Below are positions 1 through 64,000 of a DNA stretch of 64,000 bases, piece after piece. The notes beneath the pieces are model-generated. The model saw only the letters and a list, made by a program, of their open reading frames with translations. It searched no databases and was not told where the DNA came from. Where the stretch lies: positions 16,306,001-16,370,000 of the forward strand of contig OZ059898.1 of the NCBI GenBank assembly GCA_964057225.1, read 5' to 3'. Position numbers and translations under genes: made by a program. The DNA is from Auanema rhodensis. Lineage: Eukaryota > Animalia > Nematoda. Position 1 is the first letter of the stretch, and every line of letters begins with the position of its first letter.

Positions 1-238
1 TACATGACAGGTTGAGATATGATATGGCTACTGTTCTTGAAAAAAAAATTTCTTTTATGGAACTAAACATGATAAATAATTTTTATTATATTATAAAGCC
101 TCAATAATGGAAAGAGACTGTGAAATAAAAAATTTTAACGTCAAATTTGACTATTTATCACTATCACACGTGGAAACATAAATTCTTATCAAAGTTATGC
201 GAAAATGAAATGAATTAACATTCTTATATCCTTTTCAG

Positions 239-2327
239 TCTTTGCTAAAAATGAAAACTGATAACAACCTATCAGGAATAGCTGTAATAATTATGGATAT
301 TTTCTCATTAATTCTTGGAGAATATCCTTTAACGTATGAAAAAATTTCAAATAATTTCTTTTTAAAATTATAAATTTTTAGAGTTGTACCAATGGCAAAA
401 GCAACATTTGATGGATATGATGATCCATTAATATCATTTATGAATAGTGAATTAATTCAAGTAAATCATATAAAATATATAATAATTTAATATATTTTTC
501 ATTAATAGAATCTTACAACTATTTTCAATTTACAATTACCACAACAAGACGCTGGTGGTTTCTTCCCATTAGTATGTTTCTTTTTCAAAACATTTTTCTA
601 AACATATTTATAAATATTTTTCATTTTTAAGTTTAAAGTTTTTATAATTCTTTTACAATATTTAAAGAGTTAAGTTGGTAATCAAAAATTATGAGAGTAA
701 AAATTTGATCAAGATATATTCAAGATTATCATGAACTCCCACTTTTTCTTTTGTGTTATAGTTTTGTCGACCAAAAATCGTAAAATTCTTATCATTCCTC
801 AGTTTTCGGAACCAAAAGAAATACAAAGATAAAATAGCTTTTCATTGATATAAATTGAATGCAAAGAATATGAAAATTTGAAAAAAAACCATAAAATTTT
901 ATTTTTAAAAAAAGAAATTTACTTTCAGTATAACCATACAGCTGATGGTAGTTATTATACAAAAACTGGTAAAGATGATGTAAATAAGTATGTTTTCATT
1001 AATTATTAACAAAACATACAAATAATTAATTCTTATAGCCTTGGACTTATCCAAAAATGGGTAAATACTTCACATTTACCATGGTGGGGAGATGAATATT
1101 CAAGAGATATATCTAATAGTGGAGGTTAATATATGATAGTTTATATTTATTTTATAATAAAAACAAATATTTAGATGGATCATTTCAAAAACCAAATTTG
1201 AAAAAAGATGATACACTTAAACAATTTCAATCATTTGTTTGTAGGTAAGTATTTTATTTTATTTAAAATTGATTAAATATATCAATAATATTACAGATCA
1301 TTTTACTTACATTATGATTCAAGTATCTCAAATGGTAATATTCCGGCTTATCGTTTCAAAATGAACGATGATACATTTGACACAACTCTTCTCAAAAATA
1401 AAGGATATCAATATGAAAATCACGAAAAAATTGTTGGTTTTCATTAAGAATTACAAAAATAAGATTATTTCTATAGGATTATTTCCCCACATGGCCTTGT
1501 GGTGCAAATCATACGTATAAACCTGATGATTCTTGCACCAATTTTGATTGTTCTCTTAGACAAAACTGGTGTAATTCTTGTTGCAAAGGAACACATTATA
1601 ACGATACCGTATTTTTACCACCAGGAATGTTTCCTCTTCGTTGTTTCCCAGGTAAATTGCACTGAATTTCACTTTTAATTTGAACAATTGAAGGAAAATT
1701 TGAATTACTACCAGTGGCAGCTTTCATATCTCCTCCACATTTTATTTGGTCTCCAGAAGAAGTGCAAGAAAATGTATATGGGTTGAATCCCGATCCAACT
1801 ATTCATCACCCTGGTATATTTGATATCAACCCTGTATGATTTCAAACTTTCATTTTATTTAAAATTATTCATATAAATTTCAAGACTACTGGATCAACAC
1901 TAGGAGGAGCATTCAGAACACAATTCAACGTTCCAATTTACCATTCAGATGATTTCACGTAGGGCTGATATAAGATTTTTCGCAGTCCATATACCAATTT
2001 CAGAATTCCTTCCACAATCAGAAATAGTTTTACACCTTGCTTCTGGTTAAATTTACGAATAGAAATGTTGGATTATGCTCATAATTATCTTTTTTTCAAT
2101 ACTGTTACATTACCAAATATTATATTAGGAGTAGGAATTGGTTAGTGTTCATACGAAAAATATAATAAAATATAATTTGTTTTTCAGGATTAACAGCAGT
2201 AGCAGCATTATTACTCTTAGGAATCACTTTCTATATAATCAGAAATTATAGAAAAAATAAGAACTCCTTATCGAATATAGACCAATCAACCACAGTGGCC
2301 ACATATAGACGTAGAGTATCGTCGTAG
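239..2327 (+). CDS. CD36 / scavenger receptor class B family protein (nematode SCAV-type), 5'-partial, 12 visible exons
   Basis: Hand-spliced exons 239-333, 382-460, 509-571, 929-987, 1039-1124, 1175-1244, 1297-1432, 1477-1651, 1694-1833, 1885-1958, 2004-2140, 2188-2327(TAG), all GT-AG and frame-consistent. Translation contains CD36-family hallmarks: FDGYDDPLI, YNHTADGSYYTKTGKDD, LPWWGD...SGDGSF, FVCRS, LPPG, SPPHF, GLNPD..H...FDINPTTG, PCFW, then a C-terminal TM helix (IILGVGIGLTAVAALLLLGITFYII) and a basic tail. The N-terminal exons were not found and probably lie left of the window. Confidence 0.92.
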
Positions 2328-2475
2328 AAGCAAATTCCGGAAAGCTTTCATCTGGATTTTTTCATAATCGAGATTTTCACTTCATAAAAAACATATTGTT
2401 CTTTATATTCTCTATAGAACAGTTTGATGACGGGCAATTATAAATGTATTATCATAAAGTTTTTTATAAAATAAT

Positions 2476-2761
2476 TGAAATGACTTGTACAAAAACGAAA
2501 TCTGAAGAATTGAAAATTTTTATTTCAATATTTATTTTAAGTATTGTATCTTCATTATCAATTGGATTTATATATAATACTTCTGTTTGTACCTGTGTAT
2601 AATATACTAAGTGAACAAAAAATAATCGAAAAAAAATTTATTCAAAAGGAGAATTTCAAAAAACGTAGAAAATATGAATATTTCTTCCAAAAAAAATTCA
2701 AAAACATATATCAAAATAGTTGACATGACCTGTACAAAAACGAAATCTAAAGAATTGAAAA
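2476..2761 (+). repeat. 41-bp direct repeat, two copies (2476-2516 and 2721-2761), just left of the satellite
   Basis: tgaaatgacttgtacaaaaacgaaatctgaagaattgaaaa versus tgacatgacctgtacaaaaacgaaatctaaagaattgaaaa: 3 mismatches, copies 245 bp apart. Confidence 0.85.
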
Positions 2762-2880
2762 ACGTCTCACATCCTACAAGTCATATCCTTCCTTCATGAG
2801 CACTCAATCCAATCAAACAAACATATAAATACGACGAAAAAAAAACGAAAAAATTAATGAAAAAATCAAATAATTCATGC

Positions 2881-5800
2881 GATAGTTTGAAGAAGTCAAG
2901 TAAAGAACTGGGATCCTACCTAGTATGGCTCTCACGGATTTTAAAATTTTCTGGGTTTACTGTATTTTGAGAATATTTAGAAGATAAATCAAGATGATAG
3001 TGGTTCAGAGGATAGTTTGGACAAGTCAAATCAAGGACTGGGATCCTACCTAGTATGCCTCTCACGGATTTTTTAAAATTTTCTCGGATTACTGTATTTT
3101 GAGAATATTTAGAAGATAAATCAAGATGATAGTGGTTCAGAGGATAGTTTGGACAAGTCAAATCAAGGACTGGGATCCTACCTAGTATGCCTCTCACGGA
3201 TTTTTTAAAATTTTCTCGGATTACTGTATTTTGAGAATATTTAGAAGATAAATCAAGATGATAGTGGTTCAGAGGATAGTTTGGACAAGTCAAATCAAGG
3301 ACTGGGATCCTACCTAGTATGCCTCTCACGGATTTTTTAAAATTTTCTCGGATTACTGTATTTTGAGAATATTTAGAAGATAAATCAAGATGATAGTGGT
3401 TCAGAGGATAGTTTGGACAAGTCAAATCAAGGACTGGGATCCTACCTAGTATGCCTCTCACGGATTTTTTAAAATTTTCTCGGATTACTGTATTTTGAGA
3501 ATATTTAGAAGATAAATAAAGATGATAGTGGTTCAGAGGATAGTTTGGACAAGTCAAGTCAAGGACTGGGATCCTACCTAGTATGTCAATCACGAATTTT
3601 AAAATTTTCTGGGATTACTGTATTTTGAGAATATTTAGAAGATAAATCAAGATGATAGTGGTTCAGAGGATAGTTTGGACAAGTCAAATCAAGAACTGGG
3701 ATCCTACCTAGTATGCCTCTCACGGATTTTTTAAAATTTTCTCGGATTACTGTATTTTGAGAATATTTAGAAGATAAATAAAGATGATAGTGGTTCAGAG
3801 GATAGTTTGGACAAGTCAAGTCAAAGACTGGGATCCTACCTAGTATGTCAATCACGAATTTTAAAATTTTCTGGGATTACTGTATTTTGAGAATATTTAG
3901 AAGATAAATCAAGATGATAGTGGTTCAGAGGATAGTTTGGACAAGTCAAATCAAGAACTGGGATCCTACCTAGTATGCCTCTCACGGATTTTTTAAAATT
4001 TTCTGGGATTACTGTATTTTGAGAATATTTAGAAGATAAATCAAGATGATAGTGGTTCAGAGGATAGTTTGGACAAGTCAAGTCAAGGACTGGGATCCTA
4101 CCTAGTATGCCAATCACGAATTTTAAAATTTTCTGGGATTACTGTATTTTGAGAATATTTAGAAGATAAATCAAGATGATAGTGGTTCAGAGGATAGTTT
4201 GGACAAGTCAAGTCAAGGACTGGGATCCTACCTAGTATGCCTCTCACGGATTTTAAAATTTTCTGGGATTACTGTATTTTGAGAATATTTAGAAGATAAA
4301 TCAAGATGATAGTGGTTCAGAGGATAGTTTGGACAAGTCAAATCAAGAACTGGGATCCTACCTAATATGCCACTCACGGATTTTGAAATTTTCTGGGTTT
4401 ACTGTATTTTGAGAATATTTAGAAGAAAAATCAAGATGATAGTGGTTCAGAGGATAGTTTGGACAAGTCAAGTCAAGAACTGGGATCCTACCTAGTATGC
4501 CTCTCACGGATTTTAAAATTTTCTGGGATTACTGTATTTTGAGAATATTTAGAAGATAAATCAAGATGATAGTTGTTCAGAGGATAGTTTGGACAAGTCA
4601 AATCAAGGACTGGGATCCTACCTAGTATGCCTCTCACGGATTTTAAAATTTTCTGGGATTACTGTATTTTGAGAATATTTAGAAGATAAATCAAGATGAT
4701 AGTGGTTCAGAGGATAGTTTGGACAAGTCAAGTCAAGGACTGGGATCCTACCTAGTATGCCTCTCACGGATTTTAAAATATTCTGGGATTACTGTATTTT
4801 GAGAATATTTAGAAGATAAATCAAGATGATAGTGGTTCAGAGGATAGTTTGGACAAGTCAAGTCAAGGACTGGGATCCTACCTAGTATGCCTCTCACGGA
4901 TTTTAAAATTTTCTCGGATTACTGTATTTTGAGAATATTTAGAAGATAAATCAAGATGATAGTGGTTCAGAGGATAGTTTGGACCAGTCAAGTCAAGAAC
5001 TGGGATCCTACGTAGTATGCCTCTCACGGATTTTAAATTTTTCTGGGTTTACTGTATTTTGAGAATATTTAGAAGATAAATCAAGATGATAGTGGTTCAG
5101 AGGATAGTTTGGACCAGTCAAGTCAAGGACTGGGATCCTACCTAGTATGCCTCTCACGGATTTAAAAATTTTCTGGGATTACTGTATTTTGAGAATATTT
5201 AGAAGATAAATCAAGATGATAGTGGTTCAGAGAATAGTTTGGACAAGTCAAATCAAGAACTGGGATCCTACCTAGTATCCCTCTCACGGATTTTAAATTT
5301 TTCTGGGTTTACTGTATTTTGAGAATATTTAGAAGATAAATCAAGATGATAGTGGTTCAGAGGATAGTTTGGACCAGTCAAGTCAAGGACTGGGATCCTA
5401 CCTAGTATGCCTCTCACGGATTTTAAAATTTTCTGGGATTACCGTATTTTGAGAATATTTAGAAGATAAATCAAGATGATAGTGGTTCAGAGGATGGTTT
5501 GGACAAGTCAAATCAAAAACTGGGATCCTACGTAGTATGCCTCTCACGGATTTTAAATTTTTCTGGGTTTACTGTATTTTGAGAATATTTAGAAGATAAA
5601 TCAAGATGATAGTGGTTCAGAGGATAGTTTGGACCAGTCAAGTCAAGGACTGGGATCCTACCTAGTATGCCTCTCACGGATTTAAAATTTTTCTGGGTTT
5701 ACTGTATTTTGAGAATATTTAGAAGATAAATCAAGATGATAGTGGTTCAGAGGATAGTTTGGACCAGTCAAGTCAAGGACTGGGATCCTACCTAGTATGC

Positions 5801-8800
5801 CTCTCACGGATTTAAAATTTTTCTGGGTTTACTGTATTTTGAGAATATTTAGAAGATAATTCAAGATGATAGTGGTTCAGAGGATAGTTTGGACAAGTCA
5901 AGTCAAGGACTGGGATCCTACCTAGTATGCCTCTCACGGATTTAAAATTTTTCTGGGTTTACTGTATTTTGAGAATATTTAGAAGATAAATCAAGATGAT
6001 AGTGGTTCAGAGGATAGTTTGGACAAGTCAAGTCAAGGACTGGGATCCTACCTAGTATGCCTCTCACGGATTTTAAAATTTTCTGGGATTACTGTATTTT
6101 GAGAATATTTAGAAGATAAATCAAGATGATAGTGGTTCAGAGGATAGTTTGGACAAGTCAAATCAAGAACTGGGATCCTACCTAGTATGCCTCTCACGGA
6201 TTTTAAAATTTTCTGGGATTACTGTATTTTGAGAATATTTAGAAGATAAATCAAGATGATAGTGGTTCAGAGGATAGTTTGGACAAGTCAAATCAAGGAC
6301 TGGGATCCTACCTAGTATGCCTCTCACGGATTTAAAAATTTTCTGGGATTACTGTATTTTGAGAATATTTAGAAGATAAATCAAGATGAAGTGGGTCAGA
6401 TGATAGTTTGGACAAGTCAAGTCAAGGAATGGGATCCTACCTAGTTTGCCTCTCACGGATTTTAAAATTTTCTGGGATTACTGTATTTTGAGAATATTTA
6501 GAAGATAAATCAAGATGATAGTGGTTCAGAGGATAGTTTGGACAAGTCAAATCAAGGACTGGGATCCTACCTAGTATGCCTCTCACGGATTTTTTAAAAT
6601 TTTCTCGGATTACTGTATTTTGAGAATATTTAGAAGATAAATAAAGATGATAGTGGTTCAGAGGATAGTTTGGACAAGTCAAATCAAGAACTGGGATCCT
6701 ACCTAGTATGCCTCTCACGGATTTTAAAATTTTCTGGGATTACTGTATTTTGAGAATATTTAGAAGATAAATAAAGATGATAGTGGTTCAGAGGATAGTT
6801 TGGACAAGTCAAGTCAAGGACTGGGATCCTACCTAGTATGTCAATCACGAATTTTAAAATTTTCTTGGTTTACTGTATTTTGAGAATATTTAGAAGATAA
6901 ATCAAGATGAAGTGGGTCAGATGATAGTTTGGACAAGTCAAGTCAAGGAATGGGATCCTACCTAGTTTGCCTCTCACGGATTTTAAAATTTTCTGGGTTT
7001 ACTGTATTTTGAGAATATTTAGAAGATAAATCAATATGATAGTGGTTCAGAGGATAGTTTGGACAAGTCAAGTCAAGGACTGGGATCCTACCTAGTATGC
7101 CTCTCACGGATTTTAAAATTTTCTTGGTTTACTGTATTTTGAGAATATTTAGAAGATAAATCAAGATGATAGTGGTTCAGAGGATAGTTTGGACAAGTCA
7201 AATCAAGAACTGGGATCCTACCTAGTATGCCTCTCACGGATTTTAAAATTTTCTGGGATTACTGTATTTTGAGAATATTTAGAAGATAAATCAAGATGAT
7301 AGTGGTTCAGAGGATAGTTTGGACAAGTCAAGTCAAGGACTGGGATCCTACCTAGTATCCCTCTCACGGATTTTAAATTTTTCTGGGTTTACTGTATTTT
7401 GAGAATATTTAGAAGATAAATCAAGATGAAGTGGGTCAGATGATAGTTTGGACAAGTCAAGTCAAGGAATGGGATCCTACCTAGTTTGCCTCTCACGGAT
7501 TTTAAAATTTTCTGGGATTACTGTATTTTGAGAATATTTAGAAGATAAATCAAGATGATAGTGGTTCAGAGGATAGTTTGGACAAGTCAAATCAAGGACT
7601 GGGATCCTACCTAGTATGCCTCTCACGGATTTTTTAAAATTTTCTCGGATTACTGTATTTTGAGAATATTTAGAAGATAAATAAAGATGATAGTGGTTCA
7701 GAGGATAGTTTGGACAAGTCAAATCAAGAACTGGGATCCTACCTAGTATGCCTCTCACGGATTTTAAAATTTTCTGGGATTACTGTATTTTGAGAATATT
7801 TAGAAGATAAATAAAGATGATAGTGGTTCAGAGGATAGTTTGGACAAGTCAAGTCAAGGACTGGGATCCTACCTAGTATGTCAATCACGAATTTTAAAAT
7901 TTTCTTGGTTTACTGTATTTTGAGAATATTTAGAAGATAAATCAAGATGAAGTGGGTCAGATGATAGTTTGGACAAGTCAAGTCAAGGAATGGGATCCTA
8001 CCTAGTTTGCCTCTCACGGATTTTAAAATTTTCTGGGTTTACTGTATTTTGAGAATATTTAGAAGATAAATCAATATGATAGTGGTTCAGAGGATAGTTT
8101 GGACAAGTCAAGTCAAGGACTGGGATCCTACCTAGTATGCCTCTCACGGATTTTAAAATTTTCTTGGTTTACTGTATTTTGAGAATATTTAGAAGATAAA
8201 TCAAGATGATAGTGGTTCAGAGGATAGTTTGGACAAGTCAAATCAAGAACTGGGATCCTACCTAGTATGCCTCTCACGGATTTTAAAATTTTCTGGGATT
8301 ACTGTATTTTGAGAATATTTAGAAGATAAATCAAGATGATAGTGGTTCAGAGGATAGTTTGGACAAGTCAAGTCAAGGACTGGGATCCTACCTAGTATGC
8401 CTCTCAAGGATTTTAAAATTTTCTGGGTTTACTGTATTTTGAGAATATTTAGAAGATAAATCAAGATGATAGTGGTTCAGAGGATAGTTTGGACAAGTCA
8501 AGTCAAGGACTGGGATCCTACCTAGTATGCCTCTCACGGATTTTAAAATTTTCTGGGTTTACTGTATTTTGTAAATATTTAGAAGATAAATCAAGATGAT
8601 AGTGGTTCAGAGGATAGTTTGGACAAGTCAAGTCAAGGACTGGGATCCTACCTAGTATGCCTCTCACGGATTTTAAAATTTTCTGGGTTTACTGTATTTT
8701 GAGAATATTTAGAAGATAAATCAAGATGAAGTGGGTCAGATGATAGTTTGGACAAGTCAAGTCAAGGACTGGGATCCTACCTAGTATGCCTCTCACGGAT

Positions 8801-11800
8801 TTTAAAATTTTCTGGGTTTACTGTATTTTGTAAATATTTAGAAGATAAATCAAGATGATAGTGGTTCAGAGGATAGTTTGGACAAGTCAAGTCAAGGACT
8901 GGGATCCTACCTAGTATGCCTCTCACGGATTTTAAAATTTTCTGGGTTTACTGTATTTTGAGAATATTTAGAAGATAAATCAAGATGAAGTGGGTCAGAT
9001 GATAGTTTGGACAAGTCAAGTCAAGGACTGGGATCCTACCTAGTATGCCTCTCACGGATTTTAAAATTTTCTGGGTTTACTGTATTTTGAGAATATTTAG
9101 AAGATAAATCAAGATGATAGTGGTTCAGAGGATAGTTTGGACAAGTCAAGTCAAGGACTGGGATCCTACCTAGTATGCCTCTCACGGATTTTAAAATTTT
9201 CTGGGTTTACTGTATTTTGAGAATATTTAGAAGATAAATCAAGATGATAGTGGTTCAGAGGATAGTTTGGACAAGTCAAGTCAAGGACTGGGATCCTACC
9301 TAGTATGCCTCTCAAGGATTTTAAAATTTTCTGGGTTTACTGTATTTTGAGAATATTTAGAAGATAAATCAAGATGATAGTGGTTCAGAGGATAGTTTGG
9401 ACAAGTCAAGTCAAGGACTGGGATCCTACCTAGTATGCCTCTCACGGATTTTAAAATTTTCTGGGTTTACTGTATTTTGAGAATATTTAGAAGATAAATC
9501 AAGATGATAGTGGTTCAGAGGATAGTTTGGACAAGTCAAGTCAAGGACTGGGATCCTACCTAGTATGCCTCTCGAGGATTTTAAAATTTTCTGGGTTTAC
9601 TGTATTTTGAGAATATTTAGAAGATAAATCAAGATGATAGTGGTTCAGAGGATAGTTTGGACAAGTCAAGTCAAGGACTGGGATCCTACCTAGTATGCCT
9701 CTCACGGATTTTAAAATTTTCTGGGTTTACTGTATTTTGAGAATATTTAGAAGATAAATCAAGATGATAGTGGTTCAGAGGATAGTTTGGACAAGTCAAG
9801 TCAAGGACTGGGATCCTACCTAGTATGCCTCTCAAGGATTTTAAAATTTTCTGGGTTTACTGTATTTTGAGAATATTTAGAAGATAAATCAAGATGATAG
9901 TGGTTCAGAGGATAGTTTGGACAAGTCAAGTCAAGGACTGGGATCCTACCTAGTATGCCTCTCAAGGATTTTAAAATTTTCTGGGTTTACTGTATTTTGA
10001 GAATATTTAGAAGATAAATCAATATGATAGTGGTTCAGAGGATAGTTTGGACAAGTCAAGTCAAGGACTGGGATCCTACCTAGTATGCCTCTCAAGGATT
10101 TTAAAATTTTCTGGGTTTACTGTATTTTGAGAATATTTAGAAGATAAATCAATATGATAGTGGTTCAGAGGATAGTTTGGACAAGTCAAGTCAAGGACTG
10201 GGATCCTACCTAGTATGCCTCTCAAGGATTTTAAAATTTTCTGGGTTTACTGTATTTTGAGAATATTTAGAAGATAAATCAAGATGATAGTGGTTCAGAG
10301 GATAGTTTGGACAAGTCAAATCAAGAACTGGGATCCTACCTAGTATGCCTCTCACGGATTTTAAAATTTTCTGGGTTTACTGTATTTTGAGAATATTTAG
10401 AAGATAAATCAAGATGATAGTGGTTCAGAGGATAGTTTGGACAAGTCAAGTCAAGGACTGGGATCCTACCTAGTATGCCTCTCAAGGATTTTAAAATTTT
10501 CTGGGTTTACTGTATTTTGAGAATATTTAGAAGATAAATCAAGATGATAGTGGTTCAGAGGATAGTTTGGACAAGTCAAGTCAAGGACTGGGATCCTACC
10601 TAGTATGCCTCTCACGGATTTTAAAATTTTCTGGGTTTACTGTATTTTGAGAATATTTAGAAGATAAATTAATATGATAGTGGTTCAGAGGATAGTTTGG
10701 ACAAGTCAAGTCAAGGACTGGGATCCTACCTAGTATGCCTCTCACGGATTTTAAAATTTTCTTGGTTTACTGTATTTTGAGAATATTTAGAAGATAAATC
10801 AAGATGATAGTGGTTCAGAGGATAGTTTGGACAAGTCAAATCAAGAACTGGGATCCTACCTAGTATGCCTCTCACGGATTTTAAAATTTTCTGGGTTTAC
10901 TGTATTTTGAGAATATTTAGAAGATAAATCAAGATGATAGTGGTTCAGAGGATAGTTTGGACAAGTCAAATCAAGAACTGGGATCCTACGTAGTATGCCT
11001 CTCACGGATTTTAAAATTTTCTGGGATTACTGTATTTTGAGAATATTTAGAAGATAAATCAAGATGATAGTGGTTCAGAGGATAGTTTGGACAAGTCAAA
11101 TCAAGAACTGGGATCCTACGTAGTATGCCTCTCACGGATTTTAAAATTTTCTGGGATTACTGTATTTTGAGAATATTTAGAAGATAAATCAAGATGATAG
11201 TGGGTCAGATGATAGTTTGGACAAGTCAAATCAAGAACTGGGATCCTACGTAGTATGCCTCTCACGGATTTTAAAATTTTCTGGGATTACCGTATTTTGA
11301 GAATATTTAGAAGATAAATCAAGATGATAGTGGTTCAGAGGATAGTTTGGACAAGTCAAGTCAAGGACTGGGATCCTACCTAGTATGCCTCTCAAGGATT
11401 TTAAAATTTTCTTGGTTTACCGTATTTTGAGAATATTTAGAAGACAAATCAAGATGATAGTGGTTCAGAGGATAGTTTGGACAAGTCAAGTCAAGGACTG
11501 GGATCCTACCTAGTATGCCTCTCACGGATTTTAAAATTTTCTGGGTTTACTGTATTTTGAGAATATTTAGAAGATAAATCAAGATGATAGTGGTTCAGAG
11601 GATAGTTTGGACAAGTCAAATCAAGAACTGGGATCCTACGTAGTATGCCTCTCACGGATTTTAAAATTTTCTGGGATTACTGTATTTTGAGAATATTTAG
11701 AAGATAAATCAAGATGATAGTGGGTCAGATGATAGTTTGGACAAGTCAAATCAAGAACTGGGATCCTACGTAGTATGCCTCTCACGGATTTTAAAATTTT

Positions 11801-14800
11801 CTGGGATTACCGTATTTTGAGAATATTTAGAAGATAAATCAAGATGATAGTGGTTCAGAGGATAGTTTGGACAAGTCAAATCAAGGACTGGGATCCTACC
11901 TAGTATGCCTCTCACGGATTTTAAAAGTTTCTGGGATTACTGTATTTTGAGAATATTTAGAAGATAAATCAAGATGATAGTGGTTCAGAGGATAGTTTGG
12001 ACAAGTCAAATCAAGAACTGGGATCCTACGTAGTATGCCTCTCACGGATTTTAAAAGTTTCTGGGATTACTGTATTTTGAGAATATTTAGAAGATAAATC
12101 AAGATGATAGTGGTTCAGAGGATAGTTTGGACAAGTCAAACCAAGGACTGGGATCCTACCTAGTATGCCTCTCACGGATTTTAAAAGTTTCTGGGATTAC
12201 TGTATTTTGAGAATATTTAGAAGATAAATCAAGATGAAGTGGGTCAGATGATAGTTTGGACAAGTCAAATCAAGAACTGGGATCCTACCTAGTATGCCTC
12301 TCACGGATTTTAAAATTTTCTCGGATTACTGTATTTTGAGAATATTTAGAAGATAAATCAAGATGAAGTGGGTCAGATGATAGTTTGGACAAGTCAAATC
12401 AAGAACTGGGATCCTACCTAGTATGCCTCTCACGGATTTTAAAATTTTCTGGGATTACTGTATTTTGAGAATATTTAGAAGATAAATCAAGATGATAGTG
12501 GTTCAGAGGATAGTTTGGACAAGTCAAACCAAGGACTGGGATCCTACCTAGTATGCCTCTCACGGATTTTAAAAGTTTCTGGGATTACTGTTTTTTGAGA
12601 ATATTTAGAAGATAAATCAAGATGATAGTGGTTCAGAGGATAGTTTGGACAAGTCAAACCAAGGACTGGGATCCTACCTAGTATGCCTCTCACGGATTTT
12701 AAAATTTTCTGGGATTACCGTATTTTGAGAATATTTAGAAGATAAATCAAGATGAAGTGGGTCAGATGATAGTTTGGACAAGTCAAATCAAGAACTGGGA
12801 TCCTACCTAGTATGCCTCTCACGGATTTTAAAATTTTCTCGGATTACTGTATTTTGAGAATATTTAGAAGATAAATCAAGATGAAGTGGGTCAGATGATA
12901 GTTTGGACAAGTCAAATCAAGGACTGGGATCCTACCTAGTATGCCTCTCACGGATTTTAAAAGTTTCTGGGATTACTGTATTTTGAGAATATTTAGAAGA
13001 TAAATCAAGATGAAGTGGGTCAGATGATAGTTTGGACAAGTCAAATCAAGGACTGGGATCCTACCTAGTATGCCTCTCACGGATTTTAAAAGTTTCTGGG
13101 ATTACTGTATTTTGAGAATATTTAGAAGATAAATCAAGATGATAGTGGTTCAGAGGATAGTTTGGACAAGTCAAATCAAAAACTGGGATCCTACCTAGTA
13201 TGCCTCTCACGGATTTTAAAAGTTTCTGGGATTACTGTATTTTGAGAATATTTAGAAGATAAATCAAGATGAAGTGGGTCAGATGATAGTTTGGACAAGT
13301 CAAATCAAGGACTGGGATCCTACCTAGTATGCCTCTCACGGATTTTAAAAGTTTCTGGGATTACTGTATTTTGAGAATATTTAGAAGATAAATCAAGATG
13401 ATAGTGGTTCAGAGGATAGTTTGGACAAGTCAAATCAAAAACTGGGATCCTACCTAGTATGCCTCTCACGGATTTTAAAAGTTTCTGGGATTACTGTATT
13501 TTGAGAATATTTAGAAGATAAATCAAGATGAAGTGGGTCAGATGATAGTTTGGACAAGTCAAATCAAGGACTGGGATCCTACCTAGTATGCCTCTCACGG
13601 ATTTTAAAATTTTCTCGGATTACTGTATTTTGAGAATATTTAGAAGATAAATCAAGATGATAGTGGTTCAGAGGATAGTTTGGACAAGTCAAGTCAAGGA
13701 CTGGGATCCTACCTAGTATGCCTCTCACGGATTTTAAAATTTTCTCGGATTACTGTATTTTGAGAATATTTATAAGATAAATCAAGATGATAGTGGGTCA
13801 GATGATAGTTTGGACAAGTCAAATCAAGAACTGGGATCCTACCTAGTATGCCTCTCACGGATTTCAAATTTTTCTGGGTTTACTGTATTTTGAGAATATT
13901 TAGAAGATAAATCAAGATGATAGTGGTTCAGAGGATAGTTTGGACAAGTCAAATCAAGAACTGGGATCCTACCTAGTATGCCTCTCACGGATTTTTCAAA
14001 TTTTTCTGGGATTACTGTATTTTGAGAATATTTAGAAGATAAATCAAGATGATAGTGGTTCAGAGGATAGTTTGGACAAGTCAAGTCAAGGACTGGGATC
14101 TTACCTAGTATGCCTCTCACGGATTTTAAAATTTTCTGGGATTACTGTATTTTGAGAATATTTAGAAGATAAATCAAGATGATAGTGGTTCAGAGAATAG
14201 TTTGGACAAGTCAAATCAAGAACTGGGATCCTACCTAGTATGCCTCTCACGGATTTTTCAAATTTTTCTGGGATTACTGTATTTTGAGAATATTTAGAAG
14301 ATAAATCAAGATGATAGTGGTTCAGAGGATAGTTTGGACAAGTCAAGTCAAGGACTGGGATCCTACCTAGTATGCCTCTTACGGATTTTAAATTTTTCTG
14401 GGTTTACTGTATTTTGAGAATATTTAGAAGATAAATCAAGATGATAGTGGTTCAGAGAATATTTTGGACAAGTCAAATCAAGAACTGGGATCCTACCTAG
14501 TATGTCTCTCACGGATTTTAAATTTTTCTGGGATTACTGTATTTTGAGAATATTTAGAAGATAAATCAAGATGATAGTGGGTCAGATGATAGTTTGAACA
14601 AGTCAAATCAAGAACTGGGATCCTACCTAGTATGCCTCTCACGGATTTTAAATTTTTCTGGGATTACTGTATTTTGAGAATATTTAGAAGATAAATCAAG
14701 ATGATAGTGGGTCAGATGATAGTTTGAACAAGTCAAATCAAGAACTGGGATCCTACGTAGTATGCCTCTCACGGATTTTAAAATTTTCTGGGATTACTGT

Positions 14801-17800
14801 ATTTTGAGAATATTTAGAAGATAAATCAAGATGATAGTGGTTCAGAGAATAGTTTGGACAAGTCAAATCAAGAACTGGGATCCTACCTAGTATGCCTCTC
14901 ACGGATTTTAAAATTTTCTGGGATTACTGTATTTTGAGAATATTTAGAAGATAAATCAAGATGATAGTGGGTCAGATGATAGTTTGGACAAGTCAAATCA
15001 AGAACTGGGATCCTACGTAGTATGCCTCTCACGGATTTTAAATTTTTCTGGGATTACTGTATTTTGAGAATATTTAGAAGATAAATCAAGATGATAGTGG
15101 TTCAGAGGATAGTTTGGACAAGTCAAATCAAGGACTGGGATCCTACCTAGTATGCCTCTCACGGATTTTAAAATTTTCTCGGATTACTGTATTTTGAGAA
15201 TATTTAGAAGATAAATCAAGATGATAGTGGGTCAGATGATAGTTTGAACAAGTCAAATCAAGAACTGGGATCCTACGTAGTATGCCTCTCACGGATTTTA
15301 AAATTTTCTGGGATTACTGTATTTTGAGAATATTTAGAAGATAAATCAAGATGATAGTGGGTCAGATGATAGTTTGGACAAGTCAAATCAAGAACTGGGA
15401 TCCTACGTAGTATGCCTCTCACGGATTTTAAATTTTTCAGGGATTACTGTATTTTGAGAATATTTAGAAGATAAATCAAGATGATAGTGGTTCAGAGGAT
15501 AGTTTGGACAAGTCAAATCAAGGACTGGGATCCTACCTAGTATGCCTCTCACGGATTTTAAAATTTTCTCGGATTACTGTATTTTGAGAATATTTAGAAG
15601 ATAAATCAAGATGATAGTGGGTCAGATGATAGTTTGAACAAGTCAAATCAAGAACTGGGATCCTACGTAGTATGCCTCTCACGGATTTTAAAATTTTCTG
15701 GGATTACTGTATTTTGAGAATATTTAGAAGATAAATCAAGATGATAGTGGTTCAGAGGATAGTTTGGACAAGTCAAATCAAGAACTGGGATCCTACCTAG
15801 TATGCCTCTCACGGATTTTAAAATTTTCTGGGATTACTGTATTTTGAGAATATTTAGAAGATAAATCAAGATGATAGTGGGTCAGATGATAGTTTGGACA
15901 AGTCAAATCAAGAACTGGGATCCTACGTAGTATGCCTCTCACGGATTTTAAATTTTTCTCGGATTACTGTATTTTGAGAATATTTAGAAGATAAATCAAG
16001 ATGATAGTGGTTCAGAGGATAGTTTGGACAAGTCAAATCAAGGACTGGGATCCTACCTAGTATGCTTCTCAAGGATTTTGAAAATTTTCAGGGATTACTG
16101 TTTTTTGAGAATTTTTAGAACATAAATCAAGATGATAGTGGTTCAGAGAATAGTTTGGACAAGTCAAATCAAGAACTAGGATCCTACCTAGTATGCCTCT
16201 CACGGATTTTTAAAATTTTTCTGGGATTACTGTATTTTGAGAATATTTAGAAGATAAATCAAGATGATAGTGGTTCAGAGGATAGTTTGGACAAGTCAAA
16301 TCAAGAACTGGGATCCTACGTAGTATGCCTCTCACGGATTTTAAATTTTTCTGGGATTACTGTATTTTGAGAATATTTAGAAGATAAATCAAGATGATAG
16401 TGGTTCAGAGGATAGTTTGGACAAGTCAAATCAAGGACTGGGATCCTACCTAGTATGCCTCTCACGGATTTTAAAATTTTCTCGGATTACTGTATTTTGA
16501 GAATATTTAGAAGATAAATCAAGATGATAGTGGTTCAGAGGATAGTTTGGACAAGTCAAATCAAGGACTGGGATCCTACCTAGTATGCTTCTCAAGGATT
16601 TTGAAAATTTTCAGGGATTACTGTTTTTTGAGAATTTTTAGAACATAAATCAAGATGATAGTGGTTCAGAGAATAGTTTGGACAAGTCAAATCAAGAACT
16701 AGGATCCTACCTAGTATGCCTCTCACGGATTTTAAAATTTTTTGGGATTACTGTATTTTGAGAATATTTAGAAGATAAATCAAGATGATAGTGGGTCAGA
16801 TGATAGTTTGGACAAGTCAAGTCAAGGACTGGGATCCTACCTAGTATGCCTCTCACGGATTTTAAAATTTTTTGGGATTACTGTATTTTGAGAATATTTA
16901 GAAGATAAATCAAGATGATAGTGGTTCAGAGGATAGTTTGGACAAGTCAAGTCAAGGACTGGGATCCTACCTAGTATGCCTCTCACGGATTTTAAAATTT
17001 TCTCGGATTACTGTATTTTGAGAATATTTAGAAGATAAATCAAGATGATAGTGGTTCAGAGGATAGTTTGGACAAGTCAAGTCAAGGACTGGGATCCTAC
17101 CTAGTATGCCTCTCACGGATTTTAAAATTTTCTCGGATTACTGTATTTTGAGAATATTTAGAAGATAAATCAAGATGATAGTGGTTCAGAGGATAGTTTG
17201 GACAAGTCAAGTCAAGGACTGGGATCCTACCTAGTATGCCTCTCACGGATTTTAAAATTTTCTGGGATTACTGTATTTTGAGAATATTTAGAAGATAAAT
17301 CAAGATGATAGTGGTTCAGAGAATAGTTTGGACAAGTCAAATCAAGAACTGGGATCCTACCTAGTATGCCTCTCACGGATTTTTCAAATTTTTCTAGGAT
17401 TACTGTATTTTGAGAATATTTAGAAGATAAATCAAGATGATAGTGGTTCAGAGGATAGTTTGGACAAGTCAAGTCAAGGACTGGGATCCTACCTAGTATG
17501 CCTCTTACGGATTTTAAATTTTTCTGGGTTTACTGTATTTTGAGAATATTTAGAAGATAAATCAAGATGATAGTGGTTCAGAGAATATTTTGGACAAGTC
17601 AAATCAAGAACTGGGATCCTACCTAGTATGCCTCTCACGGATTTTAAATTTTTCTGGGATTACTGTATTTTGAGAATATTTAGAAGATAAATCAAGATGA
17701 TAGTGGTTCAGAGAATATTTTGGACAAGTCAAATCAAGAACTGGGATCCTACCTAGTATGCCTCTCACGGATTTTAAATTTTTCTGGGATTACTGTATTT

Positions 17801-20800
17801 TGAGAATATTTAGAAGATAAATCAAGATGATAGTGGTTCAGCTGATAGTTTGGACAAGTCAAATCAAGAACTGGGATCCTACCTAGTATGCCTCTCACGG
17901 ATTTTAAATTTTTCTGGGATTACTGTATTTTAAGAATATTTAGAAGATGAATCAAGATGATAGTGGTTCAGAGAATAGTTTGGACAAGTCAAATCAAGAA
18001 CTGGGATCCTACCTAGTATGCCTCTCACGGATTTTAAATTTTTCTGGGATTACTGTATTTTGAGAATATTTAGAAGATAAATCAAGATGATAGTGGTTCA
18101 GAGAATAGTTTGGACAAGTCAAATCAAGAACTGGGATCCTACCTAGTATGTCTCTCACGGATTTTAAAATTTTTCTTTGTTTACTGTATTTTGAGAATAT
18201 TTAGAAGATAAATCAAGATGATAGTGGGTTAGATGATAGTTTGGACAAGTCAAATCAAGAACTGGGATCCTACCTAGTATGCCTCTCACGGATTTTAAAT
18301 TTTTCTGGGATTACTGTATTTTGAGAATATTTAGAAGATAAATCAAGATGATAGTGGGTCAGATGATAGTTTGAACAAGTCAAATCAAGAACTGGGATCC
18401 TACCTAGTATGCCTCTCACGGATTTTAAATTTTTCTGGGATTACTGTATTTTAAGAATATTTAGAAGATAAATCAATATCATAGTGGTTCAGAGAATAGT
18501 TTGGACAAGTCAAATCAAGAACTGGGATCCTACCTAGTATGCCTCTCACGGATTTTAAATTTTTCTGGGATTACTGTATTTTGAGAATATTTAGAAGATA
18601 AATCAAGATGATAGTGGTTCAGAGAATAGTTTGGACAAGTCAAATCAAGAACTGGGATCCTACCTAGTATGTCTCTCACGGATTTTAAATTTTTCTGGGA
18701 TTACTGTATTTTGAGAATATTTAGAAGATAAATCAAGATGATAGTGGTTCAGAGAATAGTTTGGACAAGTCAAATCAAGAACTGGGATCCTACCTAGTAT
18801 GCCTCTCACGGATTTAAAATTTTTCTGGGATTACTGTATTTTGAGAATATTTAGAAGATAAATCAAGATGATAGTGGGTTAGATGATAGTTTGGACAAGT
18901 CAAATCAAGAACTGGGATCCTACCTAGTATGCCTCTCACGGATTTTAAATTTTTCTGGGATTACTGTATTTTGAGAATATTTAGAAGATAAATCAAGATG
19001 ATAGTGGGTCAGATGATAGTTTGAACAAGTCAAATCAAGAACTGGGATCCTACGTAGTATGCCTCTCACGGATTTTTAATTTTTCTGGGATTACTGTATT
19101 TTGAGAATATTTAGAAGATAAATCAAGATGATAGTGGGTCAGATGATAGTTTGAACAAGTCAAATCAAGAACTGGGATCCTACCTAGTATGCCTCTCACG
19201 GATTTTAAATTTTTCTGGGATTACTGTATTTTAAGAATATTTAGAAGATAAATGAATATGATAGTGGTTCAGAGAATAGTTTGGACAAGTCAAATCAAGA
19301 ACTGGGATCCTACCTAGTATGTCTCTCACGGATTTTAAAATTTTCTGGGATTACTGTATTTTGAGAATATTTAGAAGATAAATCAAGATGATAGTGGGTC
19401 AGATGATAGTTTGAACAAGTCAAATCAAGAACTGGGATCCTACGTAGTATGCCTCTCACGGATTTTAAATTTTTCTGGGATTACTGTATTTTGAGAATAT
19501 TTAGAAGATAAATCAAGATGATAGTGGTTCAGAGGATAGTTTGGACAAGTCAAATCAAGGACTGGGATCCTACCTAGTATGCCTCTCACGGATTTTAAAA
19601 TTTTTTCGGATTACTGTATTTTGAGAATATTTAGAAGATAAATCAAGATGATAGTGGTTCAGAGGATAGTTTGGACAAGTCAAATCAAGGACTGGGATCC
19701 TACCTAGTATGCTTCTCAAGGATTTTGAAAATTTTTCTGGGATTACTGTATTTTGAGAATATTTAGAAGATAAATCAAGATGATAGTGGTTCAGAGGATA
19801 GTTTGGACAAGTCAAGTCAAGGACTGGGATCCTACCTAGTATGCCTCTCACGGATTTTAAAATTTTCTCGGATTACTGTATTTTGAGAATTTTTAGAAGA
19901 TAAATCAAGATGATAGTGGTTTAGAGGATAGTTTGGACAAGTCAAATCAAGGACTGGGATCCTACCTAGTATGCTTCTCAAGGATTTGAAAATTTTCTGG
20001 GATTACTGTATTTTGAGAATATTTAGAAGATAAATCAAGATGATAGTGGTTCAGAGGACAGTTTGAACAAGTCCAATCAAGAACTGGGTTTCTACCTAGT
20101 ATGCTTCTCAAGGATTTTAAAATTTTCTGGGATTACTGTATTTTGAGAATATTTAGAAGATAAATCAAGATGATAGTGGTTCAGAGGACAGTTTGAACAA
20201 GTCAAATCAAGGACTGGGATTCTACCTAGTATGCTTCTCAAGGATTTTGAAAATTTTCAGGGATTACTGTATTTTGAGAATATTTAGAAGATAAATCAAG
20301 ATGATAGTGGTTCAGAGGACAGTTTGAACAAGTCCAATCAAGAACTGGGTTTCTACCTAGTATGCTTCTCAAGGATTTTAAAATTTTCTGGGATTACTGT
20401 ATTTTGAGAATATCTAGAAGATAAATCAAGATGATAGTGGTTCAGAGGATAGTTTGGACAAGTCAAGTCAAGAACTGGGATCCTACCTAGTATGCCTCTC
20501 ACGGATTTTAAAATTTTCTGGGATTACTGTATTTTGAGAATATTTAGAAGATAAATCAAGATGATAGTGGTTCAGAGGATAGTTTGGACAAGTCAAGTCA
20601 AGAACTGGGATCCTACCTAGTATGCCTCTCACGGATTTTAAAATTTTCTGGGATTACTGTATTTTGAGAATATCTAGAAGATAAATCAAGATGATAGTGG
20701 TTCAGAGGATAGTTTGGACAAGTCAAGTCAAGAACTGGGATCCTACCTAGTACGCCTCTCACGGATTTTAAAATTTTCTGGGATTACTGTATTTTGAGAT

Positions 20801-23800
20801 TATCTAGAAGATAAATCAAGATGATAGTCGTTCAGAGGATAGTTTGGACAAGTCAAGTCAAGAACTGGGATCCTACCTAGTATGCCTCTCACGGATTTTA
20901 AAATTTTCTGGGATTACTGTATTTTGAGAATATTTAGAAGATAAATCAAGATGATAGTGGTTCAGAGGATAGTTTGGACAAGTCAAGTCAAGAACTGGGA
21001 TCCTACCTAGTATGCCTCTCACGGATTTTAAAATTTTCTGGGATTACTGTATTTTGAGAATATTTAGAAGATAAATCAAGATGATAGTGGTTCAGAGGAT
21101 AGTTTGGACAAGTCAAGTCAAGAACTGGGATCCTACCTAGTATGCCTCTCACGGATTTTAAAATTTTCTGGGATTACTGTATTTTGAGAATATTTAGAAG
21201 ATAAATCAAGATGATAGTGGTTCAGAGGATAGTTTGGACAAGTCAAGTCAAGAACTGGGATCCTACCTAGTATGCCTCTCACGGATTTTAAAATTTTCTG
21301 GGATTACTGTATTTTGAGAATATTTAGAAGAAAAATCAAGATGATAGTGGTTCAGAGGATAGTTTGGACAAGTCAAGTCAAGAACTGGGATCCTACCTAG
21401 TATGCCTCTCACGGATTTTAAAATTTTCTGGGATTACTGTATTTTGAGAATATTTAGAAGATAAATCAAGATGATAGTGGTTCAGAGGATAGTTTGGACA
21501 AGTCAAATCAAGAACTGGGATTCTACCTAGTATGCCTCTCACGGATTTTAAAATTTTCTGGGATTACTGTATTTTGAGAATATTTAGAAGAAAAATCAAG
21601 ATGATAGTGGTTCAGAGGATAGTTTGGACAAGTCAAATCAAGAACTGGGATTCTACCTAGTATGCCTCTCACGGATTTTAAAATTTTCTGGGATTACTGT
21701 ATTTTGAGAATATTTAGAAGATAAATCAAGATGATAGTGGTTCAGAGGATAGTTTGGACAAGTCAAGTCAAGGACTGGGATCCTACCTAGTATGCCTCTC
21801 ATGGATTTTAAAATTTTCTCGGATTACTGTATTTTGAGAATATTTAGAAGATAAATCAAGATGATAGTGGTTCAGAGGATAGTTTGGACAAGTCAAGTCA
21901 AGGACTGGGATCCTACCTAGTATGCCTCTCATGGATTTTAAAATTTTCTGGGATTACTGTATTTTGAGAATATTTAGAAGATAAATCAAGATGATAGTGG
22001 TTCAGAGGATAGTTTGGACAAGTCAAGTCAAGGACTGGGATCCTACCTAGTATGCCTCTCATGGATTTTAAAATTTTCTCGGATTACTGTATTTTGAGAA
22101 TATTTAGAAGATAAATCAAGATGATGGTGGTTTAGAGGATAGTTTGGACAAGTCAAATCAACAACTGGGCTCCTACCTAGTATGCCTCTCACGGATTTTA
22201 AAATTTTCAGGGATTACTGTATTTTGAGAATATTTAGAAGATAAATCAAGATGATAGTGGTTCAGAGGATAGTTTGGACAAGTCAAGTCAAGGACTGGGA
22301 TCCTACCTAGTATGCCTCTCATGGATTTTAAAATTTTCTCGGATTACTGTATTTTGAGAATATTTAGAAGATAAATCAAGATGATAGTGGTTTACAGGAT
22401 AGTTTGGACAAGTCAAATCAAGGACAGGGATCCTACCTAGTATGCCTCTCATGGATTTTAAAATTTTCTGGGATTACTGTATTTTGAGAATATTTAGAAG
22501 ATAAATCAAGATGATAGTGGTTCAGAGGATAGTTTGGACAAGTCAAGTCAAGGACTGGGATCCTACCTAGTATGCCTCTCATGGATTTTAAAATTTTCTC
22601 GGATTACTGTATTTTGAGAATATTTAGAAGATAAATCAAGATGATAGTGGTTTAGAGGATAGTTTGGACAAGTCAAATCAACAACTGGGCTCCTACCTAG
22701 TATGCCTCTCATGGATTTTAAAGTTTTCTGGGATTACTGTATTTTGAGAATATTTAGAAGATAAATCAAGATGATAGTGGTTCAGAGGATAGTTTGGACA
22801 AGTCAAGTGAAGGACTGGGATCCTACCTAGTATGCCTCTCACGGATTTTAAAATTTTCTCGGATTACTGTATTTTGAGAATATTTAGAAGATAAATCAAG
22901 ATGATAGTGGTTCAGAGGATAGTTTGGACAAGTCAAATCAAGGACTGGGATCCTACCTAGTATGCCTCTCACGGATTTTAAAATTTTCTCGGATTACTGT
23001 ATTTTGAGAATATCTAGAAGATAAATCAAGATGATAGTGGTTCACAGGATGGTTTGCACAAGTCAAATCAAGGACTGGGATTCTACCTAGTATGCCTCTC
23101 GAGGATTTTTAAATTTTCTCGGATTACTGTATTTTGAGAATATTTAGAAGATAAATCAAGATGATAGTGGTTCACAGGATGGTTTGGACAAGTCAAATCA
23201 AGAACTGGGATCCTACCTAGTATGCCTCTCACGGATTTTAAAATTTTCTGGGATTACTGTATTTTGAGAATATTTAGAAGATAAATCAAGATGATAGTGG
23301 TTTAGAGGATAGTTTGGACTAGTCAAATCAAGGACTGGGATCCTACCTAGTATGCCTCTCACGGATTTTAAAATTTTCTCGGATTACTGTATTTTGAGAA
23401 TATCTAGAAGATAAATCAAGATGATAGTGGTTCACAGGATGGTTTGCACAAGTCAAATCAAGAACTGGGATCCTACCTAGTATGCCTCTCACGGATTTTA
23501 AAACTTTTCTGGGTTTACTGTATTTTGAGAATATTTACAAGATAAATCAAGATGATAGTGGTTCAGAGGATAGTTTGGACAAGTCAAATCAAGAACTGGG
23601 ATCCTACCTAGTATGCCTCTCACGGATTTTGAAATTTTCTGGGATTACTGTATTTTGAGAATATTTAGAAGATAAATCAAGATGGTAGTGGTTCAGAGGA
23701 TAGTTTGGACAAGTCAAATCAAGGACTGGGATTCTACCTAGTATGCCTCTCAAGGATTTTAAATTTTTTTCGGATTACTGTATTTTAAGAAATTTTAAAA

Positions 23801-26800
23801 GGTAAATCAAGATGATAGTGGTTTAGAGGATAGTTTGGACAAGTCAAATCAAGGACTGGGATCCTACCTAGTATGCCTCTCACGGATTTTAAAATTTTCT
23901 GGGATTACTGTATTTTGAGAATGTTTAGAAGATAAATCAAGATGATAGTAGTTCAGAGGATAGTTTGGACAAGTCAAATCAAGGACTGGGATCCTACCTA
24001 GTATGCCTCTCACGGATTTTAAATTTTTTTCGGATTACTGTATTTTGAGAATATTTAGAAGATAAATCAAGATGATAGTAGTTCAGAGGATAGTTTGGAC
24101 AAGTCAAATCAAGGACTGGGATCCTACCTAGTATGCCTCTCACGGATTTTAAAATTTTCTGGGATTACTGTATTTTGAGAATATTTAGAAGATAAATCAA
24201 GATGATAGTGGTTCAGAGGATAGTTTGGACAAGTCAAATCAAGGACTGGGATTCTACCTAGTATGCCTCTCGAGGATTTTGAAATTTCCTGGGATTACTG
24301 TATTTTGAGAATATTTACAAGATAAATCAAGATGATAGTGGTTCAGAGGATAGTTTGGACAAGTCAAATCAAGAACTGGGATCCTACCTAGTATGCCTCT
24401 CACGGATTTTGAAATTTTCTGGGATTACTGTATTTTGAGAATATTTACAAGATAAATCAAGATGATAGTGGTTCAGAGGATAGTTTGGACAAGTCAAATC
24501 AAGGACTGGGATCCTACCTAGTATGCCTCTCACGGATTTTAAAAGTTTCTGGGATTACTGTATTTTGAGAATATTTAGAAGATAAATCAAGATGATAGTG
24601 GTTCAGAGGATAGTTTGGACAAGTCAGTCAAGGACTGGGATCCTACCTAGTATGCCTCTCACGGATTTTGAAATTTTCTGGGATTACTGTATTTTGAGAA
24701 TATTTACAAGATAAATCAAGATGATAGTGGTTCAGAGGATAGTTTGGACAAGTCAAATCAAGGACTGGGATCCTACCTAGTATGCCTCTCACGGATTTTG
24801 AAATTTTCTGGGATTACTGTATTTTGAGAATATTTAGAAGATAAATCAAGATGATAGTGGTTCAGAGGATAGTTTGGACAAGTCAAATCAAGAACTGGGA
24901 TCCTACCTAGTATGCCTCTCACGGATTTTGAAATTTTCTGGGATTACTGTATTTTGAGAATATTTAGAAGATAAATCAAGATGATAGTGGTTCAGAGGAT
25001 AGTTTGGACAAGTCAAATCAAGAACTGGGATCCTACCTAGTATGCCTCTCACGGATTTTAAAACTTTTCTGGGATTACTGTATTTTGAGAATATTTACAA
25101 GATAAATCAAGATGATAGTGGTTCAGAGGATAGTTTGGACAAGTCAAATCAAGGACTGGGATCCTACCTAGTATGCCTCTCACGGATTTTGAAATTTCCT
25201 GGGATTACTGTATTTTGAGAATATTTACAAGATAAATCAAGATGATAGTGGTTCAGAGGATAGTTTGGACAAGTCAAATCAAGAACTGGGATCCTACCTA
25301 GTATGCCTCTCACGGATTTTGAAATTTTCTGGGATTACTGTATTTTGAGAATATTTAGAAGATAAATCAAGATGATAGTGGTTTAGAGGATAGTTTGAAA
25401 AAGTCAAATGAAGGACTGGGATCCTACCTAGTATGCCTCTCACGGATTTTGAAATTTTCTGGGATTACTGTATTTTGAGAATATTTACAAGATAAATCAA
25501 GATGATAGTGGTTCAGAGGATAGTTTGGACAAGTCAAATCAAGGACTGGGATCCTACCTAGTATGCCTCTCACGGATTTTAAAAGTTTCTGGGATTACTG
25601 TATTTTGAGAATATTTAGAAGATAAATCAAGATGATAGTGGTTCAGAGGATAGTTTGGACAAGTCAGTCAAGGACTGGGATCCTACCTAGTATGCCTCTC
25701 ACGGATTTTAAAAGTTTCTGGGATTACTGTATTTTGAGAATATTTAGAAGATAAATCAAGATGATAGTGGTTCAGAGGATAGTTTGGACAAGTCAGTCAA
25801 GGACTGGGATCCTACCTAGTATGCCTCTCACGGATTTTAAAAGTTTCTGGGATTACTGTATTTTGAGAATTTTTAGAAGATAAATCAAAATGATAGTGGT
25901 TTAGAGGATAGTTTGGACAAGTCAAATCAAGAACTGGGATCCTACCTAGTATGCCTCTCACGGATTTTAAAATTTTCTGGGATTACTGTATTTTGAGAAT
26001 ATTTAGAAGATAAATCAAGATGATAGTGGTTCAGAGGATAGTTTGGACAAGTCAAATCAAGAACTGAGATTCTACCTAGTATGCCTCTCACGGATTTTAA
26101 AATTTTCTGGGATTACTGTATTTTGAGAATATTTAGAAGATAAATCAAAATGATAGTGGTTTAGAGGATAGTTTGGACAAGTCAAATCAAGAACTGAGAT
26201 TCTACCTAGTATGCCTCTCACGGATTTTAAAAGTTTCTGGGATTACTGTATTTTGAGAATATTTAGAAGATAAATCAAAATGATAGTGGTTCAGAGGATA
26301 GTTTGGACAAGTCAGTCAAGGACTGGGATCCTACCTAGTATGCCTCTCACGGATTTTAAAAGTTTCTGGGATTACTGTATTTTGAGAATATTTAGAAGAT
26401 AAATCAAGATGATAGTGGTTTAGAGGATAGTTTGGACAAGTCAAATCAAGAACTGAGATTCTACCTAGTATGCCTCTCACGGATTTTAAAAGTTTCTGGG
26501 ATTACTGTATTTTGAGAATATTTAGAAGATAAATCAAAATGATAGTGGTTCAGAGGATAGTTTGGACAAGTCAAATCAAGAACTGAGATTCTACCTAGTA
26601 TGCCTCTCACGGATTTTAAAAGTTTTTGGGATTACTGTATTTTGAGAATATTTAGAAGATAAATCAAGATGATAGTGGTTTAGAGGATAGTTTGGACAAG
26701 TCAAATCAAGAACTGAGATTCTACCTAGTATGCCTCTCACGGATTTTAAAAGTTTCTGGGATTACTGTATTTTGAGAATATTTAGAAGATAAATCAAGAT

Positions 26801-29800
26801 GATAGTGGTTTAGAGGATAGTTTGGACAAGTCAAATCAAGAACTGAGATTCTACCTAGTATGCCTCTCACGGATTTTAAAAGTTTCTGGGATTACTGTAT
26901 TTTGAGAATATTTAGAAGATAAATCAAGATGATAGTGGTTTAGAGGATAGTTTGGACAAGTCAAATCAAGAACTGAGATTCTACCTAGTATGCCTCTCAC
27001 GGATTTTAAAAGTTTCTGGGATTACTGTATTTTGAGAATATTTAGAAGATAAATCAAGATGATAGTGGTTTAGAGGATAGTTTGGACAAGTCAAATCAAG
27101 GACTGGGATTCTACCTAGTATGCCTCTCACGGATTTTAAAAGTTTTTGGGATTACTGTATTTTGAGAATATTTAGAAGATAAATCAAGATGATAGTGGTT
27201 TAGAGGATAGTTTGGACAAGTCAAATCAAGAACTGAGATTCTACCTAGTATGCCTCTCACGGATTTTAAAAGTTTCTGGGATTACTGTATTTTGAGAATA
27301 TTTAGAAGATAAATCAAAATGATAGTGGTTCAGAGGATAGTTTGGACAAGTCAGTCAAGGACTGGGATCCTACCTAGTATGCCTCTCACGGATTTTAAAA
27401 GTTTCTGGGATTACTGTATTTTGAGAATATTTAGAAGATAAATCAAGATGATAGTGGTTCAGAGGATAGTTTGGACAAGTCAGTCAAGGACTGGGATCCT
27501 ACCTAGTATGCCTCTCACGGATTTTAAAAGTTTCTCGGATTACTGTATTTTGAGAATATTTAGAAGATAAATCAAGATGATAGTGGTTCAGAGGATAGTT
27601 TGGACAAGTCAGTCAAGGACTGGGATCCTACCTAGTATGCCTCTCACGGATTTTAAAATTTTCTGGGATTACTGTATTTTGAGAATTTTTAGAAGATAAA
27701 TCAAAATGATAGTGGTTTAGAGGATAGTTTGGACAAGTCAAATCAAGAACTGGGATCCTACCTAGTATGCCTCTCACGGATTTTAAAATTTTCTGGGATT
27801 ACTGTATTTTGAGAATTTTTAGAAGATAAATCAAGATGATAGTGGTTCAGAGGATAGTTTGGACAAGTCAAATCAAGAACTGGGATTCTACCTAGTATGC
27901 CTCTCACGGATTTTAAAAGTTTTTGGGATTACTGTATTTTGAGAATATTTAGAAGATAAATCAAGATGATAGTGGTTCAGAGGATAGTTTGGACAAGTCA
28001 AATCAAGAACTGGGATCCTACCTAGTATGCCTCTCACGGATTTTAAAAGTTTTTGGGATTACTGTATTTTGAGAATATTTAGAAGATAAATCAAGATGAT
28101 AGTGGTTCAGAGGATAGTTTGGACAAGTCAAATCAAGAACTGGGATTCTACCTAGTATGCCTCTCACGGATTTTAAAAGTTTCTGGGATTACTGTATTTT
28201 GAGAATATTTAGAAGATAAATCAAGATGATAGTGGTTCAGAGGATAGTTTGGACAAGTCAGTCAAGGACTGGGATCCTACCTAGTATGCCTCTCACGGAT
28301 TTTAAAAGTTTTTGGGATTACTGTATTTTGAGAATTTTTAGAAGATAAATCAAAATGATAGTGGTTTAGAGGATAGTTTGGACAAGTCAGTCAAGGACTG
28401 GGATCCTACCTAGTATGCCTCTCACGGATTTTAAAAGTTTTTGGGATTACTGTATTTTGAGAATATTTAGAAGATAAATCAAGATGATAGTGGTTCAGAG
28501 GATAGTTTGGACAAGTCAAATCAAGAACTGGGATCCTACCTAGTATGCCTCTCACGGATTTTAAAAGTTTTTGGGATTACTGAATTTTGAGAATATTTAG
28601 AAGATAAATCAAGATGATAGTGGTTCAGAGGATAGTTTGGACAAGTCAGTCAAGGACTGGGATCCTACCTAGTATGCCTCTCACGGATTTTAAAAGTTTT
28701 TGGGATTACTGTATTTTGAGAATTTTTAGAAGATAAATCAAAATGATAGTGGTTTAGAGGATAGTTTGGACAAGTCAAATCAAGAACTGGGATCCTACGT
28801 AGTATACCTCTCACGGATTTTAAAATTTTCTCGGATTACTGTATTTTAAGAAATTTTAGAAGGTAAATCAAGATGATAGTGGTTCAGAGGATAGTTTGGA
28901 AAAGTCAAATCAAGGACTGGGATCCTACCTAGTATGCCTCTCACGGATTTTAAAAGTTTTTGGGATTACTGTATTTTGAGAATATTTAGAAGATAAATCA
29001 AGATGATAGTGGTTCAGAGGATAGTTTGGACAAGTCAAATCAAGAACTGGGATCCTACCTAGTATGCCTCTCACGGATTTTAAAACTTTTCTGGGATTAC
29101 TGTATTTTAAGAAATTTTAGAAGATAAATCAAGATGATAGTGGTTCAGAGGATAGTTTAGACAAGTCAAGTCGAGTCAAGGAATGGGATCCTACCTAGTA
29201 TGCCTCTCACGGATTTTAAAAATTTCTCGGATTACTGTATTTTGAGAAATTTTAGAAGGTAAATCAAGATGATAGTGGTTCAGAGGATAGTTTGGACAAG
29301 TCAAATCAAGAACTGGGATCCTACCTAGTATGCCTCTCACGGATTTTAAAACTTTTCTGGGATTACTGTATTTTAAGAAATTTTAGAAGATAAATCAAGA
29401 TGATAGTGGTTCAGAGGATAGTTTAGACAAGTCAAGTCGAGTCAAGGAATGGGATCCTACCTAGTATGCCTCTCACGGATTTTAAAATTTTCTCGGATTA
29501 CTGTATTTTGAGAAATTTTAGAAGATAAATCAAGATGATAGTGGTTCAGAGGATAGTTTGGACAAGTCAAATCAAGAACTGGGATCCTACGTAGTATACC
29601 TCTCACGGATTTTAAAATTTTCTCGGATTACTGTATTTTAAGAAATTTTAGAAGGTAAATCAAGATGATAGTGGTTCAGAGGATAGTTTGGACAAGTCAA
29701 ATCAAGAACTGGGATCCTACCTAGTATGCCTCTCACGGATTTTAAAAGTTTCTGGGATTACTGTATTTTAAGAAATTTTAGAAGACAAATCAAGATGATA

Positions 29801-32800
29801 GGGGTTCAGAGGATAATTTGGACAAGTCAAATCAAGAACTGGGATTCTACCTAGTATGCCTCTCACGGATTTTAAAACTTTTCTGAGATTACTGTATTTT
29901 AAGAAATTTTAGAAGATAAATCAAGATGATAGGGGTTCAGAGGATAGTTTGGACAAGTCAAGTCAAGTCAAGGACTGGGATCCTACCTAGTATGCCTCTC
30001 ACGGATTTTAAAAGTTTCTGGGATTACTGTATTTTGAGAATATTTAGAAGATAAATCAAGATGATAGTGGTTCAGAGGATAGTTTGGACAAGTCAAATCA
30101 AGAACTGGGATTCTACCTAGTATGCCTCTCACGGATTTTAAAACTTTTCTGAGATTACTGTATTTTGAGAATATTTAGAAGATAAATCAAGATGATAGTG
30201 GTTCAGAGGATAGTTTGGACAAGTCAAATCAAGGACTGGGATTCTACCTAGTATGCCTCTCAAGAATTTTAAAAGTTTCTGGGATTACTGTATTTTGAGA
30301 ATATTTAAAAGATAAATCAAGATGATAGTGGTTCAGAGGATAGTTTGGACAAGTCAAATCAAGAACTTGGATTCTACCTAGTATGCCTCTCACAGATTTT
30401 AAAAGTTTCTGGGATTACTGTATTTTGAGAATATTTAGAAGATAAATCAAGATGATAGTGGTTCAGAGGATAGTTTGGACAAGTCAAATCAAGAACTGGG
30501 ATCCTACCTAGTATGCCTCTCACGGATTTTAAAATTTTCTCGGATTACTGTATTTTAAGAAATTTTAGAAGGTAAATCAAGATGATAGTGGTTCAGAGGA
30601 TAGTTTGGACAAGTCAAATCAAGAACTGGGATCCTACCTAGTATGCCTCTCACGGATTTTAAAAGTTTCTGGGATTACTGTATTTTAAGAAATTTTAGAA
30701 GACAAATCAAGATGATAGGGGTTCAGAGGATAATTTGGACAAGTCAAATCAAGAACTGGGATTCTACCTAGTATGCCTCTCACGGATTTTAAAACTTTTC
30801 TGAGATTACTGTATTTTAAGAAATTTTAGAAGATAAATCAAGATGATAGGGGTTCAGAGGATAGTTTGGACAAGTCAAGTCAAGTCAAGGACTGGGATCC
30901 TACCTAGTATGCCTCTCACGGATTTTAAAAGTTTCTGGGATTACTGTATTTTGAGAATATTTAGAAGATAAATCAAGATGATAGTGGTTCAGAGGATAGT
31001 TTGGACAAGTCAAATCAAGAACTGGGATTCTACCTAGTATGCCTCTCACGGATTTTAAAAGTTTCTGGGATTACTGTATTTTGAGAATATTTAGAAGATA
31101 AATCAAGATGATAGTGGTTCAGAGGATAGTTTGGACAAGTCAAATCAAGAACTGGGATTCTACCTAGTATGCCTCTCACGGATTTTAAAACTTTTCTGAG
31201 ATTACTGTATTTTGAGAATATTTAGAAGATAAATCAAGATGATAGTGGTTCAGAGGATAGTTTGGACAAGTCAAATCAAGGACTGGGATTCTACCTAGTA
31301 TGCCTCTCAAGAATTTTAAAAGTTTCTGGGATTACTGTATTTTGAGAATATTTAAAAGATAAATCAAGATGATAGTGGTTCAGAGGATAGTTTGGACAAG
31401 TCAAATCAAGAACTTGGATTCTACCTAGTATGCCTCTCACAGATTTTAAAAGTTTCTGGGATTACTGTATTTTGAGAATATTTAAAAGATAAATCAAGAT
31501 GATAGTGGTTCAGAGGATAGTTTGGACAAGTCAAATCAAGAACTGGGATCCTACCTAGTATGCCTCTCACGGATTTTAAAACTTTTCTGGGATTACTGAA
31601 TTTTGAGAATATTTAGAAGATAAATCAAGATGATAGTGGTTCAGAGGATAGTTTGGACAAGTCAAATCAAGGACTGGGATTCTACCTAGTATGCCTCTCA
31701 AGGATTTTAAAACTTTTCTGGGATTACTGTATTTTGAGAATATTTAGAAGATAAATCAAGATGATAGTGGTTCAGAGGATAGTTTGGACAAGTCAAATCA
31801 AGGACTGGGATTCTACCTAGTATGCCTCTCACAGATTTTAAAATTTTCTGGGATTACTGTATTTTAAGAATATTTAGAAGATAACTCAAGATGATAGTGG
31901 GTCAGATGATAGTTTGGACAAGTCAAATCAAGAACTGGGATCCTACCTAGTATGCCTCTCACGGATTTTAAAATTTTCTGGGATTACTGTATTTTAAGAA
32001 TATTTAGAAGATAACTCAAGATGATAGTGGGTCAGATGATAGTTTGGACAAGTCAAATCAAGAACTGGGATCCTACCTAGTATGCCTCTCACGGATTTTA
32101 AAATTTTTCTGGGATTACTGTATTTTGAGAAAATTTAAAAGATAAATCAAGATGATAGTGGTTCAGAGGATAGTTTGGACAAGTCAAATCAAGAACTGGG
32201 ATCCTACCTAGTATGCCTCTCACGGATTTTAAAATTTTTCTGGGATTACTGTATTTTGAGAAAATTTAAAAGATAAATCAAGATGATAGTGGTTCAGAGG
32301 ATAGTTTGGACAAGTCAAATCAAGAACTGGGATCCTACCTAGTATGCCTCTCACGGATTTTAAAACTTTTCTGGGATTACTGTATTTTAAGAATATTTAG
32401 AAGATAACTCAAGATGATAGTGGGTCAGATGATAGTTTGGACAAGTCAAATCAAGAACTGGGATCCTACCTAGTATGCCTCTCACGGATTTTAAAACTTT
32501 TCTGGGATTACTGTATTTTGAGAAAATTTAAAAGATAAATCAAGATGATAGTGGTTCAGAGGATAGTTTGGACAAGTCAAATCAAGAACTGGGATCCTAC
32601 CTAGTATGCCTCTCACGGATTTTAAAACTTTTCTGGGATTACTGTATTTTGAGAAAATTTAGAAGATAACTCAAGATGATAGTGGGTCAGATGATAGTTT
32701 GGACAAGTCAAATCAAGAACTGGGATCCTACCTAGTATGCCTCTCACGGATTTTAAAACTTTTCTGGGATTACTGTATTTTGAGAATATTTAGAAGATAA

Positions 32801-35800
32801 ATCAAGATGATAGTGGTTCAGAGGATAGTTTGGACAAGTCAGTCAAGGACTGGGATCCTACCTAGTATGCCTCTCACGGATTTTAAAACTTTTCTGGGAT
32901 TACTGTATTTTAAGAATATTTAGAAGATAACTCAAGATGATAGTGGTTCAGAGGATAGTTTGGACAAGTCAAATCAAGAACTGGAATCCTACCTAGTATG
33001 CCTCTCACGGATTTTAAAACTTTTCTGGGATTACTGTATTTTGAGAAAATTTAAAAGATAAATCAAGATGATAGTGGTTCAGAGGATAGTTTGGACAAGT
33101 CAAATCAAGAACTGGGATCCTACCTAGTATGCCTCTCACGGATTTTAAAATTTTCTGGGATTACTGTATTTTGAGAAAATTTAAAAATATAAATCAAGAT
33201 GATAGTGGTTCAGAGGATAGTTTGGACAAGTCAAATCAAGAACTGGGATCCTACCTAGTATGCCTCTCACGGATTTTAAAACTTTTCTGGGATTACTGTA
33301 TTTTGAGAAAATTTAAAAAATAAATCAAGATGATAGTGGTTCAGAGGATGGTTTGGACAAGTCAAATCAAGAACTGGGATCCTACCTAGTATGCCTCTCA
33401 CGGATTTTAAAACTTTTCTGGGATTACTGTATTTTGAGAATATTTAGAAGATAAATCAAGATGATAGTGGTTCAGAGAATAGTTTGGACAAGTCAAATCA
33501 AGAACTGGGATCCTACCTAGTATGCCTCTCACGGATTTTAAAACTTTTCTGGGATTACTGTATTTTGAGAATATTTAGAAGATAAATCAAGATGATAGTG
33601 GTTCAGAGAATAGTTTGGACAAGTCAAATCAAGAACTGGGATCCTACCTAGTATGCCTCTCACGGATTTTAAAACTTTTCTGGGATTACTGTATTTTGAG
33701 AATATTTAGAAGATAAATCAAGATGATAGTGGTTCAGAGGATGGTTTGGACAAGTCAAATCAAGAACTGGGATCCTACCTAGTATGCCTCTCACGGATTT
33801 TAAAACTTTTCTGGGATTACTGTATTTTGAGAATATTTAGAAGATAAATCAAGATGATAGTGGTTCAGAGGATAGTTTGGACAAGTCAAATCAAGGACTG
33901 GGATTCTACCTAGTATGCCTCTCAAGGATTTTAAAAGTTTCTGGGATTACTGTATTTTGAGAATATTTAAAAGATAAATCAAGATGATAGTGGTTCAGAT
34001 GATAGTTTGGACAAGTCAAATCAAGGACTGGGATTCTACCTAGTATGCCTCTCAAGGATTTTAAAAGTTTCTGGGATTACTGTATTTTGAGAATATTTAA
34101 AAGATAAATCAAGATGATAGTGGTTCAGAGGATAGTTTGGACAAGTCAAATCAAGGACTGGGATTCTACCTAGTATGCCTCTCAAGGATTTTAAAAGTTT
34201 CTGGGATTACTGTATTTTGAGAATATTTAAAAGATAAATCAAGATGATAGTGGTTCAGAGGATAGTTTGGACAAGTCAAATCAAGGACTGGGATTCTACC
34301 TAGTATGCCTCTCAAGGATTTTAAAAGTTTCTGGGATTACTGTATTTTGAGAATATTTAAAAGATAAATCAAGATGATAGTGGTTCAGAGGATAGTTTGG
34401 ACAAGTCAAGTCAAGAACTGGGATCCTACCTAGTATACCTCTCAAGGATTTTAAAAGTTTCTGGGATTACTGTATTTTGAGAATATTTAAAAGATAAATC
34501 AAGATGATAGTGGTTCAGATGATAGTTTGGACAAGTCAAATCAAGAACTGGGATTCTACCTAGTATGCCTCTCACGGAATTTAAAACTTTTCTGGGATTA
34601 CTGTATTTTGAGAATATCTAGAAGATAAATCAAGATGATAGTGGTTCAGAGGATAGTTTGGACAAGTCAAGTCAAGAACTGGGATCCTACCTAGTATGCT
34701 TCTCACGGATTTTAAAATTTTCTGGGATTACTGTATTTTGAGAATATTTAGAAGATAAATCAAGATGATAGTGGTTCAGAGGATAGTTTGGACAAGTCAA
34801 GTCAAGAACTGGGATCCTACCTAGTATACCTCTCACGGATTTTAAAACTTTTCTGGGATTACTGTATTTTGAGAATATCTAGAAGATAAATCAAGATGAT
34901 AGTGGTTCAGTGGATAGTTTGGACAAGTCAAATCAAGAACTGGGATCCTACCTAGTATGCCTCTCACGGATTTTAAAATTTTTCTCGGATTACTGTATTT
35001 TGAGAATATTTAGAAGATAAATAAAGATGATAGTGGTTCAGAGGATAGTTTGGACCAGTCAAGTCAAGGACTGGGATTCTACCTAGTATGCCTCTCAAGG
35101 ATTTTAAAAGTTTTTGGGATTACTGTATTTTCAGAATATTTAAAAGATAAATCAAGATGATAGTGGTTCAGAGGATAGTTTGGACAAGTCAAGTCAAGAA
35201 CTGGGATCCTACCTAGTATGCCTCTCACGGATTTTAAAACTTTTCTGGGATTACTGTATTTTGAGAATATCTAGAAGATAAATCAAGATGATAGTGGTTC
35301 AGAGGATAGTTTGGACAAGTCAAGTCAAGAACTGGGATCCTACGTAGTATGCCTCTCACGGATTTTAAAATTTTCTGGGATTACTGTATTTTGAGAATAT
35401 TTAGAAGATAAATCAAGATGATAGTGGTTCAGAGGATAGTTTGGACAAGTCAAGTCAAGAACTGGGATCCTACCTAGTATACCTCTCACGGATTTTAAAA
35501 CTTTTCTGGGATTACTGTATTTTAAGAAATTTTAGAAGATAAATCAAGATGATAGTGGTTCAGAGGATAGTTTGGACAAGTCAAATCAAGAACTGGGATC
35601 CTACCTAGTATACCTCTCACGGATTTTAAAACTTTTCTGGGATTACTGTATTTTAAGAAATTTTAGAAGATAAATCAAGATGATAGTGGTTCAGTGGATA
35701 GTTTGGACAAGTCAAATCAAGAACTGGGATCCTACCTAGTATACCTCTCACGGATTTTAAAACTTTTCTGGGTTTACTGTATTTTGAGAATATTTAAAAG

Positions 35801-38800
35801 ATAAATCAAGATGATAGTGGTTCAGTGGATAGTTTGGACAAGTCAAATCAAGAACTGGGATCCTACCTAGTATACCTCTCACGGATTTTAAAACTTTTCT
35901 GGGATTACTGTATTTTGAGAATATTTAGAAGATAAATCAAGATGATAGTGGTTTAGAGGATAGTTTGAAAAAGTCAAATGAAGGACTGGGATCCTACCTA
36001 GTATGCCTCTCACGGATTTTAAAACTTTTCTGGGATTACTGTATTTTAAGAATATTTAGAAGATAAATCAAGATGATAGTGGTTTAGAGGATAGTTTGAA
36101 AAAGTCAAATGAAGGACTGGGATCCTACGTAGTATGCCTCTCACGGATTTTAAAACTTTTCTGGGTTTACTGTATTTTGAGAATATTTAAAAGATAAATC
36201 AAGATGATAGTGGTTCAGTGGATAGTTTGGACAAGTCAAATCAAGAACTGGGATCCTACCTAGTATACCTCTCACGGATTTTAAAACTTTTCTGGGATTA
36301 CTGTATTTTGAGAATATTTAGAAGATAAATCAAGATGATAGTGGTTTAGAGGATAGTTTGAAAAAGTCAAATGAAGGACTGGGATCCTACCTAGTATGCC
36401 TCTCACGGATTTTAAAACTTTTCTGGGATTACTGTATTTTAAGAAATTTTAGAAGATAAATCAAGATGATAGTGGTTTAGAGGATAGTTTGGACAAGTCA
36501 AATCAAGAACTGGGATCCTACCTAGTATACCTCTCACGGATTTTAAAACTTTTCTGGGTTTACTGTATTTTGAGAATATTTAAAAGATAAATCAAGATGA
36601 TAGTGGTTCAGTGGATAGTTTGGACAAGTCAAATCAAGAACTGGGATCCTACCTAGTATGCCTCTCACGGATTTTAAAACTTTTCTGGGATTACTGTATT
36701 TTGAGAATATTTAGAAGATAAATCAAGATGATAGTGGTTTAGAGGATAGTTTGAAAAAGTCAAATGAAGGACTGGGATCCTACGTAGTATGCCTCTCACG
36801 GATTTTAAAATTTTCTGGGATTACTGTATTTTGAGAATATTTAAAAGATAAATCAAGATGATAGTGGTTCAGTGGATAGTTTGGACAAGTCAAATCAAGA
36901 ACTGGGATCCTACCTAGTATACCTCTCACGGATTTAAAAACTTTTCTGGGATTACTGTATTTTAAGAAATTTTAGAAGATAAATCAAGATGATAGTGGTT
37001 CAGTGGATAGTTTGGACAAGTCAAATCAAGAACTGGGATCCTACCTAGTATACCTCTCACGGATTTTAAAACTTTTCTGGGATTACTGTATTTTGAGAAT
37101 ATTTAAAAGATAAATCAAGATGATAGTGGTTCAGTGGATAGTTTGGACAAGTCAAATCAAGAACTGGGATCCTACCTAGTATACCTCTCACGGATTTTAA
37201 AACTTTTCTGGGATTACTGTATTTTGAGAATATTTAGAAGATAAATCAAGATGATAGTGGTTTAGAGGATAGTTTGAAAAAGTCAAATGAAGGACTGGGA
37301 TCCTTTCTAGTATGCCTCTCACGGATTTTAAAACTTTTCTGGGATTAATGTATTTTAAGAATATTTAGAAGATAACTCAAGATGATAGTGGGTCAGATGA
37401 TAGTTTGGACAAGTCAAATCAAGAACTGGGATCCTACCTAGTATGCCTCTCACGGATTTTAAAACTTTTCTGGGATTACTGTATTTTGAGAATATTTAGA
37501 AGATAAATCAAGATGATAGTGGTTTAGAGGATAGTTTGGACAAGTCAAATCAAGAACTGGGATCCTACCTAGTATGCTTCTCACGGATTTTAAAACTTTT
37601 CTGGGATTACTGTATTTTAAGAAATTTTAGAAGATAAATCAAGATGATAGTGGTTCAGAGGATAGTTTGGACAAGTCAAATCAAGAACTGGGATCCTACC
37701 TAGTATTCCTCTCACGGATTTTAAAATTTTCTGGGATTACTGTATTTTAAGAATATTTAGAAGATAACTCAAGATGATAGTGGTTCAGAGAATAGTTTGG
37801 ACAAGTCAAATCAAGAACTGGGATCCTACCTAGTATGCCTCTCACGGATTTTAAAACTTTTCTGGGATTACTGTATTTTAAGAAATTTTAGAAGATAAAT
37901 CAAGATGATAGTGGTTCAGAGGATAGTTTGGACAAGTCAAGTCAAGTCAAGGATTGGGATTCTACCTAGTATGCCTCTCACAGATTTTAAAACTTTTCTG
38001 GGATTACTGTATTTTGAGAATATTTAGAAAATGAATCAAGATGATAGGGGTTCAGAGGATAGTTTGGACAAGTCAAATCAAGGACTGGGATCCTACCTAG
38101 TATGCCTCTCACGGATTTTAAAATTTTCTGGGATTACTGTATTTTAAGAAATTTTAGAAGATAAATCAAGATGATAGTGGTTCAGAGGATAGTTTGGACA
38201 AGTCAAATCAAGAACTGGGATCCTACCTAGTATGCCTCTCACGGATTTTAAAATTTTCTGGGATTACTGTATTTTAAGAAATTTTAGAAGATAAATCAAG
38301 ATGATAGTGGTTCAGAGGATAGTTTGGACAAGTCAAATCAAGAACTGGGATCCTACCTAGTATTCCTCTCACGGATTTTAAAATTTTCTGGGATTACTGT
38401 ATTTTAAGAATATTTAAAAGATAAATCAAGATGATAGTGGTTCAGAGGATAGTTTGGACAAGTCAAGTCAAGAACTGGGATCCTACCTAGTATACCTCTC
38501 ACGGATTTTAAAATTTTCTGGGATTACTGTATTTTGAGAATATTTAGAAGATAAATCAAGATGATAGTGGTTTAGAGGATAGTTTGAAAAAGTCAAATGA
38601 AGGACTGGGATCCTACCTAGTATGCCTCTCACGGATTTTAAAACTTTTCTGGGATTACTGTATTTTGAGAATATTTAGAAGATAAATCAAGATGATAGTG
38701 GTTTAGAGGATAGTTTGAAAAAGTCAAATCAAGAACTGGGATCCTACCTAGTATGCTTCTCACGGATTTTAAAACTTTTCTGGGATTACTGTATTTTAAG

Positions 38801-41800
38801 AAATTTTAGAAGATAAATCAAGATGATAGTGGTTCAGAGGATAGTTTGGACAAGTCAAATCAAGAACTGGGATCCTACCTAGTATTCCTCTCACGGATTT
38901 TAAAATTTTCTGGGATTACTGTATTTTAAGAAATTTTAGAAGATAAATCAAGATGATAGTGGTTCAGAGGATAGTTTGGACAAGTCAAGTCAAGTCAAGG
39001 ATTGGGATTCTACCTAGTATGCCTCTCACAGATTTTAAAACTTTTCTGGGATTACTGTATTTTAAGAAATTTTAGAAGATAAATCAAGATGATAGTGGTT
39101 CAGAGGATAGTTTGGACAAGTCAAATCAAGAACTGGGATCCTACCTAGTATGCCTCTCACGGATTTTAAAACTTTTCTGGGATTACTGTATTTTGAGAAT
39201 ATTTAGAAGATAAATCAAGATGATAGTGGTTTAGAGGATAGTTTGGACAAGTCAAATCAAGAACTGGGATCCTACCTAGTATGCCTCTCACGGATTTTAA
39301 AACTTTTCTGGGATTACTGTATTTTGAGAATATTTAGAAGATAAATCAAGATGATAGTGGTTTAGAGGATAGTTTGGACAAGTCAAATCAAGAACTGGGA
39401 TCCTACCTAGTATTCCTCTCACGGATTTTAAAATTTTCTGGGATTACTGTATTTTAAGAATATTTAAAAGATAAATCAAGATGATAGTGGTTCAGAGGAT
39501 AGTTTGGACAAGTCAAGTCAAGAACTGGGATCCTACCTAGTATACCTCTCACGGATTTTAAAATTTTCTGGGATTACTGTATTTTGAGAATATTTAGAAG
39601 ATAAATCAAGATGATAGTGGTTTAGAGGATAGTTTGAAAAAGTCAAATGAAGGACTGGGATCCTACCTAGTATGCCTCTCACGGATTTTAAAACTTTTCT
39701 GGGATTACTGTATTTTGAGAATATTTAGAAGATAAATCAAGATGATAGTGGTTTAGAGGATAGTTTGGACAAGTCAAATCAAGAACTGGGATCCTACCTA
39801 GTATGCTTCTCACGGATTTTAAAACTTTTCTGGGATTACTGTATTTTAAGAAATTTTAGAAGATAAATCAAGATGATAGTGGTTCAGAGGATAGTTTGGA
39901 CAAGTCAAATCAAGAACTGGGATCCTACCTAGTATTCCTCTCACGGATTTTAAAATTTTCTGGGATTACTGTATTTTAAGAAATTTTAGAAGATAAATCA
40001 AGATGATAGTGGTTCAGAGGATAGTTTGGACAAGTCAAGTCAAGTCAAGGATTGGGATTCTACCTAGTATGCCTCTCACAGATTTTAAAACTTTTCTGGG
40101 ATTACTGTATTTTAAGAAATTTTAGAAGATAAATCAAGATGATAGTGGTTCAGAGGATAGTTTGGACAAGTCAAATCAAGAACTGGGATCCTACCTAGTA
40201 TGCCTCTCACGGATTTTAAAACTTTTCTGGGATTACTGTATTTTGAGAATATTTAGAAGATAAATCAAGATGATAGTGGTTTAGAGGATAGTTTGGACAA
40301 GTCAAATCAAGAACTGGGATCCTACCTAGTATGCCTCTCACGGATTTTAAAACTTTTCTGGGATTACTGTATTTTGAGAATATTTAGAAGATAAATCAAG
40401 ATGATAGTGGTTTAGAGGATAGTTTGGACAAGTCAAATCAAGAACTGGGATCCTACCTAGTATTCCTCTCACGGATTTTAAAATTTTCTGGGATTACTGT
40501 ATTTTAAGAAATTTTAGAAGATAAATCAAGATGATAGTGGTTTAGAGGATAGTTTGGACAAGTCAAATCAAGAACTGGGATCCTACCTAGTATTCCTCTC
40601 ACGGATTTTAAAATTTTCTGGGATTACTGTATTTTGAGAATATTTAGAAAATGAATCAAGATGATAGGGGTTCAGAGGATAGTTTGGACAAGTCAAATCA
40701 AGGACTGGGATCCTACCTAGTATGCCTCTCACGGATTTTAAAACTTTTCTGGGATTACTGTATTTTAAGAAATTTTAGAAGATAAATCAAGATGATAGTG
40801 GTTCAGAGGATAGTTTGGACAAGTCAAGTCAAGTCAAGGATTGGGATTCTACCTAGTATGCCTCTCACAGATTTTAAAACTTTTCTGGGATTACTGTATT
40901 TTGAGAATATTTAGAAAATGAATCAAGATGATAGGGGTTCAGAGGATAGTTTGGACAAGTCAAATCAAGGACTGGGATCCTACCTAGTATGCCTCTCACG
41001 GATTTTAAAATTTTCTGGGATTACTGTATTTTAAGAAATTTTAGAAGATAAAGAAAGATAATAGGGGTTCAGAGGATAGTTTGGACAAGTCAAATCAAGA
41101 ACTGGGATCCTACCTAGTATGCCTCTCACGGATTTTAAAATTTTCTGGGATTACTGTATTTTGAGAATATTTAGAAAATGAATCAAGATGATAGTGGTTC
41201 AGAGGATAGTTTGGACAAGTCAAGTCAAGGACTGGGATCCTACCTAGTATGCCTCTCACGGATTTTAAAATTTTCTGGGATTACTGTATTTTAAGAAATT
41301 TTAGAAGATAAAGAAAGATAATAGGGGTTCAGAGGATAGTTTGGACAAGTCAAGTCAAGTCAAGGATTGGGATTCTACCTAGTATGCCTCTCACGGATTT
41401 TAAAATTTTCTGAGATTACTGTATTTTAAGAAATTTTAGAAGATAAATCAAGATGATAGTGGTTCAGAGGATAGTTTGGACAAGTCAAGTCAAGAACTGG
41501 GATCCTACCTAGTATGCCTCTCACGGATTTTAAAATTTTCTGGGATTACTGTATTTTGAGAATATTTAGAAAATGAATCAAGATGATAGGGGTTCAGAGG
41601 ATAGTTTGGACAAGTCAAGTCAAGTCAAGGATTGGGATTCTACCTAGTATGCCTCTCACGGATTTTAAAATTTTCTGGGATTACTGTATTTTAAGAAATT
41701 TTAGAAGATAAATCAAGATGATAGTGGTTCAGAGGATAGTTTGGACAAGTCAAATCAAGAACTGGGATCCTACCTAGTATGCCTCTCACGGATTTTAAAA

Positions 41801-42637
41801 TTTTCTGGGATTACTGTATTTTGAGAATATTTAGAAAATGAATCAAGATGATAGGGGTTCAGAGGATAGTTTGGACAAGTCAAGTCAAGTCAAGTCTTGG
41901 GATTCTACCTAGTATGCCTCTCACGGATTTTAAAATTTTCTGGGATTACTGTATTTTAAGAAATTTTAGAAGATAAATCAAGATGATAGTGGTTCAGAGG
42001 ATAGTTTGGACAAGTCAAATCAAGAACTGGGATCCTACCTAGTATGCCTCTCACGGATTTTAAAATTTTCTGGGATTACTGTATTTTAAGAAATTTTAGA
42101 AGATAAATCAAGATGATAGTGGTTCAGAGGATAGTTTGGACAAGTCAAGTCAAGTCAAGGATTGGGATTCTACCTAGTATGCCTCTCACGGATTTTAAAA
42201 TTTTCTGAGATTACTGTATTTTAAGAAATTTTAGAAGATAAATCAAGATGATAGTGGTTCAGAGGATAGTTTGGACAAGTCAAATCAAGAACTGGGATCC
42301 TACCTAGTATGCCTCTCACGGATTTTAAAATTTTCTGGGATTACTGTATTTTGAGAATATTTAGAAGATAAATCAAGATGATAGTGGTTCAGAGGATAGT
42401 TTGGACAAGTCAAGTCAAGAACTGGGATCCTACCTAGTATGCCTCTCACGGATTTTAAAATTTTCTGGGATTACTGTATTTTAAGAATATTTAGAAGATA
42501 ACTCAAGATGATAGGGGTTCAGAGGATAGTTTGGACAAGTCAAGTCAAGTCAAGGATTGGGATTCTACCTAGTATGCCTCTCACGGATTTTAAAATTTTC
42601 TGAGATTACTGTATTTTAAGAAATTTTAGAAGATAAA
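2881..42637. repeat. Tandem satellite array, 130-bp monomer (variants 129-136 bp), ~305 head-to-tail copies, BamHI site in most copies
   Basis: Consensus ctgggatcctacctagtatgcctctcacggattttaaaattttctgggattactgtattttgagaatatttagaagataaatcaagatgatagtggttcagaggatagtttggacaagtcaa(a/g)tcaag(g/a)a. The 130-bp period is directly visible (e.g. agtcaaggac at 4081 and 4211). The first copy (2881) is degenerate and the array ends abruptly at ~42637. I saw no inversions or foreign insertions. Confidence 0.99.
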
Positions 42638-43969
42638 AGAATAATCTGTAACTTGGTGTTAGTAATAGACATTTAAAGTTTTATAACAACAAACCCGAAT
42701 ATTATCATGCTCGTTTCATATACATAATTGTGCTAGTGTTTATAACTGTTTATGTACAGTTGTAAAGTCTTATAAGTAAAAATAACATATAGATAAACTG
42801 AATTTTCCAGTAGTCATACAAGAGGGTCATGCTGAGATTTAACTGGAAGATATTACGACGCAGCTTCATTTACATACATATATACTTGTTATCGTATTTC
42901 AGATAATGAGGAACAACCTTTGTGCGAGTGCTATTTAGACAATTTCTTCTGTTTTCACTTTGATGGTTTTCTTAAAATGTAAAAAAATCTAGTTAAAAAA
43001 TTAAATTTTATAGAAAAGATATTATAAAAGTTTTTTAAATTATAGGGATTTCGTTGTTTTGCTACATCTTACTGTAGCCTACAATGGATAATAGATGGGT
43101 CACGGGACCTCTTTTCAAAATTATTTTCTGTTTTGTAAAGCATTGCTATGGCATTCACATATATGAAGAATACAAGAATGATAGGAAATCAAAGAAATGG
43201 GGTATTATCAAATTTATTTCTCTCATTCTACACTGATCAAGAATTGTTTAAACTATTATTATTATTATTGTTATTAAGCTAGTATAGTAATCACTCTATG
43301 AAAGAGTTTTCCCAAAACAAAAAATTAGAAAATGGCTTCGCAATCATGATGGTCTGCGTCGGGATCATTTTCGCTTTGTGGTCTTTGTGGTCCATATCAT
43401 AACATTTTCATTCAGAGAAATCAAAGAGAAGTAGAAGGCTCCTAACAATCTGAGATCTACCTGAAATTTATGGGAACAAAGCCCCTGCGAGCCTGTCAAA
43501 AGAACTGGAAAATACCACACTAGAAAGCATAAAATAGGACTCACAATTCGTAGCATAAATTTCCTCTTTGCTACAAGTTCCTGAGATTCTCGTGAAAAAA
43601 AAGTTATCGCAAAACCTAAGCAATCATAACCGCGAGCGTGGTCTACTAACCTTCGTAGACCCTTATTTGTTGAATCTTCATGTTTTGATAAGAGAACGAG
43701 CATCATTTTCCGAACATATTACGTCCATTTTGATTTAAGAGAGAAGAATGGGTTAACAACAAAAATCCTTCGTTTTTTTCAAAAGCAGGGATACACCATT
43801 AAGTGTACCACATCAAACATAGTCTAGGGAATCAATTTATGAAATTGGAAACTTCTCACCCGATATATGAAGACAAACAGCGACAATTAAACGAGGAACA
43901 GGAAAGGTACGTGGTTGAACAAGCCATGGGGAAGCAAGAAGAGCCAGAACGAGGAACAACACTGAAAAT
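42638..43969 (-). ncRNA. Putative stress-inducible long non-coding transcript, unique 5' region (may continue through the satellite)
   Basis: Inferred from the promoter only. The first ATG (43927) opens a 23-codon ORF, MACSTTYLSCSSFNCRCLSSYIG*. I found no recognisable spliced protein. There is a minus-strand AATAAA at 43218-43213 and several short stem-loops. No transcript evidence is available. Confidence 0.4.
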
Positions 43970-44162
43970 GATGTTGACGCTACGCGTCCTCCTTATATAC
44001 TGCCACTCTAGCTCCGCCTCCTCGTGACAGCATAGAGACAACATCAGTGAAGTGAGCAGAGGCACTAGCGACATAAAGACTATAGGACGCGCAGAGGTAT
44101 TCAGACTGCTAGAAAACCGCTTCGCGAACCTTCTGGACGCTTCTATCGATTGTTCCGCCCAC
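43969..44162 (-). promoter_or_regulatory. Heat-shock-type Pol II promoter on the minus strand: GC box - HSE - GC box - TATA - Inr
   Basis: HSE 44120-44144 = cTTCg cGAAc cTTCt gGAcg cTTCt, five alternating nGAAn units in exact 5-bp register with one mismatch. Sp1-like boxes TCCGCCCA at 44154-44161 and CTCCGCCTCC at 44012-44021. TATA GTATATAAG on the minus strand at 44000-43992. Initiator TCATT with its A at 43969, 30 nt downstream of the first T of the TATA box. The segment is locally GC/CpG-richer than its flanks. Confidence 0.75.
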
Positions 44163-45233
44163 TGAAGGTTGTGTTAGATTTCGAATGAAAACGAAACATT
44201 CTTTCGACAAATAGCTTATCGAATAGAAGAATTTTGAAATTTGCAGCAGAAATAGAATTCTTCGTTATAAATCATCATAGATTGGGAAACGTATTTCGAA
44301 ATAAAAAAAAAAAAAGAAATTGTTAACCAAAGGATTGATTTGAACTTTTTCGAAAGTAAAGGGATCGTAACAGTTGAATATATTTAATATTAGTTATTTT
44401 ATAAAATTATAACTAACTAAAAATATTCAAAATTTCGAAACTACTCAGGGTTTTGTTGTTTATGAGTAGATTCTAATGTTTGAACATATTGCTTAGCAAC
44501 GAAATATATATGTCGAGTATACCTACATGCATAGATGTTCACCAAAATGATCAATAATCTTTCGTATTTGCATGAAATTACTTCTTTTTTCAAAATATTG
44601 TTTTAGTATAATAATATAATAAAACTGAAAAAAGTAATATTCTGAAGAAAAAGAATGGAAAAGCAGGTTGATGAGTTGGCTATTACACATAGTTACATAC
44701 AGTTATTAGCATCTTTTTAAATGTATGTTGTGATGAAAATTAATATTTAAACTATTTTCAAAATACGATAGTTGTTTTCAAATTTATTTTTGTAGAAAAT
44801 AGTATTATGGTTTTTAAAAATGTATTTTGCTTTTGCACCTTTCTGTCATCGTGCAAGACTCAAAAAAACATAATAATTTTTATCATTTTTAGTTCATTTT
44901 TTAAGAAAAAAATATGATTATAATAGGTTTTTATATAAATATTATTAATAATTTCATTTTAAAGGTAGAATGTTTTGTATATTTAAACAGTAACATTAGA
45001 ATATAAGGTGGTATATGAGATGATTTTGCTGAAAAAAAGAAGAAAAGTAGAAAACGGAAATTGTTAAAAGTTTATTTTCAATTTCATTAATTCACAAATC
45101 TTCAACTTACATGATAATAAGCAATAGAAAGTAAGCAAAGAGTTCCCGTATTTCGCACGACAGTTAAACATAAGTTTTCGAGCAAGGTGATATTGTATAA
45201 TACATAAAGCCATTATAATATTTTAATAAATAT

Positions 45234-47126
45234 TCAATGTAATTCATCGTAAGCTGTGTCGACAGATGGAGGTGGAGCACGTTTGGTGGCTTTGGAAGAC
45301 ATTTCTATGAGTTCAGCTTTCTAAACAAATTCTACAAATTTCGAGGTTCTATTAGCTCTTTGCTAACTCGTTTGTTACAGTAGAAAGTATCCTTAATACA
45401 TTGTCGGAATCGAACAGATAAGAATGCATATAGAAATGGATTTAATGCAGAATTTAAAAATAAGAACAGAAATCCTGTTGGTTGAAGTATAGTTTGAAGA
45501 CAATTTAAGCATCTTGGAGCTGAAAGAAGAATTAAATGTGTGTTTCTTCAAAAGTTTCTTCTTTTTCTTAGTAGGAAAGATGAATTTAACTGCTACGAAG
45601 AATATGTCGTTCAATATATCTTGAAAGACAATATGAAATCACCTGTTGGATCACGCCAAACACTCCACATCAAATAGACATAACGTGGAAGAGAACAAAG
45701 GGCAAATGAGGACACTATTCCCAATGCTAATCTCCCAACTTTTCTTCTTTTTTCAATTGAAACTCCTCCAGATGTAGAATCTTAAATATATTAATAAGTT
45801 TAGAACTCCAATCTAATAGATTTTCAATGCAGTTTTGGTACAAACCTAATCTGCTATCATTACTACCTTTTGGTAATAATTTATTCCCTTTGATTGAAGA
45901 TTGACTGATATCAGCAGCTCGACTTACAACTATTCCGATAGTTGCATATATACAAAGAAGAGCTAAAAGTGGTATAGCATACCTGGAATAAAATAGTATT
46001 TTTCTTTAAAAAGAATAAATAATCTTAATACCAAACAACAAAGTTTACAGTGGTTACCACCTTTAATACATTAATATCGTTTATTACAATATGACGTCTT
46101 GTACAAATCTGAAATGAAAAAGTTATTTTTCATTTAAAATATGCATAAAACCGCAAATGTTTCTTTTCCGTCATGAAATTCCATATGTTGTGAAGCAAAA
46201 TAATATGGTAGATTCATCAAAGCACTACCTTAAAGGAATATTTTCTAATAAATTTAAAGAAAATGTATATATCTTATACCTGTCCAAACAACTAAAGATG
46301 ATGATACAAGAACTTTTCTTTGAAATACTCTTCGAACTCGTAATGGTCTCAGAACAGCAACTAATCGTTCCACTGAAACCAAGACCTGAAACAATAATTT
46401 TGATAGGATAATTGACTGAAAAATCATTTTGTTTTACCAAGATTCCAGCTGAAACATTAGGAATTAGATGTAATGTGTAGATATATGTATAACATAAAAA
46501 TTTCCCAAACACCCAATGCCCATGATCTGAAACAAAAAATGAAAAGATGTTGCAAATTTTCTGAAAATTATTACCTAATAACACAAAATGTGCTCCGTTT
46601 TGAAGAACACAAAATATTGCAACTAATAGATCTGCCACTGTCAGATTAGCTAAAAAGAAGTTGGGAACTGATCTTGCTCTTCGTTGAGAAATAAAAACGA
46701 CCAGAATAACAGCATTTCCTAAAATTTCATCTTACTCTATTCTACCCGTATTATTACAAAAATTTCAAGTAAGTTTTTTCCTGTTAAGGAAATTCAATTT
46801 GTTTTATGAAGCTTTCACGTTTACGCTTGATTCAGCAGAATATTTTCAATTTTTTTTAGCAAAAATTGTATTGAGCTACCAACCAGAAATCATATAATGT
46901 ATCTTTGATCAAACATTAATCTCGTTATTTTTTTAAGTGGAAAGAGAAATTATCTACTTGACAAATTAAAAATATAAATTATATTGAAGCATCTTAATTT
47001 ATTAATTTTAATTAAATTTCAAACATTCTTACCAATGGTTGCTGTCAGGAAAACGGTCACATATGCCAAGAATAAGATTGAATGAATAACAGGATGACTT
47101 AGAGGACTTTCCTCGGAAGAATTCAT
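45234..47126 (-). CDS. Rhodopsin-class neuropeptide GPCR, Trissin-receptor-like, 10 exons
   Basis: Exons (minus) 47126-47033, 46718-46575, 46526-46438, 46385-46280, 46228-46152, 46108-46032, 45982-45846, 45780-45643, 45519-45368, 45320-45234(TGA), all GT-AG and in frame. Motifs: TM1 GN, TM2 NFFLANLTVADLLVAIFCVLQN, WVFGKFLC, ERL in place of DRY, TM4 W..S...NLP, TM5 WYAIPLL...Y, TM6 FALCSLP, TM7 NSALNPFLYAFLS.RFR. The Trissin-receptor call rests on recalled similarity (FCVxQN, FALCxLP, NPxLYAFLS) and is less certain than the GPCR call. Confidence 0.9.
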
Positions 47127-47745
47127 TTCGTTTTAGCAGCTAAATACTCCAAATTATGTAATGGAGTATGTAGTAGTATGGATATGAAAGTCAGATGTTT
47201 GGGAACTATTTTGGCAATTTTAACTAACGAAGAAACTGAAAGTGAAGAGTTTTGAAAACAAAAAAAAAGAGAAAGAAGCAAATGAAAAATAAAATATAGT
47301 AATATATAATATAGAAAAAAGAAAATAAGACACTATTAATTTTTAGATTTTAAGGTATAATTTGAAGAAAACTGAAAAAAAAAATGAAAAATTTTGAAAA
47401 CAACAAAGTAAATTAAAAAAAAAGAATAAAATACTTTGATATATAATTTATAAGTTAAAAAACTATATAAATTATACTTGAAATAATAAAAATGTATTTG
47501 TTTTTATAAATATAAATGGAACAGATAATCTTATAATCTGTTATAATCTTAATTTTTTCAATAGTAAAATAACTTAGTGATATGAACAGTAAAATTATAA
47601 AAATAGTCTGATAAAACGTTTGGTAAAGAGAGATTACAAAGATAGAAATGCATATATACATATGTACGTATATAATAATAAAATGTATCAACTATATGAT
47701 ATAATCAAGAAAAATAGTGTTAAGGTTATTGGATGTATGAAGAAG

Positions 47746-47812
47746 GAGAGAGAGAGAGAGAGCGAGAGAAAAAGAGAGAGAGCGAGAGAGAGAGAGGGGG
47801 GGGAGAGGGAGA
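47746..47812 (+). repeat. (GA)n microsatellite with G-run, upstream of the GPCR
   Basis: gagagagagagagagagcgagagaaaaagagagagagcgagagagagagagggggggagagggaga seen directly. Confidence 0.9.
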
Positions 47813-50800
47813 ATTAGAGTTACCAGTCAAAGTGCTGCTGAACAGTACTTCAGAATATGTTCATTGGATGTGATTGAAATAGAAAAAAAGAAAAATTTGC
47901 AAGAAAGAGAGGAGGAGTGAGAAGGTATAAGATGTGGCTTAGTGAGAAAGAAAGCAGGAAGAAAAGGAAGTGGAGAAAGTGGTAGAGAGGAAGAAAAAAA
48001 GCAGAATGAAAGAAAGAGTAAAGTAAGGTATATGATACTGAGAAGAGACAATGATGTTTACTTTTTAGAAGCAGTAGTCGTAGTGACCACTTGAGTTATT
48101 TCCCACCTATGTATGTATGTATATATTACAACATCATCTCAAACTCGTGATTCTTTGCTCTGTTTGACAGGAATTGAAAAAGTTTAAATTTTCATGGAAA
48201 ATATATTAAATTGCAAAAAGCAATATTCACAAAGCTTCCTCTATTTAAGTTGATTCTTCTTACCGAGCAAGGTCACAGGACATGCTGGCCGAGAATTAAA
48301 ATTGAAAAATACGATATAATTAAGAAATTATTTGAGCTTCAAAAAAAAGTTTCATTTTGTTTAAATAGAAGAGTTGAAAAGAAAAAAAAGAACTTTTATA
48401 TAAAATTATTTTAAATTTAAAATCAAAACCATAAAAGAAGATTTTATTATTATTATACTAAAAGATTAATACAAAATGTTAAAACTGGAATTATTGTGAA
48501 GAAGTTTAGAGAATGATTCATGTAAAGTAAAAATTAAAACCATTCCCCTCTACTATTCTAATATATAATAACTATATTTATAGAAATTTAATAATAGGAT
48601 AATATGTATATATTAAAAATTCAATACAACTTTTTCAAAATTATAAGAGTTTTTCTATTCGATATAATATATTTCTAAATAATTAAGACAAGACAAGATA
48701 AAGTTTCAAAATATACGAAAATTTTATTTTAAAAAATTGCCAAATTTATTTTAAAAAAAAACAGATTTTTGTCACTTTTTTTATAATACTATGACTATAA
48801 CAAGCATTCTAGAAATTAAGAATATTTAAATTAAACTTGAAAGTTTTCGAATTCATTTTCGAAAAATGTCCTCAACGGATGATTTTCAAAAAAATCTGTC
48901 AAGATAAAGCTTGTAATATTGACCCTACTAGAGATATTTGGAATGCAAGCATTTCTGCAAACTTTGTGCGTCATCAACTCCACCGGATATGAGTTGAGCA
49001 TGATATTACTTCGAAGATAAATTTTTAGTTATTTAGCGTTGTTAGAAACCAATATAGTTGAGCAGACGACAAAATTACATGCTTCAAAAGGTTTTGAGAC
49101 CGACTTTGGTCACTCATGGATCATTCAATTTTTGAAAAATTTTTAAAAATTACCTATTATAATATATATATATATATTATATATTATATATATATATATT
49201 TTATAAAGTATATGAGGTGAAATTATGTATGAGATGTGCAAATATCGCATCAATTTCTTAGTTATGCATATCTTGCTTAGAATTCAACGATTTTTTTCCC
49301 GACACAACCATGATTTTGGTTTTCTAGTTGAGGAAAGAACGAGCTAAGTTCAAAGCTAAATTGGAAATTAACAAAGACAAAAGATCGCATAATGAAAATA
49401 CGAATGGAATTCGTTAGAATATACAGTCAAAGAAACTATTTGATTGAATGATAAAATGATTTCTAACCTAATTACTTGATAAAGATGAAAAAGAAATAAG
49501 TTTGAAATTTGATTATAGCATAGAATATAGAAAAATTTGAACTAAAGTAATCTTTCATCAAATAATATATTTATAATTAAATAAATATTCATCATATTCA
49601 AGTATTGTAATAAATCTTTAAAATTTGAAAAACAGAAAAAGACAAAGCAGATATTGGGAACCATGGTACACAATAAGCTGAAGAAAAAGTTCAAAAATGA
49701 AAAAAAATTGAATTATAATGAATCTGGATGAAAGAAAAAGATTCAAAGAAAAAGATTCAACGAAACAACTAAAGAATTGAAAATATCATTTGTATCCTCT
49801 CTTTCTCTCTTCCTATGTATGTTTAACTCTCTCTCTCTTCGTCTATTCTTATTTCTCTCTGTTATTTTCATTCATTTTCTTTTTTTTTTCCATACCTTTA
49901 TTTATCGACATAAATATATGTAAACCAATAAGCATTATGAACCTATTGGTAAATCTAAATTAAGCTGCTCTAATAACATTCGAGTGTATGTTTCTTAGAG
50001 TTAATAAAAAAGCAATTTTTGGAAAATTTTGTATAATCTTTTCAATAATTTTATAATCTAGAGTACAATTATTGTTAATCAGTAGTTTAGTTTTTAAAAT
50101 AAATCAATTTATTGGATTTAAAAGACAGAAATACTTTTTTTTTCTAAAAAAAATGTGATATATAGAAATTCTTTGTCTATCAATGTTTTCATGTTGTTTA
50201 ATTAGAAAATTTTCGTTTTAAGCACATTGTCATTACTGAAAAATGAAAATAGATCAAAGCATTTAGTTAGTATTCAGATAACAGATACAATAAATTGCAA
50301 GATCAAAAGTGCAACTTCTTTACTAGTGTCGACAAAGGAAAATGAACCTTCTAGCTCACGTGCTACACACGTAAACTATAACATATGATCAGATAATGAA
50401 TATTTCGTATATACATATGTATATAACCGTGAGAAAATATATATAAACTAGAAAAGTGATGAGAATAGCATAAGCTTTACCTGGGGTAAGGTTCGGATTT
50501 CTGCCTAAACTTCAGTGATCATCTCAACGGGGGGGAGGGGGTAGAGTTCAATTTGTAGTTTTCATTTCAGCATTGATGTTCAAAAACTCTGTGGAGCAAT
50601 GAATAGCAGGACAAATGTGATGAAAACAGCACACATTCAAGTTGTCCAAAAATGAAAAAACTCGTCGAATGAAAATTAGAAACATTGAGTATTATTCTGT
50701 ATAGCTAAAACATAAACTTTTATACTTAACGATTGAAATAAAAGTTTTAAAGTACTTCAATTTACAAATAAAATATAAATAAATAAATATATATATATAT

Positions 50801-52595
50801 ATATATATATAATATTTTTTTACAATTTATTTTTCAAAAGAAAAAAAAAAGTTTATATAAATTATTTCCGTGCACATATAATAATTGAAAAATCATATAT
50901 ATATTTTGAATAATAAAAATAATTCAAATAAATTTTTCCCATAATATACAAAATATATACAAAATTTAATTTATTAAATTAATTAATTGTGGCTCAGTGA
51001 ATTCGTGTAAAGTTAAAACTCATGATCTTTTCGATATATAATATCAAAAATAACAAAAATATATAAAAATAGTATAATAAAAATAGAGAATAAATATAAT
51101 AATACAACTCAGATTCAATTCAAATAGTTTGTAAAGAAATTATAATTTATATATAATATATTATATAAAATGTACTAACCTTTAACATAAAATAAAAGTA
51201 AAATAAGTACAAATTAATATATTTTTATAAATTAAAAAAAAAGAATATAAATAGGAAAAGTATGTGAATTGAAGCATATGGCAATCATTTGAGCAGTTAC
51301 TAATAAGAAAAAGAGTTTATGTACTACCTTTCGATTTTCCGTTTAAATGACACCTTTAATGTTGAAATATTTCAAGGGAAGTGAGAAAAACGTTGAACCT
51401 AGGCTGATTCAATATTTTCTTTCTCAAATGCTCAAAAAAAATTATATTTTTGTCTGATAAACTCTCTCATATAACTAGAAATGGTAAAATTGGCAATTAC
51501 TTACCTACTAATAGAGGGGGGAGGGGAAAGACGGGTTTGTGTCTTTTACAGCTTCAATACAACATAGTAATTTTGAGAAGTTTGAAAATAGCTAGTTATA
51601 TAAATTTATATATATATATATATATATATGCATATATCTATGTATATGTATATGTTATATAAAAATAACATTCTACTAGGTTGTTATGCATCAGCTCTTT
51701 GGTGATGTTTTAATACTCACACTTGCTTTATTCAACAACTGAATTTGGAATTCAGAGACTTTGTATTATTTAATCTGAACCATCAATTGAAGTTTATGTT
51801 TACATAAGATGACAATAACAAACATATAGTTAAAGAATTCTTAATTATATATTATAATTAAAATTATATTAATAAATAATAATATTACAATGTATAATAT
51901 TATTTTAATATTCATATTTATCTATTTTTCATAAGAAAATTCAAAGAATAAGTGAGGCTCCTTGTTAATTCATTCAGTGTTAATCTTCATTATAATTTTA
52001 CTTTCGTACTTGAAATCTTGGAAGAGTATCCAGATGTTGCCAAGGTATTTAGAAATAGATTAAGGGTTGAAGATAGAAAAGATGTAATTTTGTCGCAGAA
52101 ATTGTTGTACTTTTTTATTCTTGTAAAGAGAAAAACAATTAGTCTTCTTGAAGCTAGTCATTTAGTGATCTCTACGAGTACAAACTCAAACTCTTCTTTA
52201 TCTTTTACAAATTTTTATGAAATTAAATATCAAAATTGAAGAAAAGCTAATAATAGAAGATATTTGCTCTTATTAAATGAATATTAACATTGAAATATTA
52301 TAAGCGTGTAAGTACAAAAGGTTATCTTTATAAATAAATTTTAGTTTTCAAATAAAATTTCAAATTAATCATTCATGTAACCTATCCCAAAGAAATGAAA
52401 ACAATATTACAATTTATCATTTATGAATAAAAAATTATAAATTTAAGCTTTTTGGATGATATAGAAGCAATTATTCATTACTTTTAAAATGTAGAATGAG
52501 CTATTTCAAATCTGATGTCGTTCTGAGACTCACGAAATGTGTGGGCAATGCTGAATTGAGGAAATAAGATACGGAAAGATGGAAGATGAACAGAC

Positions 52596-52607
52596 AATGA
52601 CGTCATT
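52596..52607. promoter_or_regulatory. Perfect CRE/ATF palindrome
   Basis: AATGACGTCATT, a 12-bp palindrome containing TGACGTCA. Function is untested. Confidence 0.35.
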
Positions 52608-53519
52608 ATTAGAAACTGTTCTTCGAAAACTATAATAGAAAGATTGAAAATAATATTTGAAATGTTTTTTTTTTTGAAAGTTCTCATTTATAATTCAATT
52701 GTCCTAGTTATAAGATTAGATAAGATAGGTTAAGCTTATTATAACTTCAAGACAACTGGTTTGAGTACACAATTCGACAAAAAAAAAAGAAAAATGTTGA
52801 AAATCATTATAGAATTTAATATTGAACGACAATCGTGATGATGACCAAAAGAAAATAATTTGGAAACAAAAATGCTGAATACAATATCGGAGAACAAGTC
52901 CTTTCTCCACCATCACTGTTGTCGCACTCACATTAGTATTTTCCTCATTCATCTTCATCGTCATGTTCTACAACTACTTTGACTTTTTCATCTTTTTTTT
53001 GGAATTCAACAGAAGGTCAAGCGGCAAAAACTCATTATTCTGGCCATTTCGGTTATATTAGTATTTCATAAAGTATCTTTTTGAAAAATATTAGTGAATA
53101 TTTGCAGCGTATTATACGACGAAAAAAAATCTTGACTGAAGCAAAGTTAAAGTACTGCATGTTTGCAGAAAAAACGAAATAGATAACGAAAAGGGGAAGA
53201 GAAAGAGAAACATGAAAAAGAAGAAAGAGGAGGAGAAGAAGAAGGCGACGACAACGACTACGACGACGACAGATTTTAGAGGTGTGATCGGCAAGAGAAT
53301 AAGCGATCACATTGTCGACGAGCATGTCGTTGTCGTTGGCCTTCTCTCATCGGATTTGTTTGGGAACGTAATCCGAAAAGTCCTATACTATTTGACTTAA
53401 CTGAAAGATGAGACTAAACGTGTTAGAAGTTAAAAAGAAAAATTAAAAGTTTGTCAGTTAACGGAGTCACACATTTTTAGACAATAGGCTGTCAATTCAA
53501 TGTTAGTTTTCAAATTTTT

Positions 53520-53660
53520 CCTCATTCTTTCATCTTCTATCTCTTCTATCTTGTATTTCTCTCTTTATCTTTTGTACTCTCTTTTTCTTTCTCTTCTTCT
53601 CTCCTTCTCTTCTTCAATCTATCTCTCTCTCTCTCTCTCTTTCTTTTTCTCTCTCTTTTT
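53520..53660 (+). repeat. CT-rich low-complexity tract with (CT)n
   Basis: Pyrimidine-rich run ending in ctctctctctctctctct. It explains the spurious L/S/F-rich ORF at 53500-53748. Confidence 0.85.
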
Positions 53661-56600
53661 CAATATCTCTAGGTTTTTTCTTCATAAGGATAGAATTATA
53701 TGGATAAGAGTATATGAAGCTATGTTTTGCGATCTTTTATTATTTTAAAATTTGACAAAACTCAAACTATAGAATTTGGTTTTGTTACCATTTAAAAAAA
53801 ATAGTAGAAAATTAAAAAGTACGTAGTTATATATGTATGAATGTACTAATTGTGAGAATCATAAGGAATGTTGAGAATAGATTATAAATATGAAATATTT
53901 TTCAGATTCATGCTGCATGGACGAATTTATTGAATTGGAAGAATAAAAGGTAATGAGATAATATGAAATGCTCAAATGGTTGTGAACTAGAAGAACTCTT
54001 GTTGCCGAATGTCAATAGTATCCAGCAGGCCTCTATCAAAGAAAGCAATTAACTAGTGTTGGCTTCAAAGGTGTGCCCGGAAATGTGTGAGACATACACA
54101 GAGCAATTGAGTAGTGCGTCGAAATGGCAGATGAGAAAAGTCAAAGTTAGTAAAAGAATACTGAAAAGATTTAGAAACACTGATGTGAACTTAGCTTTTG
54201 AAAACAGCCAAAAGATTCGAAAATGGGTAGATGTAACTATGAGCAAGTTGACAAGTATGAAGCCTAATAAATAGTTGAAGAGAAGAAGAAAATTACAACT
54301 GTTCAGTTTATGTTCGAAAGTGAAAATAAAGTATTTCGTACTGCACTTATGTCTCGTTTTACTTATTTGGGAAGAAAGTCACGTGCAATTAGGTCTGTAA
54401 GAGTTAAAAAGAAAACCGAAATAAAGAAAATAGCAATTCAATTGGTCCACAAGAATACAGAAGCAGGTGAATGAGAATATATCCTGTACATACATACATA
54501 TATCTATGCAGTAGAAGTTTGAAAAGGTGATGCAGTAAAAAAACTTCAAATGGATGGAGCTCATCTATTCAGCTCGTCGGCAATCGGTAGTTACATAGAT
54601 GGTAGGGTGAACAAATAAATCAGACAAATCAAGCAAGCTCTGTCGCCCATATACATATGTATGAATTTGCTATTTATGGAGTGACTAAAAAAGGCATGGA
54701 GAGAGAAAAACGTCGTCTGATCATATGGAGCCCATCGACATCGCTCGAGGAAATCTTGAGAAAAGGATACCAGACACAGTTAAATATCGAATTTCGCTCT
54801 TCACAAGAGATTTCAAATATGTGCACCAATGCTATGCACATCGTCATTTGGTTCTTCCTTAAGCAACTTTAAGGAAATAGAAAATTCTCTTTCATTCATC
54901 TCAACTAGAAGATCGAGAATCATCAGAATTGTAATCAAATTACAATAGAATTTCATGAAATATCATACTCCTTGTTGGAAAAGGTACAAGATGGAAAAAC
55001 AATCGAAACATACATAATGCATAAGAAATACTTCAAAGCAAATAATTAGATTTAAGAGCTTAAAAAGCTTCGAGATCAATCTTTAATCACTTGTTCTGTC
55101 GTCTATTTGTCCTAGAACTTCATTTTTATATCCGAACATTGTTGCAAACATCATGTACATATTTCTTTTGATTTCGAGAATTTTTTTAAAGAATACCTTA
55201 GATGATTAGTAGTAAATAGAGAAGATAAAAAGTATTAAATAATAGAAATAAAATAATAATTTCACATCAACTAGAAAGGTTTTATAATTTGAGATGTTTG
55301 AGTTTAAAATCCTAATTAAGTAGCTTCATATGATAATTTATACGTAGAATTATGTATGAGAGAATATACTACAAGGTTATAAGTACTGAAGATTCATTGT
55401 CTTTTTCAATTAATATTAAATTTTTATCAAAAATGATGAATATGTTGGTTCAAATGATTTCATATAGTACAAATATAGTTCTGAAAAGTTTCTTTTTAAA
55501 ACTTGTTTTTGAAACTTAAAAATAAACTTTTTTTTGTCATATCATGCATTGTATATGTATTAACCTATAGAAGACATTTTATATAAAAAAATATTGTTTT
55601 ATATACTTTTGAAAATAAAAAAAAAAGAATTTTCATATGATTTTACTTCAAATATTTACTAGTAACTAATATAAAATAGAGCAAAATATATTATTTATGT
55701 GAATAAAATTATAAAATCAGTAATACTAGTAGGGACAAGCCTTTGACTTTAAGCAACTATTGGGCAGTATATGAAACTTAGCAAATAGCTTAATCGACTT
55801 TCATCTCGACAGTCATATTACATGCGAAGTTAAATAAAAAGTTCTGATATATCATGAAACTAAATCAAAAATCAAAGGAAATTATAAATTTTAATTGTTA
55901 TATGTTATCTTAATATTAATTCAAAACTTTATAAATTTTTAATTAAATTCGAAAATGATTATGACAAGAACCTTTTAGAATTTTTTTAAAGTTATCATGT
56001 TTCCTATTTTCTTTAATAGATGATCAAGAAATTTGTGCATCCCCACTTCGCAACTGTTGGTAGCATATGATCCTGCTTCAAAATATCTTGATTTTTAGAG
56101 AAACAACTTAAATTCACAACATATGTTTAATCCCTTAAACGTTTTTTTATTGAAATATTGGTTTTTCTAATACCACATGTGTTTAATTATTTTTGGGCCT
56201 ATCGTCGACATTTGTTCATATAAACTTGTATGCACTTGAATAAACTGAAGAGAGAAATACAACAAAATCTCCAAATTTACAAATATCTGAACAAACAAAG
56301 AAAAATTTTGAAATGTTCATAAACTTTCTAAATTATTATTTTTAGTATTTCTTTTCAAGACATTTATTCAAAATAAATGTTGTTGTTTTAAGTTTTCTCA
56401 TAGGAGATAATAAATTCTTAACAAACAACTCTAAAAAATCTGTTTTTCCTCATTTTATTGCTAATCACTATGTACTTTTCAGGTTTCTTAACATGAGTAA
56501 GAAAGAGAAAAGGAGAAAATAAAGCTTCAATATTTCAAATAAACAATAGTTTTGAAGATGTAGACACTACAAATATAGATAAATGATGTAAAATTTCAAA

Positions 56601-57186
56601 AATTATTTAATATAAATATAAAAAATAATTTTTAATAACTTTATCTGTTATCAATTTCTTCAGTTTTAATAAAGAAATTGAGGAAGATAAGGAAAAAGTC
56701 ATAAAAATATGATAAATGATAATTTTTATTGAATTGTTTTCGAATTATTTATAATTAATAACTTTTTTTTAATTACTTTAAATATTCTATATTTTAATAT
56801 TATAATTAAGAAATTTGTTCTACTAAATACATAACATATAAGCAAAAAATTTAACTTTATTTTTATATTTTGAATTGAAGAAGGAGATCAAAGTGATTAA
56901 ACAATATCATAAAGATCATACATCATGCTAATCGTGAAGATTTGAAACAAATACGATTCAAAAAATATATGTGAAGCAAAATTCGGATTTAAATGAAAAT
57001 GATCAAATCACATGAATTCAAAATTCGAAATTAATTAAAATCAAAAAAATAAAACTTTCAAATAATTTGAGTTGGGGGCACTGGTATTGTCAAAATTAAA
57101 TTCGTTCTGGTTGCAGGATATCTATTCAAATAAATTTATTAGAACATGTTTATTATAGTATATGATATTTTGAACTTCTGTCTAAC

Positions 57187-57189
<3 letters not shown>

Positions 57190-57237
<48 letters not shown>
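57190..57237. repeat. (TA)n microsatellite
   Basis: About 24 TA units seen directly. Confidence 0.95.
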
Positions 57238-57239
<2 letters not shown>

Positions 57240-58703
57240 ATTTGACAGGTTTTTCAAAATAATAAAGAAAAATACTTTTAAAAAAATTGTTAAATTCTCC
57301 TGCTTTACTAAACTGGCACTCGCATAATTACTTCCGGAGATTGAAATTCGTTTGTTGAATTTATGGCCAAAGCTTTGCTTAATTTTTAATTTTTTTTTCT
57401 TTTTTTTTACAGATTTCGCATAAAAAAATAAATTTCAGGAAATGAATTGCTAATGTTCTTTGTCATAATCTGATTTGATCAATTGAGGTTTGCACACTCG
57501 TTTAGCTTCATTCTCAATGAACAGTTTTTCTAAGAAGCATCAGGGGACTGACAAAAATTTCTAATTGCAACGTTCTCAAACGCTCAGTTTCGAAGAGAAA
57601 AGCTTATTATTGTCTGATCTCGTATATTATTCCTTTTCGCTCTAATTTTTACAAAAAGCTTTTCGATAAAAATTGTTTTTCATTGTGAAATGAAAACATC
57701 CAATCACCAACAACTGATTGCATCTTCTTCTCTCAAGTTCAAAGTCTCCAGAGGGAATGTGATCTTCTTGAAAAAGATAGTTGTCAAGTAAACGTAGACA
57801 CCCTAAACCCAAATTAAAAATTATGACTTAGTTGCTCATAAAACGTTTCCGGTCTTAATATGCTTCAACAAAAGCAATTAGAAACAACTTGAATTGGTCA
57901 TCAGATATAAACTTTGAAAGCATATTTTCGTTGTATTTGCACTTCAAGGAAAAAAATCAATCTTTTGATGTATGGTCCTCTACGTAATTTTCATGAAATG
58001 TCCATGGTTCAGATTATATAAAACTTCGTCTATCAAAACAGTATCGATAGGCAGATGGAAAGACTCTGATGTTTGTATCAGTTACAGCTTTGATGTTTTA
58101 AATTTATGTCAAAGAATTGTATGAATGAGTAGATTACATCATATCTTATCATACTTGTTATCAATGATTCTAAACTAAATATGATAGCAAAATACGTTTA
58201 TCTCCTGTAATTCATAAGCCACTGTGAGGCAGTTATAGGCAGTTACTTCGACACGGTATCAACAGTTCTTGATGACCCAATTACAACAAATACTGCCCTG
58301 TTGCTACTTTCCAATTAAGACTTGCATTACTTGCACATGACCTTTTCTTCAACTTATTGAATATTATGTTAATTTTTTTTTATTTGAATGTTGACAATTA
58401 AAAAACTTGATCATATGAAAATATCAAATTAATTCAAAAAGAAATTCTTAATATTTCTAAAAATATATACTAGTTGTTCACAATGTTTTAATGTTCACAT
58501 AAGTTATGGATATTCTTAAAGCAATTCAGGTGATATCACCTGAGAAAAAAAACATTTCCTATCTGATAGAAAGAATAATTATTTTTCTCTTATGTATCCT
58601 ATAAACTTCTTTTGGAACAGTTGCTTGTGGGATATGTGAACATAGATATTGCTTTACACTTATTTTTGAATTTCCCTGACCCCATTATATGTTTCATCGT
58701 GCA

Positions 58704-59633
58704 ATGATGAGGCTCTCCTATATGTTTATGCTTACAAGTTTTGTCATCATTCAGGTTTGCATTTTCTTTTTAATTACTAAAAGTTATTAAACAAATATCA
58801 TCACTTTATTTAAGATGGCAGCTGCTAATCAAATTCCTGACAAGTTCTTTGGACGTTTTGTCCTAGAAAAAAGTGAAAACTTCGATGAATTCCTTGCAGC
58901 TAAAGGTAATATTAACTAGCTCTGAAAACCCTTGAATTCAATAAAATAGGAGTTGGTTGGATTTTGAGAAAAATGATTCAATTAGCCAGCATAACTAAAG
59001 TTATCTCCAAAGGTGATCAGGACGGAAAGTTCGTTGTGTCAGCTAAACAAAACTCTAAGTACTTATTCTAGATTCAATATGGAGAACTTGACTTCAAAGA
59101 AAAATACCAAATATCATAATTGGGAATTAGGAAAATCTTTTGAAGATGAAGGATTTGACGGTAATAAGCATAAGGTTTGTTCTTTTTTTGGAATGAAACT
59201 GATGTATATTACGAAAGTATTGGAAATATTGGAAAATTGCGTTCAAGCGCACTTTGAAATTTGAAAAACATTAGCAAGCTTCATGAGTTCGATCCGCATA
59301 ATGGAACAGGTTAACTTGAGGACCTGTTCCACGGAGAGCACTTATTCATGAAACAAATAATAATTTGCAACATCTCAAAGTATTTTAGATCACGTTTAAC
59401 TTCAACGATGATACTTTGACTGAGCATCATATCCGTTTGAATGATCCCAATGACAAGGGGGAAACTTACTTCTTTACCATAGATAATAACGATAAGCTTG
59501 TCCTAGTCAGTTTTATTTTTCACTTATTTTACACATTTATCTGTTGAACTTTACAAGTATATTTTGTTTTCAGAAAATGGAAAATAACGGAATCACCTGT
59601 AGACGTTGGTTCAAGCGTGATACCAAGAACTAA
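58704..59633 (+). CDS. lbp-3: Secreted nematode fatty-acid-binding protein (nemFABP), LBP-3-like, 6 exons
   Basis: Exons 58704-58754 (alternative in-frame ATG at 58689), 58815-58905, 58950-59028, 59072-59174, 59389-59505, 59574-59633(TAA). Protein: MMRLSYMFMLTSFVIIQMAAANQIPDKFFGRFVLEKSENFDEFLAAKGVGWILRKMIQLASITKVISKGDQDGKFNMENLTSKKNTKYHNWELGKSFEDEGFDGNKHKITFNFNDDTLTEHHIRLNDPNDKGETYFFTIDNNDKLVLKMENNGITCRRWFKRDTKN. It carries the FABP signature SENFDEFL, and NMENLTSKKNT, EHHIRLNDP and NNGITCRRWFKR match C. elegans LBP-3 as I recall it. AATAAA at 59686-59691. Confidence 0.93.
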
Positions 59634-59968
59634 AAAAAGAAGCAATTACAAACTTTAATTATTTTCATTTTGTACATGAAATTACAATAAAATTCAAAAT
59701 CATTACTTTTTTTCTCTCATAACAAATTCTTTAAACCATGTGATTATATGTAATCCGACATTGAACAAATCAATTATTATATTTAGTTCAAATTACCAAA
59801 ATACGAATCATTACATCCTCATAACGATTCCGTGATAGATCGTTGCTAGATCAAACGTTGGGATATTTGGAGGGAAGAACTATGGTCTATTACAACAATA
59901 ACACATTCTGGGCGGAGTCGTCAATCTAAAGAGTTTTGAAAGATTCAGTCTCATCCCTGAGTTCAATC

Positions 59969-60876
59969 ATGAACGGTTTATCTATTCTTCTAATTGCTTT
60001 CTTTGCCGGAGTTGCTTACTCTGTTGTAAGTTTTTATTTATCTTGTATTATATAAATTGAAAATGAATACGATAGTAAGCATATCAAGATCGTGTTTGAA
60101 CATAACTATCATCATTAGTTTTTATTATTATATTTGATAATAAATAGAAATGATTCTAGGAACTACCAGAGAAGTTCTACGGTAAATTCGACCTCGACCA
60201 TTCCGAGAACTTCGACGAGTACTTGGAAGCTAAAGGTTTGTAACGTTTTGCAACTGCAGCTTGATGTGGTAATGTATTGCCATATTACAATACATTTAAA
60301 AATGTGTTAATTAAGCGACAGCTGCTGCTGTTCTAAGACAGCCAACAGCAGATCGTGCTATTTGCAACGTTACTGATCTTATTATGTTTTCTTTTATGTA
60401 TTTTAACAGGTTTTATGTGAAATTTTGTTTCAGGTTACACCTGGTTTACTCGTAAACTTGTCACATTCGCTACTTTCAAGAAGGAGTTCACTAAGGGAAA
60501 TAAGCCAGGAGTTTTTGATTATGCCAACTTGACTTCCAAGAAGGATGTTCACTATAATGTAATATAAAATAAGCTGAGTTTAGCAAACTGTTTCTTCAGA
60601 ATGTTGAAATTGGAAAGGAATTTGTTGGTGAAGGATTGGACAGTACCAATCATAAGATTACCTTTGTTCTTAATGGAAACAAGCTTACCGAGAAGCACGT
60701 TCCCACTGAGAAGGGAGAGGCCAAGGATGAGTCTTATGACTATACTTTCGTAACTCAGAATGACAAAGAATACCTTCTTGTTGTAAGTGACCTTATTGAT
60801 TCTCGAAATAGTTTTCTATTTTCAGACTATGGAAGCCAACGGAGTTGTTGGAAAGCGCTACTACAAGCGTGTATAA
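59969..60876 (+). CDS. lbp-1: Secreted nematode fatty-acid-binding protein, LBP-1/LBP-2 (As-p18)-like, 5 exons
   Basis: Exons 59969-60025, 60160-60235, 60434-60558, 60600-60782, 60826-60876(TAA). Signal peptide MNGLSILLIAFFAGVAYS, then VELPEKFYGKFDLDHSENFDEYLEAKGYTWFTRKLVTFATFKKEFTKGNKPGVFDYANLTSKKDVHYNNVEIGKEFVGEGLDSTNHKITF...TMEANGVVGKRYYKRV. I cannot distinguish lbp-1 from lbp-2 by eye. AATAAA at 60956-60961. Confidence 0.93.
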
Positions 60877-61621
60877 GGATTGAATCATTGAAAATATTCA
60901 TTCATTACATATTTCATTATAATGACCATTCTATGTTTAAAAACATTCGATCATGAATAAAGATATCATGACTTAAAATTTTTATGTTTATTCTGAAAAA
61001 TAATAGAAGAATCTTTATAAATATCATAATTAATAGAAAATCTGAGGAACAACAGTTCATTCGTGTTTAAATTATAGTAAATAATATATATTTCTGTTCA
61101 TACAGTATATCATTGACAACTATAAACAAGAGCAAATTTACAAATGAATTACGAAAAAGCACGTGAACTATACTTCAAGTCATATTTAATATTTCTAATA
61201 TTATATTATATTCTTAATGAAAACATATATTTAAATAATTAACTAAACCTCAAATGAATATACTGTACCAATGGATATGTCTTGTTGTTGTCTGTTGAAG
61301 CATTTTCTTTTTTTTTTACAAAAAAAAGTTTTTGCTTAAAATCTCTGAAGGTTTTTCAAAATTTAGAATCTAACATAAGATAGTTTATATCTTTCGTTTC
61401 TTTTTCATATTTTCGTATTGAAAATATTCGAAATATATATAAATTTAGTTTGTATGCATCGAGATATTATAGATATGATATATAGATTGTTTCGTCAAGA
61501 AATGAAAAAGTTGTTTTCCACGAATTTATCATAAAAATTGTTTTCTCCTCACATTTACTTTGGAAACTCCATTTTTCTGTTTATTTTCTTTGTATTTTAC
61601 TTCTGATTCTGTTTTAGACAA

Positions 61622-61623
<2 letters not shown>

Positions 61624-61652
<29 letters not shown>
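61624..61652. repeat. (TA)n microsatellite
   Basis: Seen directly. Confidence 0.9.
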
Positions 61653-61655
<3 letters not shown>

Positions 61656-62853
61656 ACTCAATAAACATATATATATTTGTATGTTCTCAATGTCTTTGAA
61701 GCTGTGACATGACAACCTCTTATTATTCTTTTATCCGCTATTAAAATATAAATCAAATTTTCTTATATTCCTTTCGGCAACATAATAGTTGTATTTCTTA
61801 CTTGCTAAATTAACATAAACTATAATAGCAAAGATAAAACTTTAGTGGCTTTGCTGACGTCATCGTTCTATATAGAACTATTGAAACACAAGAAGCTTAC
61901 TCTTTCTGCGATTTACAAGCATTTTTTAACGTTTCTTTGCACATAGTTGATTAAGAAATTGCGTCATCAAAAACATATTTAAGAAAATTTTTATTTGCTG
62001 CAAATATTTAAAAAAATTCACAGCTGACTTTTCAGTTCATTATTTTGTCTCAATATTCCTTACTGCCTCTTGTTCTTTTCATCTTTGTTAACAACTAATT
62101 TTTGTTATAATATAATATTTCTGTATCAAATATCCATTTTCAGCATTTCTATTCTCTGTATTGAAAGAAAAATTTACCCTCCGCCTGAAAATTGTATTTC
62201 GTTGTCTCGACTTCATACATCACAACTCAGCAGCTTTCATTTGCTCCGTTTCCATAACCAAACAAGCTATAATTTTCCATCCGTCGGTTTCAAACGCCTC
62301 GCGAAATCACACATAGTTTTCTCTTTTATTCGTTATTTTTTGGAATATAATTAAGTGTTGAGCATGCTTTCTTCGGGATTTAAACGTTTTACAATTCAAT
62401 TACAACTAGTTTTTTCTTTGTACATGTGAAAAGGGTACTGAGATTTGATCATTACATGTTCACCGAACAGTCAATGTACATCTGCTTCACAGAAACCTAT
62501 TATCATATCATCTAAATCGCTTCATATAAATAACTTCCTTTTTAATTTTTTGAATTTGCTTGATAATTGTTCTTAGAATTTAGGAAAACAGAAAATAATA
62601 ATCATAAAAACATTGTAACATCAAAGCTAAAATCCTCGCGCGTGAGAATTTTTATACGTCAAAACGAGCCATTTGATTCACACAGTGGAGAAAAATCGGA
62701 AAGTTTGAATGCTTTGCTTAATGATCTCAAAGTTTCTGCTACAAATTCGAGGATTTTCTTTCATTAAGAAATATAATTAGATAGACTACTACAGCATGTT
62801 TGAAACGTCAGCTCCACCTATTCCAACAACTCCACCCTTTTGACGTGTGATTG

Positions 62854-62854
<1 letters not shown>

Positions 62855-62895
<41 letters not shown>
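62855..62895. repeat. (TA)n microsatellite
   Basis: Seen directly, followed by TG/TA low-complexity sequence. Confidence 0.9.
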
Positions 62896-62899
<4 letters not shown>

Positions 62900-63243
62900 G
62901 TGTGTATATGTATATGTATATACATATATATGTATTTCTCACCTGACAACCATTTTCTAATTATATTTATGTTAGTTTGTGATACAGATTCTTGTTACTT
63001 ATTTATATAGATATTTAGATTAACAAATCGATAAAACATTATAACTTTGAAAAATAAAAATTTGTTGATGAGTAAATTAGATAGATATGAATTATGTTCC
63101 TTAATTGTGTCGCGTATTATTGCTCATTTGTGGCTTAATCTTCCTTCTGCTTCTAATTTGATTGTTTTGTCGCTCTTTTCATTCGCCTACTTCTATGAAA
63201 TTTGCTTTATTTTTCTAACCATATCTGGTCCCTAGGATGCTCA

Positions 63244-63908
63244 ATGGATTGTTATAATGCGACTATCAGTTCTGGAGATTTTGCGTGGGTATGGATTGAT
63301 ACAATTGGAATTCTTCTAACTTTACCTGTAACTTCAATATTCTTAATCAAAGCTACATATCAAACGAAGAATCTACATAAGAACTATAGGCTTATTATTA
63401 TACAAATTTGTCTGTTATTCCTCACGAGGACTATATATCAAGCATTAACTAATATATATTTTCTTGTAAGTTTGTTTAAACAAACTAAATTTTTGAATTT
63501 GCATTATTGTCAGTATGGTTATCACATTAACATCAATTGCTATTGGATAGTATGGCCTTCTAGAGCATTTTTCTTCATCATTTTAACAGCTATTCCCTTT
63601 CTAATCATGGAACGAGCATTTGCCACATATCTTTTCTCGAAATACGAGAAAAACAAATATTGCAAATGTATAGCTTATGCCGTTATAATGCTTCAGGTAC
63701 AAAATCCCACTTCATATCTTTTCGTTTTTCACGAATGTAATCATTCTAGATAATTTGCCCATGTTTTCTTTTCATTGATGACGTCGAATATGTTCAAAAT
63801 TTAGCTTGTTCTAGTCACTATACTTTAATTATTTCACTTCTGGCTCTATGTCAATTTTCTTCTCTTCCCATATCGCTTTTTCTTCATAAGATTAACTCAC
63901 GAATACGA
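63244..63908 (+). CDS. Nematode serpentine chemoreceptor, Sra superfamily (sra/srab/srb/sre-like), 3'-partial
   Basis: Exons 63244-63465, 63514-63696, 63750-63908, then donor gtaagt; the gene continues beyond the window. Successive hydrophobic helices with LHKNYRLII (HxN motif after TM1) and IMERAFATYLFSKYE (ERxxATxxxxxYE motif after TM3), typical of this superfamily. The first intron is 48 nt and stop-free, which is why the ORF track reads through it. Confidence 0.82.
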
Positions 63909-64000
63909 GTAAGTTCAAATTTATTTTAAAAATGTAATGAACACACAAGCTATGTACTTCCACCATGAAGATTATAAATGCTTCAATGCTCTCTATAAAA

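What the first reader, a model, noticed from the sequence alone, without database searches (positions are those of the whole stretch)
2881..44162. Heat-shock promoter aimed into a 40-kb satellite: candidate hsr-omega-like stress lncRNA locus in a nematode
Seen: a five-unit HSE (44120-44144), two GC boxes, a TATA box (44000-43992) and an Inr at the canonical 30-nt spacing (43969). The TATA and Inr are on the minus strand. Downstream there is no heat-shock protein or other long ORF, only a 23-codon ORF, a possible early AATAAA (43218-43213) and, 1.33 kb from the predicted start, the 130-bp array. The minus strand of the consensus monomer has no AATAAA, whereas minus-strand AATAAA hexamers occur just past the far end (2642-2637, 2536-2531, 2524-2519), before the convergent CD36 gene. 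Established: Drosophila hsr-omega has this layout (HSF-driven promoter, short unique region with a tiny ORF, proximal poly(A) site, long tandem-repeat tail kept in the nuclear isoform), and human HSF1 drives Satellite III transcription in nuclear stress bodies. Inference: this may be an analogous repeat-containing architectural RNA. I know of no described nematode equivalent. AATAAA is common in AT-rich DNA, so the poly(A) evidence is weak.
Basis: partly seen in the sequence, partly recalled or inferred. Interest (0 to 1): 0.85.

Follow-up and report, generated by a model that had tools for sequence, protein, structure and literature searches.

The report
Conserved heat-shock-promoter lncRNA facing a satellite
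A nematode (Auanema) gene makes an abundant 770-base non-coding RNA from a promoter carrying a heat-shock element and aimed at a 40-kb repeat array. A sister species keeps the same layout, which resembles the fly stress gene hsr-omega down to a shared short repeat motif, but heat induction and transcription into the repeats are unproven.

Summary
**Observation: confirmed.**
- The 130-bp x 305 array lies at 2881-42637.
- The five-unit HSE lies at 44121-44143, about 0.06 expected per window by chance.
- TATA, Inr, both GC boxes, the 23-codon ORF and the AATAAA pattern are all as described.

**New evidence**
1. RNA contigs from four public runs give an unspliced RNA, 43963 to 43198/9. This fits the predicted start (43969) and the AATAAA at 43218-43213. 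Its depth is 20-70 times that of the neighbouring GPCR gene.
2. No ORF is protein-like or conserved.
3. The window is an Auanema, probably A. rhodense. In Auanema sp. JU1783 the promoter and RNA align at 73% over 928 nt, while flanking intergenic DNA does not align. The HSE block, TATA, start site and poly(A) signal stand out as conserved islands.
4. JU1783 also has a same-strand array about 0.8 kb past the poly(A) site. Its unit is different (263 bp, an old dimer of about 131 bp).
5. Both arrays carry TAGGTAGG on the lncRNA strand. In the window it reads CTAGGTAGG, a published hsr-omega repeat nonamer variant (chance about 0.001).

**Not shown:** heat induction, or transcripts entering the array. 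The satellite RNA signal does not track lncRNA level.

**Verdict:** a real new lncRNA gene with an hsr-omega-like layout. The long repeat isoform remains inference. Another first-stage note in this scan reports a heat-shock promoter facing repeats elsewhere in this genome (unchecked).

The parts
44100..44160 (-). Conserved upstream promoter block. It holds a GC-rich box (GGGCGGAAC, 44160-44152) and the five-unit HSE (44143-44121).
   Evidence: Sequence. HSE statistics. The block is 77% identical to JU1783, with 42-45% on both sides. In JU1783 the core GAAggTTC is kept and the flanking units are degenerate.
43970..44023 (-). Core promoter: second GC box (about 44023-44012), TATATAA (43999-43993) and Inr (A at 43969).
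   Evidence: Sequence. The GGCGGAG box, the TATA box and the start-site sequence are conserved in JU1783. Sliding 40-column identity is 0.80-0.88 at the start site.
43199..43969 (-). Transcription unit of the roughly 770-nt unspliced, polyadenylated lncRNA (the short, main isoform).
   Evidence: Collinear RNA contigs 43198/9-43954/63 in runs X2 and X3, 43199-43883 in X4 and 43045-43806 in X1, at depth 33-335 with no gaps. No Pfam, homolog or atlas support for any ORF. 73% identity to JU1783 over 928 nt. 14 of 16 indels are not multiples of 3. No Rfam match.
43856..43927 (-). First-AUG ORF of 23 codons plus stop. It is not conserved.
   Evidence: Translation. The ATG aligns to CTG in JU1783.
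43412..43464 (-). Most conserved block of the RNA, a 53-nt predicted hairpin.
   Evidence: 52 of 53 nt are identical to JU1783, and the single change lies in the apical loop. It appears in both the MFE and the centroid fold. With no variation in the stems, covariation cannot be tested.
43213..43218 (-). Proximal poly(A) signal AATAAA; cleavage at about 43199.
   Evidence: It is the only minus-strand AATAAA between the start site and the array. Contigs end 14-15 nt downstream of it. The signal and its flanks are conserved in JU1783: 89% over 37 nt, 0.85 in the sliding profile.
42638..43198 (-). Unique spacer between the poly(A) site and the array. It is not conserved and shows low-level read-through in one run.
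   Evidence: The X1 contig runs on to 43045, and a depth-2.9 contig covers 42806-43019; nothing covers 42638-42805. No alignment to JU1783.
2881..42637 (-). Tandem array of about 305 monomers of 130 bp. The strand continuous with the lncRNA carries CTAGGTAGG once per monomer (for example 42437-42429) and no AATAAA.
   Evidence: TRF result. Consensus and variants. CTAGGTAGG occurs 235 times on the minus strand, 0 on the plus strand and 0 elsewhere in the window. The chance of any of the six published nonamers appearing is about 0.001. No minus-strand AATAAA.

Best explanation
**What it is.** This is a genus-conserved RNA polymerase II gene for a long non-coding RNA. Its layout matches Drosophila hsr-omega.

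**Shown**
- A TATA/Inr promoter with a conserved upstream block (GC-rich box plus HSE) starts transcription at about 43969 on the minus strand.
- The main product is an abundant, unspliced RNA of about 770 nt. It has no conserved ORF and ends at a conserved AAUAAA, with cleavage at about 43199.
- 0.56 kb further on, on the same strand, a 40-kb array of 130-bp repeats begins.
- A sister species keeps the same order and orientation: GPCR gene, lncRNA, short unique spacer, tandem array. Its repeat unit has diverged.
- Both arrays carry UAGGUAGG on the lncRNA strand and lack AAUAAA on that strand.

**Inferred**
- HSF-1 binds the HSE. A GC-rich box lies about 25 bp upstream of it, as at developmental HSF-1/E2F targets in C. 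elegans. HSF-1 would therefore give both the high basal expression seen and further induction by heat.
- When the proximal poly(A) site is bypassed, Pol II runs into the array. About 1% bypass is seen in one run, and more is expected under heat shock, which weakens termination in C. elegans.
- The resulting repeat-containing RNA would carry hundreds of UAGGUAGG sites. These are of the type bound by hnRNP A1-class proteins, so the RNA could hold such proteins at the locus.

**My odds**
- The lncRNA gene is real: about 0.95.
- It is under HSF-1 control: about 0.6.
- Some read-through into the array occurs under stress: about 0.6.
- The repeat RNA has a protein-sequestering function: about 0.3.
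For: - **Start and end of the RNA:** contigs from four runs match the predicted start and poly(A) site at depth 33-335. The neighbouring GPCR gene is at 0-12.
- **HSE:** chance expectation is 0.06 per window, and it is the only perfect trimer in 64 kb.
- **Conservation in Auanema sp. JU1783:** 73% over 928 nt at E 4e-122, while neighbouring intergenic DNA does not align.
- **Conservation peaks:** the HSE block, TATA and start site, blocks within the RNA, and the poly(A) signal.
- **Non-coding:** indels are not in threes and no ORF is conserved. No homologs, Pfam families or protein-like features were found.
- **JU1783 array:** it starts about 0.8 kb past the poly(A) site, on the same strand, and runs at least 6.7 kb with scaffold gaps. 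Its 263-bp unit is an old dimer of about 131 bp.
- **Motif in the window:** CTAGGTAGG occurs in 235 of about 305 monomers, on the lncRNA strand only.
- **Motif in JU1783:** TAGGTAGG occurs in 5 of 10 visible copies, on the lncRNA strand only.
- **Chance of the motif:** about 0.001 per unit.
- **Link to hsr-omega:** the nonamer ATAGGTAGG and variants, including CTAGGTAGG, are the conserved feature of hsr-omega repeats. They are reported there to bind Hrb87F and Hrb98DE (bioRxiv 10.1101/695486).
- **Termination signals:** no AATAAA on the lncRNA strand of either array.
- **Read-through:** contigs in X1 reach 42806.
- **Background in C. elegans:** heat shock causes downstream-of-gene read-through, and the HSF-1 granule sites are unknown (PMC6453478). 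A GC-rich motif 20-40 bp upstream of an HSE marks developmental HSF-1 targets (PMC5066613).
Against: - **No heat-shock data.** High expression in ordinary libraries shows the promoter does not need stress.
- **No bridging contig.** Nothing joins the unique spacer to the satellite. Contigs at 42637 continue as satellite.
- **Satellite signal is uncoupled from the lncRNA.** X4 has the most lncRNA (335) and no satellite signal. X3 has the least lncRNA (33) and satellite at 748.
- **Origin of the satellite signal is uncertain.** Its strand is unknown, and DNA carry-over cannot be excluded if the repeat has many more copies elsewhere.
- **The strong, conserved poly(A) signal** ends nearly all transcripts before the array.
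- **The HSE is only partly conserved** in JU1783: two perfect units flanked by GAC units.
- **The nonamer shows no special retention.** It ranks 79 of 130 among 9-mers in the array, and half the visible JU1783 copies read TAGGTACG.
- **Shared position may be simple inheritance,** because the two arrays are probably homologous.
- **The nonamer match was looked for after the hypothesis was on the table,** so its nominal p-value overstates the evidence.
- **No special fold:** energy z-score is +0.52.
Confidence: 0.5

Rival explanations
1. Stand-alone lncRNA with a bystander satellite. The conserved 770-nt RNA is the whole functional product. The array is ordinary satellite DNA that was already next to the gene in the common ancestor. 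It is not meaningfully transcribed from this promoter, and the UAGGUAGG match is coincidence or a remnant of shared ancestry.
For: - Nearly all transcripts end at the conserved poly(A) site, and no contig bridges into the array.
- Satellite signal is absent in the run with the most lncRNA.
- The spacer between the poly(A) site and the array is not conserved.
- The nonamer is not preferentially retained in the array and is lost in half of the visible JU1783 copies.
- The two satellites are probably homologous, so shared position and orientation need no selection.
- The genome is very rich in satellites (bioRxiv 10.64898/2026.08.27.747507), so promoters next to arrays are expected.
Against: - The motif has a chance of about 0.001 per unit. 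It lies on the correct strand in both species and is identical to a published hsr-omega variant.
- The array persists at the same place although neutral DNA between the species no longer aligns.
- Read-through in X1 reaches within 170 bp of the array.
- Neither array has a poly(A) signal on that strand.
Confidence: 0.35
2. Constitutive or developmental promoter rather than a stress promoter. The GC-rich box plus HSE works like the C. elegans E2F/HSF-1 developmental promoters, or through another factor that binds the conserved block. The RNA is a housekeeping or larval lncRNA with little heat response. This is compatible with either view of the satellite.
For: - Depth is high in all four runs of a 2019 study. 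If these are the published Auanema sets, they are described as L2 larvae, adult males and mixed stages, with no heat shock mentioned.
- A GC-rich box lies about 25 bp upstream of the HSE centre. This matches the 20-40 bp spacing reported in PMC5066613.
- The JU1783 HSE is degenerate, as at developmental targets.
- The conserved block extends beyond the HSE, through CAATCGATAG on one side and GCGGTTnTCTAGC on the other.
Against: - The window's HSE has four perfect units out of five, which is the canonical heat-inducible type.
- hsr-omega itself is both constitutive and heat-inducible, so basal expression does not argue against induction.
Confidence: 0.35
3. The satellite signal in the RNA libraries does not come from this promoter. 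It would be genomic DNA carry-over of a high-copy repeat, plus-strand read-through from the convergent CD36 gene, or transcription that starts inside the array.
For: - Satellite depth (0, 748, 1207, 1919) does not follow lncRNA depth (335, 33, 248, 255) across X4, X3, X2 and X1.
- The contigs carry no strand information.
- The CD36 gene points into the far end of the array.
- The plus strand of the array has AATAAA in only 8 monomers.
Against: - Unique intergenic DNA at 44110-45100 and 47310-48300 has no contigs. DNA carry-over would therefore need well over 1,000 repeat copies to explain the depth.
- The run with the highest satellite signal (X1) is also the only one showing read-through past the poly(A) site.
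Confidence: 0.5
4. A small-protein mRNA. The RNA is translated into the 23-residue Cys-rich peptide or another short ORF, and that peptide is the functional product.
For: - The first AUG (43927) opens a 23-codon ORF.
- hsr-omega has a translatable ORF of similar size.
Against: - That ATG is CTG in JU1783.
- Only four AUGs are shared between the species, and the ORFs that follow them differ in length and sequence.
- Indels are not in threes.
- The most conserved stretches show no synonymous-type variation.
- No homologs were found.
Confidence: 0.03

Closest known systems
Drosophila hsr-omega (93D) lncRNA gene
   Same: - The promoter carries HSEs.
- A short unique region holds a tiny first ORF.
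- A proximal poly(A) site gives a short transcript.
- A long same-strand tandem array follows.
- Repeat and unique sequences diverge quickly between species while the layout is kept.
- The repeats carry the nonamer ATAGGTAGG or variants. CTAGGTAGG, the form found here, is one of the published variants.
   Different: - There is no intron, whereas hsr-omega has the ultra-conserved omega intron.
- The small ORF is not conserved.
- The array is longer (40 kb against 5-15 kb), with a 130-bp unit.
- The unique RNA is well conserved within the genus, unlike hsr-omega exons.
- The long isoform and heat induction are not shown.
- No sequence homology is expected, and none was tested.
Human Satellite III transcription in nuclear stress bodies
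   Same: An HSF-linked promoter element sits next to a long satellite. The proposed outcome is a repeat RNA that holds RNA-binding proteins at its own locus.
   Different: - In humans HSF1 binds within the satellite itself, and transcripts start there.
- Here the monomer has no HSE; its best match has 2 mismatches in a 3-unit pattern.
- The HSE here belongs to a discrete upstream gene.
C. elegans HSF-1-dependent lincRNAs and heat-induced downstream-of-gene transcripts (PMC6765114, PMC6453478)
   Same: These are nematode non-coding RNAs with HSEs in their promoters. Heat shock weakens termination there, which gives a known route from a short transcript into downstream DNA.
   Different: - The papers I read describe no locus with a repeat tail.
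- No sequence relative of this lncRNA lies next to the npr-21-like gene in four Caenorhabditis loci.
C. elegans developmental HSF-1/E2F promoters (PMC5066613)
   Same: A GC-rich box lies 20-40 bp upstream of an HSE, and expression is strong without stress.
   Different: - Those targets are chaperone and anabolic protein genes.
- Binding of EFL-1/DPL-1 or HSF-1 is untested here.
- The GC box matches the E2F motif only loosely.

Membership tests
hsr-omega-type locus (by layout and function, not by homology) | Promoter with HSEs, and heat-inducible transcription | tested here: inconclusive
   The HSE is present and statistically unusual, and its core is conserved in JU1783. Inducibility could not be tested, because no heat-shock run was available and the reads tool is capped at one call.
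hsr-omega-type locus (by layout and function, not by homology) | Proximal poly(A) site that gives a short transcript from the unique region | tested here: met
   Contigs end at 43198/9, 14-15 nt after AATAAA (43218-43213), in three of four runs. The signal is conserved.
hsr-omega-type locus (by layout and function, not by homology) | Single 'omega' intron with conserved splice junctions | tested here: not met
   All RNA contigs are collinear with the genome, with no gaps or joints between 43199 and 43963.
hsr-omega-type locus (by layout and function, not by homology) | Short translatable ORF (23-27 codons) present in all species | tested here: not met
   A 23-codon first ORF exists in the window, but its ATG is CTG in JU1783.
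hsr-omega-type locus (by layout and function, not by homology) | Long tandem repeats downstream on the same strand, included in a long nuclear isoform | tested here: inconclusive
   An array is present 0.56 kb (window) and about 0.8 kb (JU1783) past the poly(A) site. Read-through is seen only as far as 42806, in one run, and no contig bridges into the array.
hsr-omega-type locus (by layout and function, not by homology) | Nonamer ATAGGTAGG or a variant, repeated in the tandem-repeat part of the transcript and absent from the proximal part | tested here: met
   CTAGGTAGG occurs 235 times on the lncRNA strand of the array. It occurs nowhere else in the window, including the proximal unit. TAGGTAGG occurs only in the JU1783 repeats. 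The list of variants comes from bioRxiv 10.1101/695486.
hsr-omega-type locus (by layout and function, not by homology) | Repeats found only at this locus in the genome | not testable with these tools
   No tool searches this eukaryotic genome. A look-up of earlier findings by sequence came back blank.
hsr-omega-type locus (by layout and function, not by homology) | Layout conserved across species while the repeat sequence diverges | tested here: met
   The order and strand are the same in JU1783. The units are 130 bp and 263 bp, with only marginal similarity (p about 0.03). Only two species could be compared.
Satellite III / nuclear stress body type | HSF binding sites within the satellite repeat itself | tested here: not met
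   No three-unit HSE occurs in the array. The best consensus match has 2 mismatches.
Protein-coding or micropeptide mRNA | An ORF conserved in frame between species, or with detectable relatives | tested here: not met
Transposon or LTR promoter | Multiple copies, terminal repeats, or absence from the orthologous site | tested here: not met
   No second copy exists in the window. The unit is present at the orthologous site in JU1783 with exon-like conservation.
Known structured RNA family (Rfam) | Match to a covariance model | tested here: not met
   No match at gathering threshold across the window, and none at E up to 1 in 42600-44250.

The most novel reading that the evidence does not exclude
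Auanema has a true functional counterpart of hsr-omega, which would be the first outside Diptera. HSF-1 drives the conserved lncRNA gene. Under stress Pol II bypasses the proximal poly(A) site and copies tens of kilobases of 130-bp repeats. The resulting RNA carries about 300 UAGGUAGG sites and stays at the locus. There it gathers hnRNP A1-class proteins (HRPA-1) into a nuclear stress body. That would identify a genomic site for the HSF-1 nuclear granules of nematodes, whose DNA targets are unknown in C. elegans. It would also show that the same repeat motif evolved, or was kept, for this purpose in both flies and worms.
Probability: 0.25. Interest if true: 0.9.

Novelty: new variant of a known kind. 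Interest (0 to 1): 0.72.

Why it matters
Repeat-containing architectural RNAs that respond to heat (fly hsr-omega, human Satellite III) are known in only a few lineages, and they share no sequence. It is therefore unclear whether the strategy is general.

Nematode HSF-1 forms nuclear stress granules at unknown genomic sites (PMC6453478). This locus is a concrete candidate that can be tested at the bench:
- It has a defined promoter, a defined short RNA and a defined repeat.
- It carries a specific protein-binding motif that matches the fly one.
- A second species is available for comparison.

Even if the satellite proves to be a bystander, the result stands as an abundant, genus-conserved, unannotated lncRNA. 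Its footprinted promoter pairs a GC box with an HSE. The organism is of current interest for programmed DNA elimination and for its satellite biology.

Tried and rejected
**Readings rejected**
- **Protein-coding.** The 113-aa ORF (43365-43706, minus) has no homologs, no Pfam family and a non-protein-like atlas score of 0.58. Other ORFs have no Pfam hits. In one search the fourth query (43849-43917) was not the true 23-codon ORF, which is 43927-43859; the slip does not matter for a 23-residue peptide.
- **Known RNA family.** Rfam gives no match at gathering threshold or at E up to 1. No tRNAs were found.
- **Unusually stable fold.** The energy z-score is +0.52. With two sequences the consensus fold has almost no variable pairs, so covariation has no power.
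- **Transposon or LTR.** There is no other copy in the window, and the unit sits at the orthologous site in JU1783.
- **Bidirectional promoter.** No RNA contigs lie between 44110 and 45100.
- **HSEs inside the satellite.** None were found.

**Searches that gave nothing useful**
- **Deeper conservation.** The npr-21-like loci of C. remanei (two assemblies), C. bovis and C. auriculariae (L003-L006) have no lncRNA relative by nhmmer or blastn. The same holds for an unidentified 40%-GC nematode (L001). None has a comparable HSE downstream of the gene.
- **Contig look-ups.** The Diploscapter (P0001) and Meloidogyne (P0007) proteins are not on record.
- **Earlier findings.** Look-ups by place and by sequence were blank.
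- **Supplement.** Table S3 of the A. rhodense preprint, which lists repeat families, is not held. I could not tell whether the 130-bp repeat is named there or is unique to this locus.

Full report
**1.

TRF reports one array at 2881-42637 with period 130, 304.8 copies and 95% matches.
- On the minus strand the HSE reads aGAAgcGTCcaGAAggTTCgcGAAgc at 44143-44121.
- TATATAA lies at 43999-43993.
- An Inr-like CATTTT has its A at 43969, 30 nt downstream of the TATA box.
- GC boxes lie at 44160-44152 and about 44023-44012.

The five-unit HSE pattern with at most one mismatch is found once in 64 kb. That compares with 0.06 expected, and 6 of 100 shuffles give a match. It contains the only perfect three-unit HSE in the window.

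The promoter is a GC peak of 45-53% in DNA that is 14-30% GC upstream.

Minus-strand AATAAA occurs once in the unique leader (43218-43213) and never in the 39.8-kb array. It appears next at 2642, 2536 and 2524. A CD36-family exon on the + strand at 1714-1836 confirms the convergent gene.

**2. The promoter is used, and the RNA starts and ends where predicted**

Four public runs from one 2019 study hold the region as Logan contigs. They contain RNA, because their contigs of the neighbouring gene lack its introns. Laid on 42510-48480 (5,971 letters), they give the following:
- A contig with no gaps or mismatches in every run: 43199-43963 (X2), 43198-43954 (X3), 43199-43883 (X4) and 43045-43806 (X1).
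- Depth of 33-335, against 0-12 for the GPCR gene next door.

The 5' limit of 43963 lies 6 nt inside the predicted start. The 3' limit lies 14-15 nt past the AATAAA. Contigs carry no strand, but the TATA box and AATAAA fit only the minus strand, and the plus strand has no poly(A) signal near 43960. No contig carries extra 5' letters, so there is no sign of a spliced leader. Nothing is transcribed between 44110 and 45100, so the promoter is not visibly bidirectional.

**3. The RNA is non-coding**

- The first AUG (43927) opens the 23-codon ORF.
- The longest ORF has 113 codons and lies behind many upstream AUGs. It has no relatives among 5.8 billion proteins and no Pfam family. Its protein-atlas score is far below that of real proteins.
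- Other ORFs give nothing.
- Rfam finds nothing.
- The fold is no more stable than shuffled sequence, z = +0.52.

**4. The organism, and a sister-species locus**

The neighbouring gene (45100-47241, minus) has nine introns of 43-314 nt, all confirmed by RNA joints. It encodes a 366-residue npr-21-like rhodopsin-type GPCR.

An exon search led to relatives. The best is a 366-residue protein of Auanema sp. JU1783, 96.7% identical. The window is therefore from an Auanema. Other first-stage notes on this genome report giant tRNA and snRNA arrays. Those fit the new A. rhodense germline assembly: 180.9 Mb, 19,554 tRNA genes and 61% of the genome eliminated from the soma (bioRxiv 10.64898/2026.08.27.747507).

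That paper describes the published RNA-seq as L2 larvae, adult males and mixed stages, with no heat shock mentioned. The four runs may be those data sets, but I could not confirm it.

**5. Phylogenetic footprint**

The JU1783 locus (L002) is syntenic with the window. blastn gives these alignments:

| Window region | L002 region | Identity |
|---|---|---|
| GPCR exons | matching exons | 72-83% |
| 44152-43283 | 13167-14057 | 72.8% over 928 nt, E 4e-122 |
| 43235-43199 | 14070-14106 | 89% |

The 1.1 kb between the GPCR gene and the HSE gives no hit. Neither does the DNA beyond the poly(A) site.

In the pairwise alignment, identity runs as follows:

| Segment | Identity |
|---|---|
| Upstream of the HSE block | 45% |
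| HSE block, 44160-44100 | 77% |
| Spacer between HSE and TATA | 42% |
| Around the start site (sliding window) | 80-88% |
| Several blocks within the RNA | 85-97% |
| Around the AATAAA | 85% |
| Past the cleavage site | 42% |

Fourteen of sixteen indels in the RNA are not multiples of three. The ATG of the 23-codon ORF is CTG in JU1783, and no ORF is shared. This is the signature of a selected non-coding RNA with a selected promoter.

The HSE itself is only partly kept. JU1783 reads GACgcGTTtcGAAggTTCgcGAC, so the central pair is perfect and the flanking units are weakened. The conserved block also extends beyond the HSE on both sides.

The best-conserved piece of the RNA is a 53-nt predicted hairpin at 43464-43412. 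It is 52/53 identical, and the one change lies in the loop. Two sequences give no power to test covariation.

Four Caenorhabditis npr-21 loci and one other nematode locus hold no relative of the RNA. The gene is therefore genus-restricted, or it evolves too fast to trace further.

**6. The satellite is conserved in place but not in sequence, and it carries the hsr-omega nonamer**

In JU1783 a tandem family begins at about 14901, roughly 0.8 kb past the poly(A) site. It lies on the same strand as the lncRNA and continues to the end of the fetched locus, at least 6.7 kb. The apparent interruptions are runs of N, meaning scaffold gaps.

The JU1783 unit is 263 bp and is itself an old dimer of about 131 bp (halves score 33, against a null of 15.5 +/- 2.4). 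Its similarity to the window's 130-bp monomer is marginal and confined to the same strand (p about 0.03). The two arrays are therefore probably descendants of one ancestral array that have diverged almost beyond recognition.

Reading the monomer on the lncRNA strand, I recognised CTAGGTAGG. The literature search confirms what that motif is. The one conserved feature of hsr-omega repeats across Drosophila is the nonamer ATAGGTAGG and a few variants, and CTAGGTAGG is explicitly among them. The same preprint states that the hnRNP A1 homologues Hrb87F and Hrb98DE bind the nonamer (bioRxiv 10.1101/695486). UAGG is also reported as an hnRNP A1 binding motif (PMC6335501).

Counts and chance:
- **Window:** CTAGGTAGG occurs 235 times on the lncRNA strand of the array. 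It never occurs on the other strand or anywhere else in the window.
- **Chance, window:** any of the six published nonamers appears on a given strand of a shuffled monomer with probability about 0.001.
- **JU1783:** TAGGTAGG occurs five times in 21.6 kb, always inside the repeats and on the lncRNA strand. Chance is about 0.0009 per unit.

Cautions on the motif:
- It is not better preserved than other 9-mers within the array, ranking 79 of 130.
- Five of the ten visible JU1783 copies read TAGGTACG.
- If the arrays are homologous, the two species are not independent observations.
- I looked for the motif with the hypothesis already in mind.

Neither array has AATAAA on the lncRNA strand. That is weak evidence, because it amounts to one short unit per species.

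**7. Does transcription reach the array?**

This is not shown.

*For:*
- In X1 the lncRNA contig runs 154 nt past the poly(A) site, to 43045. A depth-2.9 contig then covers 42806-43019, about 1% of the lncRNA depth.
- Equally unique intergenic DNA elsewhere has no contigs, so this is unlikely to be DNA carry-over.
- Satellite words are abundant in X1-X3, at depth 748-1919.

*Against:*
- No contig joins the spacer to the satellite.
- Contigs at 42637 continue as satellite.
- The strand is unknown.
- X4 has the most lncRNA and no satellite at all, so the satellite signal is not a simple by-product of this promoter.
- DNA carry-over could explain the signal if the repeat has well over 1,000 copies genome-wide, which I could not check.
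- The convergent CD36 gene could supply plus-strand satellite RNA.

**8. Mechanism proposed**

*Shown:* a conserved TATA/Inr promoter with a GC-box-plus-HSE block makes an abundant, unspliced, polyadenylated lncRNA of about 770 nt. A tandem array lies immediately downstream on the same strand in two species.

*Inferred:*
- HSF-1 binds the HSE. The GC-rich box about 25 bp upstream matches the spacing of the E2F/HSF-1 developmental promoters of C. elegans (PMC5066613). That would explain strong expression without stress, and the near-canonical HSE in this species would add heat induction.
- Heat shock in C. elegans weakens termination and produces downstream-of-gene transcripts (PMC6453478). Bypass of the proximal site would therefore send Pol II into an array with no further poly(A) signal.
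- The product would carry hundreds of UAGGUAGG sites able to hold hnRNP A1-class proteins.

**9. Comparison with known systems**

The layout matches hsr-omega in five respects:
- an HSE promoter;
- a proximal poly(A) site;
- a downstream same-strand array;
- the nonamer on the right strand;
- a conserved layout despite diverging repeats.

It fails in two respects, having no intron and no conserved small ORF. Three points are undecided: heat induction, the long isoform, and whether the repeat is unique to this locus.

It is not of the Satellite III type, because the monomers hold no HSE. HSF-1-dependent lincRNAs are already known in C. elegans (PMC6765114), but the papers I read describe none with a repeat tail. 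The genomic sites of nematode HSF-1 granules are also stated to be unknown.

I therefore class the locus as a new variant of a known kind. It works like hsr-omega in layout, with no claim of homology.

**10. Verdict**

- Its central functional claims remain untested.

My odds:

| Claim | Probability |
|---|---|
| The lncRNA gene is real | about 0.95 |
| HSF-1 controls it | about 0.6 |
| Some stress read-through enters the array | about 0.6 |
| A true hsr-omega-like architectural RNA | about 0.25-0.3 |

Another first-stage note reports a heat-shock promoter facing repeat arrays elsewhere in this genome (s1-373205, unchecked). If true, promoters aimed at arrays may be a recurring theme in this satellite-rich genome. 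That cuts both ways for this locus.

Noticed in passing
window 45100-47241 (minus): An npr-21-like rhodopsin-class GPCR gene of 366 codons. RNA contigs confirm nine introns of 43-314 nt with GT..AG ends. The protein is 96.7% identical to the Auanema sp. JU1783 protein, which identifies the window as an Auanema.
   Followed up: yes
window 46985-48377: In run X4 one contig (depth 32.8) joins 46985 to 48377. It skips 1391 nt with non-canonical GA..TG ends and has 34 extra letters between the two sides. A 255-nt loose end follows at 48397. This could be a chimeric contig, an alternative upstream exon of the GPCR gene, or a structural difference between strains.
   Followed up: no
window 1714-1836 (+): A CD36-family exon (Pfam PF01130, E 1.3e-6) on the strand that converges on the far end of the satellite. 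Read-through from this gene would produce plus-strand satellite RNA.
   Followed up: partly
window 63202-63750 (+): An ORF with a weak match to nematode serpentine chemoreceptor families (Srab, E 9e-4, below the curated cut-off). It is probably one exon of a chemoreceptor gene.
   Followed up: no
L002 15105-15932, 16404-19765, 19961-20151: The JU1783 assembly has runs of N inside its 263-bp satellite. The true length of that array is therefore unknown, and the last five visible copies are near-identical, each scoring the same against the first copy, as expected of a collapsed assembly.
   Followed up: partly
window 26881-42637: Monomers in the third of the array nearest the promoter are slightly more diverged from the consensus than those at the far end. 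Mean score is 118-121 near the promoter and about 122.5 at the far end. Nonamer variants CTAGGTAGA (32 copies) and CTACGTAGG (20 copies) also occur in the array.
   Followed up: partly
window 44100-44160 compared with L002 13160-13215: The conserved promoter island extends beyond the HSE. It includes CAATCGATAG (which holds an ATCGAT palindrome) and GCGGTTnTCTAGCnGTCTG. These may be sites for other factors.
   Followed up: no
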